Shown here: positions 1 through 64,000 of the stretch, piece after piece
Numbering within the stretch: position 1 is the first letter of the stretch
Layout of the letters: each line of letters starts with the position of its first letter
Source of the DNA: Escherichia phage MX01
Sequence record: NC_031934.1
Reading direction: 5' to 3' (one strand)
DNA: 64,000 bases
Program-made: the position numbers and the translations under genes
Notes under the pieces: generated by a model
The model's database searches: none
What the model was told of the DNA's origin: nothing
The model's input: only the letters and a program-made list of their open reading frames with translations

Positions 1-48
1 AACTACTTTCTCTTGTTCAGATTTAGCCAGACATTTAATATTGTACAT
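1..48 (-). CDS. rIIB: rIIB, N-terminal 16 codons only (gene continues past window start)
   Basis: ATG at 46-48 preceded by TAAGGAAA SD overlapping rIIA stop; translation MYNIKCLAKSEQEKVV matches recalled T4 rIIB N-terminus. Confidence 0.6.
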   Translation of the reverse strand, partial: MYNIKCLAKSEQEKVV

Positions 49-62
49 AATATTTCCTTAGA

Positions 63-2273
63 TTAAGCCGCTTCCACGGCTTTCATGAATTTAACAATTT
101 GAGCTACAGAAGCCTCGGTAATAGATGTTCCACGACGATACATGTAGTCCGAAACTAAATGGTAATCAGATTCAAACTGTACAGTCATTTTATCATTGTT
201 GCTTGAAGCATTATCGGTTAACGTATAGAACGTCGTGTTACAAATTTTCTTGATAACAGAAAGCTTATCATCAGTGATATATCCACCGAAATTCATATAA
301 CGGAATATATCATAGAAATTACTCAGACGAGTATATGCTTCAGTTACCGGCTTGTCACTGAAATACTTGGTCATGAAATTAAGCTGAGGGAACTTAGCAA
401 TGATTTCAAGATAATACCTTGCACGGGTATTACTGCCAATATAATCATCAACATCTACCGAGTCTAAGGCTTCAGCATAAGCTTCTAATGTAGCTTCCAT
501 CAAGCATTCGCATTGGCCTAACTTTTTAATCTTTTTGGCAATCTGAGGGCGAATGATATGGAATTCGGTAGCACCAATCAAATTAGCCATACGACACATG
601 GTAGTGGTGTTGATGTCAAAGATACCATAAGCTTCATCCATTCCCATGATATCAGAACGACTGCCAAACAGAACATAACCGGTAATTTCTTCTGCTTCAG
701 CTGCGGTCAAATACATGGTCTCTGTTTGCCAACGGCCATCTTTAATGAACCAACGATAAGCACTTGGTGTTTTAGGACGAGGTTCTGATGAACGAACCGT
801 AACCGGAATCCATGGCTTAACAATTTTATTCAGCTCTGAGACTTTATAAAAATGAATAGTGTCACCTTTAAAAAGTTCTTTAACCTTTTCAAGTTGTTGC
901 ATTTGCAGCATTGAATTTGGGTCGACAAAAATAAGGTCGGTTCCGTATTTAGGAATATTGTTCTCTTTAACAATTTTCTTAGCCGAAGCACTGTTGTCCA
1001 TTGCCAAGGCCCAAAGTCCTCGAACTAGTGGCACACGACCCTTTTCATCATCATAAACAACATGGATTTCTTTCTTATTAATGCCTAATAAACTACTAAG
1101 TCCTGCCACCGAAGAAGTATTACCACTCGGCTTAATTCGTTTCAAACGTGGGTCTGAAACGATTTCGTAAACAACGCCTAAATTAAGAAGGTCGTTTTGA
1201 AGTGTATATTTTTGATACAGTTTTTCAAAGGTCAATTTTTCTGTAGTAAACAAGCTAGTTCCACCTTTTTTGGTAAGATAGTCACGAGCACTGTAACCAA
1301 GGTTAGAAAGGTCACGATAAACATGACGTGGGTTATCAGATTCAACCCATTCCTTCGTATCATTTTTAAAGACCACTGCATCAAGTGCTTCAATACGGGT
1401 TGCAATATTTTCCATCGTACGTTTATCAAGAGACAACACTTCACGAGACGGAGCAATATCCAGTGAACCCATAGGGAACTTAATATAAACTACATCATGG
1501 CGAGTACGCATCCATGTGCCTTTATTATAGGCAGAATCCAATGGATAGACAATACCACCATAAACTGCATAAAGCCCTGAACGTTCGAAGCTGCCATAAT
1601 TTGTAGTGGTTACAGGATGGTAATCGTCAAATTCAGGGAAATAATCAACTTCAACACCGTCTACATCACCAAGACCAATGAAAGGCCGCATGATATAACG
1701 AACTTCAGTTTCAAACTTACGGAAATCTTCTTCATCAACAGGAACTGTGATTTCGATACCTGTTTTATCACCTGGCTGCATAGGTTCTACGAAAGTAGGT
1801 TTAATCTGTGGCCCATCACCATCCATATATGCTACATAACCGCGAACTTCGCCATTGTGCCATGAGGTAATATTAAACGTTTCGGTATAACTGAACGGAG
1901 ATTTTGAACCAAGGCCAAAGCCGCCGATGAAATCATTAGAAGCCGTTTTGGACGACGCGAAATAAGAGTTATACAAACCTGTTTCGTTTTCATCACCACG
2001 AATTTGGAAATCGCTCATACCCGGACCGAAATCACGGCATACGAAACGAGGGTCCAGTTTACCAGGAACCTGTACTTTCCAACGTTCTTTATTACCATTC
2101 AGAATATGGGCATCAATCATGTTGGTAATTAGTTCACGTACTACAGCACGTACCTTATTACTATAAAGGTCTGATGAAAGAATTTTAAAGACCTTAGGAG
2201 AAGCCTGGATAGTAAAGCCCGTGGACTTAGCACCATTACCAATGATTTGTTCTTTTTCGGTTTCGATAATCAT
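63..2273 (-). CDS. rIIA: rIIA membrane-associated protein, N-terminal GHKL-type ATPase
   Basis: 736 aa, T4 rIIA size and position upstream of rIIB; ATG start. Confidence 0.9.
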   Translation of the reverse strand: MIIETEKEQIIGNGAKSTGFTIQASPKVFKILSSDLYSNKVRAVVRELITNMIDAHILNGNKERWKVQVPGKLDPRFVCRDFGPGMSDFQIRGDENETGLYNSYFASSKTASNDFIGGFGLGSKSPFSYTETFNITSWHNGEVRGYVAYMDGDGPQIKPTFVEPMQPGDKTGIEITVPVDEEDFRKFETEVRYIMRPFIGLGDVDGVEVDYFPEFDDYHPVTTTNYGSFERSGLYAVYGGIVYPLDSAYNKGTWMRTRHDVVYIKFPMGSLDIAPSREVLSLDKRTMENIATRIEALDAVVFKNDTKEWVESDNPRHVYRDLSNLGYSARDYLTKKGGTSLFTTEKLTFEKLYQKYTLQNDLLNLGVVYEIVSDPRLKRIKPSGNTSSVAGLSSLLGINKKEIHVVYDDEKGRVPLVRGLWALAMDNSASAKKIVKENNIPKYGTDLIFVDPNSMLQMQQLEKVKELFKGDTIHFYKVSELNKIVKPWIPVTVRSSEPRPKTPSAYRWFIKDGRWQTETMYLTAAEAEEITGYVLFGSRSDIMGMDEAYGIFDINTTTMCRMANLIGATEFHIIRPQIAKKIKKLGQCECLMEATLEAYAEALDSVDVDDYIGSNTRARYYLEIIAKFPQLNFMTKYFSDKPVTEAYTRLSNFYDIFRYMNFGGYITDDKLSVIKKICNTTFYTLTDNASSNNDKMTVQFESDYHLVSDYMYRRGTSITEASVAQIVKFMKAVEAA

Positions 2274-2280
2274 ATTTTTC

Positions 2281-2484
2281 TCAATTCAGGTTACGTTTAA
2301 AAAGGTCTGCCACTTCAAGGAGCTCGTCCTTAGTAGCGATGTCGTTAAGTATTTTATATCTGATTTCTTTAAAGCGTTCTTTAAAATCCTCAGCCGCATT
2401 GATATCAAAAAATCGTTGGATTAACCGGAATTCTTTATGGACGGCTTTATCGAACAAATCAATATTCACTTTAAAGTTTGTCAT
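2281..2484 (-). CDS. hypothetical protein, 67 aa
   Basis: Co-oriented small ORF between rIIA and gene 39; no recognisable motif. Confidence 0.45.
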   Translation of the reverse strand: MTNFKVNIDLFDKAVHKEFRLIQRFFDINAAEDFKERFKEIRYKILNDIATKDELLEVADLFKRNLN

Positions 2485-2794
2485 TTTTAACTACCTCATG
2501 TTGAACATATTCTCTGGTAGAACCTAGTTCAGCCAGAATTCTTCTCATAGAACCCATTGTACTTTTGTGCTCTCTGTGGCGATACATTATCTCTAAAACC
2601 TTTTCCTGGACTACAGGAGAGAGCGCCTGGTTATCTTTAATCTTTAAGGCAATAGATTTTACAGCCTTAAGGTATTCAAGTCCCTTACCGCTTGTAGTCA
2701 CTATTCCTTCGTCCTTACAATTTCGTATGGCCGTCTCCATGAAGGATAAAGCCAGGTTGTCTGTGTTCACTATACTGTTATCTTGCATAATCAT
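2471..2794 (-). CDS. hypothetical protein, about 107 aa
   Basis: Start moved to internal ATG (M10) preceded by AGGTGA SD and an upstream promoter. Confidence 0.5.
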   Translation of the reverse strand: MIMQDNSIVNTDNLALSFMETAIRNCKDEGIVTTSGKGLEYLKAVKSIALKIKDNQALSPVVQEKVLEIMYRHREHKSTMGSMRRILAELGSTREYVQHEVVKNDKL

Positions 2795-2811
2795 ATTCTC
2801 ACCTCTAGATA

Positions 2812-2841
2812 ATCCTATCATGACTAAGGGTCTTTGTAAAC
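2812..2841 (-). promoter_or_regulatory. early sigma70-type promoter (GTTTAC-N18-TAGGAT)
   Basis: Minus-strand -35 GTTTAC right after terminator stem; weak -10. Confidence 0.45.
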
Positions 2842-2863
2842 CCCGAAAAGGGCCTTGCGGCCC
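2841..2863 (-). terminator. rho-independent terminator (stem GGGCC-GCAA-GGCCC then TTTT)
   Basis: GC-rich hairpin with T-run on minus strand. Confidence 0.55.
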
Positions 2864-2866
2864 TTA

Positions 2867-3067
2867 TTAGTTACTTGAATCGACCTTATAGACTTGTCCG
2901 CGGGTTTGGTAAACTTCGCCGTCCCATGTCTCGACTGTAATAGTCACGTATTCTGCAAACTGAGGTCTAGTATCAGTCCAGATATAACCGTATTCGCCGG
3001 TGACGAGCGTAACCCAGTACTTTCTCATAAAGTCTCCTTTTGTATGGCACCAATTAGTACCATACAT
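2867..3067 (-). CDS. hypothetical protein, 66 aa
   Basis: ATG-initiated ORF immediately upstream of gene 39. Confidence 0.45.
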   Translation of the reverse strand: MYGTNWCHTKGDFMRKYWVTLVTGEYGYIWTDTRPQFAEYVTITVETWDGEVYQTRGQVYKVDSSN

Positions 3068-3072
3068 ATTTA

Positions 3073-4890
3073 TTACGACATCCAGGCCTTACGGAGTTGA
3101 GGGTCATTACCAAGGAGCATTTCGAACTGTTCTTTCCAATCTTCAGGTAATTGAACAACATCAAATTTAGGGTCTTGAATCATTCGACGGTATTCAGCTT
3201 TCTCAAGAGAACCTAGTCCTTTGATATAGCGAATAGAATGTTTTGGTAGAGAGTCCTTAGCTTTGGTATAACTAGGGACATCATAGAACCATTCCTGTTC
3301 TTTACCAACCTGGGCAATAATTACCGGAGTTTTACAGAAACGTACTCGGCCTTGTTCGAACAATTCAGGCCATTGACTAAAGAAGGCTAGCAATGATGGA
3401 TAAATCGAGCCAGTACCATCCACATCGGCATCAGTCATAATAGCAATATTACGATAGTTAGTTTTCTCTGCAGGTTCACCAATAACCAATCCAGTGATTG
3501 CACAGATATCAAATAGTTCCTTGTTCTTCATGATATCTGTTGCTGTCATTCCCCAGGTATTCATAACCTTACCACGTAATGGATAGCCACCTTGAAGGTC
3601 TTTATTACGAACTTCAATGAAAGGACCCATAGCGGAATCACCTTCGGTTAGGAACAGGGTTGTATCGGCATCTTTGCCGTATAAGTTAGCTTTAATATGC
3701 TTATGGACCTTGGCTTTAGAAGCTTTCTTAGCGGCTTTAGTTTCAGCTGCCTTTTCGGCTGCTAATTTACGTGCTAAAGCAGCTTCAACGATAGGCATAA
3801 TCAACCCATCGACCTTAAGAATAGCTGTGGCAATTTTCTTAGCATCAATTTGGATATGGTTACGAATCTCGCCAAATGGAGATGTTAAGCGCTCTTTAGT
3901 CTGTGAATCAAAACGCATGTTGCTCATATCACGAATGAACATCACCATCGTAAGGCATTCTTTAACTCGTGCCTTACTTACTTCGATGCCTTTATATTTC
4001 TTCTTGATGCCTGGCAAGAGATGTTCGCAGATATCATCAAACACACATTCAACATGATGACCACCATTCTTAGTATGAATATTGTTCACATAAGTTAGGT
4101 GACGGAATCCATCCGGAGAAGGAGTAAATGCCATTGAAACATTATCAGTTTCTTGGATTACAAAGTCTTCACCAAATTGCTTAGCATACTTTTTAAAGTT
4201 GCCATCTACTTTTTTACCATTAAAAGTAAATTGAATATCAGGATAAATTACGGCCAGAGTTTGCAATCGGTCTAATGTAATATCCAGATAAATTTGCGAC
4301 AGGCTATTTTCTTCGAAATGGCTAAAGTCCGGAGTGAATATAACAGAAGTACCCTTACCTTTAGATTTCTTAGTAGACCAACCTTTGTTTTCCATTCCGT
4401 TTGAACAGTTGACAGTAATCTCATTCTCACCATCAGAGGTGATGCCTGTGAACAAAACAGAGAAGATATTAGTTAAACTACTACCGACACCATTCATGCC
4501 GCCTGTCTTACGCTCAGTGTCATCTCCAAAGTTACCACCTGCCTTTGGAATAGTCCATGCAGCTACAGGACCTGGAATTTGTTCACCGTTTTGATCGATG
4601 ACCATTGCTTGTGGAATACCACGACCATTATCAGAAACTGAAACCTGGTTATTCTTAATTTGGACATCAATTTTATTTGCGAATTTAAAATTGGTACGAA
4701 TAGCTTCATCGACAGAGTTATCAATGATTTCGTCAATTAATTTAACCAGCCCAGGAACATAGTTTACCTGTGTAAAATTACCAAACAGGAATCGACCGTG
4801 AGCTTCATTAGCACTGGAGCCAATATACATCCCACTACGTTTTTTGATATGTTCAATGTCGGACAGTACTTTAATTTCATTCTTAATCAT
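3073..4890 (-). CDS. 39: DNA topoisomerase II large subunit (GyrB-like ATPase + Toprim; unsplit 39/60 form)
   Basis: 605 aa with GHKL ATPase N-terminus and Toprim region; size fits fused gp39+gp60. Confidence 0.88.
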   Translation of the reverse strand: MIKNEIKVLSDIEHIKKRSGMYIGSSANEAHGRFLFGNFTQVNYVPGLVKLIDEIIDNSVDEAIRTNFKFANKIDVQIKNNQVSVSDNGRGIPQAMVIDQNGEQIPGPVAAWTIPKAGGNFGDDTERKTGGMNGVGSSLTNIFSVLFTGITSDGENEITVNCSNGMENKGWSTKKSKGKGTSVIFTPDFSHFEENSLSQIYLDITLDRLQTLAVIYPDIQFTFNGKKVDGNFKKYAKQFGEDFVIQETDNVSMAFTPSPDGFRHLTYVNNIHTKNGGHHVECVFDDICEHLLPGIKKKYKGIEVSKARVKECLTMVMFIRDMSNMRFDSQTKERLTSPFGEIRNHIQIDAKKIATAILKVDGLIMPIVEAALARKLAAEKAAETKAAKKASKAKVHKHIKANLYGKDADTTLFLTEGDSAMGPFIEVRNKDLQGGYPLRGKVMNTWGMTATDIMKNKELFDICAITGLVIGEPAEKTNYRNIAIMTDADVDGTGSIYPSLLAFFSQWPELFEQGRVRFCKTPVIIAQVGKEQEWFYDVPSYTKAKDSLPKHSIRYIKGLGSLEKAEYRRMIQDPKFDVVQLPEDWKEQFEMLLGNDPQLRKAWMS

Positions 4891-4916
4891 GTTATTTCCT
4901 CATGTAGTAGGAGAAT

Positions 4917-4941
4917 ATTATACCACTCCACTTAAAGCAAT
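4917..4941 (-). promoter_or_regulatory. promoter for gene 39: TGGTATAAT -10 with upstream MotA-box-like ATTGCTTTA
   Basis: MotA-box-like motif 10 nt upstream of TATAAT; middle-type geometry approximate. Confidence 0.4.
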
Positions 4942-4956
4942 AAAGGGCCGAAGCCC
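4933..4956 (-). terminator. rho-independent terminator-like hairpin (GGGC-TTCG-GCCC)
   Basis: Hairpin followed by TTTATTGCTTT downstream of lipoprotein gene. Confidence 0.45.
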
Positions 4957-5217
4957 TTAATCAAATCGAATGGTCGACTTTTTAAAGAATAATCCAGAAC
5001 AAACAGTTCCTTCAACCCTTTTACCTGTCGGACCCACAGCAATAAAGCCTGTACGTTGGAAATCATCTTCAGAACAGCCAAATAGGTTGTATCCTGTGAT
5101 TTGGATTTGTTCGTAGCCATTTGCATCCAATACACGGGTAGCATTATCAGCATCAGTACATCCAACCAATGAAACCGCCAATACTAAAGCTGCAATAGAA
5201 CGATTAATATATTTCAT
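4957..5217 (-). CDS. predicted lipoprotein, 86 aa
   Basis: Signal peptide with lipobox LVGC. Confidence 0.55.
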   Translation of the reverse strand: MKYINRSIAALVLAVSLVGCTDADNATRVLDANGYEQIQITGYNLFGCSEDDFQRTGFIAVGPTGKRVEGTVCSGLFFKKSTIRFD

Positions 5218-5223
5218 AATTTC

Positions 5224-5400
5224 TCACTTAGTCAGCAGGTCGTAAAAACCGCCATTAACATGTTTAGGAGCCGAGACTAACCGAACAGCCAGCCGATGGC
5301 AATCAGGACAAACATCATTATCTCTTTCAGAGATTTTCTTGATTTTTTCGTATTCTTTTGCACAGTCTTCAGATTGGCATTTGTAATCATAAAGTGGCAT
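5224..5400 (-). CDS. zinc-ribbon protein, about 58 aa
   Basis: CxxC...CPDC pair; start moved to ATG (MPLYDYKC) preceded by AAGGAG. Confidence 0.5.
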   Translation of the reverse strand: MPLYDYKCQSEDCAKEYEKIKKISERDNDVCPDCHRLAVRLVSAPKHVNGGFYDLLTK

Positions 5401-5611
5401 TATAAGTCTCCTTCCAGAATTCAGTACCTTCAGCAGTGATTTCACGGAACACTGCATAGATAGGGGTTTTATCACCCTGATTTTCGTATACATAAACCGA
5501 CGATAAATGAGAAAACGTATCAGAATGTTCCTTTTGAACCACGATTAAATCAGGGTTGAACAGAACATCTTCAAATTCTTCACGAGTCGAGTTCATCGTA
5601 ACTTTAGCCAT
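5387..5611 (-). CDS. hypothetical protein, 74 aa
   Basis: ATG start with upstream promoter-like element at 5642-5671. Confidence 0.5.
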   Translation of the reverse strand: MAKVTMNSTREEFEDVLFNPDLIVVQKEHSDTFSHLSSVYVYENQGDKTPIYAVFREITAEGTEFWKETYNATL

Positions 5612-5641
5612 TTTATTTTCCTCTCATTTGTTGATAGGGTA

Positions 5642-5671
5642 ATCTTATCACTACCCTACCATATTGTATAC
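5642..5671 (-). promoter_or_regulatory. early promoter-like element (GTATAC-N18-TAAGAT)
   Basis: Degenerate copy of the recurring cassette. Confidence 0.35.
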
Positions 5672-5684
5672 TGTTTTTTAAACT

Positions 5685-6251
5685 TTATGCAAAATGAATA
5701 TCAGCATACTCAACGATAAAGCTCTCAGGAACAACCTTAAAGGTTCCAAGGAACACGATGTTATAGAGCTTAACGCCTTTTTCAACCCACTGGTCGGTGA
5801 TGTAACCGGACATACTAGTGGTTTCATAAGTCGGACCGTACTTGCACTTGTATTCAAACGGTTTAGGTGAAACGAAAAAGACACCTTTACCTAATTTCCA
5901 TTTGAAATCAACACCAACATGAGATTGGTCAATAGTTTCAACGTCTTGAGCTACTACGCCACGGATATCATTGCTTTCACATACATACCCATCATGGGAT
6001 TCAACTTCTTCAACTACAGGAGCGATGTATCCGGTAAATTCAGTCGATTCCAAGAATTTAGCACGCACATAAGCGAATTGAGTTTCAGTCTGGCCATTTT
6101 TAGGAATGATACGCACTTTTACTTCAGAATTTTCTTCACTGACACCTTCTTTAAGTTGGATGCTAACAACTTCAACTAAACAGCCTGCAGCTTTTGAACG
6201 AGACTTTTTGGATACACGAACAATACCGCCGATATCGGAAATAGTAATCAT
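5685..6251 (-). CDS. hypothetical protein, 188 aa (paralog of next gene by C-terminal motif)
   Basis: C-terminus GYITDQWVEKGVKLYNIVFLGTFKVVP resembles C-terminus of 6325-7080. Confidence 0.55.
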   Translation of the reverse strand: MITISDIGGIVRVSKKSRSKAAGCLVEVVSIQLKEGVSEENSEVKVRIIPKNGQTETQFAYVRAKFLESTEFTGYIAPVVEEVESHDGYVCESNDIRGVVAQDVETIDQSHVGVDFKWKLGKGVFFVSPKPFEYKCKYGPTYETTSMSGYITDQWVEKGVKLYNIVFLGTFKVVPESFIVEYADIHFA

Positions 6252-6324
6252 AATTTTTCTCTCTTGGTTAAAGGTTTATTCTCCATGAGAGCCATTATAA
6301 CATGGCCCTCGATAAAGTAAACTA

Positions 6325-7080
6325 TTAATTCAATACATTAACCACTGCACTACGAGGTACTACACTAAAATCACCTGCATGGACAACGTTCAGCAGCTCA
6401 ACACCGTCTTCAACCCACTGGTCTGTTACCCAACCACAGATAGGATTATCAAAAGGACGACGGATAGACACAGCAGCACACAGCAGGTCGGTAGGGTCTT
6501 GTTCTTCAACTTCTTGGAACAGGATTAACTCTGCTTCATAAACCAGGTTTTTCTCTATTTTGTTATTGTCTAAACGACGACCGTGGATGACGTAAGATTT
6601 GGCAAACCAGTCACTTTTAGCAAATTCTTCAACAATAAATTCGCCTTCGCCAAAAACATCAGTCAGAGTTTTATAACCAGAAATCAAGGCCTTAGTTTTA
6701 ATTTCAGGTTCAACCAGTTTGTAGGTTTTGCCGATTTCGATAGTCTGAGTAGTCATAGGTGATTCCTTAATTTCCGGTGGTTTAACAGGGCATACATAAG
6801 TGCTTAAAACATCAAAATCAATTAGCTGGCTTGCCATTGGGGCCAAACGAATAAATGAATCAATTTCTCGTTGTGACAAACGAATGGTGTGGATTTCCGG
6901 AACACCGCATTCTTGAACTGTTACGGATTTAATATTATCAAACTCGTCAGGTTCAATAGAAAGAATACGGAACTCGTTACCTTTAGTCATCTTTTTAAGG
7001 ATGTCATAAGCTTGGTTGTGGAGCTTAAGGGCTGAAAACGGCGTAACAATATATTTGGCATTCGGGTCAAAAGTGTTCAT
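6325..7080 (-). CDS. hypothetical protein, 251 aa (paralog of previous gene by C-terminal motif)
   Basis: C-terminus GWVTDQWVEDGVELLNVVHAGDFSVVP. Confidence 0.55.
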   Translation of the reverse strand: MNTFDPNAKYIVTPFSALKLHNQAYDILKKMTKGNEFRILSIEPDEFDNIKSVTVQECGVPEIHTIRLSQREIDSFIRLAPMASQLIDFDVLSTYVCPVKPPEIKESPMTTQTIEIGKTYKLVEPEIKTKALISGYKTLTDVFGEGEFIVEEFAKSDWFAKSYVIHGRRLDNNKIEKNLVYEAELILFQEVEEQDPTDLLCAAVSIRRPFDNPICGWVTDQWVEDGVELLNVVHAGDFSVVPRSAVVNVLN

Positions 7081-7586
7081 AATTTTCTCATTTCAATAAA
7101 ATCTACAAGTTCGGCATAGGATTTGCGGAACATTACTTGGCGGCCACCGATGACAACCTCATCTTCTGGTATTTCGTAAACAGCAAGATAGAATCCTTTA
7201 GAAGATAATTCTTCACGCTCTTCACGGGTGAACCAGCGCATCATATCATACTCACTGGCAAAAGCAAAATGGTAGAGATTAACAAACCAACCTGGAATAT
7301 AATCATCACAGCCTTCATAATCAGGCTGGTTCCACTTAGTTCTAATGGTTTTATTAGAATTTTCCACCAACAACTTGTCTTGACCTGGTAGCGGAATATT
7401 TTTATTATTGGTATGGTGGTGTCTAAAATTAGGTTTGTCGAAACCTACTTCTAATAACCAACCTTCGCTCCATTCATCAAACGAGCCTCTATACGGTGTT
7501 AATTGGCGGCACTGTTGGTGAGTGATTGCTATAACATCGCTGTTATCTAAGATACTGAACGATGACTCCACTCGATAAATTTTCAT
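7077..7586 (-). CDS. hypothetical protein, 169 aa
   Basis: ATG with AGGAG SD and canonical early promoter upstream. Confidence 0.6.
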   Translation of the reverse strand: MKIYRVESSFSILDNSDVIAITHQQCRQLTPYRGSFDEWSEGWLLEVGFDKPNFRHHHTNNKNIPLPGQDKLLVENSNKTIRTKWNQPDYEGCDDYIPGWFVNLYHFAFASEYDMMRWFTREEREELSSKGFYLAVYEIPEDEVVIGGRQVMFRKSYAELVDFIEMRKL

Positions 7587-7613
7587 TTTGTTCTCCTCGT
7601 GTTGATAGGGTAG

Positions 7614-7642
7614 ATAATATCATGTCATGAGGAGAAGTAAAC
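7614..7642 (-). promoter_or_regulatory. early promoter (GTTTAC-N17-TATTAT)
   Basis: Cassette followed by AGGAG SD and ATG of 169-aa gene. Confidence 0.6.
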
Positions 7643-7646
7643 ACTT

Positions 7647-8321
7647 TTATCGATTTTTTATACTTAATGGGTCAGGATTCTCAGGGACATCTTCCAAGCC
7701 CAAGGCGTACCGTTGAGCGTATTTCAGCATCAAGATATCCTTGGCACAGTCATGGATGGAGTCATGAGCAACAAAGCCATTCAATGTTCCGTTAGGCAGA
7801 GGACACATGCTCAATCCACGAGTTAGTGAATATGCTTCAATAGCTGTACGGATGTCACGTTGGTTCCAGAATTTAACCGGTTCTAATTTACTGGTATCGA
7901 TTTCATTCTCAGGAACCCCTTCAGAACGATAAGCATCACGAATAAGGTCGACTAAGATAGGAAAGTCAAAGGACATTCCACGACACCACATCTGTGATTT
8001 CCATTGGTCCACTTCGTTTTTACGGCAGTATTCCAGGAAATTACCAAGGCCAATAGAAGTGGACACATCAATTTCAGATGGAGCCAGGTTTTTACGTGCT
8101 TCAGGTCCTTGCTCTTTCCACCACTGTAACGTGCTTTTAGAAAACAGACGTTTATCACGTTGAGAAGCGAGGTCAAATTTAATACGAAGGCCACGTTGAG
8201 TAAGCTCTTCAAACGTTTCTACAACCTCAGGATTAGGGTCGTAAGCAATTACGGCTAGGTCGATAACCGCTGCATTTTGAGTAGTGGCAAAGGTTTCAAA
8301 GTCAATAATTATATCTTTCAT
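7647..8321 (-). CDS. dexA: exonuclease A (DEDD-type 3'-5' exonuclease)
   Basis: 224 aa; IIDFET motif and strong similarity to recalled T4 DexA. Confidence 0.85.
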   Translation of the reverse strand: MKDIIIDFETFATTQNAAVIDLAVIAYDPNPEVVETFEELTQRGLRIKFDLASQRDKRLFSKSTLQWWKEQGPEARKNLAPSEIDVSTSIGLGNFLEYCRKNEVDQWKSQMWCRGMSFDFPILVDLIRDAYRSEGVPENEIDTSKLEPVKFWNQRDIRTAIEAYSLTRGLSMCPLPNGTLNGFVAHDSIHDCAKDILMLKYAQRYALGLEDVPENPDPLSIKNR

Positions 8322-8557
8322 TTAACGTACCTCATAAGGTCTCGGATTTGGCCGACGGTGTAGTCTTCAATATAAACCGAAGAGATATTGTCGTCCATCA
8401 GATTTTGTACTGCAATAAAATCACTTTCAATCTCTTTAAGAGAGTTCAGGACAGTATGGGCCTTTTGCCTAATGCTGATATTATTTTGGTTGACCTTAAT
8501 AATATATTCAGTTTCAAATTTCAACTTATAAAATTGGTCTTTGGTTACTTTAATCAT
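8318..8557 (-). CDS. hypothetical protein, about 79 aa
   Basis: Start moved to internal ATG with GAGGA SD to avoid overlap with dda. Confidence 0.45.
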   Translation of the reverse strand: MIKVTKDQFYKLKFETEYIIKVNQNNISIRQKAHTVLNSLKEIESDFIAVQNLMDDNISSVYIEDYTVGQIRDLMRYVK

Positions 8558-8564
8558 ATTTTCC

Positions 8565-9896
8565 TCAAACGTAATAGGCATCAGTACGAGCACGAGTAAT
8601 ACTAACATAAGCTAGCTGTGAAGCTAAACTCACATCAGCCATATGCATACACGGGGTATAGATGAAACTGTTCTGGACTGTGAGGCCCTGCGATTTATGA
8701 ACAGTGCTCACCGGAAGAGCTCGAACCTTAGTAAACATTCTCTTAGCTTTCCAAAAATCAGCCCACTTAGGTTTCTTACCCGTTCCACGCATGGCTTTGT
8801 ATTCAGTAGCAACCTTAGCCAAGAAATAATGGAACTTCTCGACTGAAGCCTCATCGATGACCTTTAAATGCTCTACATAGTACTCGTCATCTTCATCGAT
8901 AGATTCTACTTGAAGGTCCCAGTAATTAATCATTTGACGAGTGCCTACATCCTTGGCAGACAAGAACAATGAGGTGTGGTTCACATCCAGAATACGAACC
9001 ATTTGGCCATTATTAAAAATGGTTTCAGAGAATTTCTTGCCGTCGTATTCAAGTTCCTTCATAAAAGGCTCTTGCATTACTAGGATTTCACCCTTAATAT
9101 AAGGCGCATCGGTTTCATAAAGCTTTTTACGAATAATACTATTCAGCTTTTCAACCGATTTATTTGTATAAGCAAACATCCTATTCTCAAACAGTGCATC
9201 AGCATCCTTTACGATGGAAAAATAATTCATCATAAAATCTTTTAATGCTGTTTGGGATTTAAAACCGTGGACCCCGTGGTCTTCGAATATACAATCTCTA
9301 AACCATCCACCATTACGGATTTCAGTAGCCACCTCAATGATAGGAGCATTACTACGCATCACTTCAGTCAAATGTAATTGTTTGATTTTTGGATGCGTAA
9401 AGAATGGAGACAACTGCGGACTACCATCACTTCCAGGTTCCACTGGCTGTAGCTGAGCTCTGTCGCCAATCCCTAATACAGTACACCACGGTGGCACGGA
9501 AGATTCGATAATCTTAAACAGCTTACCGTCAATCATCGAGCCTTCATCAACAACCAGCACATTACATTTGCTCAAGTCAGGAGCTTCGCGCTGTTCAAAG
9601 ATGTCCTGGTCTTCGTATGTGGTAGGGTTAATCTTTAAGATTCGATGGATTGTTGATGCTTCTTGACCTGCGAGTTTCGACAACACCTTTTTGGCCGCAT
9701 GGGTGGGTGCAGTCAAAATAACTCCGAGTTCACCGTTCTTGACTAGATGGTCAAGAATAAATTTGGTAAGGGTTGTTTTACCCGTACCAGCAGGGCCGTT
9801 CAATGTAATCCATTCGCCCTTACGTCGTTTAATAGCTTCAATGATTTCTTTAAAAGCCGTCCTCTGGCCGATGTTCAAGTCTTCAAATGTAATCAT
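8565..9896 (-). CDS. dda: Dda 5'-3' DNA helicase (SF1)
   Basis: 443 aa; Walker A GPAGTGKTT; strong similarity to recalled T4 Dda. Confidence 0.9.
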   Translation of the reverse strand: MITFEDLNIGQRTAFKEIIEAIKRRKGEWITLNGPAGTGKTTLTKFILDHLVKNGELGVILTAPTHAAKKVLSKLAGQEASTIHRILKINPTTYEDQDIFEQREAPDLSKCNVLVVDEGSMIDGKLFKIIESSVPPWCTVLGIGDRAQLQPVEPGSDGSPQLSPFFTHPKIKQLHLTEVMRSNAPIIEVATEIRNGGWFRDCIFEDHGVHGFKSQTALKDFMMNYFSIVKDADALFENRMFAYTNKSVEKLNSIIRKKLYETDAPYIKGEILVMQEPFMKELEYDGKKFSETIFNNGQMVRILDVNHTSLFLSAKDVGTRQMINYWDLQVESIDEDDEYYVEHLKVIDEASVEKFHYFLAKVATEYKAMRGTGKKPKWADFWKAKRMFTKVRALPVSTVHKSQGLTVQNSFIYTPCMHMADVSLASQLAYVSITRARTDAYYV

Positions 9897-10192
9897 GCCA
9901 ATTTTACTCGTTTAACATATAAAGTGTCTAAAACTAATTTAAGTTCTCGAGCCCGTTCTTCAGTAGGATATACGGTTTTTGTTTCCCGCTTATCAAACCA
10001 CCATTTTCTAGGTGTGTACACCGTTTCAATGCGTCCAAGCCGAAGATATCTTTTTGTCGCCATTTCATAAACGGATAGAGCGGTATCGGCTCCAATCTTT
10101 GTCGAATACAAAGTCACTTCACCAGCCTCTTCTAATGGAATTTCGTACCCGTCTTTGTCCTTGTGAACTAATACGTATGCATAGTACATCAC
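9893..10192 (-). CDS. hypothetical protein, 99 aa
   Basis: ORF overlapping dda start by 4 bp (translational coupling). Confidence 0.5.
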   Translation of the reverse strand: MMYYAYVLVHKDKDGYEIPLEEAGEVTLYSTKIGADTALSVYEMATKRYLRLGRIETVYTPRKWWFDKRETKTVYPTEERARELKLVLDTLYVKRVKLA

Positions 10193-10193
10193 G

Positions 10194-10940
10194 TTAACCT
10201 CTAATCAGTGAAAAAATTGAAGCATTCAGCGGAAGACCTTTTTTCAACTTCATTTTGTCAATAAAAGAAAGGTGTTCTAAACGCTCCAGACCTTGAATAA
10301 TTTTATCATACATATCGTAACGCGTTTCTGCTTCAGACAATTTAAACTTGACACGCCAATCAGGCCCACCAATTAAAGATTTAAGACCCTTTTCCATAGT
10401 ACCTATTGAAGCGTTAGAACCATGGATACGGGCCTTAACTGCGATGACAGAAGGGGTCTTATCAGTAGCTCCTGATTTAATAAGGTCCTTAAGACGTTTT
10501 TCACGCTTTTTAAGACCTCTTTGGGTATCTTTAATATTTTTAACGATTTTACGAATTTTATAATAATTATCGGGAGTAACTTTAAAACTATTAGGCATTT
10601 TAGAACTACCTGAAATACGGACCGCTAAACGGGTCTGGGCGCGCTTCAATTCATCTAGAGACAAATCGGCACGTAAGCTGTTGTACTTAACTTTAACCGG
10701 GATTACATTACCCTCAATATAACCAATATCATTATTAAAACGTTCAAATGAAATCTTATCATTAACTGAATTCTCATCAAAGCGCTCGCCTGAATAAGCA
10801 CACACTTTTTGTTCAAGAAGTCTACGAACATAATTACTAGACAGATTGAAGTCCTTACCACGTTTATAAGCAGAAGCTTTGGTATGTTTGCGGCGGTTGT
10901 AAACCTTTAACTCAAATTCAGTAGTCATGATATTTCTCAT
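10194..10940 (-). CDS. hypothetical basic protein, 248 aa; positional equivalent of T4 srd
   Basis: Sits between dda and the ADP-ribosyltransferase pair as srd does in T4; size about 250 aa; sequence not verified. Confidence 0.55.
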   Translation of the reverse strand: MRNIMTTEFELKVYNRRKHTKASAYKRGKDFNLSSNYVRRLLEQKVCAYSGERFDENSVNDKISFERFNNDIGYIEGNVIPVKVKYNSLRADLSLDELKRAQTRLAVRISGSSKMPNSFKVTPDNYYKIRKIVKNIKDTQRGLKKREKRLKDLIKSGATDKTPSVIAVKARIHGSNASIGTMEKGLKSLIGGPDWRVKFKLSEAETRYDMYDKIIQGLERLEHLSFIDKMKLKKGLPLNASIFSLIRG

Positions 10941-10966
10941 CTTACGGACGATTGGTTGATAGGTCT

Positions 10967-10995
10967 ATAGTATCATGTTGCTTGGTAAAGTAAAC
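10967..10995 (-). promoter_or_regulatory. early promoter (GTTTAC-N17-TGATACTAT)
   Basis: Canonical cassette upstream of srd-like gene. Confidence 0.65.
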
Positions 10996-11065
10996 AACTT
11001 TTTTGCTTTAAATTTTCGACGGTATAATGAATCAAGGACTTTGCCTTTCAATTAAACCGGGTGGT

Positions 11066-11680
11066 TCAGTAAGAAAGAACGGAAAGATTCCATAATGTAT
11101 AATCTTGCCATCCATAAACCTTCTCAATAGAGTCTACGCGCAGCGTAGTTCCCGCAGGGAACATCATCTCATCCTCATCATTCACTAGTTGTAAGTTTGA
11201 AGTTCGAGTTATTTCAGGATACGGCCCGTTGAACTCTTCGGGAGGAGCGCCACAAATCATTTTAAAGATTGCTTCCTGATAATCAAATGCAAAGGGAGCA
11301 TCGTTAATACAGAAAATATTTTTAGTTCCGTAAAAATTATATGAAGCAAAATTACGGGCAATCTTAAAATCTTTAGAGAAGCTCATTACCCGGTCAAATT
11401 CAATAGTAGCACCGACACATCCTACCGATTCAAGGTATTTCAAAGTTTTCTTAGAAATCCCACGGTACAACTTGTCAGGCACTACAGAAGTCAGATTCTT
11501 ACGGATAATTTTATTCAGAGTTTCTTGGATGCAGTCCGGTTTATTTTCCATACACTGCCAGAGGGTACTCTGTTCTAAATCAGAATACTGCTGGTCGATT
11601 TCACACTGAATGTTTTCACGGAAATCATCGCACTTAACATTGTCATAGAACTCTGATAATCTATGGTTAGGGTATAACAT
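11066..11680 (-). CDS. modA: ADP-ribosyltransferase, ModA/ModB family
   Basis: R-S-E ART motifs: LYRG, SFS, EDEMMF; modA versus modB assigned by position only. Confidence 0.75.
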   Translation of the reverse strand: MLYPNHRLSEFYDNVKCDDFRENIQCEIDQQYSDLEQSTLWQCMENKPDCIQETLNKIIRKNLTSVVPDKLYRGISKKTLKYLESVGCVGATIEFDRVMSFSKDFKIARNFASYNFYGTKNIFCINDAPFAFDYQEAIFKMICGAPPEEFNGPYPEITRTSNLQLVNDEDEMMFPAGTTLRVDSIEKVYGWQDYTLWNLSVLSY

Positions 11681-11705
11681 ATTATTCTCCTCAGTTGATA
11701 GAAAG

Positions 11706-11735
11706 ATAGTACCACAAGCTTCCTTGCCTGTAAAC
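11706..11735 (-). promoter_or_regulatory. early promoter (GTTTAC-N18-TACTAT)
   Basis: Cassette upstream of modA-like gene. Confidence 0.6.
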
Positions 11736-12304
11736 TAAAAATCCAACATTTTTAAATGAATTGTTTTGTACTCGATTTCGTACGGGTCCCTTTTGACGGT
11801 TTCGATTTCAACAATCTCAAATCTTGATAGGCTGGAGACCATGAACTCACATTCAGTTTCAACCATATCATAGAGGTCAATACGGGTTTCATCTATTTCA
11901 AGCTCATCCACATTCCCTGCAAGAACAAGGTCGATAGCATGATTGTAGTAGTCGAAAATGAACGGTGCATTCCTGAGACTTAAAATGGTTTTGGTTCCGT
12001 ATTCCCATGCCCCTGCGAACTGACGAGCCTGAGAGTATTGTGTGCTAAAAGAAGTAACCCGGCCAGGAGACCATTGACATCCTACTGAAAGGAGCTCTAA
12101 TTGTTCAAGTTCTCTGGGGGTAATCCCACGATACAACTCCACTGGAACGGCTGAAGTAACATGCTTACGAACCAGTTTGTCGAGGTCGTAATGGAAGTTA
12201 GGGTCCTTTTTAGCATCTAGACATTTTTCTAAAAGATTCTGTTCGTGTTTTGAGAATTTGGAATTGATTCGGTCTTGATAAAGACATTTTTGTTCGATGT
12301 TCAT
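11735..12304 (-). CDS. modB: ADP-ribosyltransferase, ModA/ModB family
   Basis: R-S-E ART motifs: LYRG, SFS, ECEFMV; GGAGG SD. Confidence 0.75.
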   Translation of the reverse strand: MNIEQKCLYQDRINSKFSKHEQNLLEKCLDAKKDPNFHYDLDKLVRKHVTSAVPVELYRGITPRELEQLELLSVGCQWSPGRVTSFSTQYSQARQFAGAWEYGTKTILSLRNAPFIFDYYNHAIDLVLAGNVDELEIDETRIDLYDMVETECEFMVSSLSRFEIVEIETVKRDPYEIEYKTIHLKMLDF

Positions 12305-12328
12305 ATGACCTCCAGTGATTTAGAGGTC

Positions 12329-12358
12329 ATTATAACATGAAGGGAGGAGGTGTAAAAC
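12329..12358 (-). promoter_or_regulatory. early promoter (TTTACA-like -35, TATAAT -10)
   Basis: Upstream of modB-like gene with GGAGG SD. Confidence 0.5.
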
Positions 12359-12359
12359 T

Positions 12360-12548
12360 TTATTTTACCCAAGGAGCCCAAGGTGGAGGGTCTAAGTAAT
12401 AAGAAGCAAGGTCACTAAGGACCTCTTTAGGCAACTTAAAACCGTGCTTCTGTATAATCATATCAAGTTCGTTGACAAGGTCAACAGGCGGCTCCTGGGT
12501 TGTTTCAGGCTCAGGGTCCGGAATGACAAACATATCAAATAAGTCCAT
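12360..12548 (-). CDS. hypothetical acidic protein, 62 aa
   Basis: Small co-oriented ORF. Confidence 0.4.
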   Translation of the reverse strand: MDLFDMFVIPDPEPETTQEPPVDLVNELDMIIQKHGFKLPKEVLSDLASYYLDPPPWAPWVK

Positions 12549-13039
12549 TAGTAGCCACCTATAGGACCGTACTCGTACATACGAGCTCGCACCTTAGCAT
12601 CACGAATAGCGTCTTCAGTCATGGTAAAGCGCAATCCAATATCAAAGTGTTTCCAAATCTGACGTTCGACTTCAGTAAGGTCTTCGGTAGCGGAAATCAG
12701 ATAAGTACGACCTTTAAGACGTTCATTAGACATTCTATCGGTATCTTTATAGAAAATGTCCATTGTTCCTTCGGCATATGGGTCCGCCGGATAACGATAA
12801 CCCTTGATATGTAATGCTTCAGCCAGGCTAAAAGGACAACCCTCAGCAACATCAACATTTTTATTATGATATGCCTTCATTAGAATATTTTCTGGCAGCT
12901 TAATATCTTTTAATCGTGTTTCTAACTGGGTTATAGAATTCGTACCATTATCGACAAGGATAAGACACGCCGTAGCATCATAAGGACGCGTTTGCCCGGC
13001 AGAATCACGAACAAAGAATTCTAGTTCATAAACTTTCAT
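12548..13039 (-). CDS. hypothetical protein, 163 aa
   Basis: ORF in early operon; no motif recognised. Confidence 0.55.
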
Positions 13040-13189
13040 TATGTTTTCCTCTTTTTAGTTTACCTACTAAAGGACCATCCGGAATCTTATTTCCCTGGAT
13101 GTATTTCTCATTTTCTTCCATCATTTTACTACCAATTTTAAGAAGCAAATCCAGTGCCTCTTTAGCGTGTTTTTCAGCCTCTTCAGTAG

Positions 13190-13390
13190 TCATGATTTAT
13201 CCCCATAGATGTCACGCATAATTCTAAGAGCTTCGCGTTCTAATTTCTTTTCGCGTTCTTCACGGATACCTTTAAGAATCCATTCTTCGGAGTCACGTTT
13301 CATTTCTGCATTGGCTTGGTCTAACCACCCGTCATCAAGATAATCACCAGGACGGTCCAGCCAATCTTTAAGCCATGATAAAGGTTTCAT
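13190..13390 (-). CDS. hypothetical protein, 66 aa
   Basis: Small co-oriented ORF. Confidence 0.4.
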
Positions 13391-13713
13391 TAATCACACG
13401 AGCCGGACGATGAGTCACAGCTTCCTGAGTCATAAGACGAATAAGAAGAATCACCAGTCCAAGAACTGACAGCAGCCGCAACCATAATAGGAGTAGTATC
13501 AATATGGCTTGTGCGACGAGCTTCTAGATGCTCTTTAAACTTTTTAGAATTCAAAGGAAGGGCACCCGGGCCTACATTACCGGCTTTTTCAGGTTGACGG
13601 ATAACTTCTTCCATCATACCATCGCCCACATAAACATATTCCTTCGGGCCTGAGATAGGAACCGGTCCTTCGCCAGGGGTAATCTTGAAAAAATTCTTAA
13701 GCCAACGAATCAT
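13390..13713 (-). CDS. hypothetical protein, 107 aa
   Basis: ORF, start shares a base with stop of upstream gene. Confidence 0.45.
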   Translation of the reverse strand: MIRWLKNFFKITPGEGPVPISGPKEYVYVGDGMMEEVIRQPEKAGNVGPGALPLNSKKFKEHLEARRTSHIDTTPIMVAAAVSSWTGDSSYSSYDSGSCDSSSGSCD

Positions 13714-13919
13714 AGGAAACCTCGTTTAAATTCAACTTTATCGTTATCATCAGTCTCGTGACGGATTTCAGCATTAAATTCGATAGAACCGTCTTCATGC
13801 ATCATAAATGAATGGACAATAACTTCGGTATACCAAGGAGTATAAAAGTACTTTTTCAATACGTGGTTAGCGATAATTTCATCCAAAGTTTTATTAGGTT
13901 TAATCCAACGATTTAACAT
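13710..13919 (-). CDS. hypothetical protein, about 69 aa
   Basis: Start moved to ATG preceded by AGGAG; promoter 13946-13975 upstream. Confidence 0.5.
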   Translation of the reverse strand: MLNRWIKPNKTLDEIIANHVLKKYFYTPWYTEVIVHSFMMHEDGSIEFNAEIRHETDDNDKVEFKRGFL

Positions 13920-13945
13920 AGTGTTCTCCTCTATAAGGTAAGACC

Positions 13946-13975
13946 ATCTTAACACAACCTTCCTAGAAAGTAAAC
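13946..13975 (-). promoter_or_regulatory. early promoter (GTTTAC-N18-TAAGAT) fused to soc terminator
   Basis: -35 follows terminator T-run directly. Confidence 0.5.
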
Positions 13976-13983
13976 CCTTAAAA

Positions 13984-14008
13984 CGAAAAAAGGAACCCGA
14001 AGGTTCCT
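13984..14008 (-). terminator. rho-independent terminator after soc (GGAACC-TTCG-GGTTCC then TTTTTT)
   Basis: Perfect 6-bp stem, tetraloop, T6 run. Confidence 0.65.
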
Positions 14009-14013
14009 TATAA

Positions 14014-14247
14014 TTAAACTACTGGGGTCGGCGTGAACATTGCTGCGTTCTTAGTTCGCCAATCGGCTGCATCAGTCACTACGGTTGAGTAGGCCGCAAC
14101 GGCTGAAGGGAAAGTCTGATAATGAGAGTCTGCAATACGGTGCTCGTTTGAATAAATCTCAAACGGGACCGAAACCTCAGTACCTTTAACTTCTTTGCCT
14201 TCGCCAGCTGGATGCGTGAAGGTTTTAATATTAACGAAACCACCCAT
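14014..14247 (-). CDS. soc: small outer capsid protein Soc
   Basis: 77 aa; VNIKTF...HYQTFPS..AAYSTV matches recalled T4 Soc; own late promoter and downstream terminator. Confidence 0.82.
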   Translation of the reverse strand: MGGFVNIKTFTHPAGEGKEVKGTEVSVPFEIYSNEHRIADSHYQTFPSAVAAYSTVVTDAADWRTKNAAMFTPTPVV

Positions 14248-14278
14248 AATTAACTCCTTTGTTGTTTAATTACAGGTG

Positions 14279-14286
14279 TATTTATA
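14279..14286 (-). promoter_or_regulatory. late promoter TATAAATA for soc
   Basis: Exact TATAAATA about 30 nt upstream of soc ATG, then AGGAG SD. Confidence 0.7.
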
Positions 14287-14290
14287 CTGA

Positions 14291-14806
14291 TTAATAGCCA
14301 TTGTCCTGACGTTTGAAATTTTCAATATTCTTTAGATAGTAAAGTTTGAACAATTCTTCAGAAGTCATACCAAGACCTGTAACCATGTTTAATACGAAAT
14401 GAAATATGTCCACAAGTTCAAACTTAATTTCGAGTTGGTCTTCAGGAGACATTTCTGAAATTGGTTTAGCCTGTGCTTCAGGATAACGAGCTTTCCATTT
14501 TTTCCAGACTGCAGAAGCATCTTTCTCACCTTTAGACATTTCACCAAGTGAAGTCAGAAGTTCACGGAATTCATCGTCAATGCAATCTTTCTGTTCGCGC
14601 ATCCATCCAACAACATCACCTGCAGTAGCCAGTTTATCCGGATGGTAACAATAATCACGGTCATTAGCCAGACGAACCTGTAAAGATTTCTGCATATCAA
14701 GCATAACCTGCAGAGGGTCGATACCTTTGGTAATTGAACTAACATAAGCTTCCTGAGCTTTATCAACGCCAGCAATCAAACCACTGCATTCATTAAAATG
14801 AGCCAT
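14291..14806 (-). CDS. 56: dCTP pyrophosphatase (dCTPase/dUTPase, MazG-like)
   Basis: 171 aa, same length as T4 gp56; N-terminus MAHFNEC as recalled for T4. Confidence 0.8.
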   Translation of the reverse strand: MAHFNECSGLIAGVDKAQEAYVSSITKGIDPLQVMLDMQKSLQVRLANDRDYCYHPDKLATAGDVVGWMREQKDCIDDEFRELLTSLGEMSKGEKDASAVWKKWKARYPEAQAKPISEMSPEDQLEIKFELVDIFHFVLNMVTGLGMTSEELFKLYYLKNIENFKRQDNGY

Positions 14807-14869
14807 TATATTTTTCCTTTTTCAATTCATTAATAAGTTAGATAATTATAACATTAAAATTATAAGCAA

Positions 14870-16209
<1,340 letters not shown>

Positions 16210-16236
16210 TTTTAATCTCCAGTAGTTGATAGGTCT

Positions 16237-16265
16237 ATAGTATCATATCTACCTGGGATGTAAAC
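16237..16265 (-). promoter_or_regulatory. early promoter (GTTTAC-N17-TGATACTAT)
   Basis: Canonical cassette upstream of the PD-(D/E)xK-like gene/dam. Confidence 0.65.
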
Positions 16266-16271
16266 TGATTT

Positions 16272-16279
16272 TATAAATA
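16272..16279 (+). promoter_or_regulatory. late promoter TATAAATA, plus strand
   Basis: Exact TATAAATA 22 nt upstream of plus-strand ATG at 16301. Confidence 0.5.
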
Positions 16280-16300
16280 TTAATTTAACAGGAGGATAGC

Positions 16301-16501
16301 ATGGGCAGTATTTTTTACCAAATCTGGAAATTGGCCGAAAAGAAAGACAAGAAAATGATGTTAGGTTTTCTTGCGCTAGACGTATTCCTTTGGAATCTTC
16401 TAGTAGTCCCTGTAGCCGCTAGCCAAGGGATAATTTTACCAGCGGTTACAATGGAACACGTGTTAAGCATAATTGGATTCTTTAGCGGAATTCCTGCCTA
16501 A
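16301..16501 (+). CDS. small hydrophobic (membrane) protein, 66 aa, plus strand
   Basis: Strong AGGAGG SD 5 nt before ATG; TATAAATA late promoter upstream; convergent with gene 61. Confidence 0.5.
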   Translation: MGSIFYQIWKLAEKKDKKMMLGFLALDVFLWNLLVVPVAASQGIILPAVTMEHVLSIIGFFSGIPA

Positions 16502-17526
16502 ATTTTGGAATATTTTGAAAGTCTCATTTTAGCCATTAGACCTTGGGCTATATTAGCTTTCATATATGCCAATACATCATTTATATCAGCTTTATCTTTC
16601 ATAATCATATCATTTATATCTTTAGAAGGCCATGGAGCCTTGTCCCAGAATAGAACCCTTTCGCCAGCATCAACTAATCGTTGCATACGCTTAATTGTGT
16701 CAGGATGGCGGGGTTCATTGTCCATTACCCAGGCACGTGTTTCTTTACAAGGAACCATAGCCAAGTCCAATGACCCACCAGTAATTGCTATTGCATTCGG
16801 TACGAATAATGAATCGATAGGACCTTCCATTACCCACACCAACTGACGTTCGTCAACTGTATCCATTCCATATATTTTTGTAGCTTGGTCGTGAGCTTTT
16901 ATTGTAATATATTTTTGTGGAGCATCTTTACGTAAGGCTCGACCCTGAAAACTTTCAATTTGTTTATTCTTATTGAAAATTGGAATAACCAAACGAGGCT
17001 CAGGCATTTCTTTAGAATAGGTCCCTGGATTCACAGAGTTAACTAATGCAGGCCATTCTTTAGTAAACCACAGCCGATTCCATTTGTTTTCAGGAATGCA
17101 ACGCGACGTCACATATTTGATAATAGGATGGTCCTTTGGCATTCTATCCAGACGTTCACAGAAATTAAGTTTTTCGATGACAGGCATCTTGGCTTTAATC
17201 TTTTCTGATATCTCCACCTTAGGTGCAGCTTGTCTCCCGAACGATTGCTCTTTATGTTTCTCAAGAATATATTCACGATATAAATCAGGCTCATATTCGT
17301 ATAGATACTTCTTAATTCCTGCTGAATAGTCACAGTTAAAACAGTGTAGCATTACGGACCCGTCATTAGCCGGATAGGCCCAAAAACGAGCTTTGTTCTC
17401 ATCTTTTTGGGAGTCACCACATACACGACAGCGACAGTTTAATTTAAAATCACTACCAGTTACTTGTCTGAATTTAGGTTGGTAATTCAAGGCACGTACA
17501 GCAAATTCTTTATCGACATATGACAT
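16498..17526 (-). CDS. 61: DNA primase
   Basis: 342 aa, same length as T4 gp61; N-terminal zinc ribbon CRCRVCGD...CFNCD. Confidence 0.88.
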   Translation of the reverse strand: MSYVDKEFAVRALNYQPKFRQVTGSDFKLNCRCRVCGDSQKDENKARFWAYPANDGSVMLHCFNCDYSAGIKKYLYEYEPDLYREYILEKHKEQSFGRQAAPKVEISEKIKAKMPVIEKLNFCERLDRMPKDHPIIKYVTSRCIPENKWNRLWFTKEWPALVNSVNPGTYSKEMPEPRLVIPIFNKNKQIESFQGRALRKDAPQKYITIKAHDQATKIYGMDTVDERQLVWVMEGPIDSLFVPNAIAITGGSLDLAMVPCKETRAWVMDNEPRHPDTIKRMQRLVDAGERVLFWDKAPWPSKDINDMIMKDKADINDVLAYMKANIAQGLMAKMRLSKYSKI

Positions 17527-17564
17527 TATTTTTCCTTGGGCTCTAAATTAATAGAGCCATTATA

Positions 17565-17726
17565 TCATTCGTTTTCGGATTTTTCTTTACGCTTTTTAGA
17601 TGGGATTTGTTCAGGCCCTTTATTGACGACTGCGCCTGAGGTAGTTCCGGAGGCAATAGCAGTAGGATTACCACCTGCATCGCCTGCGACCATATCTTCG
17701 TTCATAACTTCTTTAAAAGATTTCAT
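17565..17726 (-). CDS. small protein, 53 aa (not in ORF track)
   Basis: ATG with AGGAG SD directly downstream of a TATAAATA late promoter. Confidence 0.45.
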   Translation of the reverse strand: MKSFKEVMNEDMVAGDAGGNPTAIASGTTSGAVVNKGPEQIPSKKRKEKSENE

Positions 17727-17739
17727 AGGCTCCTGGCCT

Positions 17740-17747
17740 TATTTATA
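17740..17747 (-). promoter_or_regulatory. late promoter TATAAATA
   Basis: Exact TATAAATA directly upstream of AGGAG-ATG of 53-aa ORF. Confidence 0.5.
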
Positions 17748-17934
17748 TTACGAAAATAGCTTTATCACCATTTGCATCAGTGACTTCATAGGTATCTTCG
17801 TGGTAAAGTGGAATAATCCAAGTCACACCATCATCAGCAATAATATGGATAGCTTCTTGGTCTTTTGATATGATTTCATATTCTTCGAATAACTCGAATA
17901 CAGAAATCTTAGAGCCCGTACACATTGCACTCAT
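17743..17934 (-). CDS. hypothetical protein, about 63 aa
   Basis: Start moved to ATG with GAAGGG SD. Confidence 0.4.
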   Translation of the reverse strand: MSAMCTGSKISVFELFEEYEIISKDQEAIHIIADDGVTWIIPLYHEDTYEVTDANGDKAIFVI

Positions 17935-18130
17935 ATTGTTCCCTTCTTTCAATCAGTTGGCGATGGGCCTTTTTAAGTTTACGAAGCTGGCGCTTAGTCG
18001 GCCGTGCAACATAAGCTTGAGTAGTTACTCGTCCAAAAACACCGTACTTAGGTGAAGGAGAATCGATAAAGACTTCCCACTGGCAGGAGTAACCATATAC
18101 CGCTTTAGAGAATTGAGTTAAAACAAACAT
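17909..18130 (-). CDS. hypothetical basic protein, 73 aa
   Basis: ATG 1 nt after stop of upstream gene. Confidence 0.45.
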   Translation of the reverse strand: MFVLTQFSKAVYGYSCQWEVFIDSPSPKYGVFGRVTTQAYVARPTKRQLRKLKKAHRQLIERREQYECNVYGL

Positions 18131-18131
18131 A

Positions 18132-18572
18132 TTAACCTCGATTCATAAAGGCATTAAAAATCTGGTCGTCAATTGAATAAACCGGAGCTTCCAGAATTTT
18201 CAACAGACTGTTTTTGATATACTTGCTAGGGATATCCATATTAACGCGGTCGTTCAATTCGTTGTCCGGGTGGATATCTTTAAATTCAAACCCATCAAAC
18301 TCAACCTTGTCAGGAATACCATCGGCGAAAAAATAAACCAATTGGTGCATTGTATTGCATGAAAATAATTTAGACCTCACCGCAATAAGTTCTTGCCAAT
18401 GGTTTAATTCTCTGTTAAGAAGTTTATGAGCCATTGTAATTCGATCATCGCTATCAACAAGAAAATAACCTAGGTATTGGTGGTCGTCGCTCCAAAACAT
18501 CCTGTATGCTTGTGCATTTGGATTTTTACAACGAAGTTTTTTGATAACCAAATTTCTGTTAATCTTATTCAC
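18132..18572 (-). CDS. hypothetical protein, 146 aa
   Basis: ORF in insertion between genes 61 and 41. Confidence 0.55.
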   Translation of the reverse strand: MNKINRNLVIKKLRCKNPNAQAYRMFWSDDHQYLGYFLVDSDDRITMAHKLLNRELNHWQELIAVRSKLFSCNTMHQLVYFFADGIPDKVEFDGFEFKDIHPDNELNDRVNMDIPSKYIKNSLLKILEAPVYSIDDQIFNAFMNRG

Positions 18573-18858
18573 CTGTCACCTCTTTAACGATGTTTTTGTT
18601 ATCGAAATTAGCGTCACAATACAGAACATAGTTATACTGCATAACGCCGCTTGAAGCCAATTGGTCTGACACTTCTTTAACCATATCAGGGCGGTCACGT
18701 TTAGTGATGTTCATGATATCAGCATAAATCTGATGTTCGACTGATTCTTGGTCTGCAGTCATAGACCATTCACAAAGGTCTTTATCAAGTCCAGCAGTAA
18801 CTGGAGCTGTACCACATGATGCTACGGCAAGAATTGCTGCGATTAATAACTTTTTCAT
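18565..18858 (-). CDS. predicted lipoprotein, 97 aa
   Basis: Signal peptide with lipobox VASC; AGGAG SD; own early promoter. Confidence 0.55.
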   Translation of the reverse strand: MKKLLIAAILAVASCGTAPVTAGLDKDLCEWSMTADQESVEHQIYADIMNITKRDRPDMVKEVSDQLASSGVMQYNYVLYCDANFDNKNIVKEVTGE

Positions 18859-18886
18859 AATGTTCTCCTCGGTAGTTGATAGGGAT

Positions 18887-18916
18887 AATATACTGCATTA
18901 TCCCTTTGATGTAAAC
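18887..18916 (-). promoter_or_regulatory. early promoter (GTTTAC-N18-TATATT)
   Basis: Cassette upstream of lipoprotein gene. Confidence 0.55.
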
Positions 18917-18918
18917 TG

Positions 18919-19122
18919 TTATTTTTCGTTAGAACGGTAATCACACTCAAAAACTTTATTGTCATCAACAAAGGCTTTCACCAGCGCATTATTCACTTCT
19001 GCATACTGCACTGTAACCCATTCAATCATATTTTGGTCACTAACATCCAGAACGGTTTCTTTGGTAAACATATTACCATTTTCAAACCAACCAATAAACA
19101 CTACTTTCTCTAATTTAGGCAT
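18919..19122 (-). CDS. hypothetical protein, 67 aa
   Basis: Small co-oriented ORF. Confidence 0.45.
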   Translation of the reverse strand: MPKLEKVVFIGWFENGNMFTKETVLDVSDQNMIEWVTVQYAEVNNALVKAFVDDNKVFECDYRSNEK

Positions 19123-19440
19123 TTAGATTTCCTCACAGAAGGCCCATTCTGCGTGAAACACAGTAGCGCCTTTAGTATCATTTAAACAAACCACATCTAC
19201 CGGAGCAATTACACGATAAAGACGAGGTTCTCCTCCCACTGAACGAGCTGCTCGTCCAGCATAAATCTTAGCCAAACCAATATCTTCAGTAAAGAACACA
19301 CGATTTAGGTTTTTCTTACGACCAGTTTCAGACAGAACTCCTGTCTCCTCAGGAGGACAAAGCATATTACCGATATTAGCAACACTACAACTTCCGTGAT
19401 AATACACTTTATATTCTGCTTTACAGTCGATGGTTTTCAT
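19123..19440 (-). CDS. hypothetical protein, about 105 aa, with YHGS motif
   Basis: Track start is TTG; moved to ATG preceded by GGAG; early promoter 19465-19493. Confidence 0.55.
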   Translation of the reverse strand: MKTIDCKAEYKVYYHGSCSVANIGNMLCPPEETGVLSETGRKKNLNRVFFTEDIGLAKIYAGRAARSVGGEPRLYRVIAPVDVVCLNDTKGATVFHAEWAFCEEI

Positions 19441-19464
19441 TTTGTTCTCCAAGTTGATAGGTCT

Positions 19465-19493
19465 ATAGTATCATGCCTATAGGAGATGTAAAC
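19465..19493 (-). promoter_or_regulatory. early promoter (GTTTAC-N17-TGATACTAT)
   Basis: Canonical cassette directly after gene 41 terminator. Confidence 0.65.
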
Positions 19494-19500
19494 CCTTAAA

Positions 19501-19522
19501 ACAAAAAAGGAGCCGAAGCTCC
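19501..19522 (-). terminator. rho-independent terminator after gene 41 (GGAGC-TTCG-GCTCC then TTTTTT)
   Basis: Hairpin abuts gene 41 stop; T6 run. Confidence 0.65.
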
Positions 19523-20962
19523 TTAAAATTTGATAGATGCTGCTAAATCATCTAAATCACTTCTATTAACACGCGTCTGTCGATTGACCTCGGCCTGGCG
19601 ATTCATCTCACCTGTAGCCTCACGAACAGTGTTCACTGGGCCTGGGTTGGAATCGTCTTCAACTTCGTACCAACGTTGATTTCCTTTCTTAACACCAATC
19701 TTAAATTTGTTGTAGTAGCTCTTATCACCGTAACGAGATTTAAGCTGCTTAACCATCTGCATACCCATCTGAGCAAACTCTTCTGTCTCGACCACGCCTA
19801 ACATGAAGTCTGCAGTATGTGCAATACCAAAGGATTCAGCAATATCGGCCATATCGATTTCGGCTGCAACGTTCGCACCACGAGTAGTCTGGGCTGCAGT
19901 CCACAACAGTAATTTCTTCTCTACTGCAAGTCCACGTAGTTCTTCGGCAACCATCTTAATCAATCCGTAACTGTTTTCAGAGAAAACTTTCGTACGAGAT
20001 GATGCACAGATAGCCAAGTAGTCGACGATAACAACCTGTGGGACAAAGTTTTGTTTAAGCTTGTATTCGTTTAATAATGCACGGAAGGTATCGGCATTAG
20101 CACCACCGGTAGGATACTGTTTAATCTTTAAACGACCTAAAGTAGCAGTTGAACGCCATTTATCCATCTTAGCTTTGTATTCAGGCCAAGAGACATGACC
20201 ATCATCGATATCATCCAGTGATACATCCAGAAGGTTGGCATCGATACGCTTAGCACATACTTCCTCTGCCATCTCCATGGAGATATAAAGAACGTCGTAA
20301 CCAGATTGAAGGTAATCAGCAGCCAATGAACACAGACCAAGAGACTTACCTACGTTTGTTCCTGCCAACAATACGTTTTCAGTACCAAACTCAGCACCAC
20401 CCTTGGTAATCTTATTCAGAATATTAAGACGGAATGGAACCTTACGTGCTTTATCGGAATAACTTTTGAATCGTTCTTCATAGTCATCCATCCAGTCATG
20501 ACCTAATTCAGAATCGAAACAAATCGATAATGCATCACGCATGATATCTGGAATAGCACCAATACCTGGAAGTTTTCTATTTTGTTGCTCAACCGGAAGG
20601 TCGGCATTAGTTTGGATTTCAATGATTTTTGAAGTTGCATTATACATCGCTGCTTTCTGAACGTATTTCTCCGTCTCTTTAACCAACCATTCTTGGTCTT
20701 CAGGTCCAGCATTCAGTGAGCTTAAAAGCTCTTTAGCTCCTTGATGTTCGACTTCTGAAAGCGTGCTGTTATCTAATGCAATGCTCAATGCGTTCTTGGA
20801 AGGCACTGCATTATATTCATTGACGTGTTTTTTAATTTCTTTGAAAAGGGTCTTTGCTGGACCCTGGTCAAAATATGAATCATTCATATAAGGCCAAACC
20901 TTAGTGAAATAATCACTATTGCCTAGCAGTTGAGCCAAAATAGTTTCTACCACTTCCACCAC
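19523..20962 (-). CDS. 41: replicative DNA helicase (DnaB-like)
   Basis: 479 aa; Walker A GTNVGKS; T4 gp41 size and position. Confidence 0.9.
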   Translation of the reverse strand: MVEVVETILAQLLGNSDYFTKVWPYMNDSYFDQGPAKTLFKEIKKHVNEYNAVPSKNALSIALDNSTLSEVEHQGAKELLSSLNAGPEDQEWLVKETEKYVQKAAMYNATSKIIEIQTNADLPVEQQNRKLPGIGAIPDIMRDALSICFDSELGHDWMDDYEERFKSYSDKARKVPFRLNILNKITKGGAEFGTENVLLAGTNVGKSLGLCSLAADYLQSGYDVLYISMEMAEEVCAKRIDANLLDVSLDDIDDGHVSWPEYKAKMDKWRSTATLGRLKIKQYPTGGANADTFRALLNEYKLKQNFVPQVVIVDYLAICASSRTKVFSENSYGLIKMVAEELRGLAVEKKLLLWTAAQTTRGANVAAEIDMADIAESFGIAHTADFMLGVVETEEFAQMGMQMVKQLKSRYGDKSYYNKFKIGVKKGNQRWYEVEDDSNPGPVNTVREATGEMNRQAEVNRQTRVNRSDLDDLAASIKF

Positions 20963-21276
20963 CTCTTAGATTTAATTTTATCCAGTTCTTCTTGTATTTG
21001 CATTGTAACACATTTTTCTACATGAAGCGCTAGCTCTTCTTTTCGGTCTTCGGAAGGTGTTCCGAAATCAACCGACACTTTTCCATCTTTCTCAATAACA
21101 ATATTCATCACATAAACGATGTGAGCAGTGCCATCGGGTAAAGTAAGCATAATTTCCTGCTTAACAGAACCCATTGACTTACGGATTATATCTAATGATT
21201 TCTCATAATAACGAGGGTCACTAGGACCCTCTTCAGCATCTTTAACAAAATTATCTAAATCAGATAAATCAGTCAT
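20947..21276 (-). CDS. hypothetical protein, 109 aa; positional equivalent of T4 gene 40
   Basis: Located between uvsX and 41 as gene 40 is in T4; sequence not verified. Confidence 0.5.
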   Translation of the reverse strand: MTDLSDLDNFVKDAEEGPSDPRYYEKSLDIIRKSMGSVKQEIMLTLPDGTAHIVYVMNIVIEKDGKVSVDFGTPSEDRKEELALHVEKCVTMQIQEELDKIKSKRWWKW

Positions 21277-22441
21277 CTAAATCCATCTCTTCTAAATCGT
21301 TTTCGATATCAGCGGCGCTTTGGGTATTTCCGCCTAATTTAACAGCAACGTTCTTGGAGACACGAGAGTTAATAAGGTCGTTCACTGCATCGTCAACTTC
21401 TTTAATAGAATTAATTGCACCAAGCTTATACTTATTCTCGATTGCTTCACGGAACGGAGCATGTTTAAACAGTGGTCCCCAGAACTCAACACAATCGGTA
21501 GCTTTAGCACGCCATGCTTTTTCTTCTTGAACCATTTCACCTGTGGTTTCGTCAAGGAATGCACGATTATACCAACCTGCTTTAGGTTTCACGACAAAGC
21601 CGATATCAGTAGCCATTTCGAGCAATCCACTGAACGGGTCGATACCGCCTTCAAAGTTAACGGTGATAGGGAAAGTTGATTTCTCTTTAACTGTACGAGA
21701 TTTCTCTGCTTTCAGTGTGAAGTCATAACCTGTGAGCTCTGTGCCATCTTTAACTTGGCGTTTAGAGATAAAGAACACGGTAGAAGCAGAGTACAGAATA
21801 CCAGTACCACCACCCATAATCTCTTTAGGGTACATTCCACCAATTTCCATAGCCGTGTGGTTAATTGCTACACAAGGGATATCTTTGATGGTCAGATAAG
21901 GTGTTACGATACGGAACAGAGATTTCAGTGATTTAGCACGAGTCATATCACCTACAACTTTCTCGTTCAAAGCATCTTCGGTTTCTTTCTTAGAAGCAGT
22001 GTTACCGATGGAGTCGATAAAGATAATAACCTTTTCGCCACGAGTAATTTCTTCTAACTGGTTGGTCATATCAACTTTAAGCTGTTCGACTGACTGGATT
22101 GGTGTATGAACCACACGTTCCAAATCAACACCCATCGAACGGAAATAAGATTCTGAAGCACCAAACTCAGAGTCATAGAACAAACAAATTGCGTCTGGAT
22201 ATTTCTTCATATATGCCGCGACCATGGTAAGTCCAAACAACGTTTTAAAGTGTTTAGATGGAGCAGCAAAGATTGTCAAACCTGATTGTAAGCCTGCATT
22301 CAACGCACCGCCTAATGCAATATTCAGCATAGGGATACGAGTAGGAACTTCGTCACGACCATTAAACAATTTAGATTTGGTCAGGTCGGCAGTCATTTTA
22401 GAAGTAGAAGCTTTAATCAAACGGGATTTTAAATCAGACAT
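21269..22441 (-). CDS. uvsX: UvsX recombinase (RecA-like)
   Basis: 390 aa; RecA-fold ATPase; T4 UvsX size and position. Confidence 0.9.
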   Translation of the reverse strand: MSDLKSRLIKASTSKMTADLTKSKLFNGRDEVPTRIPMLNIALGGALNAGLQSGLTIFAAPSKHFKTLFGLTMVAAYMKKYPDAICLFYDSEFGASESYFRSMGVDLERVVHTPIQSVEQLKVDMTNQLEEITRGEKVIIFIDSIGNTASKKETEDALNEKVVGDMTRAKSLKSLFRIVTPYLTIKDIPCVAINHTAMEIGGMYPKEIMGGGTGILYSASTVFFISKRQVKDGTELTGYDFTLKAEKSRTVKEKSTFPITVNFEGGIDPFSGLLEMATDIGFVVKPKAGWYNRAFLDETTGEMVQEEKAWRAKATDCVEFWGPLFKHAPFREAIENKYKLGAINSIKEVDDAVNDLINSRVSKNVAVKLGGNTQSAADIENDLEEMDLDD

Positions 22442-22493
22442 TATATTTTTCCATAGGCATCATTATATTTTACTCACGTTTTAAGATAGGGTA

Positions 22494-22502
22494 ATTATAT
22501 CA
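22494..22502 (-). promoter_or_regulatory. extended -10 element TGATATAAT upstream of uvsX
   Basis: TGn-TATAAT present; no convincing -35. Confidence 0.35.
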
Positions 22503-22518
22503 CTTCACATTTACAGCG

Positions 22519-23412
22519 TTAAAGGACCACGTCCTCATAACTTGGCATTTCGTGCTCAGAATGGATGTGGGCACCGAAATAAATGAATTCAGCCAGACCA
22601 GGATGGAATACTAAACTGGGATTCTCATGATAAATGATATGAGGTCTTGATTTCAGAATCTGATAATATTCAACCTTACTCGGTTTGAATTTAATAATCT
22701 CTACATCAGGACGATGGTCTTCACGCTTAAATGAATCATTCGGATCGGTGATATAAAGGCGAGAACCTTCAGCCGCAGCTTGGTCTACAACTCTTTCGAA
22801 TTGATAGCATTTATCTGAGATACGGAATGGATGGAAAATACCATCAATTTTAATAGGCGCTAGACCTTCAGAGTAACGCTCAATTACTGCGGGATTAATT
22901 ACCTTTTGGTCTACAAAAATCTTATCAGAGGACGCACCTCGTGACACCAGGACGTCTTTCTGACATTGATTCAAGACTGTAGTATAAATCGAACGTTCAA
23001 CTGAACCCACGTCGGTATCAATAAACTCATCGATGTAATAACGAGGAACTTCAGGGTCCATTGTAATGTTAAAGTTGAATTGTACGGTATGAGCACCATC
23101 ATAACCTGTGATATCGGTTACCAATCCTGAGCAGTCATAGTATTCGATTAACGAATCAACAACGAACTCATTTTCAGACCAAAAATGTTTACGAGTTTCA
23201 TAAGCATTTTCTTTATACCAAAGAGGTACAAAATTCAGTTCAGGAAATAATTCAATGCATTCTTTGATATCGCTCGAATTTCTAGGATAAGCCAGATAAT
23301 CACCTGGGCGAGCACGGTTTAAATGGAGTTGAAAATTGCCGTCCTTAAGGACAGCATATTCACCTGTTTCGTAACTACGCATACTGAAAATAGGAACGAT
23401 AAACAAACTCAT
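22519..23412 (-). CDS. putative hmC-DNA sugar transferase, 297 aa (occupies the T4 beta-gt position)
   Basis: Last gene of the 5-gene coupled operon; ATGA overlap with upstream gene; function inferred from synteny only. Confidence 0.55.
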   Translation of the reverse strand: MSLFIVPIFSMRSYETGEYAVLKDGNFQLHLNRARPGDYLAYPRNSSDIKECIELFPELNFVPLWYKENAYETRKHFWSENEFVVDSLIEYYDCSGLVTDITGYDGAHTVQFNFNITMDPEVPRYYIDEFIDTDVGSVERSIYTTVLNQCQKDVLVSRGASSDKIFVDQKVINPAVIERYSEGLAPIKIDGIFHPFRISDKCYQFERVVDQAAAEGSRLYITDPNDSFKREDHRPDVEIIKFKPSKVEYYQILKSRPHIIYHENPSLVFHPGLAEFIYFGAHIHSEHEMPSYEDVVL

Positions 23413-24107
23413 TTCAGGAATCCTCGAACGTAGTCAAAATCACGTTCAAACACGTGTGCACTAACCATAGTATGGGAATATGTACCCAGACCAACACCAC
23501 ACTGTTCGGCAATAAAGGCCATCAGTTTACCCTGCAGATAGAAATCCAGCTGCATAACGATAGCACAGTTCTGTGAACGCATATGAGTGTGTGCATACAG
23601 ACGTCCATCACGAATATAATATGTTACCGAATCGGTACACGGATATTCTAGGGATTCGTCAGAATCAAGGAGTGCTTGGTCTTGTTCTTGGAGAATCTGG
23701 AACACAACTCTTCGCGAGTTAGGCTTTTCTTTAAGCTCTTTAAGTAGGGCTGGGAGTTGGGCCACAATTCGAGGTCCATAGAAAGTGTTGAAGTTTGCAG
23801 GCAATACGTCACTTTTCGGCTTATCAATGAACTTAGCAACATTAGGGTATTCCTTAAATGCTTCGGCTGCGTCAGTACCACCAGAAATCATAAATTTCCA
23901 GAAAGATTCGGCATAATCATAGTTGATACGATTAATACGAGGGTCGGTGAATTTATAGGTGCTTGCATCCAGTACTTCTACCGAAGCAGAACCAATTTCA
24001 TAACAACGGCCGATACGAGAATCAACTGCAAACTGTGGAGCTTCCAGGATTTCTTCGTTCATTTGTTTAAACGCGTTTTCAAAACTAACAGCGGTAATGT
24101 GTTTCAT
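23409..24107 (-). CDS. 42: thymidylate-synthase-fold pyrimidine hydroxymethylase (dCMP hydroxymethylase-like)
   Basis: 232 aa; YPCTDSVTYYIRDGRL...MRSQN resembles TS/dCMP-HMase active-site region. Confidence 0.65.
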   Translation of the reverse strand: MKHITAVSFENAFKQMNEEILEAPQFAVDSRIGRCYEIGSASVEVLDASTYKFTDPRINRINYDYAESFWKFMISGGTDAAEAFKEYPNVAKFIDKPKSDVLPANFNTFYGPRIVAQLPALLKELKEKPNSRRVVFQILQEQDQALLDSDESLEYPCTDSVTYYIRDGRLYAHTHMRSQNCAIVMQLDFYLQGKLMAFIAEQCGVGLGTYSHTMVSAHVFERDFDYVRGFLK

Positions 24108-24640
24108 TTATTCACCTTATTTTCAATATATTCATTCAGACGTTTTAATTCTACCATATCAACATTAAGCAAATTATTATGGCCGTCGTGATTTAAGATT
24201 TTAAACACGTTTTCAAAACATGTTTCATACTTCTGGATAGTTAGGTTGAACTCATCTTTGGTTAATTTAATAAGGTCATCTTCGAAGTCTTCATCTAATG
24301 GGTTACGGGTTAAAATAACCTCAATAATATTGAATTCAGATTTAAACCCTTTCCAATCTTCCAGTTCTACATAAGGGTCCATTTCACCACGAAGGAATCC
24401 TGAGTAAACAATATTACTAGGATATCCACGGTCTAAGATGTAGACAAAATTAGGGTCTAAAAACTTATATAAGGTTTCGACTAAAGCCTTATCATTATCA
24501 GTCCCTATTGAAATGCACTTACCATTAATCTTTTTAGGGAAATCGATAAGACGATATTTCTTATCAGATAAAAGTGATTCAATTAAAGTAGACTTCCCGG
24601 AATTATCCGGGCCGTCGATAACAATGATTTTTGGTTTCAC
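24104..24640 (-). CDS. P-loop kinase (nucleoside/nucleotide-kinase-like), 178 aa
   Basis: Walker A IVIDGPDNSGKST at N-terminus; ATGA-coupled on both sides. Confidence 0.65.
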   Translation of the reverse strand: MKPKIIVIDGPDNSGKSTLIESLLSDKKYRLIDFPKKINGKCISIGTDNDKALVETLYKFLDPNFVYILDRGYPSNIVYSGFLRGEMDPYVELEDWKGFKSEFNIIEVILTRNPLDEDFEDDLIKLTKDEFNLTIQKYETCFENVFKILNHDGHNNLLNVDMVELKRLNEYIENKVNK

Positions 24641-24996
24641 GGATGATATGCCTTATAGGTTTCAAGAGTTCCTTCACGAACCATTTCTTTAAAATGGTCA
24701 GGACGGATTGCTCGGTCATCGATGATAAAAGTATAACTCGGCTTATGTGTAAGCAGATTATGATATTTCAATCCAATCTTTTCAAGGTTCTTAACCAATG
24801 CAGGAACTACTTCAACCAAGATTCGACCCGGGCCACATGAAGTCATACCACGAGCAGTGAACAATGTAATCTCATGGCCTTCATCATAAAGCTTATTAAT
24901 CATGGACACCATTTCGGTGTCCGGTTTAAAGTTTTCGTAATCACGGTCGTGGTTCCAAACCGTGATTGTGTTATCGATATCAAAACACAGATGCAT
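24637..24996 (-). CDS. HAD-superfamily phosphatase, about 119 aa
   Basis: HAD motif I FDIDNT near N-terminus; start set to ATG sharing a base with upstream stop. Confidence 0.6.
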   Translation of the reverse strand: MHLCFDIDNTITVWNHDRDYENFKPDTEMVSMINKLYDEGHEITLFTARGMTSCGPGRILVEVVPALVKNLEKIGLKYHNLLTHKPSYTFIIDDRAIRPDHFKEMVREGTLETYKAYHP

Positions 24997-26669
24997 TAAA
25001 TTTTCTTCCATTGTTTGTGGAGTTCAGTAGAACCTGTAGGTTTATATTTTACACCAGTTTCTTGGTCAAGCAAAACCCACTTATCAGGACAACGAGTAAT
25101 AATTTGGGCCGTAATAGGGTCGCGAACTTCATCAACGAATTCACCTGTGATAAGCTTACGCTTACGAGGGTGCCGCTTCAGCAGCACACTCAGTTGATAT
25201 AAACCATTGTAATAAGCACCCAGAGCTTTCAGAGGGTTATTTTTAAAGTAACCTGCTAATGCCATCCAGATAACAGCAATCCAGAGCTTGTGCTTAAATG
25301 TACACATCGGAATATCATCTAAAGGCATAACCTTTTCAATATCAACGAATACACGAGTTCCGTTACGAGTTAAGCCACCCCATAGAGGGTCAGAGTTAAA
25401 TTTGTCATAACCATCGATAGAATAAAGCACCTTAGCTTCATCATAAATCGCAGGGCCTTTAGAACTATTACCAAAATAACCACGTGGGTCGATGATTTTA
25501 ATATTACCTTCGTCCGACAACATAATATTACTGTAGTGCGGGTCGCCATGAATAAGTTGGTACGGTTCTTTATGTTCAGACAGAATTTCTAAGGCGTGAC
25601 GAAGAAGTTTTTCTGGGTCGCCTACCTTGAAGTCGTTAACATGGGTAATACCCTGTGGAGCAAAGCCTTCAATCAATCCGGCAATAGAAGCATTACGAAT
25701 AAGGACCTTGTCCAATACTTCTTTCTTAACATCAGAATACCATTGCTCATCGGACGGATTATCGATAGTTCCACCGAACGAACGTAATGCACTAATAACC
25801 TTATAAACCATTAGGACTTTAGTTTCTTTAGACATAAACCGGTAGGCATCTGCCATGGTTCGACCAAAGATACGTTCCATTTTAATGAATTCACCTGGAG
25901 CAAAGTCTACAATGCTAGGAACGAATTCAGAATCAATAGAATTGTACCAATTGATTTCTTTAGATTGGATTTCTTTACCTAATTCGTTTGTAGGTACTTT
26001 AATAGCTAGATTCTCAGTGAACTCTAATTTATTAAATTCACGGTTAATTTCAGAATCTTCATGGGCCTTAGCCAGTTTCAGTTTGTCACCAACATCAACT
26101 ACAAAGTCTAACTTACGTTCAGTCAAATGGACCATTGAATCCAGGTTGTCGGCAAGGTCTTCACCGTAATTAGAACGGTCGAAACCTGCCCAATTAGCCA
26201 CCTGATACAAACCAACTACACCACCACCGGTACCAATTTCACGCAAGTACGGTTCTTCAAATGTAAAACGACAGTCGGTCCCATAGGTATAACAGTAGTC
26301 GTTATCCCACTCAACTTTATGACCCTCAGGAATGATGTCACACCAGTTAAACAAGACGTTATGCCCGATGATATCTTCAGCAATGCAATCGATGGCATGA
26401 GCTGAACCATTGGCAACATCTACGTTACGAATAATGAATTTAGGCTTATCACTATTAATCATGTTAATGGATTTAATGTAACCCTTAACGAGGTCATTAA
26501 ATTTGCTGTGAATTACCAAAATGATTTCATCTGATTGGTTACTATACAAATCATACAAATGTTTTAGTACTGTATGCTGTTTGTAGTTAACCAATACCTT
26601 CGGGATTTCGTTAGTAATTGGATACAACCGTGAGCCAAGACCTGCGCCTAAAATAACAACCTTTTTCAT
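24996..26669 (-). CDS. bifunctional sugar-1-phosphate nucleotidylyltransferase / APH-like anomeric sugar kinase
   Basis: N-terminal ILGAGLGSRL nucleotidylyltransferase motif; C-terminal HGDPHYSNIML...IIDP kinase motif; start at ATG with GAGGA SD. Confidence 0.75.
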   Translation of the reverse strand: MKKVVILGAGLGSRLYPITNEIPKVLVNYKQHTVLKHLYDLYSNQSDEIILVIHSKFNDLVKGYIKSINMINSDKPKFIIRNVDVANGSAHAIDCIAEDIIGHNVLFNWCDIIPEGHKVEWDNDYCYTYGTDCRFTFEEPYLREIGTGGGVVGLYQVANWAGFDRSNYGEDLADNLDSMVHLTERKLDFVVDVGDKLKLAKAHEDSEINREFNKLEFTENLAIKVPTNELGKEIQSKEINWYNSIDSEFVPSIVDFAPGEFIKMERIFGRTMADAYRFMSKETKVLMVYKVISALRSFGGTIDNPSDEQWYSDVKKEVLDKVLIRNASIAGLIEGFAPQGITHVNDFKVGDPEKLLRHALEILSEHKEPYQLIHGDPHYSNIMLSDEGNIKIIDPRGYFGNSSKGPAIYDEAKVLYSIDGYDKFNSDPLWGGLTRNGTRVFVDIEKVMPLDDIPMCTFKHKLWIAVIWMALAGYFKNNPLKALGAYYNGLYQLSVLLKRHPRKRKLITGEFVDEVRDPITAQIITRCPDKWVLLDQETGVKYKPTGSTELHKQWKKI

Positions 26670-26729
26670 TATCTGTTCCTCAAGTGAATGTAGGTACATT
26701 ATACACTATTTTTAATAAATTGGTATTGC

Positions 26730-27230
26730 TTAAATCTTATCTTTACCGATTTCGATGCACTGTTCTATTGCTGCAGGCACTTTGGTCTTGAGCTTATTGA
26801 TTTGTTTCTTATAATCACGGGCTTTATCGAAGCTCTCGGTTTCGAGCATTTCGTAATAACGAGCCTCGTGGATGGAAATCTGTAGATTGATATGGTTTAC
26901 GCACATCGCATACAGTTTCTGCTTTTTGTACAAATCATCTTGGCGCTTCATTTCTGCCTGGTGTTTGGCTAGTACCGCTTCACGCTTAGACTCTTGTTCA
27001 CGTTGGAATTCGATTTCCCTTTGAGCATATTTTGCACAGTTATTACCACATTGATTATTAGCTCGAGTATACACAAGTCCAGAACCTGCACGGAATTTCA
27101 TTTCGCCATCGAATTGTTTCTGTTCAGCTGCGATACGAGCTTTACCAACTTCATCGGCCGAAACTGCATCACCATATTGGACCGCGCAACCTGATAGAAG
27201 CATACTCATTGCGATAATTAACTTTTTCAT
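26730..27230 (-). CDS. predicted lipoprotein, 166 aa
   Basis: Signal peptide with lipobox LSGC. Confidence 0.6.
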   Translation of the reverse strand: MKKLIIAMSMLLSGCAVQYGDAVSADEVGKARIAAEQKQFDGEMKFRAGSGLVYTRANNQCGNNCAKYAQREIEFQREQESKREAVLAKHQAEMKRQDDLYKKQKLYAMCVNHINLQISIHEARYYEMLETESFDKARDYKKQINKLKTKVPAAIEQCIEIGKDKI

Positions 27231-27237
27231 AATATCC

Positions 27238-27375
27238 TCAATTAAAACAGTTATACTTAATTTGTGCTATAAGAATAATCCATCCGATGATTAGTGTCGG
27301 AATCATTAGCGGAATTGCCACTGCCCAATAAACGGTAAAGGCGACCATTATAAGAAATAAAATAATTATTTTCAT
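27238..27375 (-). CDS. small hydrophobic membrane peptide, about 45 aa (not in ORF track)
   Basis: ATG-initiated ORF encoding one predicted TM helix between lipoprotein and imm-like gene. Confidence 0.35.
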   Translation of the reverse strand: MKIIILFLIMVAFTVYWAVAIPLMIPTLIIGWIILIAQIKYNCFN

Positions 27376-27608
27376 TGTTTAACAATAATGATTTGTGCGT
27401 TTGATTTACGTTCAGCGACGATAGCCCAGATTAAAGCCACTACCCAACCAATCATCGTCCAACCCAACAGGAGATTAAGGAAGAAAATTCCTACATTACT
27501 ACGTGTTCCTCGCAGAAGAGCTAAAATCCATGGTAAAAAGTAACCGATGAACATAATAACCAGAGAACCGAATCCTAAAACACCAGCACTAACGATTAAA
27601 GCTTCCAT
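27372..27608 (-). CDS. imm: two-TM membrane protein, Imm-like (superinfection immunity)
   Basis: 78 aa, two hydrophobic helices; between 42-like and 43 as imm is in T4; GAGGA SD and own promoter. Confidence 0.5.
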   Translation of the reverse strand: MEALIVSAGVLGFGSLVIMFIGYFLPWILALLRGTRSNVGIFFLNLLLGWTMIGWVVALIWAIVAERKSNAQIIIVKQ

Positions 27609-27638
27609 TGTAATTTCCTCATGTAGTTGATAGGAAGG

Positions 27639-27668
27639 ATAATACCACGTTCCATGTGGTATGTAAAC
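27639..27668 (-). promoter_or_regulatory. early promoter (GTTTAC-N18-TATTAT)
   Basis: Cassette upstream of imm-like gene. Confidence 0.55.
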
Positions 27669-27670
27669 AC

Positions 27671-30382
27671 TTAAAAGTCGAACATGTCAAATAATGTTGC
27701 TTTTTTCTCGTAGTCGATTTTAGCAGACTCAGTAAAACCAGTCAGAGGCTTGATAAAGGTCTTTTGGAACAGTACGTTGTAGTCCATCCAACGGAGGACT
27801 TGGTCACGAATCTGAACCGGGAGTTCAATACCTGACGGCCATGCCATACAAGCTTCACCGAATGGGTTGCCTTCTTTAAGTGGCAGTACGTATACCTTTT
27901 CACCATCAACGATACGAGGCATAGTCAAATCACCAGCAGAAGCGCGCATGTAAGCTAAGCAACCTTTGATGTGGTATGGGCATTTAGAACCAGGGAATCC
28001 GCCTTCATTATATTTCTCGATGTTGTTAGCACTGGATACTGCTGCAATGCTTACATAGTCCAGTTCGTTAAATTCCTTATTAAACTGTTTGAAATATTCT
28101 TGCAAAGATGCCTCGCCTTCCTGAAGCATACGACGGATACATTCTTTCAGAGCTTTCTGAACCGCTTTAGGTGTACTTGATTTCTGAGTTTCGAGACCCA
28201 TGATTTTCAAGTGTGGTTCGGCATAACGAGTACCTTCCATGTCCCAAACGTTAAGTGCATAACGTTTCTTGCCTGTCCAGAATCCACCAAGACCTTTAGA
28301 ACCAAGTGGAGGACCTGCGATAGCTTCTCGGTCCATGAACATCAAGTGTTGTTTGTTGTTCATGTACTCGCACATCTCACGGAAGCCTGCATCAATAGCC
28401 GGTTCCATACGTTCACGTGCAAATTTATCTAAGAAGTCGACCCAGTGGTTAGTGTCACGGAATTTATCTTCGCCTACTTTATTGATGATTGCATCTGCCT
28501 TAACATAAATGGAGTCAGTATCACCATAGAGCACGAACTTCTGGTTTTCAGTCTTACACACGCTATTCAGATATTCGTTAACCTTACGTTCAATCCATTG
28601 GAGGGCCATTTGACCAAACAGTGTGATTGCAGTTGCGTTCCTGAGGTCATAGTAACGGAACCATACGTTACCAAGTGCACCGTAAAGGGAGTTGATAAGC
28701 AACTTACGGTTAATCTGAGCAGTGTTACCTGCAACTTCAGTGAGCTCGGCTTTCTTCAACATTTCTCTTAAAGAAGGCGCTGACAGTGCTTTAATCTGGG
28801 CTTTGATTTCGTCAGAGAAGTCAAAACGATAATCGATATCCAGTGGACTATCGACCGAGAGATTAGGATTTTCCAATGCTTCTTTAATTAACTCACCATT
28901 ACGTTGAGCTGCAAGCATGTAACCTTTATGTTCTTTACGCTGCAAGAATACCTTGGTGATTTCTGTCGGAATCACACCTTCACGGTCTTTATAGTACATC
29001 ATGCCGTTAGGAGAGCAACTGTAGGTGTCGCTAGGACGCTGAGCAGTTCCGGCAATATATTCATGTATCGGTGCGTTAGCGAATGTGCCTGCGATGGTCT
29101 CTGGGCTTATATTCACTTGTCGAATGATACTCGGATACAGAGATGTAAGGTCGAAACTCATTACATATTTGTAAGCGTTAGGAATAGGTTCTTTAACGAA
29201 AGCACCAGGATAAGGTTGGACCACGTGTGAACGAGCTTGTGGAATGACCTTGCCTTGTTCTTTAAGGCTATTAAAGATAATAGCATCCCAAGTCTTAATT
29301 GGACTGAACACTGACTGAATCTGCATCTTAGCATAATAACCCATGTCCAAACTCAGAAGAATGAACTGGCGTTTCATATCAATCTGCACTACACGATATA
29401 CGTCGATAATGTTATAGGAAATATATCGTTGGTGGTTCGTCTCACGTAACTTGGAGATTGGACCATCATATTTCAACTTACCTACTTTCAATTCATATTC
29501 AGAAACATAATCCAGAGAATAAGAAGGCTGGTTGGTAAAGCTGAATTTTTTATAAAGGTCGATATAATCCAGAACAGAGATACCGAACAATGTAATAATT
29601 TCACGAGCACCGTACATGTTCTCGATAACTTTAACACGAGTCTTACGATGCGGGCTTAATCGCTTAGCAGTGTTCTCACCGAACAGATTTTTCAGACGGT
29701 TATAAACGTACGGTACGTCAAATGATTCAACGTTCCATCCAGTCAAAATCACAGGAGTTTTCTGTTGCCAGAAATTCAGATACTCAAGCATCATTTCTTC
29801 TTCAGAATTAAATGGAAGATAAACGATTTTGTCAATGATTTCTTGTGGAACTTCGTCACCGCCTTCTTCTTGGAGTTTCTCAGCGATTTTAATTGACCAC
29901 TCTTCAACAGTACCATAAGGCGAAACTAAAAGGTCGAATACATAGAATTTATCGTCAATCGAGTCGTAGTGGGTAATGGCATCGATAGGATGTTTAGCCT
30001 GAGCTGGTTCAGGGAATCCATCAGGAGATGTTACCTCGATGTCGAAGTTAGCAATACGAATCTTAGAAGAATCATACTTGATTTCTTTACGATAGGTATC
30101 AGACAAATAGGCTAATTTATAGTCGTCCATACCCAGGGCTTCGAGACCCATATCATCCATACGTTTCATCCATTGGGAGGCATCGCGCATAGAGTCGAAT
30201 TCTTTCTTAACACAACCCTTACCATAGATATCAATGTATTTTACGGCTTGCTCTGGATTGGCATGCATAAACATTGTAGGCTTGTAAGGAACTTCACGAC
30301 TACGTTCTTTGCCATTTTTATCGATGTAACGTTCGAGAATATTATCACCGATTTGTTCGACTGTCAAATAGAATTCTTGCAT
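27671..30382 (-). CDS. 43: DNA polymerase (family B)
   Basis: Start moved to internal ATG (MQEFYLTVEQ...) giving 903 aa; exonuclease and polymerase motifs (FDIET, YGDTDS); track ORF begins at upstream TTG. Confidence 0.93.
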   Translation of the reverse strand: MQEFYLTVEQIGDNILERYIDKNGKERSREVPYKPTMFMHANPEQAVKYIDIYGKGCVKKEFDSMRDASQWMKRMDDMGLEALGMDDYKLAYLSDTYRKEIKYDSSKIRIANFDIEVTSPDGFPEPAQAKHPIDAITHYDSIDDKFYVFDLLVSPYGTVEEWSIKIAEKLQEEGGDEVPQEIIDKIVYLPFNSEEEMMLEYLNFWQQKTPVILTGWNVESFDVPYVYNRLKNLFGENTAKRLSPHRKTRVKVIENMYGAREIITLFGISVLDYIDLYKKFSFTNQPSYSLDYVSEYELKVGKLKYDGPISKLRETNHQRYISYNIIDVYRVVQIDMKRQFILLSLDMGYYAKMQIQSVFSPIKTWDAIIFNSLKEQGKVIPQARSHVVQPYPGAFVKEPIPNAYKYVMSFDLTSLYPSIIRQVNISPETIAGTFANAPIHEYIAGTAQRPSDTYSCSPNGMMYYKDREGVIPTEITKVFLQRKEHKGYMLAAQRNGELIKEALENPNLSVDSPLDIDYRFDFSDEIKAQIKALSAPSLREMLKKAELTEVAGNTAQINRKLLINSLYGALGNVWFRYYDLRNATAITLFGQMALQWIERKVNEYLNSVCKTENQKFVLYGDTDSIYVKADAIINKVGEDKFRDTNHWVDFLDKFARERMEPAIDAGFREMCEYMNNKQHLMFMDREAIAGPPLGSKGLGGFWTGKKRYALNVWDMEGTRYAEPHLKIMGLETQKSSTPKAVQKALKECIRRMLQEGEASLQEYFKQFNKEFNELDYVSIAAVSSANNIEKYNEGGFPGSKCPYHIKGCLAYMRASAGDLTMPRIVDGEKVYVLPLKEGNPFGEACMAWPSGIELPVQIRDQVLRWMDYNVLFQKTFIKPLTGFTESAKIDYEKKATLFDMFDF

Positions 30383-30440
30383 TTCATTTCCTTTATAGAC
30401 GAGTGATTGTCTTTTGTTTGTTGATGTAGCTATTATACTC

Positions 30441-30459
30441 CAAAAGGGACCGAAGTCCC
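30441..30459 (-). terminator. terminator-like hairpin after regA (GGGAC-TTCG-GTCCC then TTTT)
   Basis: Hairpin plus T4 run between regA and gene 43. Confidence 0.5.
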
Positions 30460-30470
30460 TTTGCTTAAAT

Positions 30471-30833
30471 TTAATTACCAATTGTGTACTTAGACATCAG
30501 TTCCCAGTCATTTTTCTGTTTAAAGGAAATGACACGGAAGTTATTGGTGATTTCGAACAGTTCAGATTCATCTACAATATCAATCAGTCCCCAATCCTTA
30601 AGAAGCTGAGCTATGGAATCACGTCGTTGGTAGTCTTCACCATCGATATCGACTTGTCGACCATCCATACGCAACATCTCTTTAAAGTGGACAATATAAT
30701 ATCGACCTTGCTTTTGCAAAATGTGACAGGATTGATATAGTTTCTTTTCTTTATTATTAGCGATACCCATACGAGTTAGGGTCTCTTTTACTTTCAAGAA
30801 GTCTTCAGGTTGTTTCAGAGTAATTTCAATCAT
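30471..30833 (-). CDS. regA: RegA translational repressor
   Basis: 120 aa; near-identical to recalled T4 RegA. Confidence 0.9.
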   Translation of the reverse strand: MIEITLKQPEDFLKVKETLTRMGIANNKEKKLYQSCHILQKQGRYYIVHFKEMLRMDGRQVDIDGEDYQRRDSIAQLLKDWGLIDIVDESELFEITNNFRVISFKQKNDWELMSKYTIGN

Positions 30834-30839
30834 TTTAAT

Positions 30840-31412
30840 TTACCATTCCAATGCTTTCTTTTTCAAGTCTTTTTGTTCTTTAACATTTTTGGTTACGGAT
30901 TTCAGGAACTCGTCTGTAACCAACCCTTTCATCTTCTTAAGCATTGCCGGAAGATGGCCTTTAATTTTATAAGTCTCGAGATAACGATAAGCGTCATCAT
31001 TATTAATTGAATGGTATTTCATCAATAAACGAGTAATAAAAACTACACTAACTTCATCATCATGGGCCTTAGCCCATTTACCAAATCTCTTACCCTTAGG
31101 AACGGCATGCAAAAGATAGTTGAAATGGCTTTGGTCATCAAGTTTCAGACAGTTAACCATTGCAGCTTGCATAATGCAATCTACATGTTGGCTCAAACTA
31201 TTATCAAGCCAAAATTGATTGTAGTTTTCCGACTGAGCCAAGTTACGTTGTTTCTTACCATATGTGATATCGTTCATAATGGCAAACAGTTCGTTTTCAG
31301 CCTTTTCTTTAAATGAATCGGCCAAGGCTTGAATTGCAGCGTCGTTACGTTGTTTCCAAGCAACTTCATGTTCGTTCAGTTCAACGTCATCATCAAAAAG
31401 ACTTATAGCCAT
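30840..31412 (-). CDS. 62: clamp loader small subunit
   Basis: 190 aa; between regA and 44. Confidence 0.8.
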   Translation of the reverse strand: MAISLFDDDVELNEHEVAWKQRNDAAIQALADSFKEKAENELFAIMNDITYGKKQRNLAQSENYNQFWLDNSLSQHVDCIMQAAMVNCLKLDDQSHFNYLLHAVPKGKRFGKWAKAHDDEVSVVFITRLLMKYHSINNDDAYRYLETYKIKGHLPAMLKKMKGLVTDEFLKSVTKNVKEQKDLKKKALEW

Positions 31413-32380
31413 TGGAGCTCCAGAGCAAGTTGGATGAACAGATAAGTCATGTGAATTTCTGGGTTAGCCGCAATACCGTGGTATTGGTTATTTTCACCGA
31501 CAATTTCATACATTCTAACAATGCTTGGTCCAGGCAATTTACCATAGAGTTCGTTAGCCAGTGACATAATAAAGTTGGAATAGTCATTGACATGGCGTGG
31601 AGCTAATGCACGGAGTTCTTTAAAGTTTTTATCTTTCAGTGCAGCCACTACTTCATCGATAGGAGAATTGGTATTCATTACAATACTCAGAATGCCTGTA
31701 TCGATTTTACCACTGGATGAGTAACGGTCTAGTTGGTTAACTGTTTTACGGAAGTCAGGAAAGTTTTGTTTAACTAAGGCAGCAATAACTTTAAGGTCTT
31801 CGACTTCGATATTTTCGTTTTTACAGATTGCTACAGCACGATGAATCATTTCTTTCATCATGGATGTTTGGTCGGCCGGAGTGGCTTCACCAAATTTAAT
31901 AACACGACAACGAGATTGAAGTGGACCGATAATACCATCAATATTGTTTGCTGTAATAATTACAGAACAGTTTGAGGAATAGGCCTCTAAGAACGAACGA
32001 AGGTGGCGTTGAGCTTCAGCAACACCGGCACGGTCGAATTCGTCGATAACAATTACCTTACGCTTACCTTCGATAGATTTAGAAGATGCAAAACGAGTAA
32101 GTTCATTACGAACGAAATCAATACGGCAGTCAGAACCGTTAACAAACAGCATGTCTGAATTTGTATCAGCACACAATGCTTTAGCTACGGTAGTTTTGCC
32201 TGTGCCTGGTGAAGCAGAGACTAGGATAATGTTAGGGATTAGACCCTTATTAACAATGGCTTGGAGGGTTTCTTTATCATGTGCAGGCAGAATACACTCA
32301 GATAAAGTACCTGGACGATATTTCTGTTCCCACATGAAGTCATTTTCATTAATAGTTAAACCATTTACCACTTTACTCAT
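31403..32380 (-). CDS. 44: clamp loader large subunit (AAA+)
   Basis: Walker A SPGTGKTT, SRC motif; start set to ATG with GAGGA SD (track start is TTG). Confidence 0.88.
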   Translation of the reverse strand: MSKVVNGLTINENDFMWEQKYRPGTLSECILPAHDKETLQAIVNKGLIPNIILVSASPGTGKTTVAKALCADTNSDMLFVNGSDCRIDFVRNELTRFASSKSIEGKRKVIVIDEFDRAGVAEAQRHLRSFLEAYSSNCSVIITANNIDGIIGPLQSRCRVIKFGEATPADQTSMMKEMIHRAVAICKNENIEVEDLKVIAALVKQNFPDFRKTVNQLDRYSSSGKIDTGILSIVMNTNSPIDEVVAALKDKNFKELRALAPRHVNDYSNFIMSLANELYGKLPGPSIVRMYEIVGENNQYHGIAANPEIHMTYLFIQLALELQWL

Positions 32381-32939
32381 TATTATTTTCCTCATTAAAA
32401 TGTTTAACAATTTTATTCAATTCGTTTGCAGAATAATTATATCCATAATTTTGTAAAAGCGTACTAAATCTACCCTTTTTAGGCATACCAAGTTCTATCC
32501 AAATCTTACGGAGCTCTTCATAATTCTGCCATATTTCAGAGCGTTGCCATTTAGAGCAATTAAGCTTATGGCTTTCGGAAAATGTTCTTGATTTTCCGGT
32601 CCTGGTGATAGACATCTTACGTTTAGATTCAGCACTGTGGAAATCTACACCACCTGGACCACCGGGAGCTTTATTAACACAACGTGAACCATACTTGGCA
32701 ATACCTTCTTTAACAAGGGCCTCTTCAATAAGTTTGGCTTCTTTAAATGTATCCGTTTTGTGGACAACCTCAATACTAAACTCCCAAACACCAGGAGTTA
32801 TAGCATTTTCTCGCTTGCATTTCTTAACAAATTTACCAGTACCATAATATTCTTCAGGAGTAACACGGTGCCTACCGAAATAATGGTAGACATCCTTAGT
32901 TTTGGTATTTGTTATTGTATTATGATAGCAAATGTACAT
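32373..32939 (-). CDS. GIY-YIG homing endonuclease (Seg-like)
   Basis: N-terminus YICYHNTITNTKTKDVYHYFG fits GIY...YIG module; inserted between 45 and 44; TAATG overlap with gene 45 stop. Confidence 0.65.
   Translation of the reverse strand: MYICYHNTITNTKTKDVYHYFGRHRVTPEEYYGTGKFVKKCKRENAITPGVWEFSIEVVHKTDTFKEAKLIEEALVKEGIAKYGSRCVNKAPGGPGGVDFHSAESKRKMSITRTGKSRTFSESHKLNCSKWQRSEIWQNYEELRKIWIELGMPKKGRFSTLLQNYGYNYSANELNKIVKHFNEENNNE
32373..32939 (-). mobile_element. free-standing GIY-YIG homing-endonuclease insertion between genes 45 and 44
   Basis: Endonuclease ORF precisely fills the 45-44 junction, which is contiguous in T4. Confidence 0.5.
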
Positions 32940-33637
32940 TAGAACGAGTGGCTTGAGCCTGCTTCCATAGCTAGTACGTAAGAAGCTTGTGAACCTTCAA
33001 ACTTAGCTGCGAAACGAGCATCTTGACCTTCACCGCGTGCCCATAACAATACATGGTAATCAGCCGGCATCATTTTCATATTAGTTTTGTTAATAATGAA
33101 TTTGAATTCAGGGCCATCATGGTCTGCAACCACTAAGGAATACAACGGTCGAGTCAATTCTTTATCGTCAACTTGTTTATAACCGTTGATAACGATTTTA
33201 CCATTGTCTGTAGTGATTGCAAATGTATCAATACTCAATCCAGAGGATACACGCATCAGTTGCTGGTAGTCTTCAGCTTTAAGGTCAAAAATAACTTCAG
33301 CGACCGGGAATGGAATCTTTTTGCTTGGGAATGCAATTGTGCTTGGGTCGGCAATAGGCCACTTAATAGTTGAACGTTGGTCTTTAATAATTAAAGTGGT
33401 TTGGTCTTCACTTACCGAAACTTCAGCACTTTCAGATACCAAAGACAGAATACTTAAGAAACCGTTCAGGTCATAGATTGCGGCTTCGATATCAAAGGTA
33501 TCGGATACGGTAGCTTCACCATAACTTGCACCTGTTACAGAACGAGTTAGAATAGTGTTACCAGGTTTAAGCATGATACCTGGATTAATACCGGAGAAGT
33601 TTTTCAGAATGTTCAGAGTTTCTTTAGAGAATTTCAT
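32939..33637 (-). CDS. 45: sliding clamp
   Basis: 232 aa; similarity to recalled T4 gp45 throughout. Confidence 0.9.
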   Translation of the reverse strand: MKFSKETLNILKNFSGINPGIMLKPGNTILTRSVTGASYGEATVSDTFDIEAAIYDLNGFLSILSLVSESAEVSVSEDQTTLIIKDQRSTIKWPIADPSTIAFPSKKIPFPVAEVIFDLKAEDYQQLMRVSSGLSIDTFAITTDNGKIVINGYKQVDDKELTRPLYSLVVADHDGPEFKFIINKTNMKMMPADYHVLLWARGEGQDARFAAKFEGSQASYVLAMEAGSSHSF

Positions 33638-33662
33638 AATGTTTCCTTATCAAGTCAAATTA

Positions 33663-34076
33663 TTAAGCAATAACGATCATTTGTTTACGAATGGATTCAG
33701 GCAGAGATTCAATATACTCTGGAATCTGGGAAGCAACAATAGCACCGGCTTCAAGCAGTTGTTCGTCAAAATCTACGCAATAATCATCTTCGAGACGTTC
33801 AGAACCATCACGGTCGATAACCAGTTTAGCACCTGCGGCCAGTGAATCATTATAGTGGCGACGCATAATTTCTACCCACTTATCGGATACGTCGTTATCA
33901 ATGATACCGTAGAGCATGAACTTAGTTTCTTGTGGAAGAGACTGCAGACGACGTGCAGAGTTGGTATCAATATTCAGTACCCATGATTTACGGATACGGT
34001 TTTGATTATGTGGGTTGGAATCAGTACGGATAGTTTTAACTTGGATATCTTTAACAGTAATAGCGTTAGCAAACAT
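33663..34076 (-). CDS. rpbA: RNA polymerase binding protein RpbA-like (positional)
   Basis: Between 45 and 46; start moved to internal ATG; sequence not verified. Confidence 0.5.
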   Translation of the reverse strand: MFANAITVKDIQVKTIRTDSNPHNQNRIRKSWVLNIDTNSARRLQSLPQETKFMLYGIIDNDVSDKWVEIMRRHYNDSLAAGAKLVIDRDGSERLEDDYCVDFDEQLLEAGAIVASQIPEYIESLPESIRKQMIVIA

Positions 34077-34138
34077 AATATTTTCTCTCATTTGGTTGGT
34101 AAATGTATTATAAATCAATATTTTAAAGCATTTAACGT

Positions 34139-34333
34139 TTAATCGAAGTATTCATAAACGAACCAGGCAGGGTTCCTGTTCGACATGATTCTATCATACT
34201 CTGACTTAAAAGCATTTCGGAGATAATCTTCAGTAACAAGATGTTCGTCACCAGAGAAGTTGTTGACTAAAACATACCGCTTTAGTTCAGGAACGGCCAA
34301 CAAATGCTGGCCTGTTATAAAATTGGAAGCCAT
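34139..34333 (-). CDS. hypothetical protein, 64 aa
   Basis: Small ATG-initiated ORF. Confidence 0.45.
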   Translation of the reverse strand: MASNFITGQHLLAVPELKRYVLVNNFSGDEHLVTEDYLRNAFKSEYDRIMSNRNPAWFVYEYFD

Positions 34334-34339
34334 ATAAAT
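34332..34339 (+). promoter_or_regulatory. late promoter TATAAATA for HNH endonuclease gene
   Basis: Exact TATAAATA about 40 nt upstream of HNH ATG. Confidence 0.5.
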
Positions 34340-34376
34340 ATCTTTATCGGTCGCTGTATCAAATAAGGATTTGATA

Positions 34377-35093
34377 ATGAATTATAAATCAATATACGAA
34401 AAGCTTATTCAACGAGCAGTTAATAGAAATTTAACTACCTATAAAGAACGTCATCACATTATACCACAATGCATGGGTGGAACGGACGACGCTTTAAACT
34501 TGGTAGACTTAACACCTGAAGAACATTACTTGGCTCATCAGTTGTTAGTTAAAATCCATCCAGATAATGCATCGTTAGTCTATGCGGCAAGAATGATGAC
34601 AGTTAGCTCACCAAAAGCTGATAGGTCTAAAAATAAATTATTTGGATGGCTTCGTCGTAAGAATTCAGAAGCCCAAAAGGATAAAGAATTCTCGGAAGAA
34701 ACCAGAAAGAAAATGTCAATTTCCGCTTTAAAAAAGCCTAGAGTTACCTGTCCACACTGCGGTAAAACTGGATTGGTAGGCAATATGAACAGATGGCATT
34801 TCGATAACTGCCCTAAAGGCCCTAATAAAGTAGACCGCTCTATATCTGAAGAGCAAAAATTAAAAATAAAGAAAGGCCTAGAAAACATGGTCCATAAAAT
34901 TGTGGAATGTGAATTCTGTGGCCTTTCAGGAAAATCCTGTGTTATTGCCTCTCATAAAGTTTTTTGTAAGAAAAATCCTAACGGGCGCAAAAAAACAGAA
35001 AAGAAGGTAGAATGCCCTCATTGTGGTAAACAAGGGAATTCCGGTAATATGAATCGTTGGCATTTCGATAACTGTAAAATGAAGCCTCAATAA
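34377..35093 (+). CDS. HNH homing endonuclease with C-terminal zinc-finger repeats
   Basis: HNH motif ERHHIIPQCMGGTDDALNLVDLTPEEHYLAH; two CPHCGK...NMNRWHFDNC repeats; only large plus-strand gene; AAGGA SD; TATAAATA upstream. Confidence 0.8.
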   Translation: MNYKSIYEKLIQRAVNRNLTTYKERHHIIPQCMGGTDDALNLVDLTPEEHYLAHQLLVKIHPDNASLVYAARMMTVSSPKADRSKNKLFGWLRRKNSEAQKDKEFSEETRKKMSISALKKPRVTCPHCGKTGLVGNMNRWHFDNCPKGPNKVDRSISEEQKLKIKKGLENMVHKIVECEFCGLSGKSCVIASHKVFCKKNPNGRKKTEKKVECPHCGKQGNSGNMNRWHFDNCKMKPQ

Positions 35094-35098
35094 GAGGC

Positions 35099-36781
35099 TT
35101 ATTCCATAATTGTAAATCGACCAACCTTTTTCATTTGTAAATGCTGACCATATGCTTGAGGGTCATGGTCCCTGTGGCTGATTATAAAAACATTACTGTC
35201 TTCAAGACTATTAAGAATACTTGCAATCGACTTAACAGCCTCAGCGTCAACTGCTCCATCAAAAACTTCATCCAACACTAATGTACTAATGTGGACTCCA
35301 CTGACTTTTTCAGCAATATCACGCCAGGTAAAAAGTAGTGCGATATCAATACGTGCTTTCTCACCCTGTGAAAATGAAGCATAACTAAAGTCTTCACGTC
35401 CACGTGATTTAATCGTCTCATTGAACTCTTCGTCTAGTGTAAAGACGTAGTCGGCTTCCATAATCTTCAAATAAGAATTTATCTGCTTATTAAAGATAGG
35501 AATGTATTTCTTAATAATGGAACCTTTAATACCGGTATCCTTCAACATTTCTGTCAGAATTCCACGATGGTATTTTTCCATTACCAGGGACGATTTGGTA
35601 GAGACGATTTTATCAAGCTCTGCTTGAAGCGTGGCAATCTCTTCGGCATTACTTACGAACTCAGCAGCGGCTTGGTCTATTAATACTTTAACTTTTTTAG
35701 CTTTCTCTACGGCAGTAATGGCTTGTTGCTTATGAGTAGCTATCTGAGATTTAATAGCCAGCGCTTTATTACGTTGTTCGGTTACTTGGTCCTTAATGAG
35801 CTTGAGTTCTTGGTACTGCTCATTAATCTTATCCAAAGATTTTTGAAGTTCAAAGTTCTTGTCCTTAATTTTAGTAAGGATATTTCCATGCTCTTCTAAT
35901 CCTTGCATACACGTAGGACAACTACCACCGGTTTCGTATAATTTCACGACCTTAGTAAAGGTTGCCATATCATTCTTGATTGCAAACCCTTTATTACTCA
36001 GGTCACTCATAGAGTCGCTAGGGTCATCATCGACAATGACATTGAGTAATTCATCAGTTAGTTTTTCTATATTGCCTTTCGCAGTCCTGGCTTCTTTAAC
36101 GAGCTCGTCATACATTACTTGTAGTCGTGCTGCGTTCTCGCCGGATAATTTACGTTGACGTTCTTCGTTGTCATTATAAATTTTAATCTGTTGGGTAATA
36201 GAATCCTGTTTAACGTCGATTACTTGGATTTGGCTATTAGTCTCACGAATCAAAGATTTGTTCAACTTATCCATATCCGCTAATACAGAAACCTCTAAGA
36301 GGTCTTCGACAAGTTTTCTTCTTGCAGGAGTGGATAGGCCCATAAAAGGGGTATATCCAGCTGTCCCGAGTACGACAATCTGTTTGAAGCTTGTGTAGGA
36401 CATTCCGATAAGCTGTTCAAATTCCGCTTGGAAGTCTTTACTGCTGGCAGATTCATCAAGACGTTCACCGTCACAAGAGATTTCAAAAACGTTGGGTTTT
36501 TGCCCGCGTTTGATGTAGTATTCTTTGCCATCATATTCCATCCACAGTTCGACCAAAAGGTCTTTCTTATTACTTGAGTTAATCAACTGCCCTTTCTTAA
36601 CATCGCGAAAAGGCTTACCAAACAGAGCAAATGTTACGGCTTCAAGGAATGTTGATTTCCCTGCACCATTTTTACCAGTGACTAAGGTCTTTTGGACCTT
36701 ATCAAGTTGGATTGTAATAGGTTGCTGGCCTACCGACATAATATTTTTATACGTTACTTTCTTTAACTTAAAAGTCTTCAT
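35099..36781 (-). CDS. 46: recombination endonuclease subunit (SbcC/Rad50-like)
   Basis: Walker A GKNGAGKST; coiled-coil middle; start set to ATG MKTFKL. Confidence 0.88.
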   Translation of the reverse strand: MKTFKLKKVTYKNIMSVGQQPITIQLDKVQKTLVTGKNGAGKSTFLEAVTFALFGKPFRDVKKGQLINSSNKKDLLVELWMEYDGKEYYIKRGQKPNVFEISCDGERLDESASSKDFQAEFEQLIGMSYTSFKQIVVLGTAGYTPFMGLSTPARRKLVEDLLEVSVLADMDKLNKSLIRETNSQIQVIDVKQDSITQQIKIYNDNEERQRKLSGENAARLQVMYDELVKEARTAKGNIEKLTDELLNVIVDDDPSDSMSDLSNKGFAIKNDMATFTKVVKLYETGGSCPTCMQGLEEHGNILTKIKDKNFELQKSLDKINEQYQELKLIKDQVTEQRNKALAIKSQIATHKQQAITAVEKAKKVKVLIDQAAAEFVSNAEEIATLQAELDKIVSTKSSLVMEKYHRGILTEMLKDTGIKGSIIKKYIPIFNKQINSYLKIMEADYVFTLDEEFNETIKSRGREDFSYASFSQGEKARIDIALLFTWRDIAEKVSGVHISTLVLDEVFDGAVDAEAVKSIASILNSLEDSNVFIISHRDHDPQAYGQHLQMKKVGRFTIME

Positions 36782-37031
36782 CGTTATAAGCATCCTTGAT
36801 GCATGATTCGGCCATATGAATTAATGTTTCTGGAGTATCATCTACCATTACATTAAAGCTAAATTCCACAGCCCAATCAGTAGCAACATAAACTTTAATA
36901 AGCTCGTTGGTATCACGAGTGCTCACAGCTTCAAACCAGAACTTAATTGTACTAGGTTGTCCATCGTCATCAATAACGATACAGTCGTGTTCTAGTTCAA
37001 GGCCTGATTTTTTAAATTCATCTAAAGTCAT
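36768..37031 (-). CDS. hypothetical acidic protein, 87 aa
   Basis: ORF between 47 and 46, overlapping both ends. Confidence 0.5.
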   Translation of the reverse strand: MTLDEFKKSGLELEHDCIVIDDDGQPSTIKFWFEAVSTRDTNELIKVYVATDWAVEFSFNVMVDDTPETLIHMAESCIKDAYNDEDF

Positions 37032-38050
37032 CGTGTAACCTCATTATAAAGTTGTGCAGCCATAGTCTTAAGGGCTTTAACATCGTCTTCAGTGTGGCCA
37101 TCAGGAAGGGCATCGATATAATCATACATCATATCCAAGAGGGACTTAACTTCATCTTCCTCTTCAGAATCATCGATATCAACACTGTTATCTACCTTAG
37201 ACACGATACGTAAAGAGTGGACAACCTTTTCAAGCTCTGATTCGAACTTAGTAAGACCGTCATCAATTTTATCGACTATAACACGAACTGCGATATTTGT
37301 AAAATCTTTGTAATCGATAGTCGCGTTAGGATAATGAATCTTACGGTGCCAACAGGTTTCATTGATGATGAAATCCATCTTATGAGTTTCTGTATCAAAA
37401 ATCCAGAAGCCTCGAGGGTCGTTCTCATCACCGGCAGTCAAGGTCCATGGTGTACCGATATACTTAACGTTTGCTGCATCAGAAATAGTGTGGAAGTGGC
37501 CTGACCAAACCTGCTTATACTTCTTAAGGAAATCAGGTTCTAAACCATGAGATTTCATTCCTTTATAGAAATAGAAACCATTTAATTCCCAGTGACCAAT
37601 ACAAAAATCTGCTGTGGTATTTTTGATATGCTCCATGATATCAGTCGTGTTTTCTTCACACATCCATGGAATCAAATCAATTTCGGTGCCATCAAAGTTA
37701 ACCGTAGTAGGTTTCTCAATAACCTTGATATGCTCATATTTACCCAGAACTTCAGAAGCAGCGTTCGGAGTCAAGGTATTTTTGTAGTGCATATCATGGT
37801 TACCAACAATGGTATACATGGTAATGCCATTTTCTTTAAGCAAATCTGAAATATGTCTGGCAAATTCCATGCACTTATGAGTAATTGCTTTACGAACATC
37901 AAAAATATCACCATACTGAATCCAGACAGTGATACCGTTTGCTTTAGAATAATTGATGGCGTCTTTAATGCCTGCCAATTGAATATTTTGCACCCAAGGG
38001 TCATCGTTCTTAACTCCAAGGTGCCAGTCACCTGTGTTTAGTATTTTCAT
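37028..38050 (-). CDS. 47: recombination endonuclease subunit (Mre11/SbcD-like phosphoesterase)
   Basis: Calcineurin-like motifs GDWHLG, GNHD, GHFH; start set to ATG MKILNTGDWH. Confidence 0.88.
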   Translation of the reverse strand: MKILNTGDWHLGVKNDDPWVQNIQLAGIKDAINYSKANGITVWIQYGDIFDVRKAITHKCMEFARHISDLLKENGITMYTIVGNHDMHYKNTLTPNAASEVLGKYEHIKVIEKPTTVNFDGTEIDLIPWMCEENTTDIMEHIKNTTADFCIGHWELNGFYFYKGMKSHGLEPDFLKKYKQVWSGHFHTISDAANVKYIGTPWTLTAGDENDPRGFWIFDTETHKMDFIINETCWHRKIHYPNATIDYKDFTNIAVRVIVDKIDDGLTKFESELEKVVHSLRIVSKVDNSVDIDDSEEEDEVKSLLDMMYDYIDALPDGHTEDDVKALKTMAAQLYNEVTR

Positions 38051-38190
38051 AAGCCAAGCGCCGTTATCGCAGTGCAAAATAAAATTATTGAAATGAACCC
38101 GTCAGGAGTGGAAAAGAATCCTATCCAACAAGCTCGTGTGAATGTATAGAATGCCATTAATAGCACGACATATCCTAAAAATAATTCCAT
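38047..38190 (-). CDS. small hydrophobic protein, about 47 aa (not in ORF track)
   Basis: ATG with GAGGAG SD; stop overlaps gene 47 start (ATGA). Confidence 0.4.
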   Translation of the reverse strand: MELFLGYVVLLMAFYTFTRACWIGFFSTPDGFISIILFCTAITALGL

Positions 38191-38233
38191 ATGTTCTCCT
38201 CAGTTTAGACTATTGTACTCCGATATACATAAA

Positions 38234-38256
38234 GCAAAAAAGGAGCCTAAGCTCCT
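38234..38256 (-). terminator. rho-independent terminator (GGAGC-TTAG-GCTCC then TTTTTT)
   Basis: Hairpin with T6 run upstream of the gene-47 unit. Confidence 0.55.
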
Positions 38257-38420
38257 TTACCAACTAATACACCATACAGAGGTTCACGTGAAGATTTGAA
38301 CTTAATAGGCTTATATGTAATAGTACCTTCATTTTCTGATTTAATACGAGCGGCTTCAAATTGAAGAATCATCTCGTTTTTGTCAGATTTAATCTTATCA
38401 AAATCCGTCGAATTCGTCAT
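38247..38420 (-). CDS. possible small ORF, about 57 aa
   Basis: ATG with AAGAGG SD; stop lies inside terminator stem; weak. Confidence 0.25.
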   Translation of the reverse strand: MTNSTDFDKIKSDKNEMILQFEAARIKSENEGTITYKPIKFKSSREPLYGVLVGKGA

Positions 38421-38478
38421 TCATATAACCTCTTAAACTTTTTCGTATTCGTCATTCATTAGCCTGCAGTCCATGTTA

Positions 38479-38679
38479 TCATCTCTGCCACCACTTCTTA
38501 AGTTGATGAGAATCTACCCAAACCTTGGCTACAGGCTCAATCTGAAAAATTCCATCGGAATACTGGCCGACCATTTTGTATTCGGTTTCGGACTGCTTAA
38601 TACAGATATTACCGTATGAGCGAAGTCTAAAGGCGGCTCCAATAAGAAGCCGTTTAAAGGGTTTATTTACTAGAGCCAT
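38479..38679 (-). CDS. hypothetical protein, 66 aa
   Basis: Small co-oriented ORF. Confidence 0.4.
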   Translation of the reverse strand: MALVNKPFKRLLIGAAFRLRSYGNICIKQSETEYKMVGQYSDGIFQIEPVAKVWVDSHQLKKWWQR

Positions 38680-38974
38680 TGACGATTTCCCAAATTTGTT
38701 TGCGGGTAGATTCCCACATCAATTGAACAAGTTCATCAGTAACAGGTTGACGGTAAATACCACGTAATTTAATTAAAGCGTACTTATATGCTTCAAAGTT
38801 GTTTTCAAGTACAGCGCCTTGGGCATGGAGATTTAAACGACGGATTTCACGAGCATTCTTCTTAAGAATCTTAGCCGCTTGAGAATTAGCTTCTTTAATA
38901 TTGTGCTCTTCTAAACGTTGCTGGGCTTCTTCAATTTGCTCATCAGTCAATTGAGAAATGTCATGGCTTTGCAT
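38663..38974 (-). CDS. hypothetical protein, 103 aa
   Basis: Co-oriented ORF. Confidence 0.5.
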   Translation of the reverse strand: MQSHDISQLTDEQIEEAQQRLEEHNIKEANSQAAKILKKNAREIRRLNLHAQGAVLENNFEAYKYALIKLRGIYRQPVTDELVQLMWESTRKQIWEIVNGSSK

Positions 38975-38975
38975 A

Positions 38976-39206
38976 TTAATCCTTTGGAGTCAATTCAATA
39001 GTGAAGTAGAAATTAGCGTTCTCAACATGATAACGATAATCTACGTTATTGTCAGGAGAAGTGAATTCGATATTCCTGACGTTAAGTGGGTCAATATCAA
39101 TAGGAAGGCCTTTAACATCCCGTAATATCAATTTAATAAAATAAGGGAGTGCTTCGAAGTCTTCCATTCCATCTAAAAGTGGAGTGATATTAATCTGATG
39201 TTCCAT
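38976..39206 (-). CDS. hypothetical protein, start uncertain
   Basis: Track start is GTG inside gene 55; internal ATG chosen; no clear SD. Confidence 0.35.
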
Positions 39207-39747
39207 ATAAAAAATCCAGTTCACCAACTTTAGGTTCGGCACTCTTATCAGACCCTGGTGCTTTAGTTAAAGAGGTTTCATACTGAGTCATTTTGTCGTA
39301 GATATCTTGGATAAAGGTTTCATCTGCAATACCTACCATGTCGTCATCATTACTGTCATAGACATTATGGACGAAGTAGCTATATTTCTTTGCCATTTCT
39401 TTACGTTCTTTTTTGATACGCTGAACGAAGGCATTAAAACAAGCCATAGTGATATATGCATGTGGGTTGTCGTATTTTGTTTCGTCGAAATTGTGAAGAC
39501 CTTTAATCGAAGCTTCGATTCCATCAGCTATCATTTCCTGCCGCCAAGATTGGGTATATCCTGAGAAGTTGAAACGCTTGCTGAGGCCTTCTGCTATAAG
39601 CATAATAGCCAATCCTATAGTATCATTTTGTCTAATGATTTTATTAGGGTCGGTGTTAGCATATAATTCCTGCTTCCAACTTGTAATAGCTTTAAGAAGC
39701 TCCTTGTTATTTACATAATTATTTTTAGTCAGTTTAATTTTGGTCAT
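39190..39747 (-). CDS. 55: late-transcription sigma factor
   Basis: 185 aa; near-identical to recalled T4 gp55 core (NYVNNKELL...[29 protein letters not shown]). Confidence 0.92.
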
Positions 39748-39778
39748 TGTTACCTCAGATAACTCAAATCATAGGTCT

Positions 39779-39813
39779 ATTATATCATAGTATTTGAAGA
39801 CCCTTTTAAAGCA
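39779..39813 (-). promoter_or_regulatory. promoter for gene 55: TGATATAAT with upstream MotA-box-like TGCTTTA
   Basis: Extended -10 plus TGCTTTA; spacing imperfect. Confidence 0.4.
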
Positions 39814-40077
39814 TCAACGGAGTAAGCAATAAGCCTGAAATACTGTTTCAAGGATTTGTGTGAACTCGGAATAAGAAATTGTATCAGTACACCCGTGTTC
39901 AGACATATATCCACAAAATTCTTTAAAAAGACTTGGATATTCACGATGGTTGTATTTGGAAATATGAGACTTCCATACTAAAGAAGTCTCACCACAAACA
40001 AACTCAACATCCATACAGTTATCTATTAAGAAAAATCCGAGACCTTCGTAGGCGAGGGTGGTGGATATGGGTTTCAT
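39814..40077 (-). CDS. hypothetical protein, 87 aa
   Basis: Co-oriented small ORF. Confidence 0.45.
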   Translation of the reverse strand: MKPISTTLAYEGLGFFLIDNCMDVEFVCGETSLVWKSHISKYNHREYPSLFKEFCGYMSEHGCTDTISYSEFTQILETVFQAYCLLR

Positions 40078-40340
40078 TGTAGGAATCGAGCTCCTTCCAA
40101 GGCATCATCTAGGTTATCGAACTCGTCGACGTAGTCAACACCGCCAACCTCATCTTTTGCATACAGCCAATACTGTTTAAATTCGTATTCAATAATAAAG
40201 TGGTCACCCTCAATCTGGAGAACCCCATCGCCATTAAATTGAATTGCATAACCTGTAAAGCGGACATCATTCAAGAGTTCTTCTTTCATAGCAATCATTT
40301 CCAAGTTTTTATCGTAATTAGAGAGTTTTATTTTAATCAT
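40074..40340 (-). CDS. hypothetical acidic protein, 88 aa
   Basis: ATGA-coupled small ORF. Confidence 0.45.
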   Translation of the reverse strand: MIKIKLSNYDKNLEMIAMKEELLNDVRFTGYAIQFNGDGVLQIEGDHFIIEYEFKQYWLYAKDEVGGVDYVDEFDNLDDALEGARFLQ

Positions 40341-40666
40341 TTCGCCGCCTTAACAATTTTCAGGTCAACGAATTTTTTCTTACGTTGGTTTTTCATACGA
40401 CGGATAGTTTTATCCGTGATTTCACCCGGTTGCCAAGCTTTAGATTCAACACCAAATGCAGCGACATCGAATTCATCAAGGATATATTGAACCAGGATTT
40501 CACGAATACCGTTCTTACCAATTTTCTGGTCTTTAGAGTGCATGATTGGTAACAGTTCAGCAACCCATTGGTCGAGAATTTCAGGAGTCACAAAACCTGT
40601 ATTCATCAGTTCATTTACTTTATCGAAAGCGAAAGAGTTCAGTACGTTTTTAATAGCTTGTGACAT
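40337..40666 (-). CDS. hypothetical protein, 109 aa
   Basis: ATG with GAGGAA SD; initiation region identical over 22 nt to that of 47307-48149. Confidence 0.5.
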   Translation of the reverse strand: MSQAIKNVLNSFAFDKVNELMNTGFVTPEILDQWVAELLPIMHSKDQKIGKNGIREILVQYILDEFDVAAFGVESKAWQPGEITDKTIRRMKNQRKKKFVDLKIVKAAK

Positions 40667-40733
40667 AATAATTTCCTCAGTTTTAAATTATAATCCGTAG
40701 GACCATTATACTCTGGTCCCAAGAGTTTGTAAA

Positions 40734-40934
40734 CTATTTTTGTGCTTTGGCGCCTTTCCAACCTTCATACATCATTGCTGCGGAAATTAACAAAGCACCC
40801 GAGCAACTTGAATATTTGTGATTCCAAAACCAGTTTAGAAAAACTTCGTCATCAATACCTTGGGCTATCATATTTTCAAAGAACTGACGACGAGATTCGG
40901 CAATTCGCTGTGATAATTTAGATTCAGGATTCAT
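40734..40934 (-). CDS. hypothetical protein, 66 aa
   Basis: Small ORF. Confidence 0.4.
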   Translation of the reverse strand: MNPESKLSQRIAESRRQFFENMIAQGIDDEVFLNWFWNHKYSSCSGALLISAAMMYEGWKGAKAQK

Positions 40935-40945
40935 TTAAATTTTCC

Positions 40946-41239
40946 TCAGCTGTAACGATAACACTCGTTTGATTTACGTTTTGCAACTCGATGAGAAGTA
41001 TTGTAATCAGGTTCATCGTCGTTGTAAACATCTTTTTTCAGCTTTCTCACTTCTTTACGAAGCTGGCGGTTCATTTCATTCTTAACTTCGGAATCAACGC
41101 CTCTCATACGTTTCCACTTGTCAGAACGGAAGATATTTTCTTCAACCAGTTCCTGACTTACACCGTCCGGTGCTTTACGGCGACCTGAATAATAAAAATC
41201 TTTTACAGACAATTCTTTACGACGGATAGTTTTACCCAT
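40946..41239 (-). CDS. hypothetical basic protein, 97 aa
   Basis: Lys/Arg-rich ORF. Confidence 0.45.
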   Translation of the reverse strand: MGKTIRRKELSVKDFYYSGRRKAPDGVSQELVEENIFRSDKWKRMRGVDSEVKNEMNRQLRKEVRKLKKDVYNDDEPDYNTSHRVAKRKSNECYRYS

Positions 41240-41246
41240 AGTTACC

Positions 41247-41495
41247 TCAGCAATTTACATCAATAAGATTTTTAATGTAATTAACGTCTGCAATACTCAG
41301 ATCGAGTTTAATAGCTTTCAGACGTTCATCCAGAGTAAGAAAAGTTACTCGCTTCCAATTCTTAACAGGGCAGCAATACGTTTTAGGGCCGTTAGCGATT
41401 TCAATATTTTTATCTGTGATGGTGATAAAAATCAGACGTACATAGTCAAGATTCAGGGTGATGACATTTCTCTTTGCATGTATTTTCAGGCTCAT
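41247..41495 (-). CDS. hypothetical protein, 82 aa
   Basis: Small ORF. Confidence 0.45.
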   Translation of the reverse strand: MSLKIHAKRNVITLNLDYVRLIFITITDKNIEIANGPKTYCCPVKNWKRVTFLTLDERLKAIKLDLSIADVNYIKNLIDVNC

Positions 41496-41674
41496 AATTT
41501 AATTTCCTTAGCTATCGAACAAAACACACTACGGTCACACACCATCAATGGAATATTTTTATGGTCCAGTACACGATACCATACGTCTGAATCACTAGCA
41601 GCAATTACACGAACCGCACGTCCATTTATCAAATAATACTGGTCGGCTTTAATTTCTTTATCTTGGATAGTCAT
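41492..41674 (-). CDS. hypothetical protein, 60 aa
   Basis: ATG with GAGGAG SD; early promoter 41704-41732. Confidence 0.5.
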   Translation of the reverse strand: MTIQDKEIKADQYYLINGRAVRVIAASDSDVWYRVLDHKNIPLMVCDRSVFCSIAKEIKL

Positions 41675-41703
41675 AATGGTCTCCTCATGTGTTGATAGGA
41701 TAG

Positions 41704-41732
41704 ACTATAACACGCGAGGAGAGGAAGTAAAC
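41704..41732 (-). promoter_or_regulatory. early promoter (GTTTAC-N17-TATAGT)
   Basis: Cassette followed by GAGGAG SD. Confidence 0.6.
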
Positions 41733-41733
41733 A

Positions 41734-42051
41734 CTAATCTTCAATTAAATCTCGGTCATAGCCAAGTTCAATCAAAAGTGACTTAAAGGCAGGAATATTT
41801 TCTATTTTCTTATTATCGACAAATATGACAGGGTAGCGTATCGCTAAGCTCTTGAAGCCAGCACGTTTGGCCAATGATACTATAAGAGGCTTGTCATATA
41901 CTGCGCCTGACGGCGTCTGGTTAATCACAGGATAGAAAGTATGCGGGATAGAAAGGGAATTTAGGAGCGATAGAACTGCAATGCACCCTGGACAGCGCAT
42001 GACTGTCTCAGGGATACCGTAAATCTCAATTTTAGTTAACTTTTGGCCCAC
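41734..42051 (-). CDS. glutaredoxin-like protein (NrdH-like)
   Basis: CPGC redox motif near N-terminus; about 100 aa. Confidence 0.55.
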   Translation of the reverse strand: MGQKLTKIEIYGIPETVMRCPGCIAVLSLLNSLSIPHTFYPVINQTPSGAVYDKPLIVSLAKRAGFKSLAIRYPVIFVDNKKIENIPAFKSLLIELGYDRDLIED

Positions 42052-42328
42052 AGGAAATCACTCCTTGGTAGTCCCAGGTTTTTAGAACTTCGTCATCAAC
42101 AGTTTCATAAGGAACATAAATCTGAATAAGGAACCCAGTATCATCAAAAGAGAAGTAGACAGTAGGTTTAATACCATGAATCTCTGACAGAGCATAGATG
42201 TCCTTGAGGTCGTCTTCCTTACCTTTAAAGAATTCGGGATTCAGGTCACAGTCATGGAAGTACCAATCATCACCAAACTTGTCCCAAGCACCCCAATCAG
42301 TAGCTACATATTCTTCAAAACGTTTCAT
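42032..42328 (-). CDS. hypothetical acidic protein, 98 aa
   Basis: Co-oriented ORF. Confidence 0.45.
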   Translation of the reverse strand: MKRFEEYVATDWGAWDKFGDDWYFHDCDLNPEFFKGKEDDLKDIYALSEIHGIKPTVYFSFDDTGFLIQIYVPYETVDDEVLKTWDYQGVISCGPKVN

Positions 42329-42552
42329 TCTTTCACCTTCATCATTTTAGAAATAACACCGTGGACAGACTGGATTCGTTTTTCGAACTCAGACCCTTCA
42401 AGACCTTTTTCAGTACTCAGGGCACCGATAATAACAAACAGTAATCCAAACGGGATGACCAGGATTAAAAGGCACACGATAAACAGGACAAATGTAATAT
42501 TGGCCAGGATATCAGAAACAGCATTACGAAATTTGTTCATTAAAGAACCCAC
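42325..42552 (-). CDS. small membrane protein, 75 aa
   Basis: One long hydrophobic helix. Confidence 0.45.
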   Translation of the reverse strand: MGSLMNKFRNAVSDILANITFVLFIVCLLILVIPFGLLFVIIGALSTEKGLEGSEFEKRIQSVHGVISKMMKVKE

Positions 42553-42661
42553 ATGTTAGTTACAACAAATAACCATTGAGCAGGATACTCAACACCCATA
42601 ATACGAACCGCATCGTTCAGAGATTCGGCTAAAGCATAAAATGTATAGCCATAAAAATTAA

Positions 42662-43135
42662 TCATTTAAGCGATTTCCTCAGTTGTTTTTTGAATGAATC
42701 CACCATTTGTTTCTTAGTGGCAGATTCATTATAAGACATTCCGTGTGAAAGCATTTCAGCAATCATTTCTTCCTTACCCAACCTGCTGAACTCTTTGGTT
42801 TTATCAGGAACGAAATTAGGATGAATATTGTTTTCAGTATAATCAGCTTTCAGATAGACCAGCAAATTCTCTAACCATTCGAGGTAGTCAACGTTTTGAC
42901 CTTTAAGACCAGAACGGTTGAACTTATGCTTCATTTGTCCTTCTGCAGCATTGCACAGGTTACATAGTAAACCACGAACCTTACCGGCTTTTGGCCCGTT
43001 CAATTCATGGTCGTGGTCAAGGTGGTTACTTTGAACATCAGGGTTTAATTCACGTTTACAAATCAAACACTTACCACATTGTGCATCATAAAGTTTTTGT
43101 TTTTCTTCTTTGTATAATTTGCCGGTCAACAACAT
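42662..43135 (-). CDS. 49: endonuclease VII (Holliday junction resolvase)
   Basis: 157 aa; near-identical to recalled T4 endo VII, zinc-binding CxxC pairs. Confidence 0.92.
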   Translation of the reverse strand: MLLTGKLYKEEKQKLYDAQCGKCLICKRELNPDVQSNHLDHDHELNGPKAGKVRGLLCNLCNAAEGQMKHKFNRSGLKGQNVDYLEWLENLLVYLKADYTENNIHPNFVPDKTKEFSRLGKEEMIAEMLSHGMSYNESATKKQMVDSFKKQLRKSLK

Positions 43136-43264
43136 AATAAACCCTTACCATTATTAGATAAGGGTATTTATTAATATCCTAATAGTTTAGCAGTGCAACT
43201 TAGCACTAACAACAATCCGAATAAAACAACTCCTACCCAAAATACCGTAATAAGAGCCTCCATA

Positions 43265-43441
43265 TCAGACCCCATAGAATGAACGATGCAAACGTTTAAA
43301 TTGCCGAATCATCTTTTTAGTAGGACGGGTATATAATCCTATACAGGTGGCCATAAACTGGTCAGTTGGACTTCCTTTGATAAGAAGTTTCCAGACCTTA
43401 CCGCCATTTAATTTTTCGGTATAGACTAATACAGTTTTCAT
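43265..43441 (-). CDS. possible small basic protein, about 58 aa (not in ORF track)
   Basis: ATG overlapping stop of upstream ORF (ATGA). Confidence 0.3.
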   Translation of the reverse strand: MKTVLVYTEKLNGGKVWKLLIKGSPTDQFMATCIGLYTRPTKKMIRQFKRLHRSFYGV

Positions 43442-43740
43442 GCGACCTCAAATTCATTATCATCGTTAGTCCAAAAACACCAGAATGCAGATTTAGTGCC
43501 TTCATACATTTCTTTGGTGTATTCATATACCTTACCGTTGAACTCAATAGCAGTCACACCAATGATTTCAGGATTACCCCAGGGAGAAATCTCCACCTTC
43601 AAGATTTTAACTTCAGCACCTTCACAGAGCTTACCGGATTCAAAGCCGCGATTGCCGTTTAATTCAGGCCAGTCAACATAATGGTCAACGGTTTCTTCAG
43701 TAATACGAACAGTTTTACCTTCAAATTCAAATAAATTCAT
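43438..43740 (-). CDS. hypothetical protein, 100 aa
   Basis: Co-oriented ORF. Confidence 0.5.
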   Translation of the reverse strand: MNLFEFEGKTVRITEETVDHYVDWPELNGNRGFESGKLCEGAEVKILKVEISPWGNPEIIGVTAIEFNGKVYEYTKEMYEGTKSAFWCFWTNDDNEFEVA

Positions 43741-43955
43741 CAGAATACCTCATCAGAAAAGCGAAGTTGAGATTCAAGCCAATGGATATAGTCAGCGGCA
43801 GCTTTAATCAAATCGGATTCTAGGTCAGGTAAAGAACCTGAATCCGACAACTCGTAAAGCGAATGTTCAATCAGACGGCCTTTATGACGGCCAACTTCAA
43901 TTTTGGTACTCATATCCAAACTCCATATCGATGAAATCATTGTTTGAAGGTTCAT
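43740..43955 (-). CDS. hypothetical protein, 71 aa
   Basis: Co-oriented ORF. Confidence 0.45.
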   Translation of the reverse strand: MNLQTMISSIWSLDMSTKIEVGRHKGRLIEHSLYELSDSGSLPDLESDLIKAAADYIHWLESQLRFSDEVF

Positions 43956-44029
43956 TATACTCTATTTCGGAATCGTTGTAAACCGGTTCCTCTGGCCCGG
44001 TAGTTTCCCACCGAGCGACATACCATGGC

Positions 44030-44338
44030 TTAACGGTCACACCACCAACTAGATACTTCAAAATCGGGTTCACCATCTTCCCAATACCAAGGACCAATTG
44101 GGTGCCAATCACCGTGTTCATCTTCTTCAAATTCTTCGGATTCAAGCCCAACGTATTGCCATTGGACTTCATAAGCAGTACCACCGATTACAACGGTGTT
44201 CTCACCATATGGGTGAGCTACAGCAAAGTCTATACCTTCTGCTTTAGCCAACCAAACCATATATTCATATAGTTTATATTCCAGGTCATCTTCGGTGCCA
44301 TCACCTAGAAAAATGGTTTGTTCGTTTAATTCAATCAT
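44030..44338 (-). CDS. hypothetical acidic protein, 102 aa
   Basis: Highly acidic ORF, ATGA-coupled to nrdC. Confidence 0.45.
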   Translation of the reverse strand: MIELNEQTIFLGDGTEDDLEYKLYEYMVWLAKAEGIDFAVAHPYGENTVVIGGTAYEVQWQYVGLESEEFEEDEHGDWHPIGPWYWEDGEPDFEVSSWWCDR

Positions 44339-44598
44339 TTGAAATACGCTCGCAGCTGGTCAAACCCACCAATATGACTTCCGTCTGGAGCGAATACCTG
44401 AGGCATAGTCAAACCGACCTGAGATTCGCGTCCAAGTGCAGTCAAGAGTTCAGCAATCTTCTCATCATCAAACACGCCTTTTTCCGGCATCACGTTAATG
44501 AATTCGTAAGGTTGTTTCTTAACATCAAGCAGACGTTTGGCATTATCACAGAAAACACAACGGTGAATATTTGAATCGTAACCATAAACTTTAAACAT
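44335..44598 (-). CDS. nrdC: thioredoxin NrdC
   Basis: 87 aa; near-identical to recalled T4 NrdC (MFKVYGYDSNIH.CV.CDNAKRLL). Confidence 0.9.
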   Translation of the reverse strand: MFKVYGYDSNIHRCVFCDNAKRLLDVKKQPYEFINVMPEKGVFDDEKIAELLTALGRESQVGLTMPQVFAPDGSHIGGFDQLRAYFK

Positions 44599-44599
44599 T

Positions 44600-44836
44600 T
44601 TAAATTCCTAATATTTGTTTGAATGCTTCAGAACGGTCAAGTTCTGTTCCGTATTTTTCCATGTGCTCATATTTTAAATCATACACATCAGATAGTATAT
44701 TATTATACGAGCGAGTTAAAGCAGATTTCAATACTGAATAACTGTCCGGAAATTTACCGTGCTCTTTATAATAAGCTAGAGTAAGTTCGCGGACTGCCTT
44801 ATCGGCAGCCTCTACATATTCTTTACGCTTTGCCAT
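44600..44836 (-). CDS. hypothetical protein, about 78 aa
   Basis: Start moved to internal ATG to remove overlap. Confidence 0.45.
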
Positions 44837-45161
44837 TTTCGTCTCGCTCAAATTTGTGTTTACAATGGCGGCATTTGTAACGAAGATTACTAGTCTGCCA
44901 ATGGACCAATTGGACCTGTTCTGTACCGCACTCAGGACAGTTAGGAACATTCTTAGAAGATTGTTCTCGTCGTGCGACCATAGCCATCACAGCGTCCCAA
45001 TTAACAGGGCTATAATCATCACAGCCATGAATTTTACCAACCAATTCAACTTCAACATCAGCGGCTTTAATAAATTTTAAAAGACCTTTATTAAGCCCCG
45101 CTGCGGGGGTCCATTCTGGAAATGCAGTTTCTGCAATATCTTCAGCTAAACGTTGTTTCAT
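44823..45161 (-). CDS. zinc-finger protein, 112 aa
   Basis: CPEC...CRHC cysteine pairs. Confidence 0.5.
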
Positions 45162-46168
45162 TTCAGCAGCTCCAGAGCCTGTTCAAGACGGTCTAAACGA
45201 TTGGTAGACTCTTCCCAAAGTTTCTTGGCAGCGGTATATTGCCCGGTCAGTTTTTTGTTGATATCAAGGGCATCTTTATACGCTTTTTCTAAGGCAACGA
45301 CTTCTGGTAACTTGGATTTAGTAATTGGTGTAGGGGCCATGATAGGGCTGTTCAAGTCGTTAATCAAGTCTTCTAATGTAGCAGGCTCTTTATCAGTATT
45401 CACAATTTCCTCACATTTTTCTTGGTAAATTTCAGCGTCAGTTTTTGGAACGGTACATTTGATTTCACGGACTGTTACTAAGACCTCATATCCTTTCCAG
45501 CCTAAGTGGTGTTTAACTTCTTGGGTCTCATATTTCTCTACGGTATCCATCAGAGCTAAAGCTTGTTCGATAGTATTCAAGGTATCGTAAGCAATATCTT
45601 GATACTTTACAACTTCCGCATCATCTTTAGGTTTCCTATTAGGTGACCAAATAACAGAAATAATAGCTTTTCCTTTATAACTATTTGTTTTAATCATGCA
45701 ATTAGCCATCGGGTGAATAGTACGACAATCACCGGAAACTATAGTTTTAGAGGCCGCTTTGAGAATTAATGCAGAGTTAGCCTTGAATTCGCTAACCCAA
45801 CGTTGCGGAAATAAACTATTAGGGTCCATACCTTTAATTTTGATATAACCTTTTATGGTATCACCAAACCATTTGTAGCTAACAACACGGTTGGAACCTG
45901 GATATTTCTCTTTGCCAAACTCTGAAAGGATGTCCTTATTGACCAGGCGCGAAAGCAGTCGAGAACCTTTAAATGTTTTAATGATATCATGAATGCACAA
46001 ACGGCCTGCAATCTTTTCGATTTCAGCTTTGAAACAGCGCGATAATGCATCATCAATTTGGTCGACCCATTTATTGATATTAGAAACTATTACCTCGTAT
46101 GGGGTTAACGGAGGGGTGTTGGTAGTGATATACGTAGTAAAGGCATTGATGTATTCAGTACGAGTCAT
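45158..46168 (-). CDS. hypothetical protein, about 336 aa
   Basis: Start set to ATG with GAGGAG SD downstream of promoter 46196-46225. Confidence 0.55.
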   Translation of the reverse strand: MTRTEYINAFTTYITTNTPPLTPYEVIVSNINKWVDQIDDALSRCFKAEIEKIAGRLCIHDIIKTFKGSRLLSRLVNKDILSEFGKEKYPGSNRVVSYKWFGDTIKGYIKIKGMDPNSLFPQRWVSEFKANSALILKAASKTIVSGDCRTIHPMANCMIKTNSYKGKAIISVIWSPNRKPKDDAEVVKYQDIAYDTLNTIEQALALMDTVEKYETQEVKHHLGWKGYEVLVTVREIKCTVPKTDAEIYQEKCEEIVNTDKEPATLEDLINDLNSPIMAPTPITKSKLPEVVALEKAYKDALDINKKLTGQYTAAKKLWEESTNRLDRLEQALELLK

Positions 46169-46195
46169 GATATTCTCCTCAGTAGATTTAAAAAG

Positions 46196-46225
46196 ATTAT
46201 ACTCCATCCGTCCTTGGATGTAAAC
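46196..46225 (-). promoter_or_regulatory. early promoter (GTTTAC-N18-TATAAT)
   Basis: Cassette followed by GAGGAG SD and ATG at 46168. Confidence 0.6.
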
Positions 46226-46226
46226 A

Positions 46227-47126
46227 TTATTTTAGAGCTAATACTGCCGCGCGGAGCTTGTCACGCTGGAGTTCCATGTTCTTGATGCGAATCAATACGT
46301 CTTGGATACTCTTTTTCTCATCTTCGATCTGACCGTTTAAACGGTGGATTGATTCCTGGAGGTGGTCCTCATGATACTTCTCGATAGGTTTCATCGTAGG
46401 GTTAGTAACCACCATAGAATTCTCAGGCTTGATTTTCCACTGATACTGTTTGGAATTGAATGGACTAGGCACAGCCGTGGTTTTGAATTTGTCATAGGCT
46501 GCATATTGGCCTACGCTATCACATGATACCGCAGAGGTAGAGATACGTCGTTCCATTTGTGGGTCCTTTTGTTGGGATTGATAAGGGGCGTAAGACAAAA
46601 GATATTCGCGAGTTAGTTTAATATTAAAATAAACTGCATCGGGCCGTCCGGAACAATCAGCATATTCATCTGTTGTAACCTTATATGATTCTACGGCCTT
46701 AATACGAGTCATTGCTTCTCTGAATAAGGTTTCAAATGCTCCACGAAGGGCCTTATTACCTTTTGAGGTAGGACGGAAACGAACTTGAATACCGTCAGCC
46801 AAAATATTAATGACTAGGTTACGAGCCGTAAAATTAATATTCTTGATATTGATATGAACCGTAGAAATACGTCCTGCGGTAGCCAAGAGGTCTTTGATAT
46901 TAGCTCGCAATGTTGCGCCGAACAGGTGGGCCGGGCAACGGCAATAATCGTTCAAAGAACTAATATAAGTCCCTTTACGTCCTACACCATAAGTATAATT
47001 ACCATTACAAATATGGCCAAAGTCGGCCAGACGGTCAATAGCGATACGACGTGTGGTATCAAAATCATATCGGGAATATTCTTTACGTGTTTTAATGTTC
47101 ATATTAAAGTCCAAATAATTTTTCAT
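46227..47126 (-). CDS. hypothetical protein, 299 aa
   Basis: Large ORF; no motif recognised. Confidence 0.55.
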   Translation of the reverse strand: MKNYLDFNMNIKTRKEYSRYDFDTTRRIAIDRLADFGHICNGNYTYGVGRKGTYISSLNDYCRCPAHLFGATLRANIKDLLATAGRISTVHINIKNINFTARNLVINILADGIQVRFRPTSKGNKALRGAFETLFREAMTRIKAVESYKVTTDEYADCSGRPDAVYFNIKLTREYLLSYAPYQSQQKDPQMERRISTSAVSCDSVGQYAAYDKFKTTAVPSPFNSKQYQWKIKPENSMVVTNPTMKPIEKYHEDHLQESIHRLNGQIEDEKKSIQDVLIRIKNMELQRDKLRAAVLALK

Positions 47127-47304
47127 AGAATTTAGCGATTGGCCAGGTTATAATAAAAACTATCCCAAATATAGCAAGAACTGGCCAGATAAAGGTGGCA
47201 AACACTGCTTCACCACCTGAGTTAATTTCCATATGATTACGACCAATAAGGACAGTAATGAATCCTAATGCAAGGTACAGAAGAATAAAACCTGCGATTT
47301 CCAT
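47104..47304 (-). CDS. small two-TM membrane protein, 66 aa
   Basis: Two hydrophobic segments. Confidence 0.45.
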   Translation of the reverse strand: MEIAGFILLYLALGFITVLIGRNHMEINSGGEAVFATFIWPVLAIFGIVFIITWPIAKFYEKLFGL

Positions 47305-47306
47305 AA

Positions 47307-48149
47307 TTAATCCTTAAGAAGATTTAAAATATCTGTATATTTTTGACGTTCAGCCTTAGCTTTAGCGTTCAGACCAGAGAGTCGGAAAATCTCATCGTCT
47401 TGTTGCTGAATTGTAACATTCAAGCAAGTAAGCAAATTGCTAAAATACTCGATTTGAGCTTGATGCTTCTCATTGCTGCGCACTGGTACAGGTTCCATTT
47501 TAGGAGCTTCTGAATGATTCTTAACTTCATTACCCGGCTTAACAAGTTTAATACGCCAGCCTGTACTGGTATTAACATTATCGAAGGTAAGAATACCGCT
47601 ACGTTCTAGTTCAGACAAAGCCAATCGAAGATGGAACTCCCAGTTGTCATATTGACAACCACTAAAAGTTGAAGTAAGATACTCGTTTTCGTTACCTGGT
47701 TGGTTGACAATATTAAAGATAATCCAATCACCTGAACCATTAGTCTTAAATGGCATTTGCTTATCTTTACCTAAAGCTAGACGAGCACCCAGTGCTAGTA
47801 AACGACGTTGGTTAGTACGAAGGTCTTTAACAACTTCATCAAATGACATCGCCGGGATTAAACGACCATAGAGGTCATAGCCTTTGTTATAATTTCTAAG
47901 AATAATTCTGGCGTTAGCACGAGTCAACATACCGGCCCTGTGAAGAGATTTCATGACTCGGTCTTCTAACGTAAACAAACCTTTAGTCTTGTCAAAGATT
48001 TTAGTGAATTCATCTACAGAAATACAAACTTCAAACTTTTCCCACATCATGGCCAAAACCTTTTCAACCACTTCTTTATTCAGTGGAATACGACCAAATT
48101 TAATAACTTTTTTAACTTCAGAACGAATTTGATTAATTGCCTGTGACAT
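47307..48149 (-). CDS. hypothetical protein, 280 aa
   Basis: ATG with GAGGAA SD. Confidence 0.55.
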   Translation of the reverse strand: MSQAINQIRSEVKKVIKFGRIPLNKEVVEKVLAMMWEKFEVCISVDEFTKIFDKTKGLFTLEDRVMKSLHRAGMLTRANARIILRNYNKGYDLYGRLIPAMSFDEVVKDLRTNQRRLLALGARLALGKDKQMPFKTNGSGDWIIFNIVNQPGNENEYLTSTFSGCQYDNWEFHLRLALSELERSGILTFDNVNTSTGWRIKLVKPGNEVKNHSEAPKMEPVPVRSNEKHQAQIEYFSNLLTCLNVTIQQQDDEIFRLSGLNAKAKAERQKYTDILNLLKD

Positions 48150-48212
48150 AATAATTTCCTCAGTAAGTAATTAAGAACCTAGAACCATTATACCATCCTT
48201 GGTATAAAGCGT

Positions 48213-48737
48213 TTATGCGAGAACCGTCTTTAAACGCTCTTCAAATTTCTGAAGCAGAGCTTGGCGTTCAGCTCGTTGTGATTTGTACTGCTCGATACGA
48301 CCTGAAGTGAGGGCGTACTGTTCGTTTACTGATTCCCGCATGAATTCAGGAATCTCTTTACAAGCTTTGATTTCGTCAAACTTATCAATAACAGCTTGTT
48401 GTTCAGCAATCAGATTATCGAAATAAGCGATATCAGATTTAACGTTTGCCAGGTCGGATTCGGTAGGCATTAAACGTTTGTTACGTTCAGCTTGATAAGC
48501 TTGATTGGTTTCACGACTCCAGTGAAGAGTACGTTTTTTGTTGGTGTTTTTATAGAGCTCTACAATACCAACTGAATCGATGATAACAATCCAGTTCCAA
48601 CGGCTTTTGTAAATCTCTCCTCCAGATACGGTAATCTCATTACCGCAAGCAACGTCGTTAAAGAACTTGCTTTGTTTTTCAGATTTGAAATTACCATTAT
48701 TAAAATTAATCAGTGAAAAAATATCTTTAGCGTTCAT
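48213..48737 (-). CDS. hypothetical protein, 174 aa
   Basis: ATG with GGAGG SD; canonical early promoter upstream. Confidence 0.55.
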   Translation of the reverse strand: MNAKDIFSLINFNNGNFKSEKQSKFFNDVACGNEITVSGGEIYKSRWNWIVIIDSVGIVELYKNTNKKRTLHWSRETNQAYQAERNKRLMPTESDLANVKSDIAYFDNLIAEQQAVIDKFDEIKACKEIPEFMRESVNEQYALTSGRIEQYKSQRAERQALLQKFEERLKTVLA

Positions 48738-48763
48738 GATAACCTCCAGTAGTTGATAGGTCT

Positions 48764-48792
48764 ATAGTATCATTTCTACCGGAGATGTAAAC
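48764..48792 (-). promoter_or_regulatory. early promoter (GTTTAC-N17-TGATACTAT)
   Basis: Canonical cassette followed by GGAGG SD. Confidence 0.65.
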
Positions 48793-48794
48793 AA

Positions 48795-49136
48795 CTAATA
48801 GAAACTTTTTTCACCGGCTTGACCACTAAACCATGCGGATTGAGTGTTCTCTTTCCGTTGGTGTTCAATACGAATGCGATATTCATTCCTGATGGCGCAG
48901 AGTTCATCTCGGAAGTCGCCTGCCAACTTTACCTGCTTGCGGTCTAGATTTATTAAGGCCTGGGTGTTAACGGCCAAGCGCAGTCTCCTGAAGTCTCCTC
49001 CACTACACGGATTTTTATAGAATTTCTCAGAAAACTTAGTACTACATTCATTAGTATAGTCTTCAACAGACTGTTTCATAGCTTTGGAAAAAGTCTGACC
49101 TGCGTTATAAAGATTGTAAATAAATTGTTCAAACAT
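48795..49136 (-). CDS. hypothetical protein, 113 aa
   Basis: Co-oriented ORF. Confidence 0.5.
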   Translation of the reverse strand: MFEQFIYNLYNAGQTFSKAMKQSVEDYTNECSTKFSEKFYKNPCSGGDFRRLRLAVNTQALINLDRKQVKLAGDFRDELCAIRNEYRIRIEHQRKENTQSAWFSGQAGEKSFY

Positions 49137-49145
49137 AATTCACCC

Positions 49146-50126
49146 TTATTTCAGAAGTGTAACTTCAGCGATTTCGCTCCAGTCATTTTTATCGGTGGCA
49201 ATGAAGTCCGCCAGATAAAGAGCTGTACGTAATGATACGTTACGAAGACGAGATACATTAGCCTTCATCCATGCTAAAGCTTGATAAGTCTCAGCATCAG
49301 TCAGACCTCGATTTTGCATCATATCAGTGGACAGGATAACGTCTTCAACACGAACCATAATCTCTTCGTTAGAGTGAACTCCAAGGTCTAAGTAAACTGA
49401 ACGAGATACTAAAGCCTGGAGGTGTGGAGCAAGTTTAGTTCCACGCTCTAATTCACGGTCGATATCAACGTTGGTGATGAACACGATGGTGCCTTCGTAT
49501 TCGAATTCTTTATCGATGTTTTTATCATCGAGGTAAGAACTTGAAGTGCTCCAGCACACCTTACGTTTTTCACCAGTATCCAATGCTGCTTTTAACAGGT
49601 TCAGGATATCCATATCAGAGAATACATCAACATCATCAATAAGAAGAACACTATTAGGGCCGCGGTTATTCCAAAGCTGCTCGTAAAGACCGATTCCACT
49701 AATCTTTCCGTTGATTGATTTATATTCGATAGTTTCATTTTCGTGGGCATTCTGTAATGCTTTATCCAAAGAATACGTTTTACCAATACCTGCGGCACCA
49801 GAGATGATAAGGGAACGAATTTTACCATCGATGATTCCATTAGTCATCATGTTCATTACTTTAAAACGTTTGTTAATGCGATGTTTCATTTCTTCAGCGG
49901 ATTCAGTAACCATTGCAGGAGCTCCAGCACCTTCGGTTTCGATATCACATTTGAACACCCATACACCACGTTCAACACCATCAATCTGTACGAATACCTT
50001 GCCATCACCTAGGTGAGCTTCGGATTCATGAATTTTATTAGGGAACCAGGTTTTACCTGAACTCATGAACGTACCGGAGATTACATTACCGCGATAGATA
50101 CCTTTGTTGATTTTGATAGTTAACAT
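49146..50126 (-). CDS. AAA+/P-loop ATPase, about 326 aa
   Basis: Walker A SGAAGIGKT, Walker B LLIDDVD; start set to ATG after GGAG. Confidence 0.65.
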   Translation of the reverse strand: MLTIKINKGIYRGNVISGTFMSSGKTWFPNKIHESEAHLGDGKVFVQIDGVERGVWVFKCDIETEGAGAPAMVTESAEEMKHRINKRFKVMNMMTNGIIDGKIRSLIISGAAGIGKTYSLDKALQNAHENETIEYKSINGKISGIGLYEQLWNNRGPNSVLLIDDVDVFSDMDILNLLKAALDTGEKRKVCWSTSSSYLDDKNIDKEFEYEGTIVFITNVDIDRELERGTKLAPHLQALVSRSVYLDLGVHSNEEIMVRVEDVILSTDMMQNRGLTDAETYQALAWMKANVSRLRNVSLRTALYLADFIATDKNDWSEIAEVTLLK

Positions 50127-50163
50127 TATATTCTCCATTTCACTCAGTAGATTTGATAGGTCC

Positions 50164-50192
50164 ATAATAACATGCTCTACGAGAGTGTAAAC
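50164..50192 (-). promoter_or_regulatory. early promoter (GTTTAC-N17-TATTAT)
   Basis: Cassette between terminator and AAA+ ATPase gene. Confidence 0.6.
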
Positions 50193-50212
50193 TCTTTTTT
50201 TGCACTAAACCC

Positions 50213-50234
50213 AAAAAAGGCCCGAAGGCCTTTT
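50213..50234 (-). terminator. rho-independent terminator (GGCC-TTCG-GGCC flanked by A6/T4)
   Basis: Symmetric hairpin between NTase-fold gene and next promoter. Confidence 0.6.
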
Positions 50235-50235
50235 A

Positions 50236-51246
50236 TCATTTATAATACGAGTTATGGTTTTCTAGGTATACCTCTTCGACGAACTTGTCCCAGAACTTCA
50301 TGTCTACCTTAGCAGGCATACCGTTCTTAGATGCCTGGATGGCTAGGACTTCAACCAAATCAACAGTATCTTCAAGAAGTTCTTGAACTTCTTTAAATGG
50401 TAATTCACCGGCTTTAATCAGCTTAATGATAGAGGCTTCGCGCAATGGGAACACCAGGTCGCCTGTTTGGTAGATTTCTAACAATTGATACCCTGCGCGA
50501 TAAGCATGGCTCAGAGCTTTCCAGTCAATACCTTCGTTAGCTTCAGCTTTACGGGCCCGTTCACCATATTCCGCATCGAGCTTATTCAGAGATTGCTTGA
50601 GCTCGATTAAAGATAAAGTAGTTTGGTACTTACGTCCGAGAACAGTATAGAACGTTTGAGGACCTGTTTTCTCATGGTTATGGAATACCCATTCACAGAA
50701 CTCGTTTTCAGGGAGTCGATGTTTGATATCTTCTACACGAGTACGACGTTGCTTAGTCGAACCATCTTCTTGATAATCGACCCACTGTTCAGGAATCTGG
50801 TTAACAATAGCCAGTACACCACGCAGTGCAGCTAGTCGAGAACCCTTAACACCATATTTAGAAGCTTGCTTACGGACGTACCCTAAATAGGCTTTCATGT
50901 TAGTCGTATAGAACCGAGAACGATTGTCTTGGATAAATTTCCATACATCAGGTAAATCAGATTTAACCACCATTTCAGGTGGAGTGTGGAGCATATCCAG
51001 AGCAACGGTTTCGCCATCTGCCGCCAGTTTAAAGAAATATTTCAGACTGTAAAGCTCATGGTCAACATCATCTTTAGTGTTTTTGGAAGCAGTGTTATTC
51101 GTGTTCAGGTTGGTATGGTTCATTGCCGTACCCAACAGAATATCACGCGGATGTGGAACAAAGATTTCTTTAAAATCGACATCAGATTCCGGAGTACTTG
51201 TTCCATAAAGGTGGGAGCCAAAATATCCCTTCATAACTGTTCTCAT
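50236..51246 (-). CDS. Pol-beta-superfamily nucleotidyltransferase-fold protein, 336 aa
   Basis: N-terminal GS-x(9)-SDVD minimal NTase motif (GYFGSHLYGTSTPESDVDF) plus helical C-terminal region. Confidence 0.6.
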   Translation of the reverse strand: MRTVMKGYFGSHLYGTSTPESDVDFKEIFVPHPRDILLGTAMNHTNLNTNNTASKNTKDDVDHELYSLKYFFKLAADGETVALDMLHTPPEMVVKSDLPDVWKFIQDNRSRFYTTNMKAYLGYVRKQASKYGVKGSRLAALRGVLAIVNQIPEQWVDYQEDGSTKQRRTRVEDIKHRLPENEFCEWVFHNHEKTGPQTFYTVLGRKYQTTLSLIELKQSLNKLDAEYGERARKAEANEGIDWKALSHAYRAGYQLLEIYQTGDLVFPLREASIIKLIKAGELPFKEVQELLEDTVDLVEVLAIQASKNGMPAKVDMKFWDKFVEEVYLENHNSYYK

Positions 51247-51695
51247 TCTTTGTTCTCGAAGTGGATTACCGGACAGACCTTAGATTTACGAGCTTTGATA
51301 TATTGGATGACAACGTTTTCTTTAGTTTCTCGGCCTTCACGCTCAGCTTGAATACGTTGCCATTCCTTTTCTTCTCTACGGGCATCATACCATGCGTGTA
51401 AATTCATCGCACCGAATGCCAAACCAATGGATAGCGCAATAATAAGAGCTATTGCAACCAATCCTAAAACAAACCCTAGACTCAACAGAACAGGGGTACT
51501 TAATACAAAGAAATGCTCTAATACACCAACACCTGCAACAGTTAATCCAAAAAGCGTACTACCTGCAACAACAGCACAAGCAAAACAAGCCCAAACCATT
51601 TTCCAGAAGTAAGCACACAAAGAGTGTGGACGAGAATGGCGGTCATAAAATTTATCGTGGAAACGAGCATGCCAAGAGTTTGCATTGATAATCAT
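51243..51695 (-). CDS. membrane protein, 150 aa
   Basis: Several hydrophobic helices; AAGGA SD. Confidence 0.5.
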   Translation of the reverse strand: MIINANSWHARFHDKFYDRHSRPHSLCAYFWKMVWACFACAVVAGSTLFGLTVAGVGVLEHFFVLSTPVLLSLGFVLGLVAIALIIALSIGLAFGAMNLHAWYDARREEKEWQRIQAEREGRETKENVVIQYIKARKSKVCPVIHFENKE

Positions 51696-51705
51696 AATAT
51701 TTTCC

Positions 51706-52266
51706 TTAAGAGTTCATAGTTGGGATAACAGAGTTCAGATAAGAGACTAAAACTTTTAGCTCGTCTTTAGTAAATACAACTTCACTTTCACCGTCATGTC
51801 TTTGGGTCAAGGATAGCAAATCACGGCCCTGGTGTTGATACACGGTTAATTCAGTATCATAATTCAGTTCTTCTTCATCACCTTCAAAGGTTTCACTAGA
51901 GCGAATTACAGCATCTTGACCCGGGACTTTCCATTCAACTTCCGGCTTGCATTCTTCCTGGAACAGTTTAAAAATACATTTAAAGAAATTATCGGGATTG
52001 CTAATGCTTAGGCATTCTGCATCCGTTTCCAAATTAAACCCAGCGCTGTGCTTATAAATGCGGGCGCATACATCATCGTTAATATCAAATACACCGCTAA
52101 AGCTACCACCAAGATAATCCTGTTTGTCCAAAACCTTTAAATCATAAAGCGGTTTAATATCAGCGATAGTCAGTACGATTTTATCGTCTTCTTGTGAAAG
52201 CTCAATTGCGTTATTAACTACTTCAGCGGACAGTTCGCCAAACAATTCAGTTGTTTCAATAATCAT
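51706..52266 (-). CDS. hypothetical acidic protein, 186 aa
   Basis: ATG with GAGGA SD. Confidence 0.5.
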   Translation of the reverse strand: MIIETTELFGELSAEVVNNAIELSQEDDKIVLTIADIKPLYDLKVLDKQDYLGGSFSGVFDINDDVCARIYKHSAGFNLETDAECLSISNPDNFFKCIFKLFQEECKPEVEWKVPGQDAVIRSSETFEGDEEELNYDTELTVYQHQGRDLLSLTQRHDGESEVVFTKDELKVLVSYLNSVIPTMNS

Positions 52267-52276
52267 TTTCTATTCC

Positions 52277-52474
52277 TCAACGGTTATGTTTTAAAATACT
52301 ATAAAGCTCTTCGACTTGGTCTGCATTCAGACAAATCATATCATTTTCTTGTTGGAGCGTAATTCCACCTTTTTCTTCCCAATCTTTAACAAAGACATCA
52401 TCGTCAGATTCTTCAACATCTGCCAAAAGAACAATAATACCATCTTCAGAATTACCACTAGGGTCATATAACAT
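52277..52474 (-). CDS. hypothetical acidic protein, about 65 aa
   Basis: Start moved to ATG with AGGAA SD. Confidence 0.4.
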   Translation of the reverse strand: MLYDPSGNSEDGIIVLLADVEESDDDVFVKDWEEKGGITLQQENDMICLNADQVEELYSILKHNR

Positions 52475-52594
52475 TACAGTTTCCTCGCTAACCGTGAAAA
52501 GAATAAACCAATTAAAACAGGCCCTACAACCATTGTTAACCAAGCCCAAGGTTCAAGATAGTAAATCATCTTCATGCTCCTATGCCACCAGCCA

Positions 52595-52777
52595 TTAGGC
52601 TTTCAATTCTTCTAAATAATCAACCAAAGCCTGTTTTGATTTAGCCAAATCTCGTTTACACCGTTCTATTCCGGAATATGAATAACCTTCACACATCTCA
52701 ACCGCAAGGTCGTTAGAATCTCTTTCAATTTCAATAGCCAATTTAAGAATTTTTGCACACTGTTCAGTAGTTAACAT
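52595..52777 (-). CDS. hypothetical protein, 60 aa
   Basis: Small ORF. Confidence 0.4.
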   Translation of the reverse strand: MLTTEQCAKILKLAIEIERDSNDLAVEMCEGYSYSGIERCKRDLAKSKQALVDYLEELKA

Positions 52778-52781
52778 AATA

Positions 52782-53018
52782 TCACCAGTATTTGTTGATG
52801 GTAGAAATTAATTCTTGGGCCTGGGTGGTTTTCAGTTTACACCCACAGCCCTTTAATGTGTCTTTAAGGAGCCACGGTTCCTTGAGCTCGTCCTTTTCTA
52901 GACGAATTCTGTATCCTCGATAATCAGCGAAGATACTTCGGTCGTCGAATATCTTAATCTCAAGGATACGGTCATTTATTTCATATTCTAATGAAACCGT
53001 AGTACTTGTAAGTTTCAT
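52782..53018 (-). CDS. hypothetical protein, 78 aa
   Basis: ATG with AGGAG SD; early promoter upstream. Confidence 0.5.
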   Translation of the reverse strand: MKLTSTTVSLEYEINDRILEIKIFDDRSIFADYRGYRIRLEKDELKEPWLLKDTLKGCGCKLKTTQAQELISTINKYW

Positions 53019-53046
53019 ACTGTTCTCCTCATTAGTTGATAGGTCT

Positions 53047-53075
53047 ATAGTATCATGTTCCTAGAGGATGTAAAC
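53047..53075 (-). promoter_or_regulatory. early promoter (GTTTAC-N17-TGATACTAT)
   Basis: Canonical cassette directly after a terminator. Confidence 0.65.
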
Positions 53076-53083
53076 ACTAAAAC

Positions 53084-53110
53084 GAAAAAAGGTCCCACCG
53101 AAGTGAGACC
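53084..53110 (-). terminator. terminator-like hairpin (imperfect 8-bp stem) then TTTTTT
   Basis: Hairpin with T-run directly upstream of promoter 53047-53075. Confidence 0.5.
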
Positions 53111-53115
53111 TTTGA

Positions 53116-53499
53116 TTATTCTAACGTCAGCAAATACTTAGTCTGGTAAAAGACGCCAGTGATATCGTCCAAAGTCGACTGGATGGCCTTAGGAAGGGTG
53201 TCATAGATTTTATCAGATGCTTTAAGAAGCTCGTCAAGAAAATCTACAGGGTCCTTAGGCAAGTCTGAAGCAGACGGTAATGATGCTTTATATTCTTTGC
53301 CACTGAATCCAAGATATTGCTCACTAAATTGGTCCAGAGGTCCTTGAACTTCTACATAATAGAAGTCATACGCTTTGTGTCTTGCATAGCTTTTGGTTTC
53401 TAAATGGGCTGACTTAAAATAGGCTAAAGAAACCAGTAGCCAACCAATATAAGAATCCACTTCAGACCCTCGACCGGGTACGAAATCATTGAATTTCAT
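53116..53499 (-). CDS. hypothetical protein, 127 aa
   Basis: ORF followed by stem-loop terminator. Confidence 0.5.
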   Translation of the reverse strand: MKFNDFVPGRGSEVDSYIGWLLVSLAYFKSAHLETKSYARHKAYDFYYVEVQGPLDQFSEQYLGFSGKEYKASLPSASDLPKDPVDFLDELLKASDKIYDTLPKAIQSTLDDITGVFYQTKYLLTLE

Positions 53500-53779
53500 C
53501 TTCTACCTTCATTAGTTTTACATAACGCTCTCCGATGGCCCGACCTTCAATTGAGCACGCTTCTATAGTCCGACAACTTGAAATCTTCCAGGAAGCCGTA
53601 ACATAGGCCCAATAGTCTTCGGAGGCCTTTACGCTGGGTCTACTCATTTGCGCATAAACAGGCATCGCACTACTAGCAAATGCATCCATCAATTTATCAT
53701 TGGTGTTATTTGCTAGTGAAACTGTAGGGCTTAAACATCCAGCCATAAGGATACAAGCCGCTGTACGGAAAATATCCAT
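53486..53779 (-). CDS. rI: lysis-inhibition regulator RI-like periplasmic protein
   Basis: 97 aa, same length as T4 RI; N-terminal signal/anchor; cysteine-containing C-terminal segment resembles recalled T4 RI. Confidence 0.6.
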   Translation of the reverse strand: MDIFRTAACILMAGCLSPTVSLANNTNDKLMDAFASSAMPVYAQMSRPSVKASEDYWAYVTASWKISSCRTIEACSIEGRAIGERYVKLMKVEDEIQ

Positions 53780-53868
53780 ACAAAAGTCCTTTGTTGTTTT
53801 ATACTATTTGCCTTTCGGCCTTAACCGATAGCGATTACCAAAAGCTAAAGCTCTACGGTTAGTATTAT

Positions 53869-53876
53869 TATTTATA
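53869..53876 (-). promoter_or_regulatory. possible late promoter TATAAATA upstream of rI-like gene
   Basis: Exact TATAAATA about 90 nt upstream of the ATG. Confidence 0.35.
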
Positions 53877-54150
53877 GCTTTTTAAGCTTACGACAATAAG
53901 AATAGAACACGTCGTTAAAATTATATTCAACCCAATTCCTCTGTATAGGCGAGGTAATGGAAAGCATATAATGCGCTTTAATTAAATCCATCCCATTTTT
54001 ATTAGGACACTCTTTATTATTAGCATTATACGTCGCTGCTACAACCTCTATCTCTCTTTTGTAAGCCACATCATCCATGATAGGCGAAAGAACAATATAA
54101 GAAATAGCCACAGCGAACGCTAGAATTAAAATCTTTGAATTTAGGTCCAT
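53872..54150 (-). CDS. membrane-anchored protein, 92 aa
   Basis: N-terminal hydrophobic helix. Confidence 0.45.
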   Translation of the reverse strand: MDLNSKILILAFAVAISYIVLSPIMDDVAYKREIEVVAATYNANNKECPNKNGMDLIKAHYMLSITSPIQRNWVEYNFNDVFYSYCRKLKKL

Positions 54151-54157
54151 AGCACCC

Positions 54158-54730
54158 TCAACTCGTTATTTCTATCCAGTGCTTCCTGCACAATGATACG
54201 TAAGAATCGTTGCCACCTATAGAAACTTGGGCTCCGTCCTTAATTGCGATACCATCTTGGACCCTAGCGGTCATAGTAGCTTTACGGCCACAATGGCACA
54301 CACCTTTGTACTCAACGAGTTTATCTGCTGTAGCGAGTAATTCAGCAGAGCCAGGAAACAGTTTACCCTGAAAATCAGTTCTTAGCCCATAGCACATAAC
54401 TGGAACATTATAATTGTCTACTATCTTTGCCAGTTGTTTTATCTGTGCAGGTTCTAAGAATTGCGCTTCATCCACAAACACACAGTGGATATCTTTTTGA
54501 GATTCAGCCCAACGATAGAACTCGTATAGGTCCATATCCGGAGTCACTGCATTAGCCTCTTGGCTAATCCCTATACGAGATGAAATGCTATGGCTTGATT
54601 CTCTATTGTCTATCACAGGCTTTAAAAGGAGTACGCCCATACCGCGTTCTTTGTAGTTATGAGCAGCCGTTAGCAATGAAGCAGTCTTCCCGGAATTCAT
54701 TGCCGCATAGTGAAAATAAAGTTGAGCCAT
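54158..54730 (-). CDS. tk: thymidine kinase
   Basis: 190 aa; P-loop MNSGKT and C-terminal zinc-ribbon cysteines typical of type II TK. Confidence 0.9.
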   Translation of the reverse strand: MAQLYFHYAAMNSGKTASLLTAAHNYKERGMGVLLLKPVIDNRESSHSISSRIGISQEANAVTPDMDLYEFYRWAESQKDIHCVFVDEAQFLEPAQIKQLAKIVDNYNVPVMCYGLRTDFQGKLFPGSAELLATADKLVEYKGVCHCGRKATMTARVQDGIAIKDGAQVSIGGNDSYVSLCRKHWIEITS

Positions 54731-54738
54731 ATTAAACC

Positions 54739-54924
54739 TTAAGCAATTAAGCTTTCTAAATAGTTATCTAAAGCATTATCAGCCTCAGTTAAGACCTTTA
54801 CCAATTCATAATATGTATCTGCATCGCCATATTCAGAATTAACTTCAAAACTGAGCTCTCTTTCGGCCTCCACAATATCACCGACTAAAGAGATAATTTT
54901 AAATTTCTGGTCATGAGTAATCAT
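54739..54924 (-). CDS. hypothetical acidic protein, 61 aa
   Basis: Small ORF. Confidence 0.4.
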   Translation of the reverse strand: MITHDQKFKIISLVGDIVEAERELSFEVNSEYGDADTYYELVKVLTEADNALDNYLESLIA

Positions 54925-54930
54925 ACTACC

Positions 54931-55125
54931 TCAGAGTGTATTTACATAAGCAATTAATTCATTTTCTTTTTTAGAAAACTCGTCTTCTTCGTCGCCGAGC
55001 CAGTCCCAGTCTAGAGAGTTATCAAATTCACATTCAGTATTCGCATCCAAAAGCTCATGGATAAGCTCAAACAATTTATCTTTCTGTTCTTTACTCAGAC
55101 TCATAACCATTGTACCTTTAAGCAA
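54931..55125 (-). CDS. hypothetical acidic protein, 64 aa
   Basis: Small ORF. Confidence 0.4.
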   Translation of the reverse strand: MLKGTMVMSLSKEQKDKLFELIHELLDANTECEFDNSLDWDWLGDEEDEFSKKENELIAYVNTL

Positions 55126-55313
55126 TATTCTTCTACGTGCTGTTTACGTTTATTTTTATCTATAAAAGTATATTCAACATATTCGCCAATATACCATTTA
55201 TCAGTGTTGTGTTGACTTTTTATAGGGCATTTAGTTACTCGGGTTTCGGCCCAGTGTCGAATAATTTCCGCTTTGTTTTTAGGGTCAAACGGATGTGGGT
55301 AATGGGCTTTCAT
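55101..55313 (-). CDS. hypothetical protein, 70 aa
   Basis: Small ORF. Confidence 0.4.
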   Translation of the reverse strand: MKAHYPHPFDPKNKAEIIRHWAETRVTKCPIKSQHNTDKWYIGEYVEYTFIDKNKRKQHVEEYCLKVQWL

Positions 55314-55752
55314 AATCTACCACCACTAAATTAATATCAGGAGTAAACAAATTAATCAATTGGTAAACCTTGTCCCAATCACCACCAGCAATACCACAAC
55401 CGATGCGAGGAATATAAATTCTGGGTTTAAACAAAAGACCCTTTGCGGTACGGTTTAATTCTATCATACAGTTTACTAAAGCACCGTAATCAAGATTAGG
55501 GCCCGGTTCGTATTGGGTGTATAAATTATAGCAAATTTGGCCATTATTACCTGTGGCTTGAGTAAACGTGCCAAGTTTTTCCAAATTGCCTAAATAAGTG
55601 GTTTTATCGATAGCGAGAATAGGCGGATAAGCCTTGGCCAATTGTCCGGCTACACCTGAACCCATTGTGTGGAAACAGTTGCACCCGTGTGCCACATTAT
55701 TACCTTGAAGAAACAGGGCGACAATATCGCCCTTAATATAATCAATAATCAT
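55285..55752 (-). CDS. macrodomain protein, TARG1/DarG-like (putative ADP-ribose hydrolase or binder)
   Basis: 155 aa; aligns by eye to recalled human TARG1 in N-terminal (IKGDIVALF...AHGCNCFHTMGSGVAG) and C-terminal (IPRIGCGIAGGDWD) blocks. Confidence 0.7.
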   Translation of the reverse strand: MIIDYIKGDIVALFLQGNNVAHGCNCFHTMGSGVAGQLAKAYPPILAIDKTTYLGNLEKLGTFTQATGNNGQICYNLYTQYEPGPNLDYGALVNCMIELNRTAKGLLFKPRIYIPRIGCGIAGGDWDKVYQLINLFTPDINLVVVDYESPLPTSV

Positions 55753-56105
55753 TTAGAGTTTAATCCTCGGTTGTATGAGTCAACGAGTCTGTCTACCATA
55801 GACGCGCACATTTCTTTGTACTTTTTATCAGATGGAATACATTCAGTAACGTTTAGACGTTGCTCGTATCTTTTAGAAAGAGTTTTCTCTTTCATTCGGC
55901 GATGCTCTACGTCATTCTGCCCATCTTTAAAAGCAGCTGTGATTTTTGAACTGAATTCGATAACGCATTCAGTATTACTTGGATGACAATAATCTTTTGC
56001 TGTACGGGTAGCATACTCTACAATTGAATTATTGCTATCATCAACTTGTGACGCTAATACTCCCGGAGCGATCAACATAAGCGCTATAGTCATCTGCTTA
56101 ATCAT
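55749..56105 (-). CDS. secreted protein, 118 aa
   Basis: Cleavable-type signal peptide. Confidence 0.5.
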   Translation of the reverse strand: MIKQMTIALMLIAPGVLASQVDDSNNSIVEYATRTAKDYCHPSNTECVIEFSSKITAAFKDGQNDVEHRRMKEKTLSKRYEQRLNVTECIPSDKKYKEMCASMVDRLVDSYNRGLNSK

Positions 56106-56645
56106 TTAATATACCGCCTCAAACATCTTTTTAGATTTTAGGTAATTGGCCTTTTCTAGAACTTCAGAAGCATATTTACTGCCTGCTTTGACGTTCCAGC
56201 CCGCATTATAAGAAGCAATCGCTTTTCTCAGGTCACCTTTGTGAACATCAATCCAATAAGACAGCTCAATGTAGGCCCAAGAGGCACTGTTCTGTCGTTT
56301 TTGGACCATACGAATTATTTCTTTATCAGACATCTTCCAACCTACCTGTTGAACACGACTTCTTAACGTAGGCAAGTAATTTTGGAACATGCCATAAGCA
56401 TGGTGCTTATCTTTATTTAAACCTTGATTAATTCCGGCGGATGATTCCTGCCATAGTAATCCTGCCATGATATATCCTAATCCTTTTTGATTAGGGTTTT
56501 CTTTGAACTTTCCCGACTTTTGGTATTGTTCACCGAAAGCATATGCATAATGCAAATTGTCGAGTTGCTCACTGTTGAAAGTAGGCTCTACGCTATAGGC
56601 AGACATACTAACTGTCAATAGTAAAGTGGCTAATACTTTTTTCAT
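56106..56645 (-). CDS. secreted lytic transglycosylase (SLT domain)
   Basis: Signal peptide; SLT motifs WQESS, AYGMFQ, AYNAG. Confidence 0.65.
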   Translation of the reverse strand: MKKVLATLLLTVSMSAYSVEPTFNSEQLDNLHYAYAFGEQYQKSGKFKENPNQKGLGYIMAGLLWQESSAGINQGLNKDKHHAYGMFQNYLPTLRSRVQQVGWKMSDKEIIRMVQKRQNSASWAYIELSYWIDVHKGDLRKAIASYNAGWNVKAGSKYASEVLEKANYLKSKKMFEAVY

Positions 56646-56657
56646 GAGACCTCATTA

Positions 56658-57116
56658 TTAAAGATAGATTACTTTCGTGCTGGTTTTACCTTCTAAACGT
56701 TTAGAGTTAACAAATGCCATACGACATTTTAACGAGTATCCTTTATCAGGATGTTTACGGTCTACAGTCATACCTAGCCATAAGGTTTTATCGGTAATTT
56801 CGAGACGCAATGGGCGATACACTTTACCAGGGACAATTTCGGATTCTACATCAGGCAGAGGTTCCTGGATTAAGAACTCATGGATTTCTTTAACATGGTT
56901 ATGGAGTTGCTTGAATAAAGCAAAAACGTATTTTTCGTCGATTTCACGTTGGATAGCACGGTCCAACAAATGATTAGAGTACTTAATAAAGAAGGCTGGG
57001 ACTCCGCTCTTAACGGCGGCTTTTTTGATGGACGTGTTCAGTTCACGGAATTCGGTTTCGAACTGACGACGTAATTTATTGCGGCGGATGAATACTTCTG
57101 AATTAATTTCTGTCAT
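56658..57116 (-). CDS. regB: RegB sequence-specific endoribonuclease
   Basis: 152 aa; strong similarity to recalled T4 RegB (EVFIRRNKLRR...HLLDRAIQREIDE). Confidence 0.88.
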   Translation of the reverse strand: MTEINSEVFIRRNKLRRQFETEFRELNTSIKKAAVKSGVPAFFIKYSNHLLDRAIQREIDEKYVFALFKQLHNHVKEIHEFLIQEPLPDVESEIVPGKVYRPLRLEITDKTLWLGMTVDRKHPDKGYSLKCRMAFVNSKRLEGKTSTKVIYL

Positions 57117-57144
57117 TTTGTAATCTCCTGTAGTTGATAGGTCT

Positions 57145-57173
57145 ATAGTATCACGTCTACAGGAGATGTAAAC
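57145..57173 (-). promoter_or_regulatory. early promoter (GTTTAC-N17-TGATACTAT)
   Basis: Canonical cassette upstream of regB. Confidence 0.65.
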
Positions 57174-57177
57174 TGCT

Positions 57178-57456
57178 TTAGTACTTTTCTTCCGGTTGGA
57201 ACACAGAACGACACGCCCACATGCTTGCTTCTTTCAAGCGTTCGATTGCCGTACGAATCTGGGTGATGCGTTCATGAGCCTGGTCTAGTTCTTGTTCAGA
57301 AACCTCTTCGGTGTCTAAACCCATATAATGGTTGACATGCTCTTCTTCCAGAGCTTTAAACATTAACCCAAGACGAACTTCAGCATCTTTGATAGCATTC
57401 ACTTTACCGATTTTATCGTCGGTATGCGGTTTATAACCCTTGATATCTTCAATCAT
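57178..57456 (-). CDS. hypothetical protein, 92 aa
   Basis: Co-oriented ORF. Confidence 0.45.
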   Translation of the reverse strand: MIEDIKGYKPHTDDKIGKVNAIKDAEVRLGLMFKALEEEHVNHYMGLDTEEVSEQELDQAHERITQIRTAIERLKEASMWACRSVFQPEEKY

Positions 57457-57671
57457 TTCACTTCCTCATCAGATGCAATATCATATTCAACTAAATGAAT
57501 CCCATCATATCCACCACGAACAGAGATATATGTGCTAGGATAAACGGTTTCTTTACCATTCCATTGGCCGCCGTCCCAGACTTCCAGAAAGTCTTGTTCG
57601 CCCTGTTCATGGAACCAATCAACAAACATCTTCAGAGCTTCATCAGAACCTTCAATAGTCAATTTAGACAT
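57453..57671 (-). CDS. hypothetical acidic protein, 72 aa
   Basis: ATGA-coupled small ORF. Confidence 0.45.
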   Translation of the reverse strand: MSKLTIEGSDEALKMFVDWFHEQGEQDFLEVWDGGQWNGKETVYPSTYISVRGGYDGIHLVEYDIASDEEVK

Positions 57672-57960
57672 ATTTTTTCCAGCCAGAAATCATATGAATC
57701 TCTTGGTTATAAGTTAAGAGACTGCGAGTAATAATACCCTTACAAGGCCCTGAGATGAACTCGAGAGTGAAGTAAGGAACCTGTTTCATTAATCGGATAC
57801 TAGGAGCATGACATCTAAAACGAGAGCCCTTAAAGGGCCCTGTCATGAATACATATTCCAATGGGTAGAAATAAGCATATTCGAAATTTGCAGTAAGGTC
57901 CTCTCTTCGAACCTTACGTGAGAAATAACAGAACTCAAAAAGTTCTTCATCAGTCATCAT
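57664..57960 (-). CDS. hypothetical protein, about 98 aa
   Basis: Start moved to internal ATG to limit overlap. Confidence 0.45.
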   Translation of the reverse strand: MMTDEELFEFCYFSRKVRREDLTANFEYAYFYPLEYVFMTGPFKGSRFRCHAPSIRLMKQVPYFTLEFISGPCKGIITRSLLTYNQEIHMISGWKKYV

Positions 57961-58484
57961 TGCATTCCTATCACAAAGAACAGAGGCAAAGGCTTGTCGC
58001 CTTGGCACATAAATTTATTAATCATTATCTGGTAAGCTTCGTAGAACTTATCCATCGCTGGAAGGCGCATTGGCTCTTCGATAATAATCAATAATCGAGT
58101 AACAGATAGTCCACGATACTTATGGAAATTGTCTTCATCAAGGAAACTGCGCACAGTATCATAGACAACAAAACCAGGACCTTCGACTTGGAGATGTGGG
58201 TGTGCCTTAGAAACCTGTTTTATTACATTACAAATTTCTCGCGAGCGATGCGAAGAACTCGACATAACAATCACATCATTACCCTTGGAAACCCAATCAG
58301 CGGCGAACTGAGCAAGGGCACTTGTTTTACCTGTTTGGCGTCCGCCATCAAGTCGAAGAGTACCAAACTCTTGCATTCTTGAAGCAGGTTCATACCATGT
58401 GTATTGGTCTGAGTCTAAACGTTCAATGGCGCGTTCAGCGAAGGCGTGCATTAAGGTTAGATAAATGGGAGTTAAAAATTTCAT
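57957..58484 (-). CDS. small P-loop NTPase, 175 aa
   Basis: Walker A GGRQTGKTS, Walker B LLIIIEEP. Confidence 0.5.
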   Translation of the reverse strand: MKFLTPIYLTLMHAFAERAIERLDSDQYTWYEPASRMQEFGTLRLDGGRQTGKTSALAQFAADWVSKGNDVIVMSSSSHRSREICNVIKQVSKAHPHLQVEGPGFVVYDTVRSFLDEDNFHKYRGLSVTRLLIIIEEPMRLPAMDKFYEAYQIMINKFMCQGDKPLPLFFVIGMQ

Positions 58485-58644
58485 AGTAGTCTCTTAGTGG
58501 TGGGGCCGTTCCTTGGCACATAATTCGTCCATGTATCCGTATGTAAACCCTTTACCGCACTTGGGCTCGACCTTATTACAGGTAGGGAAAGGTCCATCAC
58601 TCAGAGGACGCGACGTTCATGAGGAGAGGGCCGGCTTGCCTTTA

Positions 58645-58944
58645 TTAGAAAGAACCAGAACCTCTAATTGTGTTCTGGCGACCTTTATTTTCTAATTCAT
58701 AGTCGTCGATTTCGTAGGCTTGTGCTACACCAAAAGCCTTTTTAACTTTAGCTAAAGAGCCTTTAGACGTAACAATATTAAAAGTATTACCTTTGGTAAA
58801 ATCAACCAAATCCACTTGTACACCCTGTTTACCGAGGCTTGCTACAATAGCATCAACATATTCCTGGTCTAAATTGCCTTGAACTCCAATTTGAAATACT
58901 TTAGGAGCTTTGGCTTCTGTAATAAATTCTTGGTAAGTTTTCAT
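58645..58944 (-). CDS. ipII: internal protein with capsid-targeting leader (IPII-like)
   Basis: 99 aa; N-terminus MKTYQEFITEA; own promoter and AAGGA SD. Confidence 0.7.
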   Translation of the reverse strand: MKTYQEFITEAKAPKVFQIGVQGNLDQEYVDAIVASLGKQGVQVDLVDFTKGNTFNIVTSKGSLAKVKKAFGVAQAYEIDDYELENKGRQNTIRGSGSF

Positions 58945-58968
58945 ATTATTCCTTAAGTTGATAGAAGT

Positions 58969-58998
58969 ATTCTATCACGGATTTAATTAAGCGTAAAT
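58969..58998 (-). promoter_or_regulatory. early promoter-like element (ATTTAC-N18-TAGAAT)
   Basis: Upstream of ipII-like gene. Confidence 0.4.
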
Positions 58999-59403
58999 CG
59001 CCTTACCATAATGTTTGTACCAGGTAGGGCGCTGTGCAATTTTTTCGTCCAAACGGGCCTGTGAAATGGCGATAGAAGCTTCGTGAGGAACATAGTCACC
59101 ACGGAATTCCTGAGGAATATCACTAATGTCCCGGACCGTAGTGTCCTTGATATTAAAACCACGTTTTAAACATTCGGCTATAAGCTCGATTTGACGTTTA
59201 CGTAAAAATTCAAGCTTATCGTAAAAGAATGTAACATGACCTGTACCAAGGATAAAAGTAGGACTGATTTTGAAATCACGGACACGTTTACCATTAGCAA
59301 CATGCTTACGAACTGCACCGAAAACACGTGGTAATTCACGGTACTCAGCCATTAAGTGTTGGTCAGCCAATTCAGATACTAAGGTAAGGTTGATACGAGT
59401 CAT
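58987..59403 (-). CDS. denV: endonuclease V (pyrimidine-dimer DNA glycosylase)
   Basis: 138 aa; essentially identical to recalled T4 DenV. Confidence 0.93.
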
Positions 59404-59432
59404 TTTAGTGTTCTCCGTGTTTGTATGAGAAC

Positions 59433-59461
59433 ACTATATCACAGCTGTTGTAAAAGTAAAC
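59433..59461 (-). promoter_or_regulatory. early promoter (GTTTAC-N17-TATAGT)
   Basis: Upstream of denV with GGAGA SD. Confidence 0.55.
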
Positions 59462-59463
59462 TG

Positions 59464-59766
59464 TTATTTAGCTTTAATTGCTTTAGCTGCTTCGGTAGCC
59501 GCTTGCTGAAGGTCATCCATAGACATACCGAACTTAGAAGCAAAGTTATCAATTTTCTTTTCGACAGAATTCAAAGGCTTGGCCTGTTTACCTTCATTAG
59601 CGCCAGGGAGAGCGAGAATACGCTCTTTGTCAATATAAAGGCTTACAAGTTTCTTACGGTCTTTATCTGGCAAATCATGAAATGAATGGGCCTTTTTATT
59701 TACGGCGGCTTCTAATTTACCCGCACTTACTCGCGCTTCGGTGATAAATTCTTGATAGGTTTTCAT
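59464..59766 (-). CDS. internal protein with capsid-targeting leader, 100 aa
   Basis: N-terminus MKTYQEFITEA. Confidence 0.65.
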   Translation of the reverse strand: MKTYQEFITEARVSAGKLEAAVNKKAHSFHDLPDKDRKKLVSLYIDKERILALPGANEGKQAKPLNSVEKKIDNFASKFGMSMDDLQQAATEAAKAIKAK

Positions 59767-59807
59767 ATGGGTCCTTTAAATGTAAATAAGCCTAAGTATA
59801 GGCTTTA

Positions 59808-60404
59808 TTAATTACCACGGGCTGCATTAGCAACGGCGTAAGCGTACTGAATATTAGCGTCTTTAAACGTACCTTTAGAGGTATCTATTTCTGCCTTAAA
59901 GCCGCCTTTAGCCATAACATCAGCAAATTCTTTACGGAAAGTCATTGCATCAAGACCTTTCCATGTTGATTTGTGCTTGGCAAATTCAAGACCAGCGAAG
60001 TTGACAGCTTTAGCCAATTTATTATCAATAGTCCATTTACCTGCTTTAGGTACAAACACCGGGCCTTTCTGTTTAGAGAACAGTTTTAAATTCCAGCGAC
60101 GAAGGTCACCGTCAGCTTTAACAAAAGCTGCGTCCAAGTTACTAGCAACAACATCTTGGATATGGGCAAATTTAAGTCCATCAGCTTCAATATTTAGGTC
60201 GTTACGCCAGCGAAGTCCTTCCCAGGCGAAAGCTTTAAAGTCGGAAGCTTTTGTAGCCAAGTACCGTTCAATAGGAGCTGTTTTAGCGTCAAAACCGTTT
60301 CCTGGGTTGTCAACGCCGTTTCCTTTGTAAGTCCACTCATCTTTATTAATGCCTTGGACCTTTCCTACAGAAGCTTCGGCGATAAATTCTTTATACGTTT
60401 TCAT
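59808..60404 (-). CDS. ipIII: internal protein with capsid-targeting leader (IPIII-like by size)
   Basis: 198 aa; N-terminus MKTYKEFIAEA; own promoter and AAGGA SD. Confidence 0.65.
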   Translation of the reverse strand: MKTYKEFIAEASVGKVQGINKDEWTYKGNGVDNPGNGFDAKTAPIERYLATKASDFKAFAWEGLRWRNDLNIEADGLKFAHIQDVVASNLDAAFVKADGDLRRWNLKLFSKQKGPVFVPKAGKWTIDNKLAKAVNFAGLEFAKHKSTWKGLDAMTFRKEFADVMAKGGFKAEIDTSKGTFKDANIQYAYAVANAARGN

Positions 60405-60457
60405 ATGGGTTCCTTAAAGGTAAATATTTTAATTGGTCTGTTCAAGTAACTGTAGAT

Positions 60458-60486
60458 ATACTATCACAATTCTAGGAGATGTAAAC
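60458..60486 (-). promoter_or_regulatory. early promoter (GTTTAC-N17-TAGTAT)
   Basis: Upstream of ipIII-like gene. Confidence 0.55.
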
Positions 60487-60885
60487 TTATTTATAGGTCT
60501 TCATCCAATTCTTGAACAAAGCCGCGACGTCTTTCTCTTTAACGTTCAGTTTAAGGTCTAACATTTTACCACCGGCAGCACGTGTCTGACGAATCTTAGC
60601 AGTACCGGTTTCGCCATTCCACTCAACATAATACTGTCCAGTGTTCATTGCAATACCATCGCCGTAGTCTTCATTTTTAGAAGTTGTGAAGGCCAGCTTC
60701 ATAGTCTTAGATACACGAGCCTGCATGCCAGTCTGAAGGGCATTACGAACGCGAATAACCTGAGGAGTGGCCTGGGTCAGGTTCTCATTCAGTTCTTCAG
60801 TGAACTCTTCAGATTCAAACATCGCCAAAAGTTCTTTAGATGCAGGAATTACATTCTCTGCGATAAATTCATTATAAGTTTTCAT
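60487..60885 (-). CDS. internal protein with capsid-targeting leader, 132 aa
   Basis: N-terminus [11 protein letters not shown]; overlaps lysozyme stop by 14 bp. Confidence 0.6.
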
Positions 60886-61366
60886 ATGCTTTCCAAGTAC
60901 CTGTTTTAAATGTGGAAATCACGCGCTTAGCACGATTAGGAGTTTGTTTATACCAACGGGATTGAGCCAGGTTAACTGCTGCATCATCCCAACGTTTTTG
61001 CTGAAGCATACGCAGAGAGTTAGTGAACCCTGCTACGCCTGCTTCACCCATTTGGAAGACCATGTTAATTAAAGCACAACGACGAACTTCGTCCAGTACA
61101 TCATAAACAGGTTTCAATTTAGGATTACGCAGAATAGCTCTACGAGCATTTTCAACCGATCGGTTAAAGAGTTGCTCAGCTTCAGCCATAGTAATACGAC
61201 CGTTGCAAACTCGGCCCATAAGCTTATCGAGTTCAGCGCGAGCAACATCTTTAGATGGGTTCTTGGTAATCAACTGACCAATGCCAATAGTCCAATAACC
61301 TTCGGTGTCTTTATAAAGATTTAAATCAAGACCTTCGTCTTGACGTAACATATCAAAAATATCCAT
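60872..61366 (-). CDS. e: lysozyme (endolysin)
   Basis: 164 aa; strong similarity to recalled T4 lysozyme; TATAAATA late promoter plus AGGAGG SD. Confidence 0.93.
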
Positions 61367-61388
61367 AATACCTCCTGAGTATAGGAGG

Positions 61389-61396
61389 TATTTATA
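61389..61396 (-). promoter_or_regulatory. late promoter TATAAATA for lysozyme e
   Basis: Exact TATAAATA then AGGAGG SD and ATG. Confidence 0.7.
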
Positions 61397-61846
61397 TCAA
61401 AAGAGCGAATCTAAAACCTTAAACATCGACGGGCCCATGACATATTCCCATTGCGGACGTTTAATCAAGGCAAAAGCATCAAATTCAGGAATAGTACGAC
61501 CATCAGGGAACGTATGGTAAGCCGTACATTTGCAATCCTTGAACTGCTCGTGTTCCACAGGCACCGTATATAAGAACAGATGTAGATTCTTATTGCTTGA
61601 ATATTTGAACTCACCCAGGTCTTTCAGGAACGCAGGATCGTATGCTGTGAATCCAATCTCTTCTTCGGTTTCGCGCATTGCCGCTTGAATGGGCTCTTCG
61701 CCTGGTTCGACATGACCCTTAGGAATGTCCCATTTATGACGCATATTCTCTGGATTACGAGAGCCTGTTACACGGCCCATGACCAGTTCTTTATCAACGG
61801 TCATGAATAAAATACCGGCAGATAGTTCTTTCACTTTCTTACTCAT
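61397..61846 (-). CDS. nudE: Nudix hydrolase
   Basis: Nudix box GHVEPGEEPIQAAMRETEEEIG; start moved to internal ATG (about 149 aa). Confidence 0.7.
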   Translation of the reverse strand: MSKKVKELSAGILFMTVDKELVMGRVTGSRNPENMRHKWDIPKGHVEPGEEPIQAAMRETEEEIGFTAYDPAFLKDLGEFKYSSNKNLHLFLYTVPVEHEQFKDCKCTAYHTFPDGRTIPEFDAFALIKRPQWEYVMGPSMFKVLDSLF

Positions 61847-62075
61847 CGTCTCGTTCCCATGATTGTTTAAAAATATCTTGCATAATAATTTGAAGTCTAT
61901 TTTCTGATGATGGACTTTCACTATCAGACACTTGAAGCATATAGTCACCAATAGGACAGAACATATCCATATCGCTTTCTAAGTCTTCTTTAATTTTCTC
62001 TTCTGATGTTCCGGTATCATAGGAATACAGGTAAGAATCACATGACTCAGATTTAATATAAATTGCAATACTCAT
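61839..62075 (-). CDS. hypothetical acidic protein, 78 aa
   Basis: Co-oriented ORF. Confidence 0.45.
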   Translation of the reverse strand: MSIAIYIKSESCDSYLYSYDTGTSEEKIKEDLESDMDMFCPIGDYMLQVSDSESPSSENRLQIIMQDIFKQSWERDDE

Positions 62076-62665
62076 TTACGGCATTCCTCAATAAACTCAT
62101 TTAAATTCTGTTTGATTTTACCTTCGTCGTAAAGACGTTGTTGACGACGTAAACGCCATGGCATTTCAATAGCCAAGCACCAAATACTTAAAGCAGCGCC
62201 AGCGGCGGCAAGGTTCATTAATCCAGCGCCAATAATAGTTCGTTCTAGCGCATCATTCCAGTTGGCATCGATTAAAAATGAACTCAGCACTAACATTGGA
62301 AGTAAAGTAATAAAATACGCTACAACATATCGTCCGAACGTAAGCCATTCAGTATCAATGAGCCTGGCCTTTCCATCTTGGAGACAAATATACTTATCGT
62401 CAGTGCGAGTGATTTTCTTTACTGGTTGCCAGCCGTTTACAATATAGCCCATTTTATATTCCTCAATTAAAAGCTGTTTCATTTCGGCAGTACAACCTGA
62501 CCAATCTATTGTACTGGCTGAAATTCCTTCATCACAGTCATCGATATTTCGCCAGGACTTTTTAATAATCATATGTTCACCACTTGGGATAATAATTCCG
62601 GCATTTTCCGACCTACGGATGAAGTTTGTATCAATACCCATACATCCAGGTTCATAAAGGGCCAT
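62072..62665 (-). CDS. membrane protein, 197 aa
   Basis: C-terminal half with hydrophobic helices. Confidence 0.5.
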   Translation of the reverse strand: MALYEPGCMGIDTNFIRRSENAGIIIPSGEHMIIKKSWRNIDDCDEGISASTIDWSGCTAEMKQLLIEEYKMGYIVNGWQPVKKITRTDDKYICLQDGKARLIDTEWLTFGRYVVAYFITLLPMLVLSSFLIDANWNDALERTIIGAGLMNLAAAGAALSIWCLAIEMPWRLRRQQRLYDEGKIKQNLNEFIEECRK

Positions 62666-63354
62666 TACCAGCCCTCCATAGGAAATTCCAGATATACTTG
62701 AGCATTAACACGGATTTCATTAGTAATCTTTTTAACACGGTCTGTATTACGAGACACACGACCAAACCAGCGCCACCCATTACTTACTGCACGAGAACCT
62801 GTATGCCACGTCTGCCAATCAAACTGGAGCAACGTGCGGTCAGGAGCATCCCACTTAGTTAATTCATTAGACTCAATTTTTTCCAGAACTTCTTTATGCC
62901 ACTGGCGATAGATAAGTTCGCCTTCAGGAATCTGACTGAACTGTGCAGTTCCGGTTGCAAAATGAGTAGGACACACATCAGCGTTAACAAGACCAAGAAT
63001 ATGTTCAGAATGGTATCGAGGATTATCATAATCAGGTTGCCCTGCGGTAATAAAGTGTTGACCAACCGGAATATCCGGACGGGGTACATCATCATGGTGG
63101 AAGCCTGGAATTGCAGGGTACCAGCCAGGCATTAACATGTGTACACGGGAATCAAATACAATATCAGGGCCACATTGCCAATCTTCAGGCAGGTTTTCAA
63201 TAAAGCTACGAGTAATAGGACCGCCATGTTTATGAGCAAAATAAGCATCGCAATTAAAGAACATAGGCTCATTTTTAATCATATCATTACTGATATCTTG
63301 AGCAAAACCACCTACTGCACGAGCTTTAGAATTAAAAATTTTTGGACCGTTCAT
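62665..63354 (-). CDS. hypothetical His-rich protein, 229 aa
   Basis: Large ORF; several His/Asp clusters; fold not assigned. Confidence 0.55.
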   Translation of the reverse strand: MNGPKIFNSKARAVGGFAQDISNDMIKNEPMFFNCDAYFAHKHGGPITRSFIENLPEDWQCGPDIVFDSRVHMLMPGWYPAIPGFHHDDVPRPDIPVGQHFITAGQPDYDNPRYHSEHILGLVNADVCPTHFATGTAQFSQIPEGELIYRQWHKEVLEKIESNELTKWDAPDRTLLQFDWQTWHTGSRAVSNGWRWFGRVSRNTDRVKKITNEIRVNAQVYLEFPMEGW

Positions 63355-63368
63355 AATATTTTCCTCAC

Positions 63369-63581
63369 TTACTTTTTGTTGAAAAAGTACATTTTACCTT
63401 TAGGGGATAAAGATACACGAAGTGCGTTACCAATACCAACTGAACATTTAACCAGGTCAGCAGATTTCAATTCACCAAATGCTTGACGAAGGTCACCGTC
63501 ACGAGTGTTAACCATCAGGCATTTAGCACCAGCTGCACGAACTTCGTTTAACATGTTGATTGCTTGGTTAGAAAGTTTCAT
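63369..63581 (-). CDS. hypothetical protein, about 70 aa
   Basis: Start set to second ATG after GGAG; early promoter 63619-63647 lies inside the track ORF. Confidence 0.5.
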   Translation of the reverse strand: MKLSNQAINMLNEVRAAGAKCLMVNTRDGDLRQAFGELKSADLVKCSVGIGNALRVSLSPKGKMYFFNKK

Positions 63582-63618
63582 TTTATTCTCCATTTCACTC
63601 TGTTGTTTTGATAGGTCT

Positions 63619-63647
63619 ATAGTATCATGCCTATAGACCTTGTAAAC
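63619..63647 (-). promoter_or_regulatory. early promoter (GTTTAC-N17-TGATACTAT)
   Basis: Canonical cassette. Confidence 0.65.
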
Positions 63648-63659
63648 AATTTTATGCAA

Positions 63660-63983
63660 TTATTTTTCGAAAGGACGAATTAAATGTTGGTTACGCTTAA
63701 ACCGTTCAATGTAGTCGTTTTCACCTAAAGTCTTGTACATATTAACCACGGCTTGGTAGTTTTCCCATGCATAAGTGCGGAACCAACCTGAAGTGATTGA
63801 GGTACACACTTTCTCAAGAGCCATATAGAAACTTAATGATGGTGAAATATTGAAGTCATTAGGGACCTGTGAACGTTCTAGTGCCAGGACACAAGTTTCT
63901 TCATATACACCAGCCAGTTTAATAGCTTCAGGCAAGGCCTCGAACTTCTCACGAGAGGTCATGACTTCAGAACCTTCCTTCAT
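63660..63983 (-). CDS. hypothetical protein, 107 aa
   Basis: Co-oriented ORF. Confidence 0.45.
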   Translation of the reverse strand: MKEGSEVMTSREKFEALPEAIKLAGVYEETCVLALERSQVPNDFNISPSLSFYMALEKVCTSITSGWFRTYAWENYQAVVNMYKTLGENDYIERFKRNQHLIRPFEK

Positions 63984-64000
63984 ATAAAAGGTATATGCAG

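Follow-up and report, generated by a model that had tools for sequence, protein, structure and literature searches.

What is the short element that recurs along the minus strand of this phage DNA, and how does it relate to the genes that follow each copy? The stretch analysed (the window), nt 1-64000 of a genome from the JS98 group (Dhakavirus), runs colinear with the same interval of QL01 and JS98. The original prediction described about twenty near-identical T4-type early promoter cassettes, many of them fused to stem-loop terminators and acting as recombination hot spots. The motif search that it proposed for the window, a PWM scan with a matrix made from the copies, returned 26 distinct sites on the minus strand, 23 of them convincing. 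On the plus strand the scan found 0 sites, and shuffles gave 0-1 each (about 0.1 on average). The exact pattern GTTTAC-N17/18-TAnnnT occurred 23 times on the minus strand and 0 times on the plus strand. With at most one mismatch, GACCTATCAAC had 9 matches, all of them minus-strand, versus an expected 1.06, and 9 was reached in 0 of 100 shuffles. The copies extend from a GTTTAC at 2841, whose -10 ends at 2812, to 63647. Scan, exact pattern and range all agree with the predicted strand and coordinates.

Each copy combines an A-rich UP-like tract, the GTTTAC -35 specific to T4, a 17-18 bp spacer, a TGn-extended -10 and C at -3..-1. The conserved start-site box is CTATCAAC, and transcription probably begins at the A of CTA, a position deduced from the -10. 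The downstream SD/ATG lies 11-47 nt away. At least seven identical copies had been predicted over the -10/downstream segment, and the 20-mer TGATACTATAGACCTATCAA is indeed common to seven (63647, 57173, 53075, 48792, 19493, 16265 and 10995), six of which also have the final C after it in common. "Near-identical" therefore fits these seven but not the other 16 of the 23, which have the consensus alone in common. Genes 40337-40666 and 47307-48149 do share an initiation region, ACTGAGGAAATTATTATGTCACA, although it is 23 nt long and not 22. The promoters, and two weaker sites, are as follows.

63607..63647, minus: early promoter, canonical box TGATACTATAGACCTATCAAa; small hypothetical ORF, ATG 63581
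60446..60486, minus: early promoter upstream of an ipIII-like gene, ATG 60404
59421..59461, minus: early promoter of non-canonical type, upstream of denV, ATG 59403
58957..58998, minus: weaker early promoter, ATTTAC -35, score 16.1, kept in relatives; internal head protein gene, ATG 58944
57133..57173, minus: early promoter, canonical box; regB, ATG 57116
53035..53075, minus: early promoter, canonical box, terminator directly before; 78-aa ORF, ATG 53018
50152..50192, minus: early promoter; nrdC.10, ATG 50126
48752..48792, minus: early promoter, canonical box; nrdC.8, ATG 48737
46184..46225, minus: early promoter; nrdC.4, ATG 46168
43942..43983, minus: weaker intragenic GTTTAC-N18-TATAAT site of uncertain status; same site in T4 (47452)
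41692..41732, minus: early promoter; 55.6-like ORF, ATG 41674
40988..41029, minus: weaker intragenic GTTTAC-N18-TACAAT site of uncertain status; same site in T4 (41261)
40693..40734, minus: early promoter; 55.2, ATG 40666
27627..27668, minus: early promoter; imm, ATG 27608
19453..19493, minus: early promoter, canonical box, terminator directly before; orf34-like gene and dmd, ATG 19440
18875..18916, minus: early promoter; sp, ATG 18858
16225..16265, minus: early promoter, canonical box, at the head of an insertion with a 186-aa ORF and dam
13934..13975, minus: early promoter, terminator directly before; mrh.2, ATG 13919
12317..12357, minus: early promoter, TTTTAC -35; modB, ATG 12304
11694..11735, minus: early promoter; modA, ATG 11680
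10955..10995, minus: early promoter, canonical box; srd
7602..7642, minus: early promoter; motB.2, ATG 7586
6282..6322, minus: early promoter; motB, ATG 6251
5630..5671, minus: early promoter, GTATAC -35; cef, ATG 5611
2800..2841, minus: early promoter, terminator directly before; 107-aa ORF, ATG 2794

The genes headed by these sites are motB, motB.2, srd, modA, modB, mrh.2, sp, imm, 55.2, 55.6, nrdC.x, regB, denV, ipIII and small ORFs. About 9 or 10 sites coincide with T4 GTTTAC-type promoter positions (motB, motB.2, srd, modB, mrh.2, sp, dmd, imm.1 and 55.6); for example, the promoters at 41732 and 13975 are positional orthologues of the T4 promoters at 41706 and 15288. Consensus, gene context and T4 positions thus support the reading of the repeats as T4-type promoters heading early genes. 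In our judgment they are very probably the set of about 23 strong, sigma-70-dependent early promoters that serve a T4-like phage of the JS98 type (Dhakavirus), about half of them embedded in a hairpin, with possible SD masking and occasional crossovers. In T4, host RNA polymerase fires early promoters right after infection. This is established for T4, and we infer the same for the promoters of the window. The repeats are PeSL-like early promoters, a kind of element already known, whose published architecture is early promoter, stem-loop and SD/ATG (Arbiol 2010, PMC2839356; Comeau 2014, PMC4122927).

The cassettes could instead be primarily mobile recombination modules, a strong form of the PeSL idea in which preferred homologous exchange and mini-circles drive most accessory-gene shuffling in the lineage. 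Several cassette-bounded gene swaps among relatives, which had been predicted, favour this. JS98 and EcWhh-1 have two copies of the 50192 cassette, one on either side of 257 bp of additional sequence, with a 55-nt overlap. Both E33 and EcWhh-1 lack a module of about 1.05 kb for internal proteins, which is bounded by cassettes 60486 (upstream edge) and 59461. Compared with QL01 and JS98, the 18916 cassette is a chimera whose crossover lies within CCTATCAAC, and the JS98 nrdC.8 cassette is a mismatched chimera. Cassette 16265 heads a 1421-bp insertion (14852-16272) that carries the 186-aa ORF and dam and is absent from 5/5 relatives. Insertions also adjoin the -35 at 12357 and 57173; at 12357 (modB), JS98 and EcWhh-1 have 233 bp inserted against it. 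The 55.2 promoter (40734) is identical in -35, spacer and -10 to the T4 motB promoter. Against the whole sequence, 10/64 breakpoint edges fall in cassettes, which make up 2.8% of bases (p=1e-5). At denV, the cassette of QL01, JS98, E33 and EcWhh-1 is another one, of canonical type, and the junction falls at the ATG.

However, gene junctions compared with one another, as the original prediction had proposed, gave no such excess. Across the five relatives, breakpoints occurred at 8/23 promoter-bearing and 33/96 promoter-less junctions (odds ratio 1.02, p=0.58), and for junctions with a spacer of >=40 nt the trend was opposite to promoter enrichment. Crossovers at cassettes are no more frequent than at other gene junctions, and a hot spot is therefore not supported in this window. 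Most indels involve 5-18-nt microhomologies at stop/start overlaps, or homing-endonuclease genes. Moreover, 15/23 promoter junctions are unchanged in 5/5 relatives, and the 9 or 10 T4 coincidences show positions kept out to T4. A primarily mobile role is therefore doubtful. We regard the promoters as mostly conserved regulatory sites, some 9 or 10 of them positional orthologues of T4 early promoters, and not as mobile cassettes. We propose that copies occasionally serve as crossover points because they have 20-55 nt of sequence in common.

An intrinsic terminator lies directly upstream of 5/23 promoters (2841, 13975, 19493, 50192 and 53075), as a UUCG- or GCAA-loop hairpin with a U-run, 8-22 nt upstream of the -35. 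Both fusions quoted in the original prediction, before 13975 and 19493, are correct; fusion is real for these five, and "many" was an overstatement because only 5/23 are directly fused. The five would separate transcription units. Another two terminators are fused to middle promoters with a MotA box; of these, 4905..4958 is a "PmSL"-type cassette, not an early promoter.

53088..53113, minus: intrinsic terminator, 11-bp stem, UUCG loop, U-run; -16.1 kcal/mol, z -5.3; 12 nt upstream of the -35 at 53075
50215..50234, minus: intrinsic terminator, bidirectional-looking, 8-bp stem, UUCG loop, U-run; -11.1 kcal/mol; 22 nt upstream of the -35 at 50192
38205..38258, minus: terminator (38258-38239) and, ahead of a-gt.2, a MotA-box middle promoter with GCTTTA at 38235 followed by TACAAT
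19507..19524, minus: intrinsic terminator that follows gene 41, 7-bp stem, UUCG loop, U-run; -10.5 kcal/mol; 13 nt upstream of the -35 (promoter 19493)
13990..14009, minus: intrinsic terminator that follows soc, 8-bp stem, UUCG loop, U-run; -11.4 kcal/mol; 14 nt upstream of the -35 (promoter 13975)
4905..4958, minus: terminator (4958-4943) and, ahead of 39.1, a MotA-box middle promoter with GCTTTA at 4938 followed by TATAAT
2850..2863, minus: intrinsic terminator, GGGCCGCAAGGCCC and U-run; -13.0 kcal/mol; 8 nt upstream of the -35 at 2841

Stem-loops are thus present as predicted, but the commoner type, which the prediction missed, is an inverted repeat flanking the -10 in about half of the promoters. 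Its 5' arm lies in the untranscribed spacer and its 3' arm either at -9..+6, which leaves the SD free, or at +1..+19, then including the SD. In 8-11 copies GGAG/GAGG falls on the 3' arm, and the SD is covered in only 6-11 of 23. Energies range from -14 to -21 kcal/mol (z -3.5 to -6). Hairpins covering the SD occur at 57173 (regB; 11 bp, ATCTCCTGTAG at 57167-57157 with CTACAGGAGAT at 57133-57123; -18.9 kcal/mol, z -5.9), 48792 (nrdC.8; ATCTCCGGTAG/CTACTGGAGGT; -17.6 kcal/mol), 41732 (55.6-like; TCTCCTCGCGTGT/ACACATGAGGAGA; -20.8 kcal/mol, z -6.0) and 7642 (motB.2; CTCCTCATG/CACGAGGAG; -14.4 kcal/mol), the last with an analogous hairpin at its T4 orthologue (8218). At 12357 (modB), GACCTC/GGAGGTC spans the start site and SD. 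Hairpins flank the -10 at 18916 (sp; GGGATAAT/ATTATCCC), 6322 (motB; GAGGGCC/GGCTCTC) and 5671 (cef; GGTAGGGTA/TACCCTATC; -16.9 kcal/mol, z -5.3). At 63647, spacer GGTCTATAGG pairs with CTATAGACC, overlapping -10/+1 (-16.5 kcal/mol, z -4.2). The pairing test found no significant dyad at 10995 (srd).

Spacers pair preferentially with their own leaders. Cognate duplexes gave -11.04 kcal/mol versus -7.92 for non-cognate ones (permutation p<2e-5) and -6.05 +/- 0.46 with shuffled spacers, and the cognate excess was seen again in five relatives (z -10 to -12) as well as in T4 (p=0.0024). In 12 distinct canonical cassettes, 97.7% of cells were paired versus 30-58% in slid registers. Compensatory changes occur at two pairs; the covariation score, based on four gene contexts and these two variable pairs, was 0.212 versus 0.092 when shuffled, with 0/500 shuffles as high.

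Because the 5' arm is untranscribed from the gene's own promoter, the hairpin would arise only in read-through RNA begun at an upstream promoter, where it may mask the SD or attenuate the transcript. We therefore propose that translation of the gene would depend mainly on RNA started at its own promoter. The anti-SD tetramer CTCC/CCTC is present in 8/23 spacers versus a 5.4% background (p=2e-5). For promoter genes, the predicted probability of an unpaired SD was 0.43 on own-promoter RNA and 0.26 on read-through RNA (p=0.0005); for 61 control genes it was 0.43 versus 0.39, which was not significant. The drop was larger for promoter genes (p=0.007).

Alternatively, the promoter-spanning hairpins could be attenuators or terminators of upstream transcripts, as has been proposed for the RB49/phi1 PeSL stem-loops, and not translational masks. 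One RB49 stem-loop matched the rrnB T1 terminator in lowering lacZ expression, and PeSL stem-loops lie most commonly between -35 and -10 or overlap the -10 (Arbiol 2010, PMC2839356); the stability of the window hairpins also suits this reading. Yet a U-run follows none of them, their loops measure 6-23 nt, and the five genuine terminators are separate, compact structures. A pure terminator needs neither a 3' arm on GGAG/GAGG nor anti-SD enrichment. We consider pure attenuation unlikely.

Less likely still is action at the DNA level: a cruciform or single-strand hairpin that modulates how the promoter opens or that draws in recombination or endonuclease VII, or a by-product of cassette origin through snap-back or template switching. 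Sense and antisense folding energies did not differ significantly (-11.3 versus -10.6 kcal/mol, p=0.09), so they do not tell an RNA-level role from a DNA-level one, and a DNA-binding or recombination role has been speculated on (Arbiol 2010, PMC2839356). Arm sequences, however, vary among cassettes with pairing maintained, and a sequence-specific protein site is therefore unlikely. With arms of 7-12 bp and loops of up to 23 nt, such repeats form cruciforms poorly. A DNA-level role also leaves the match of the 3' arm with the SD unexplained.

A CRISPR-like array, transposon end or chance/compositional artefact has virtually nothing in its favour beyond the recurrence of a short sequence and is already refuted by the anatomy of the copies, as the original prediction correctly held for CRISPR: spacing is irregular (0.4-13 kb), each copy occupies a gene junction, reads in the sense direction and is followed by an SD/ATG, the strand bias and shuffles speak against chance, and no Rfam family matched the repeats.

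The early promoters of the window agree with the published RB69 consensus of GTTTAC at -36..-31, A-rich -40..-44 and C at -3..-1 (Nolan 2006, PMC1524935). T4 early promoters have been described as UP/-35/TGn/-10 "uber" promoters (Hinton 2010, PMC2988021). The window cassettes have the same architecture as the published PeSL (PMC2839356, PMC4122927). Their sole unusual feature is that about half lie within a hairpin that could hide the next gene's ribosome-binding site on read-through RNA. One RB49 stem-loop acts as a terminator or attenuator (PMC2839356), a function other than SD masking. The masking proposed here would work on the principle of the hairpins at T4 e, soc, 49 and I-TevI.

Megablast matches the window to LHE83, E33, QL01 and WG01 at 93-97% identity and so assigns it to the genus Dhakavirus, the T4-like coliphages of the JS98 group; at least 44 database records cover 80% or more of it. 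Nucleotides 1-64000 of QL01 and of JS98 are colinear with it. Essentially all genes lie on the minus strand, in the order rIIA, 39, motB, dda, modA/B, 61, 41, uvsX, 43, 45, 46/47, 55, nrdC.x, tk, regB, denV, ipIII, e and then the e.x ORFs.

A PWM seeded with 20 motif copies found 26 distinct sites on the minus strand of the window and none on the plus strand, compared to 0-1 per dinucleotide shuffle (about 0.1 on average), confirming the recurrent minus-strand motif of the original prediction. Exact matches to GTTTAC-N17/18-TAnnnT numbered 23 on the minus strand and 0 on the plus strand of the window, and GACCTATCAAC with at most one mismatch gave nine matches, all of them minus-strand, where 1.06 would be expected. 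Discrimination from shuffles was achieved only by the phage-specific PWM; a generic sigma-70 scan (TTGACA/TATAAT) was uninformative, with 64-69 matches per 20 kb versus 55-62 in shuffles. An Rfam search of the window matched 0 families. We rejected one match to GACCTATCAGC, at 34617, as chance; it lies within a plus-strand homing-endonuclease insertion and has neither a -35 nor a -10. Twenty-three sites, from 2841 to 63647 (each named by the window position at which its -35 starts), were taken as convincing, and three (24409, 41029 and 43983) were set aside as weaker and intragenic. Two of these three are conserved in T4: GTTTAC-N18-TA(T/C)AAT at 40988-41029, in 55.5-like coding sequence, and at 43942-43983, in pin/49.1-like coding sequence, is kept in T4 at 41261 and 47452. 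Either site may be an internal early promoter, or the similarity may simply follow from coding conservation.

The copies had been described as near-identical. Seven do share an identical 20-mer, TGATACTATAGACCTATCAA, which in six of them extends to a 21-mer with a final C; the other 16 are alike in consensus only, so the description holds for a subfamily and not for the full set. The start-site box stands at a fixed offset in 15 of the 23 copies. Within IMG/VR, the exact 21-mer occurs in only about seven contigs of ~155-172 kb, at roughly 5-9 copies apiece. The genes starting at 40666 and 48149, which were said to share an initiation region, indeed have the same 23 nt, ACTGAGGAAATTATTATGTCACA (55.2 at 40644-40666 and nrdC.6 at 48127-48149). 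The promoters upstream of this region differ, one being early and the other, that of the gene at 48149, MotA-type.

The motif copies fit the published T4-type early promoter. They have GTTTAC at -36..-31, a 17-18-bp spacer (the stretch between -35 and -10), a TGn-extended -10 (TAnnnT), an upstream A-rich UP-like tract and, as in RB69, C residues at -3..-1. This consensus is given by Nolan 2006 (PMC1524935), with the RB69 C at -3..-1, and by Hinton 2010 (PMC2988021), which summarise the original work of Liebig & Rueger and Wilkens & Rueger. Placing the -10 at -12..-7 numbers the conserved box as C(-2)T(-1)A(+1)TCAAC, and transcripts with this predicted +1 would start with AUCAAC. Every copy is sense-oriented and precedes a ribosome-binding site (SD) and ATG by 11-47 nt, counted from the predicted +1; the genes downstream of the promoters are classical T4 early genes. 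About 9-10 promoters match GTTTAC-type positions in T4 (motB, motB.2, srd, modB, mrh.2, sp, dmd, imm.1 and 55.6), indicating that most of these are conserved regulatory sites. Consensus fit and shared early-gene positions both bear out the predicted identity. One cassette also appears at different loci in different genera: the 55.2 promoter of the window (40693-40734) is the motB promoter of T4 (7174-7215), identical across -35, 18-nt spacer, -10 and 5 nt beyond (GTTTACAAACTCTTGGGACCAGAGTATAATGGTCC), while the window's own motB promoter (6322) is unlike it.

Promoters cluster at 2.8-19.5 kb and 40.7-63.6 kb, qualitatively the accessory-gene regions; the replication core at 19.5-40.7 kb (genes 41 to 55) has one promoter only, that of imm at 27668. 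The claim that many cassettes are fused to terminators was overstated, although the fusion exists. A terminator directly precedes the early promoter in only 5 of 23 cases (2841, 13975, 19493, 50192 and 53075), each a compact GC-rich hairpin with a U-run 8-22 nt upstream of the promoter, with a UUCG loop in four and GCAA in one; their energies range from -10.5 to -16.1 kcal/mol. The terminators at 4958-4943 and 38258-38239, two more besides these five, are fused not to early promoters but to MotA-box middle promoters (TTGCTTTA, 11-12 nt, TAtAAT); the resulting units at 4905-4958 and 38205-38258 have the PmSL arrangement (Comeau 2014, PMC4122927). A MotA-box scan gave 10 minus-strand and 5 plus-strand matches, of which only the four intergenic ones are credible, with the form GCTTTA, 11-13 nt, TAnnnT.

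Credible MotA-box middle promoters
4905-4958, upstream of 39.1, directly after an intrinsic terminator
38205-38258, upstream of a-gt.2, directly after an intrinsic terminator
48180-48215, upstream of nrdC.6 (gene at 48149)
34100-34135, upstream of 45.2/rpbA

The original prediction overlooked a reverse complementarity, seen in many copies, between the spacer and the sequence downstream of the -10 (the leader). Such a promoter-spanning inverted repeat is present in ~12-14 of the 23 copies. Cognate spacer/leader duplexes averaged -11.04 kcal/mol versus -7.92 for non-cognate pairs (0 of 50,000 permutations as low, p<2e-5) and -6.05 +/- 0.46 for shuffled spacers. Cognate pairing was repeated in JS98, QL01, LHE83, E33 and EcWhh-1 (z -10 to -12) and was weaker in T4 (n=12, p=0.0024). 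Single hairpins reached -14.4 to -20.8 kcal/mol (z -3.5 to -6). They fall into two classes. The 3' arm lies at -9..+6 in class 1 (63647, 18916 before sp, 5671 before cef, 6322 before motB and 40734 before 55.2), and at +1..+19, over GGAG/GAGG, in class 2 (57173, 48792, 41732, 7642, 50192, 12357, 16265, 53075, 19493 and others).

Within the genus, orthologues are 95% similar and covariation among them was dropped as uninformative; therefore, we compared paralogous cassettes. In a collection of 51 distinct canonical-box cassettes, drawn from six genomes and IMG/VR, the two arms vary together (for example CTCCTGTAG/CTACAGGAG, CTCCAGTAG/CTACTGGAG and CTCCATTAG/CTAATGGAG) despite the identical 21-nt box between them. 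For a small set of 12 distinct sequences from four gene contexts, 97.7% of cells were paired versus 30-58% in slid registers, compensatory changes occurred at two pairs, and the covariation score was 0.212 versus 0.092 shuffled, a value that none of 500 shuffles reached.

The 5' arm sits between -35 and -10 and so is missing from the promoter's own transcript; only read-through RNA from upstream would contain it. Of the 23 spacers, 8 have an anti-SD tetramer (CTCC/CCTC), compared to a 5.4% background (p=2e-5). Accessibility of the whole SD-to-AUG region gave a weaker signal, and we turned instead to the SD core, with control genes for comparison. By this measure, the predicted probability that the SD is unpaired was 0.43 for own-promoter RNA and dropped to 0.26 for read-through RNA (p=0.0005), whereas 61 promoter-less control genes gave 0.43 and 0.39 (not significant); the predicted drop was larger in promoter genes than in controls (p=0.007). 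For six promoters, those of regB (57173), nrdC.8 (48792), a 55.6-like ORF (41732), modB (12357), motB.2 (7642) and nrdC.4 (46225), the value was 0.21-0.56 in own-promoter RNA and at most 0.02 in read-through RNA, where the SD is thus predicted to be essentially fully paired.

We infer from these predictions that the hairpin may serve to mask the SD. The anti-SD arm of the spacer, itself untranscribed from its own promoter, would pair with the SD of the driven gene, and that gene would be translated only from its own early-promoter transcripts, remaining silent on read-through or middle-mode transcripts. A DNA-level role of the dyad is an alternative of low probability. Sense and antisense hairpin energies (G.U versus A.C) did not differ significantly, and this comparison therefore does not separate an RNA from a DNA role. 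Action as a terminator or attenuator, an effect shown for one RB49 stem-loop (Arbiol 2010, PMC2839356), is less likely here, as the promoter-spanning hairpins are without U-runs. SD masking would be the sole part of the analysis with some novelty. Its tentative and somewhat doubtful extension is that many JS98-type early promoters, and to a smaller extent those of T4, would act as a genome-wide, per-gene "translation insulator" that restricts genes such as the one for the RegB nuclease to immediate-early-only expression.

The cassettes had also been called recombination hot spots, to be checked against gene-content breakpoints. Aligning the window to five relatives (QL01, JS98, LHE83, E33 and EcWhh-1) gave 64 breakpoint clusters, 10 of which fall in cassettes that make up 2.8% of bases (p=1e-5). 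However, whole-gene indels must end between genes, and the proper null is therefore the set of gene junctions. Under this null we discarded the whole-sequence enrichment as hot-spot evidence: among the five relatives, a breakpoint was present at 8 of the 23 junctions with a promoter and at 33 of the 96 without one (OR 1.02, p=0.58), and the trend reversed when only junctions whose spacer measures 40 nt or more were compared.

Individual cassettes can nevertheless act as crossover sites, while not being demonstrably hotter than other junctions in this lineage. JS98 and EcWhh-1 have a 257-bp segment between duplicated copies of the nrdC.10 cassette (50192). A 1.05-kb internal-protein module between the ipIII-like (60486) and denV (59461) cassettes is absent from E33 and EcWhh-1, and their junction falls inside GTTTACATCTCCT. 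The sp cassette (18916) is chimeric, with its crossover in CCTATCAAC; the denV promoter is swapped; the nrdC.8 cassette of JS98 is a mismatched chimera; and cassette 16265 heads a 1421-bp insertion. The remaining indels have 5-18-nt microhomology at stop/start overlaps or involve homing-endonuclease genes.

Several small ORFs of the relatives are missing here, among others goF (435 bp), orf47 (209 bp), 46.1 (204 bp) and 55.4 (115 bp). The sites (5397-5400, 30471, 36777-36781, 40933-40945, 44326-44343, 47299-47310 and 52585-52591) coincide with stop/start overlaps where direct repeats of 2-18 nt, such as TCAAATGATTGAATTAA, border the ORFs, which suggests small-ORF gain or loss via microhomology at translationally coupled junctions.

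QL01, JS98, LHE83 and EcWhh-1 lack the 1421-bp insertion (14852-16272), and E33 has other DNA in its place. Besides cassette 16265 the insertion carries a 186-aa ORF and a 259-aa D12-class N6-adenine methyltransferase (Dam, E 6e-38); dam is at the same position in T4. The 186-aa ORF matches phrog_8706 (unknown function) and, below threshold, the Pfam DpnII restriction endonuclease (E 9e-4, 19 bits versus a cutoff of 23), and might be a GATC-related nuclease or regulator. Insertions at 32373-32939 (minus strand) and 34371-35093 (plus strand, the sole clear plus-strand gene of the window) lie in the conserved replication module, are absent from all five relatives and match homing-endonuclease PHROGs (phrog_314, E 8.5e-16, and phrog_655, E 4.9e-69, respectively); these two indels are endonuclease-driven and unrelated to promoters. 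At 43438-43955 a homologue of PinA (Lon protease inhibitor) is apparently split into two neighbouring ORFs (100 aa and 71 aa) corresponding to the N- and C-terminal halves of Pfam Inhibitor_I24; QL01, LHE83 and E33 lack the 454-bp segment 43442-43895.

Together, these data provide a complete, sequence-predicted map of early promoters and terminators across the first 64 kb of a Dhakavirus genome, which can aid both the annotation of therapeutic T4-like coliphages and their engineering. They give the published hot-spot idea for promoter-early stem-loops (PeSLs) no quantitative support in this lineage, where promoter junctions break no more often than others. If the hairpins do silence read-through, a mechanism of a few T4 late genes would become a general early-gene timing device and would offer compact natural insulator parts for synthetic operons.

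PeSLs are known in RB49/phi1 (Arbiol et al. 2010, PMC2839356), where lacZ reporters and inverse PCR addressed termination/attenuation, in vivo promoter strength and PeSL-to-PeSL mini-circles, and in PST/T4 and nt-1/KVP40 (Comeau et al. 2014, PMC4122927). Arbiol 2010 (PMC2839356) mentions "PeSL-like sequences" in JS98 near gene 43, and our literature search found no paper that describes PeSLs for Dhakavirus. Structurally, the window elements are PeSLs as judged from sequence alone: an AT-rich tract, a strong early promoter, a stem-loop (5 upstream terminator hairpins, ~12-14 promoter-spanning repeats) and SD/ATG, at accessory locations. Some stem-loops are upstream like those of PST/T4, and others resemble those of RB49/phi1 in lying over the -10 or in the stretch from -35 to -10; accessory-region clustering, middle-promoter ("PmSL") forms and some copies bordering indels or replacements between close relatives are further likenesses. 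Unlike in RB49, the -35 here is GTTTAC and not TTGACA, stems are not polyG/polyC, and many loops enclose the whole -10, with the 3' arm often being the SD. For PST/T4, upstream stem-loops alone were noted. The lineage-specific 21-nt box TGATACTATAGACCTATCAAC and the lack of breakpoint enrichment relative to other junctions also set the window apart.

T4 early promoters share the UP-like A tract, GTTTAC, TGn, -10 and downstream early genes, and spacer/leader complementarity is present in T4 as well. However, the box CTATCAAC is found in 15/23 copies here versus 1/13 in T4 (first 50 kb), and seven copies here are identical across 20 nt.

E. coli sigma-54 promoters contain internal CT-rich anti-SD insulators that pair with the downstream SD and silence read-through translation (Levy et al. 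2017, bioRxiv 10.1101/086108). The short CT-rich in-promoter motif facing a downstream SD is similar, by analogy only; promoter class and host context differ, and pairing here is 7-12 bp and cognate-specific.

A parallel in layout is with T4 e, soc, 49 and I-TevI, where a hairpin on long early transcripts sequesters the SD and transcripts from a promoter inside the hairpin free it (Uzan & Miller 2010, PMC3014915). Both systems nest a promoter in a hairpin with the SD in the 3' arm (paired by prediction here), and in both the 5' arm, upstream of the nested start, is missing from the proximal transcript. In T4 a late (or middle) promoter is nested, to delay expression, whereas here the nested promoter is early and the layout recurs at many genes, and translation would be confined to the immediate-early window.

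Follow-up and report, generated by a model that had tools for sequence, protein, structure and literature searches.

The stretch of DNA considered here (the window, 64,000 nucleotides of Escherichia phage MX01, NC_031934.1) contains two neighbouring genes whose products of 188 and 251 amino acids had been described in an earlier note, made from the sequence alone, as tandem paralogs with unrelated N-terminal regions and a common C-terminal domain. This raises the questions of what these genes are, how they came to share a domain and what that domain might do. The two genes and the segment that they share are as follows.

5685-6251, minus strand: 188-aa ORF from the ORF list, with the coordinates given in the earlier note, assigned below to motB; KOW-like N-domain aa 1-68, acidic low-confidence linker aa 69-109, C-terminal beta-barrel aa 110-188
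6325-7080, minus strand: 251-aa ORF from the same list, co-oriented with the 188-aa ORF, assigned below to the long form of motB.1; N-terminal extension aa 1-82, linker aa 83-108, LSm-like domain aa 109-194, MotB-type barrel aa 195-251
5712-5819, minus strand: shared module in MotB, aa 145-180, TSMSGYITDQWVEKGVKLYNIVFLGTFKVVPESFIV (from BLASTP and DSSP; repeat D1 at 5767-5814)
6340-6447, minus strand: shared module in MotB.1, aa 212-247, NPICGWVTDQWVEDGVELLNVVHAGDFSVVPRSAVV (from BLASTP; repeat D1 at 6395-6442)

Pairwise alignment had been proposed as the check on the paralogy, with a non-significant result counting against it, and the similarity found was far beyond chance. BLASTP aligned MotB aa 145-180 with MotB.1 aa 212-247 without gaps (19/36 residues identical, 25/36 positive, E=9e-11), and the Smith-Waterman score of the two proteins was 106, against 32.1 +/- 5.0 for 2000 shuffles (maximum 60, z=14.8). 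The motif expression of the earlier note matched once in each protein, at aa 149 of the 188-aa protein and aa 216 of the 251-aa protein. The N-terminal parts of the two proteins scored 28 against 30.3 +/- 5.1 for shuffles, so no similarity was detectable between them and they are, as claimed, unrelated by this measure. To call the C-termini “near-identical” was an overstatement, as identity is 53% in protein and 58% in DNA (102 nt compared), with third codon positions equal in 12 of 34 codons. The DNA core of the module is a 48-nt direct repeat (D1, 5767-5814 and 6395-6442) at 75% identity, and a run of 15 nt, GACCAGTGGGTTGAA, is identical in the two genes. No inverted repeats were found in 5600-7650, nor any RNA family in an Rfam scan of both strands of 4800-8700 at E<=0.1.

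The 188-aa protein matches the whole of the Pfam motB model PF17613 (E=1.4e-61, 207.5 bits, gathering cutoff 25 bits) and, over aa 5-188, phrog_1671 (E=6e-71), and it is 55% identical to T4 MotB. The 251-aa protein also passes the PF17613 cutoff (35.2 bits) but only with aa 211-246, which correspond to model positions 118-153 of 162; it matches phrog_2333 with E=1.6e-78 and is 56% identical to T4 MotB.1 over aa 173-223. As the window is 94-96% identical to the Dhakavirus-type phages ABTNLsp5, IME540 and IME341, and the two genes are annotated in IME341 as MotB and MotB.1, sequence comparison identifies the window as Dhakavirus-like, the 188-aa protein as MotB and the 251-aa protein as a long variant of MotB.1. 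The “domain of unknown function” of the earlier note is thus a genuine domain, but not an anonymous one, being the C-terminal part of PF17613 in the products of two named genes. Synteny of the region was checked against IME341, IME08 and T4, and the order of genes (39, 39.1, 39.2, cef, motB, motB.1, motB.2, dexA, dda) is that of T4 minus goF, with gene 39 (3073-4890) and dexA (7647-8321) flanking the pair as had been stated. The 188-aa protein carries the VS..SRSKAAG motif in its KOW-like N-domain and GVKLYN..VF.G..KV.PES in its C-domain on alignment with MotB orthologs, and its gene lies between cef and motB.1 and is preceded by a promoter-like site (a consensus match only). Neighbouring features are as follows.

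6294-6321, minus strand: promoter-like site in the motB.1-motB spacer, TTTACT-16-TATAAT with TG (consensus scan only)
7077-7586, minus strand: motB.2 homolog of 169 aa, 68% identical to T4 MotB.2, phrog_1106
7614-7641, minus strand: promoter-like site 5' of motB.2, TTTACT-16-TATTAT with TG (consensus scan only)

The upstream neighbour motB.2 lacks the shared module, and its stop codon is overlapped by the ATG of motB.1 (ATGA). Judged by their match to the consensus, the site at 7614-7641 would drive motB.2 together with motB.1, while that at 6294-6321 would provide motB with its own promoter of the T4 early type.

The MotB/MotB.1 pair and its common C-domain are already known, having been published in 2021 and captured by both Pfam and PHROGs, and the observation is therefore real but ordinary and carries little weight as a discovery. 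Patterson-West et al. 2021 (PMC7827196) described the common C-terminal domain, suggested duplication as its origin, included the Dhakavirus phages JS98, JS10, QL01 and WG01 in their tables, placed MotB.1 in their Categories 2-4, and predicted by an HHpred-based approach that MotB consists of a KOW N-domain and an OB-fold C-domain. MotB of T4 was shown in PMC7827196 to bind DNA without sequence specificity, to copurify with H-NS and StpA and to change the footprint of H-NS; it is further established that it coats DNA, that its binding is tight and that it raises burst size twofold. Toxicity in E. coli, high-affinity DNA binding and H-NS/StpA copurification are known only for T4 MotB (PMC6070864, PMC7827196), and an interaction of MotB with H-NS independent of DNA was not found by the authors of PMC7827196. 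For MotB.1, Kim et al. 2025 (PMC12152347) reported that the N-domain has an LSm-like fold common to GoF and Frd.2.

In the AlphaFold2 model of MotB (mean pLDDT 71.9) aa 10-68 form an N-terminal barrel and aa 123-182 a five-stranded C-terminal one (pLDDT about 88), with a linker between them (aa 71-109) that is disordered and acidic. DSSP on the model places strands at 141-157, 160-167, 170-175 and 179-182, so that in this model the module (aa 145-180) takes up the last part of strand 2 and continues into strand 5 of the C-terminal barrel. The protein resembles T4 MotB in its full-length Pfam match, its 55% identity, its position between cef and motB.1, and its layout of a KOW-like N-domain followed by the conserved C-domain; a distant member of the MotB family passes the Pfam KOW cutoff. 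It differs from T4 MotB in having a 24-residue acidic insert in the linker, VEEVESHDGYVCESNDIRGVVAQD, absent in T4, which makes it acidic overall (pI 5.3 compared to 9.2). This insert (aa 80-103, 5943-6014, minus strand) is variably present among otherwise close homologs.

The 251-aa protein has a more complex layout, for which two further features need to be given.

6499-6756, minus strand: LSm-like domain of MotB.1, aa 109-194 (AlphaFold2 pLDDT about 85, the best-modelled part; fold from PMC12152347)
6835-7080, minus strand: extra N-terminal 82 aa of MotB.1 (low-confidence model: helix, three strands, helix)

In its AlphaFold2 model (mean pLDDT 64.6) aa 15-79 form an N-terminal unit of low confidence and aa 80-111 a disordered linker, followed by a domain that is modelled well (aa 112-190) and by a five-stranded C-terminal barrel (aa 203-250). 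Assignment of the middle domain to the LSm-like N-domain of the MotB.1 group is supported by this model, by alignment of the T4 MotB.1 N-terminal domain (residues 1-82) with aa 109-194 at about 20% identity, and by the match of aa 109-194 to phrog_2333 positions 41-130 (1e-25), the same model region that T4 MotB.1 matches. There was also a weak match of aa 113-195 to the GoF family phrog_622 (E=6e-5, compared to 4.6e-38 for T4 GoF itself), which is consistent with the link to the GoF fold made in PMC12152347, although GoF and Frd.2 differ from MotB.1 in lacking the MotB-type C-terminal module. No Pfam LSM or Hfq match to the window proteins was found at E<=1, and likeness to LSm/Sm proteins proper (e.g. 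Hfq) is the fold resemblance reported in PMC12152347 alone. The C-domain carries the MotB.1 signature DPTDLL..PF..GWVTDQW.EDGVELLNVVH..VVPRS at aa 195-247, which, including the module at aa 212-247, is invariant or nearly so in 22 homologs.

With T4 MotB.1 (UniProt P39415) the window protein shares this signature, the LSm-like domain that precedes it and a position directly upstream of motB, but at 251 aa it is far longer than the 143 aa of most T4 records or the 119 aa of the T4 reference, because it adds a D-x-D-x-x-S-x-Y leader and the 82-aa N-terminal domain. That domain was found by tblastn in 8 of 50,697 phage records and had no PHROG or Pfam match. Its predicted helix-three strands-helix order resembles that of the LSm-like domain, but the profile comparison was not significant (hhalign 6% probability, P=0.006), although the helix and first strand aligned in the expected register. 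Met109 of MotB.1 (6754-6768, minus strand) is invariant in 22 homologs and has AAGGA 7 nt upstream, and in phage PP01 a 141-aa MotB.1 form is annotated that starts at the equivalent of Met109; translation might start internally here and yield a short isoform. An acidic motif, [ILVF]-D-x-D-[VI]-x-[SAC]-[TM]-Y, occurs at aa 87-95 (6796-6822, minus strand) and recurs in P0221, P0224, P0225 and P0226, each time in a predicted disordered linker (before the LSm-like domain in the window protein, directly before the C-domain in other members), and it may be a linear interaction motif.

In the models the shared domain is a small five-stranded beta-barrel of roughly 55-80 residues, and the motif of the earlier note is its conserved core, strands 2-5. 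Its modelled strand order looks SH3/Tudor-like and so departs from the published OB-fold prediction: the OB strand order, a helix between strands 3 and 4 and similarity to OB-fold proteins were not found. An SH3-like assignment, for which one would look for five strands, a 3-10 turn ahead of strand 5 and structural similarity to other proteins of that superfold, is tentative; the Tudor/chromo/PWWP/KOW SH3-like barrels (e.g. 53BP1 tandem Tudor 3lgf, PHF19 Tudor 6wau, Spt5 KOW 5ohq) are the closest known systems of this kind, at a sequence identity of only 10-19%. This is a resemblance of fold and not family membership, and searches of solved structures found no kinship to Tudor/KOW-type barrels at the sequence level: the module profile and the MotB family profile gave nothing meaningful (best E=0.93, a kinase). 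A search of BFVD returned only family members plus weak noise. Archaeal eIF5A (1BKB, 2EIF), the published structural analogue of MotB, shares with it the architecture of two barrels with a KOW/SH3-like N-domain, and has an SH3-like N-domain and an OB-fold C-domain.

The distribution of the module was examined in a sample of 24 IMG/VR loci plus reference loci. Genomes of the T-even type (Tequatrovirus, Dhakavirus, Gaprivervirus) carry the tandem motB.1-motB pair and RB69-like loci (L011, L012, L015) have three module-bearing genes in tandem, while in phages that infect Klebsiella (F48-like), Edwardsiella (PEi20) and Enterobacter (CIP9) just one gene occupies the dexA-(motB.2)-X-cef position (L021-L027, at about 3170-3665 in each). 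This single gene encodes a MotB-like KOW N-domain joined to a C-domain with 54-73% identity to MotB.1 compared to 49-52% to MotB, and it matches both phrog_1671 and phrog_2333. The earlier note had also advised looking for the motif in other T4-like genomes, where the module was indeed present in the more than 50 homologs examined of roughly 290 found; it is the most conserved part in both the MotB and MotB.1 families. A module profile run against 1.84 billion representative proteins gave 32 matches at E<=0.001, of which the 24 that were read are small MotB/MotB.1-like proteins except for two repetitive ones (P0236, P0239), so the family appears narrowly confined. Matches to P0240 and P0241 (862 and 837 aa), each with several short matching stretches, look spurious. 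In one metagenomic protein of 43 aa, P0235, the N-terminus of MotB.2 (MKIYRVESSFSILDY) runs straight into the final 28 residues of the MotB.1 module; it looks like a deletion variant without most of motB.2 and motB.1.

Four accounts of the similarity between the two genes were weighed. That it is a matter of chance or composition, as might be entertained for a segment that is short (36 aa) and valine-rich, has practically no probability left: the BLASTP E value and shuffle z given above rule it out, and the Pfam and PHROG cross-hits are reciprocal and the segment is conserved over the homologs examined. Recent gene conversion or recombination between the two genes would suit their adjacency and co-orientation, the 15-nt identical run and the 48-nt repeat at 75% identity, and T4-type phages recombine readily. 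It is nevertheless highly improbable and was rejected, both on the codon-position identities (just 12/34 third positions match) and on the paralog signatures, as GVKLYN..PES in MotB and GVELLN..PRS in MotB.1 both hold throughout the loci of Tequatrovirus, Mosigvirus, Gaprivervirus and Dhakavirus, whereas repeated conversion would erase their separation. Within each paralog type dN/dS is about 0.10 with dS about 1 or saturated, and the types are conserved across genera; with synonymous sites saturated, the similarity is best explained by a duplication long ago and subsequent divergence.

The module might instead be a mobile cassette that domain shuffling attached to unrelated genes on separate occasions, without any duplication of a whole gene. 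In keeping with this, it is preceded variously by a KOW-like domain, by a single LSm-like domain or a pair of them, or by the extra 82-aa domain plus an LSm-like one, and it also occurs in the 43-aa MotB.2-module fusion. We consider this improbable, as all copies found sit at the same dexA-cef locus of T4-like phages and so few proteins match the profile (22 of the 24 read being small and MotB/MotB.1-like); this confinement to a single locus makes local tandem duplication with N-domain replacement the simpler account. On sequence evidence, then, it is very probable that the genes are motB and motB.1 and that they go back to an old tandem duplication at the dexA-cef locus, after which an N-domain was replaced. 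The duplication and divergence proposed in the earlier note was therefore right as to a homologous domain in tandem genes but incomplete, as the N-domain was also exchanged. The simplest history would begin with an ancestral gene encoding a KOW domain plus the barrel, which would have been duplicated in tandem at the dexA-cef locus in the T-even lineage; one copy would then have diverged in its barrel while retaining the basic KOW-like domain, giving MotB, and the other would have kept the barrel and had its KOW head swapped for one or more acidic LSm-like domains, giving MotB.1. The single gene found outside the T-even group, with its KOW head and MotB.1-type tail, is what gives this order of events for the family.

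As to what the barrel does, both families retain D, W, E, G, L, N, V, G and V without exception, and Q and another G almost without exception. There is no basic residue among these, and in every homolog examined the module is either acidic or neutral.

Mean net charge in MotB: module -2.0, C-domain -1.8, KOW-like N-domain +5.2
Mean net charge in MotB.1: module -4.1, C-domain -4.3, whole protein about -10

As there is no invariant basic residue and every homolog is acidic or neutral here, the module is probably not a DNA-contacting surface. A reading that we put forward tentatively, at somewhat below even chances, is that the module is a domain for partner binding or self-association and that contact with DNA is made elsewhere: the shared barrel would be a common domain of this kind tethered to different nucleic-acid-binding N-domains, with MotB contacting DNA mainly via the KOW-like domain and its S-x-S-R-S-K-A-A-G motif. 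The competing view is that the module is a DNA-binding element, OB-fold or cold-shock-like, and MotB.1 a second nucleoid or DNA-binding protein that uses the same surface as MotB. It accords with the HHpred-based prediction in PMC7827196, with the strong binding of DNA by MotB, in which, as in MotB.1, the module is the most conserved part, and with the frequency with which small beta-barrels bind nucleic acids, but the SH3/Tudor-like look and the acidity of the shared domain argue against it and we regard it as less likely than not, though still a live alternative. An acidic SH3/Tudor-like C-domain would serve to focus experiments in domain dissection. A more specific proposal, speculative and on balance unlikely, is that the C-terminal barrel is a dedicated Tudor-like protein-protein domain through which MotB and MotB.1 would associate, each with itself or with the other, or would both bind to a single nucleoid factor of the host. 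If so, a DNA-binding KOW head (MotB) and LSm heads of the RNA-binding type (MotB.1) would be delivered to the same site, and the lack of most of this domain in the T4 reference MotB.1 might explain the null results reported for it. At two aligned positions of the module the charges are swapped between the paralogs (K161/E176 in MotB, GVK..PES; E228/R243 in MotB.1, GVE..PRS), a pattern compatible with a conserved salt bridge, whether inside the barrel or across an interface.

The short T4 reference protein results from one extra base. The motB.1 of NC_000866.4 / AF158101.6 has ..TGGATTGGAAGATGG.. in place of the ..TGGATTGAAGATGG.. found in all relatives. Because of the extra G (ATTGGAAG compared to ATTGAAG; NC_000866.4 about 7142-7336, L001 3643-3791) the ORF stops after 119 aa, within the shared module, the remainder of which (EDGVELLNVVHAGEYSVVPRSAVVAILN, 28 codons) can still be read in the next frame. 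A 72-nt probe spanning the site was 100% identical only to the two reference records and matched 13 other T4 records with a one-base gap, and T4T and MT984581 have an annotated 143-aa MotB.1 with a complete module (comparison loci L028 and L029, 387-818). The extra G is a sequencing error or else a mutation particular to one stock. MotB.1 is described in PMC12152347 as 13.8 kDa with NC_000866.4 coordinates cited, and neither “frameshift” nor “truncat” occurs in the text of that paper. Truncation of the 119-aa reference MotB.1 within the shared domain could affect how published experiments on MotB.1 are read.

Elsewhere at this locus, goF is cleanly missing between 39.2 and cef (window about 5397-5400), where a 405-bp segment of IME341 (IME341 locus 2002-2406) is absent from the window, and the goF-less junction aligns in one piece only in the closest relatives ABTNLsp5 and IME540. 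The mechanical ORF for 39.2 has 89 aa (5224-5493, minus strand) and overlaps cef by 107 nt, but its zinc-ribbon match and its homologs start at Met32 (5400), which makes 58 aa the probable length of the real product. Gene 39 (minus strand) encodes 605 aa in the window compared to 516 aa in T4, which suggests an unsplit large topoisomerase subunit without the T4-style division into genes 39 and 60.

Follow-up and report, generated by a model that had tools for sequence, protein, structure and literature searches.

Between primase gene 61 and helicase gene 41 of Escherichia phage MX01 (NC_031934.1) we analysed a gap of 1,996 bp, within a window of 64,000 nucleotides taken from the phage genome. 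The source phage is a Dhakavirus, that is, a JS98-like T4-type phage. Positions 17527–19522 of the window correspond exactly to the gap, since the start of gene 61 lies at 17526 and the stop of gene 41 at 19523. Seven consecutive, tightly packed ORFs cover about 90% of it, and genes 41, 61 and all seven gap genes lie on one common strand. This agrees with a preliminary description of the DNA, which had counted six to seven small ORFs in a gap of about 2 kb. The features are listed below from the gene 41 side to the gene 61 side; promoter calls are consensus matches.

19507–19524, minus strand: hairpin AAGGAGC-TTCG-GCTCCTT and then a T-run, immediately past the stop of gene 41; terminator-like in a terminator scan.
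19465–19492, minus strand: early promoter TTTACA-N16-TACTAT with TG upstream of the -10 element; precedes the 105-aa gene and dmd.
19123–19440, minus strand: 105-aa gene, ortholog of RB69 orf040c and JS98 orf34; no T4 counterpart.
18919–19122, minus strand: dmd (61.5), 67 aa; Pfam Dmd 4.7e-22, 78.5 bits against a cut-off of 27.
18887–18915, minus strand: early promoter TTTACA-N17-TATATT, a one-mismatch variant of the early consensus, just upstream of sp.
18565–18858, minus strand: sp (61.3), Spackle, 97 aa; full-length match to Pfam T4_Spackle (PF25676), 9.5e-43.
18132–18572, minus strand: 146-aa gene in the slot occupied by adfA (61.2) in T4 and RB69; its GTG start overlaps the sp stop.
17909–18130, minus strand: gene for a 73-aa TifA-family (DUF7279) paralog, equivalent of JS98 orf29; Pfam DUF7279 67.5 bits against a cut-off of 24.5.
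17743–17934, minus strand: 63-aa gene, ortholog of RB69 orf033c and JS98 orf28; phrog_3249, 8.9e-34.
17740–17747, minus strand: TATAAATA, resembling a late promoter; it lies across the stop codon of the 63-aa gene and 13 nt ahead of the ATG of 61.1.
17565–17726, minus strand: 61.1, 53 aa; 79% identity to T4 61.1 and 96% to JS98 61.1.
17539–17558, minus strand: hairpin GGCTCT-N8-AGAGCC, past the stop of 61.1 and ahead of the ribosome-binding site of gene 61.

The seven ORFs were accepted as real genes because each of them matches an existing phage protein family in PHROGs, with E-values from 1e-24 to 1e-95. The likely start of the 105-aa gene is the ATG at 19440 rather than the TTG at 19452, and that of the 63-aa gene is the ATG at 17934 rather than the TTG at 17952. 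NCBIfam returned zero matches for all gap ORFs. The GC content of the gap did not differ from that of its flanks, and an Rfam scan of positions 17300–19700 gave a single sub-threshold match (ES239, 25 bits against a gathering score of 62) and no known RNA element. ORFs on the plus strand, for example one of 110 aa at 17536–17868, were treated as spurious and rejected, because they are antisense to conserved genes and unannotated in the related phage records examined.

The gene order uvsX-40-41-[small genes]-61 is shared by T4, RB69, JS98, LHE83, E33, ABTNLsp5, MIZ3 and Konradin. In T4 (NC_000866) the interval between 41 and 61 holds five genes in 1,648 bp, namely dmd, 61.4/tifA, sp, 61.2/adfA and 61.1. 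Among the Dhakavirus relatives, whose DNA is 94–98% identical to that of MX01 (JS98, LHE83, vB_EcoM-E33), LHE83 and vB_EcoM-E33 display the identical seven-gene layout at 98% DNA identity. The JS98 interval (orf26–orf35) has eight annotated genes, or nine with an unannotated ORF, and all seven MX01 genes are present there. RB69 carries 11 genes (orf041c, orf040c, dmd, 61.4, imm.1, imm, sp, adfA, orf033c, orf032c and 61.1), the RB49-like Krischvirus MIZ3 four and Acinetobacter phage Konradin 17.

The preliminary description had read the genes as an insertion without a counterpart in T4 and had proposed a synteny comparison as the check. This comparison finds a small-gene block in T4, RB69, JS98 and the RB49-like Krischvirus alike, and the insertion claim is refuted because T4 itself carries the block between 41 and 61, the finding by which the description had asked to be judged. 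What speaks for a novel cassette having been inserted in this lineage, at a junction empty in T4, is that three of the seven genes (105, 146 and 63 aa) have no full-length T4 homolog. RB69 and/or JS98, however, carry these three between 41 and 61 as well, and the other four are homologous to genes of the same T4 interval (Dmd 59%, Sp 70%, 61.1 79%, TifA family 34%). Both early promoters are also positioned as in T4 and there is no compositional anomaly, so that an insertion of this kind is almost certainly not what happened.

By BLASTP, Dmd is 59% identical to T4 Dmd and 86% to that of JS98. In the literature as quoted in PMC9391042, Dmd is an antitoxin-like inhibitor of the RnlA/LsoA toxins; judged by homology, MX01 Dmd would bind and neutralise toxins of this type. 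Spackle is 70% identical to T4 Sp by BLASTP, with a profile match of 145 bits over residues 1–96. It has a hydrophobic N-terminus and cysteines at positions 15, 29 and 81; Cys29 and Cys81 form a disulfide pair in the T4 Spackle structure (PMC7677548). T4 Sp is a superinfection-exclusion factor that binds and inhibits the gp5 tail lysozyme domain (PMC7677548). From this homology, the MX01 protein would be exported to the periplasm and would inhibit the tail lysozyme (gp5) of any superinfecting phage.

The signal peptide of Spackle combines a lipobox-like VASC motif with a VTA|G signal-peptidase-I site. We scored lipoboxes with a PROSITE-like rule, which asks for a Cys at positions 15–35 after a basic, hydrophobic N-terminus. 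Two lipoproteins had been predicted in the gap; Spackle alone passes this rule, and no second candidate emerged from all possible starts in the gap on both strands, nor does any other ORF have a hydrophobic N-terminus. The canonical lipobox (L/V)-A-S-C with Cys15 is kept in T4, RB69 and JS98, as would be expected if Spackle, here and in T4, were a membrane-anchored lipoprotein and not a soluble periplasmic protein. We regard this as rather improbable: mature T4 Spackle comprises 75 residues after the loss of 22 (PMC7677548) and thus begins at residue 23, and the VTA|G site, 8 residues past the Cys, is conserved.

MX01 has no gene in the slot between dmd and sp where tifA/61.4 canonically lies, and its DUF7279 gene is not adjacent to dmd. 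The 73-aa protein is 34% identical to T4 TifA (E 1.5e-10), shares with it the W-E and PTKRQxRxxK core, and its central basic cluster RPTKRQLRKLKKAHR aligns with the core of T4 and RB69 TifA. The 61.4 proteins of T4, RB69 and JS98 match the same DUF7279 model with 71–73 bits. TifA proteins from T2, T4, T6 and RB69 inhibit ToxN, and the homologs vary in potency (PMC9391042). On the strength of homology, the 73-aa protein would be a TifA-type inhibitor of ToxN-like toxins. The 63-aa gene overlaps the preceding gene by 26 nt, and its product gave BLASTP identities of 95% to JS98 orf28 and 66% to RB69 orf033c. Conservation within the block is widest for 61.1, which always lies directly upstream of gene 61. 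Krischvirus MIZ3 has a 58-aa homolog within its 41-61 gap, and in Konradin the 61.1 motif forms the C-terminus of a 158-aa gene adjoining 61. A literature search on 61.1 function found nothing specific.

The 146-aa gene is restricted to Dhakavirus-type phages. In BLASTP against T4 61.2 only residues 133–146 align, at 100% identity; the codons of this tail, SIDDQIFNAFMNRG, differ from those of T4 by five synonymous and no non-synonymous changes. The Pfam AdfA family (PF23813) scores 16.1 bits against a cut-off of 27. With the tail, hhalign reports a probability of 97% between the 146-aa protein and the AdfA family, and 3.8% when the tail is removed. The AlphaFold2 (AF2) model has a pLDDT of 73, with residues 1–98 well predicted and the tail below 50; a Foldseek search of BFVD with the model retrieved its own family, a 118-aa protein and nothing else, AdfA being absent. 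The protein thus matches AdfA by its position and its 14-residue tail only, and every other AdfA test failed.

It was also considered whether the gene is a true AdfA ortholog, shortened but still able to neutralise DarT toxins, or, as a variant of this idea, whether its product represents one copy of a domain duplicated in AdfA. The shared slot downstream of sp and the identical C-terminus, which is under purifying selection, would fit, and the tail-less hhalign run does contain a weak N-terminal alignment (P = 0.011) that includes the K..NAQ.Y and G(F/Y)(E/D) motifs. Against this stand the sub-threshold Pfam score, the low tail-less probability and the BFVD result. In addition, the 146-aa protein has no confident counterpart of the AdfA segment around residue 164, by which DarT1 neutralisation is determined (PMC11257639). 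We therefore consider orthology unlikely. The protein would instead join the AdfA C-terminal peptide to an N-terminal domain without detectable similarity, and could be an alternative anti-toxin cassette of different specificity, which is the most likely though less firmly based assignment. The adfA slot may accordingly be a swap site, at which unrelated N-terminal domains are combined with a conserved SIDDQIFNAFMNRG peptide that docks to a common partner.

The 105-aa gene ends where dmd begins, its stop codon adjoining the dmd start (TAAATG), and its product is 88% identical to RB69 orf040c. The structural model is predicted to adopt a minimal Arr/Tpt1-like ADP-ribosyltransferase (ART) fold; the best structural matches were Arr (rifampin ADP-ribosyltransferase), the KptA/Tpt1 RNA 2'-phosphotransferase and the AcrF11 anti-CRISPR ART. 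An H-G-[ST] motif closes the first strand. H15 and G16 are invariant among the homologs and E103 is kept in at least 90% of them. The Pfam Arr-ms model gives 15 bits on the 105-aa protein against a cut-off of 25 and matches three of 51 homologs; three larger relatives linked by profile (P0171, P0174 and P0192) score 27–30 bits across the same domain. A PDB sequence search with the family profile gave no match at E up to 10, and a literature search on the function of the family found nothing specific.

The family occurs in the 41-61 island of phages with hosts from Escherichia to Acinetobacter, and its predicted ART domain is also a module in giant proteins of the polyvalent type (for the polyvalent protein concept see PMC5512222). 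The 105-aa protein is shorter than Arr (about 140 aa) and, compared with Tpt1, has no RNA-binding lobe. As a free-standing ART it would presumably modify a component of host defence or a nucleic-acid end, a weaker suggestion than the fold itself. On the basis of the model it could be an NAD+-dependent counter-defence enzyme of T4-like phages. That the gene encodes an uncharacterised mini-ART and a new enzyme of this kind, or else that the adfA slot is a swap site for the SIDDQIFNAFMNRG tail, is a tentative proposal to which we give a real but minority chance.

The promoter at 19465–19492 fits the T4-type early consensus TTTACW-N16-18-TAYWAT without a mismatch. This pattern occurs 17 times in the 64-kb window, always on the minus strand, against 0.65 matches expected by chance. 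An early-type promoter is likewise positioned after gene 41 in T4, RB69 and JS98, and a T4 dmd-tifA early promoter has been described (PMC9391042). The site at 18887–18915 was the top promoter-like site of the scan, with 10 of 12 positions matched. GTTTAC...TA(C/T)(T/A)AT is found directly upstream of sp in T4, RB69 and JS98, and a promoter downstream of tifA is mentioned for T4 (PMC9391042). The suggestion that the small ORFs have their own early promoters thus holds for these two sites, placed as in T4, and not for one promoter per ORF. The late promoter proposed for the 53-aa ORF has a TATAAATA copy at 17740–17747, which is kept in JS98 and missing from T4 and RB69. The motif is not enriched (seven in the 64-kb window against 6.6 expected), and at this chance frequency the copy is a putative and unproven late promoter only.

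The hairpin at 19507–19524 is identical in JS98 and ABTNLsp5, and RB69 has a related one. In sequence it looks like the stem-loop half of a PeSL-type unit, i.e. of a stem-loop combined with an early promoter (promoter-early stem-loop, PMC4122927). At the opposite end of the gap, RB69 has a hairpin at the same spot between 61.1 and 61 with another stem sequence, whereas in T4 merely 2 nt separate the two genes. The gap genes are probably transcribed early, from the stem-loop and early-promoter unit after gene 41, from the promoter before sp and by upstream transcription reading through into the gap. Several of them are probably translationally coupled, because their stop and start codons abut or overlap.

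Taken together, the gap is very probably the Dhakavirus (JS98-group) allele of the accessory 41-61 block of T4-type phages, which in T4 reads dmd-tifA-sp-adfA-61.1, with the expression and functions proposed above and with a gene content that is reshuffled among relatives as cassettes are gained, lost and replaced. The T4 interval was named the 'anti-TA island', with Dmd, TifA and AdfA as anti-toxin factors (Srikant et al. 2022, PMC9391042; for AdfA and DarT, PMC11257639). The expectation of a hyperplastic region harbouring superinfection-exclusion and anti-defence genes was therefore right and already published (Sp, PMC7677548; Dmd, TifA and AdfA, PMC9391042).

The presence of the block in T4 had been expected to make it core, which does not follow, as its content varies apart from 61.1. 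A core, essential part of the helicase-primase replication module would be consistent with a location between two replication genes that is kept across distant T4-like phages, with 61.1 always adjoining gene 61, and with the 105-aa homolog of Konradin, which is 74% identical where the primase is merely 55%. We nevertheless judge this very improbable. The number of genes ranges from 4 to 17 and their identity differs even within the genus, with seven genes here against about 11 in ABTNLsp5. T4 mutants in adfA and in tifA remain viable where the host lacks the corresponding toxin system (PMC11257639, PMC9391042), RnlAB protects only against T4 lacking dmd (PMC9391042), and such functions as are known relate to host toxins and superinfection rather than to replication.

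As the T4 61.1-61.5 region, the block is already known, its role as an island for anti-toxin and superinfection-exclusion functions is published, and the finding is an ordinary one. The gain is a correct gene-by-gene map with dmd, sp and a displaced TifA paralog, and with neither AdfA nor a canonical tifA. From this map, MX01 and T4 would be expected to be unequally sensitive to DarTG, and possibly to host defences of the ToxIN type as well. The conserved mini-ART and the C-terminal tail common to adfA-slot genes provide leads for new anti-defence genes, and on our overall assessment the mini-ART is the sole part worth following up. The JS98-type layout has been in GenBank since 2007.

The block resembles the PeSL cassettes known from hyperplastic regions of T4-type phages (Arbiol 2010, Comeau 2014) in that a stem-loop is followed by TTTACW-N17-TAYWAT straight after gene 41, and this boundary is one at which related phages differ by an entire gene. 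Unlike those cassettes, this gap has one clear stem-loop and promoter unit only, with a putative part in shuffling. Compared with MX01, JS98 has 61.4 and the unannotated 46-aa Cys-rich ORF in addition, both between dmd and sp. Salmonella phage ABTNLsp5 also has this pair and adds to it a second dmd paralog and, following gene 41, a 125-aa gene of the size of orf041c. RB69 provides orthologs of two MX01 genes that T4 lacks, orf040c and orf033c; its block further contains imm and imm.1 (Imm.1 being a true lipobox protein) and a full-length AdfA. With T4, MX01 shares the position, strand and flanks of the block (uvsX-40-41 ... 61), orthologous dmd, sp and 61.1, a TifA-family member, and early promoters at matching places after gene 41 and before sp. 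T4 differs in having neither the ART-like gene nor the 63-aa gene, while in MX01 tifA is absent from its canonical slot, a paralog is placed after the adfA slot, and adfA is replaced by a gene that retains the last 14 residues of AdfA alone.

The region 17527-19522 is precisely the gap between helicase gene 41 and primase gene 61, 1,996 bp in length. Throughout this region of the window the genes lie on the minus strand, in the order uvsX, 40, 41, seven small ORFs and 61. Genes within the gap were assigned by BLASTP and Pfam.

Genes of the 41-61 region, with identities and Pfam scores
21269-22441, minus: uvsX
20947-21276, minus: gene 40
19523-20962, minus: helicase gene 41
19123-19440, minus: 105-aa gene (length from ATG); 88% identical to RB69 orf040c, 99% to JS98 orf34; no T4 homolog
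18919-19122, minus: Dmd, 67 aa; 78.5 bits; 59% identical to T4
18565-18858, minus: Spackle, 97 aa; 145 bits, full length; 70% identical to T4
18132-18572, minus: 146-aa gene (JS98 orf30) in the adfA slot, downstream of sp; match to T4 61.2/AdfA limited to the last 14 residues (100%)
17909-18130, minus: 73-aa DUF7279 protein, TifA family; 67.5 bits; 34% identical to T4 TifA, PTKRQxR core in common
17743-17934, minus: 63-aa gene; 66% identical to RB69 orf033c
17565-17726, minus: 61.1, 53 aa; 79% identical to T4
16498-17526, minus: primase gene 61

The seven ORFs take up about 90% of the gap, with neighbouring stops and starts that abut or overlap (TAAATG, GTGAATAA, TAATATG and one 26-nt overlap), and GC content (0.35-0.42) does not depart from the flanks. 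Since each of the seven matches an existing PHROG family (E-values 1e-24 to 1e-95), they are real genes, as the preliminary description had held. A megablast search with 16400-21000 matched 289 phage records, the best being Escherichia phages LHE83 (97.9%, full length), vB_EcoM-E33 (97.6%) and the JS98 group (about 94%), all of the genus Dhakavirus. Mechanical ORF calling placed the start of gene 41 at the GTG at 20962 (479 aa). Because gp41 of T4 and RB69 aligns only from residue 4 onward and gp41 has 476 aa in the E33 annotation, translation more likely starts at the GTG at 20953; the 454-aa gp41 annotation of JS98 looks truncated.

The block had been taken for an insertion with nothing comparable in T4. 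The synteny comparison proposed as a check refutes this, with the very outcome named as contrary: the T4 reference record has dmd (61.5), 61.4, sp (61.3), 61.2 and 61.1 between 41 and 61, on the same strand, in 1,648 bp.

Genes in the 41-61 gap of T4-type phages
T4: 5
RB69: 11
JS98: 8 annotated, plus one unannotated 46-aa ORF
Salmonella phage ABTNLsp5 (Dhakavirus): about 11
Krischvirus MIZ3 (RB49-like): 4
Acinetobacter phage Konradin: 17
MX01 (the window): 7

As T4 and the other T4-type phages compared carry genes here, the block is not an insertion; it is a variable but universally occupied interval of T4-type genomes. The unannotated JS98 ORF (5261-5401 of that locus) is Cys-rich (CxxC...CxxC), lies between dmd and 61.4, and is annotated in ABTNLsp5, which also has a second, 64-aa Dmd paralog (Pfam Dmd, 2.8e-15) labelled 'translational repressor protein' (2956-3096 and 3301-3495 of the ABTNLsp5 locus for the two genes). 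The DUF7279 model is also matched by 61.4 of T4, RB69 and JS98 (71-73 bits). The place between dmd and sp where tifA canonically lies is empty in the window and occupied in JS98.

The gene downstream of sp ends, in its last 14 codons, in the tail SIDDQIFNAFMNRG (window 18132-18176, minus; T4 locus 4132-4176; RB69 locus 8003-8047). The tail is identical in T4 AdfA and the 146-aa Dhakavirus protein, has SV in place of SI in RB69, and also occurs in phrog_4122 (118 aa). Between the window and T4 its codons differ by five synonymous and no non-synonymous changes, a sign that the peptide itself is under selection. Outside the tail, the 146-aa protein has no detectable similarity to T4 AdfA. Alignment of the two families with hhalign gave 97% probability, falling to 3.8% once the last 16 columns were removed, and a BFVD fold search with the 146-aa model (pLDDT 73) returned its own family and one 118-aa protein; AdfA was not among the matches. 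Membership in the AdfA family was therefore rejected. We read the slot as one in which varied N-terminal domains are joined to one conserved C-terminal peptide.

Immediately past gene 41 lies a hairpin (AAGGAGC-TTCG-GCTCCTT plus T-run, 19507-19524), followed by TTTACA-N16-TACTAT at 19465-19492. The T4-type early consensus given for promoter-early stem-loop (PeSL) elements is TTTACW-N17-TAYWAT (PMC4122927). With the spacer widened to 16-18 nt, exact matches number 17 in the 64-kb window against 0.65 expected, so this site class is real. All 17 are on the minus strand, and early transcription units can be read off them directly for the whole window. A second early-type site, TTTACA-N17-TATATT, lies at 18887-18915 upstream of sp. 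Both positions carry early-type promoters in T4, RB69 and JS98 as well, in agreement with the reported T4 early promoter of dmd-tifA and a further T4 promoter downstream of tifA (PMC9391042). Thus the ORFs do have early promoters, but two rather than seven. A late promoter had also been proposed for the 53-aa ORF (61.1). The motif TATAAATA is indeed present before it (17740-17747), but at chance frequency (7 copies in the window, 6.6 expected) and with no copy at the T4 or RB69 counterpart; the promoter is putative only, and its leader would be only about 8 nt.

Downstream, between the 61.1 stop and the ribosome-binding site of gene 61, lies a hairpin (GGCTCT-N8-AGAGCC, 17539-17558, minus). 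In RB69 the same position is taken by a hairpin whose stem differs (GGCCTTA...TAAGGCC), so the conserved element may be the structure and not the sequence; the T4 spacing is only 2 nt. A solitary plus-strand 66-aa ORF (16301-16501, phrog_2024) overlaps the gene 61 3′ end by 4 nt, has similar plus-strand ORFs in the same place in RB69 (ORF029w), E33 and LHE83, and has TATAAATA 22 nt upstream (16272-16279, plus). It may be a late gene within an early region. Beyond it, a minus-strand 186-aa ORF (15649-16209) with its own consensus early promoter (16237-16264) overlaps the start of the Dam methylase gene (14870-15649; 75% identical to T4 Dam). Its match to Pfam DpnII, a GATC-specific restriction endonuclease, is weak and sub-threshold (E 9e-4; 19 bits, cut-off 23). 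Both this ORF and dam are missing from the closest relatives, LHE83, JS98 and E33, where 61 is followed directly by 56. Tequatrovirus-like phages show a comparable 'dam / hypothetical / dCTPase' order, their DNA being only about 73-74% identical.

Within the interval, only the 105-aa gene could open up something new. It has 114 homolog clusters (45-98% identity) in T4-like phages of Escherichia, Enterobacter, Serratia, Pantoea, Erwinia, Pectobacterium, Proteus and Acinetobacter, with H15-G16 invariant and E103 nearly so. In Konradin it is 74% identical and likewise in the 41-61 gap, the primase being only 55% identical. Searched with a profile, 1.84 billion proteins yielded 245 relatives, many of them domains within proteins of 250-3,900 residues, some of which also have ART-PolyVal (ART, ADP-ribosyltransferase), NUDIX, GNAT, Toprim or ddrB-ParB domains. 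The "polyvalent proteins" reported from phages and plasmids have this architecture (PMC5512222). Several large relatives score above the Pfam Arr-ms cut-off over the homologous stretch. The label "ADP-ribosyl transferase" is already given to the family in some GenBank records; we found no paper on it.

Two lipoproteins had been predicted in the gap. A PROSITE-like lipobox rule applied to all possible starts gave one match, Spackle (MKKLLIAAILAVASC...), and none of the remaining ORFs has a hydrophobic N-terminus. Even Spackle is doubtful as a lipoprotein. Signal cleavage leaves T4 Spackle as a mature 75-residue periplasmic protein in which Cys29 and Cys81 form a disulfide (PMC7677548); the MX01 protein retains both cysteines and the VTA|G cleavage site.

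The suggestion of superinfection exclusion or anti-defence was right by the published functions of the T4 homologs, and such a role of the block is established knowledge. Spackle blocks superinfection through inhibition of the gp5 tail lysozyme (PMC7677548), the RnlA toxin and ToxN are inhibited by Dmd and TifA (61.4), respectively (PMC9391042), and AdfA (61.2) neutralises DarT (PMC11257639). By homology, we infer that the Dmd, Spackle and TifA-type proteins of MX01 have these functions. The corresponding T4 region has been named a possible "anti-TA island" (PMC9391042).
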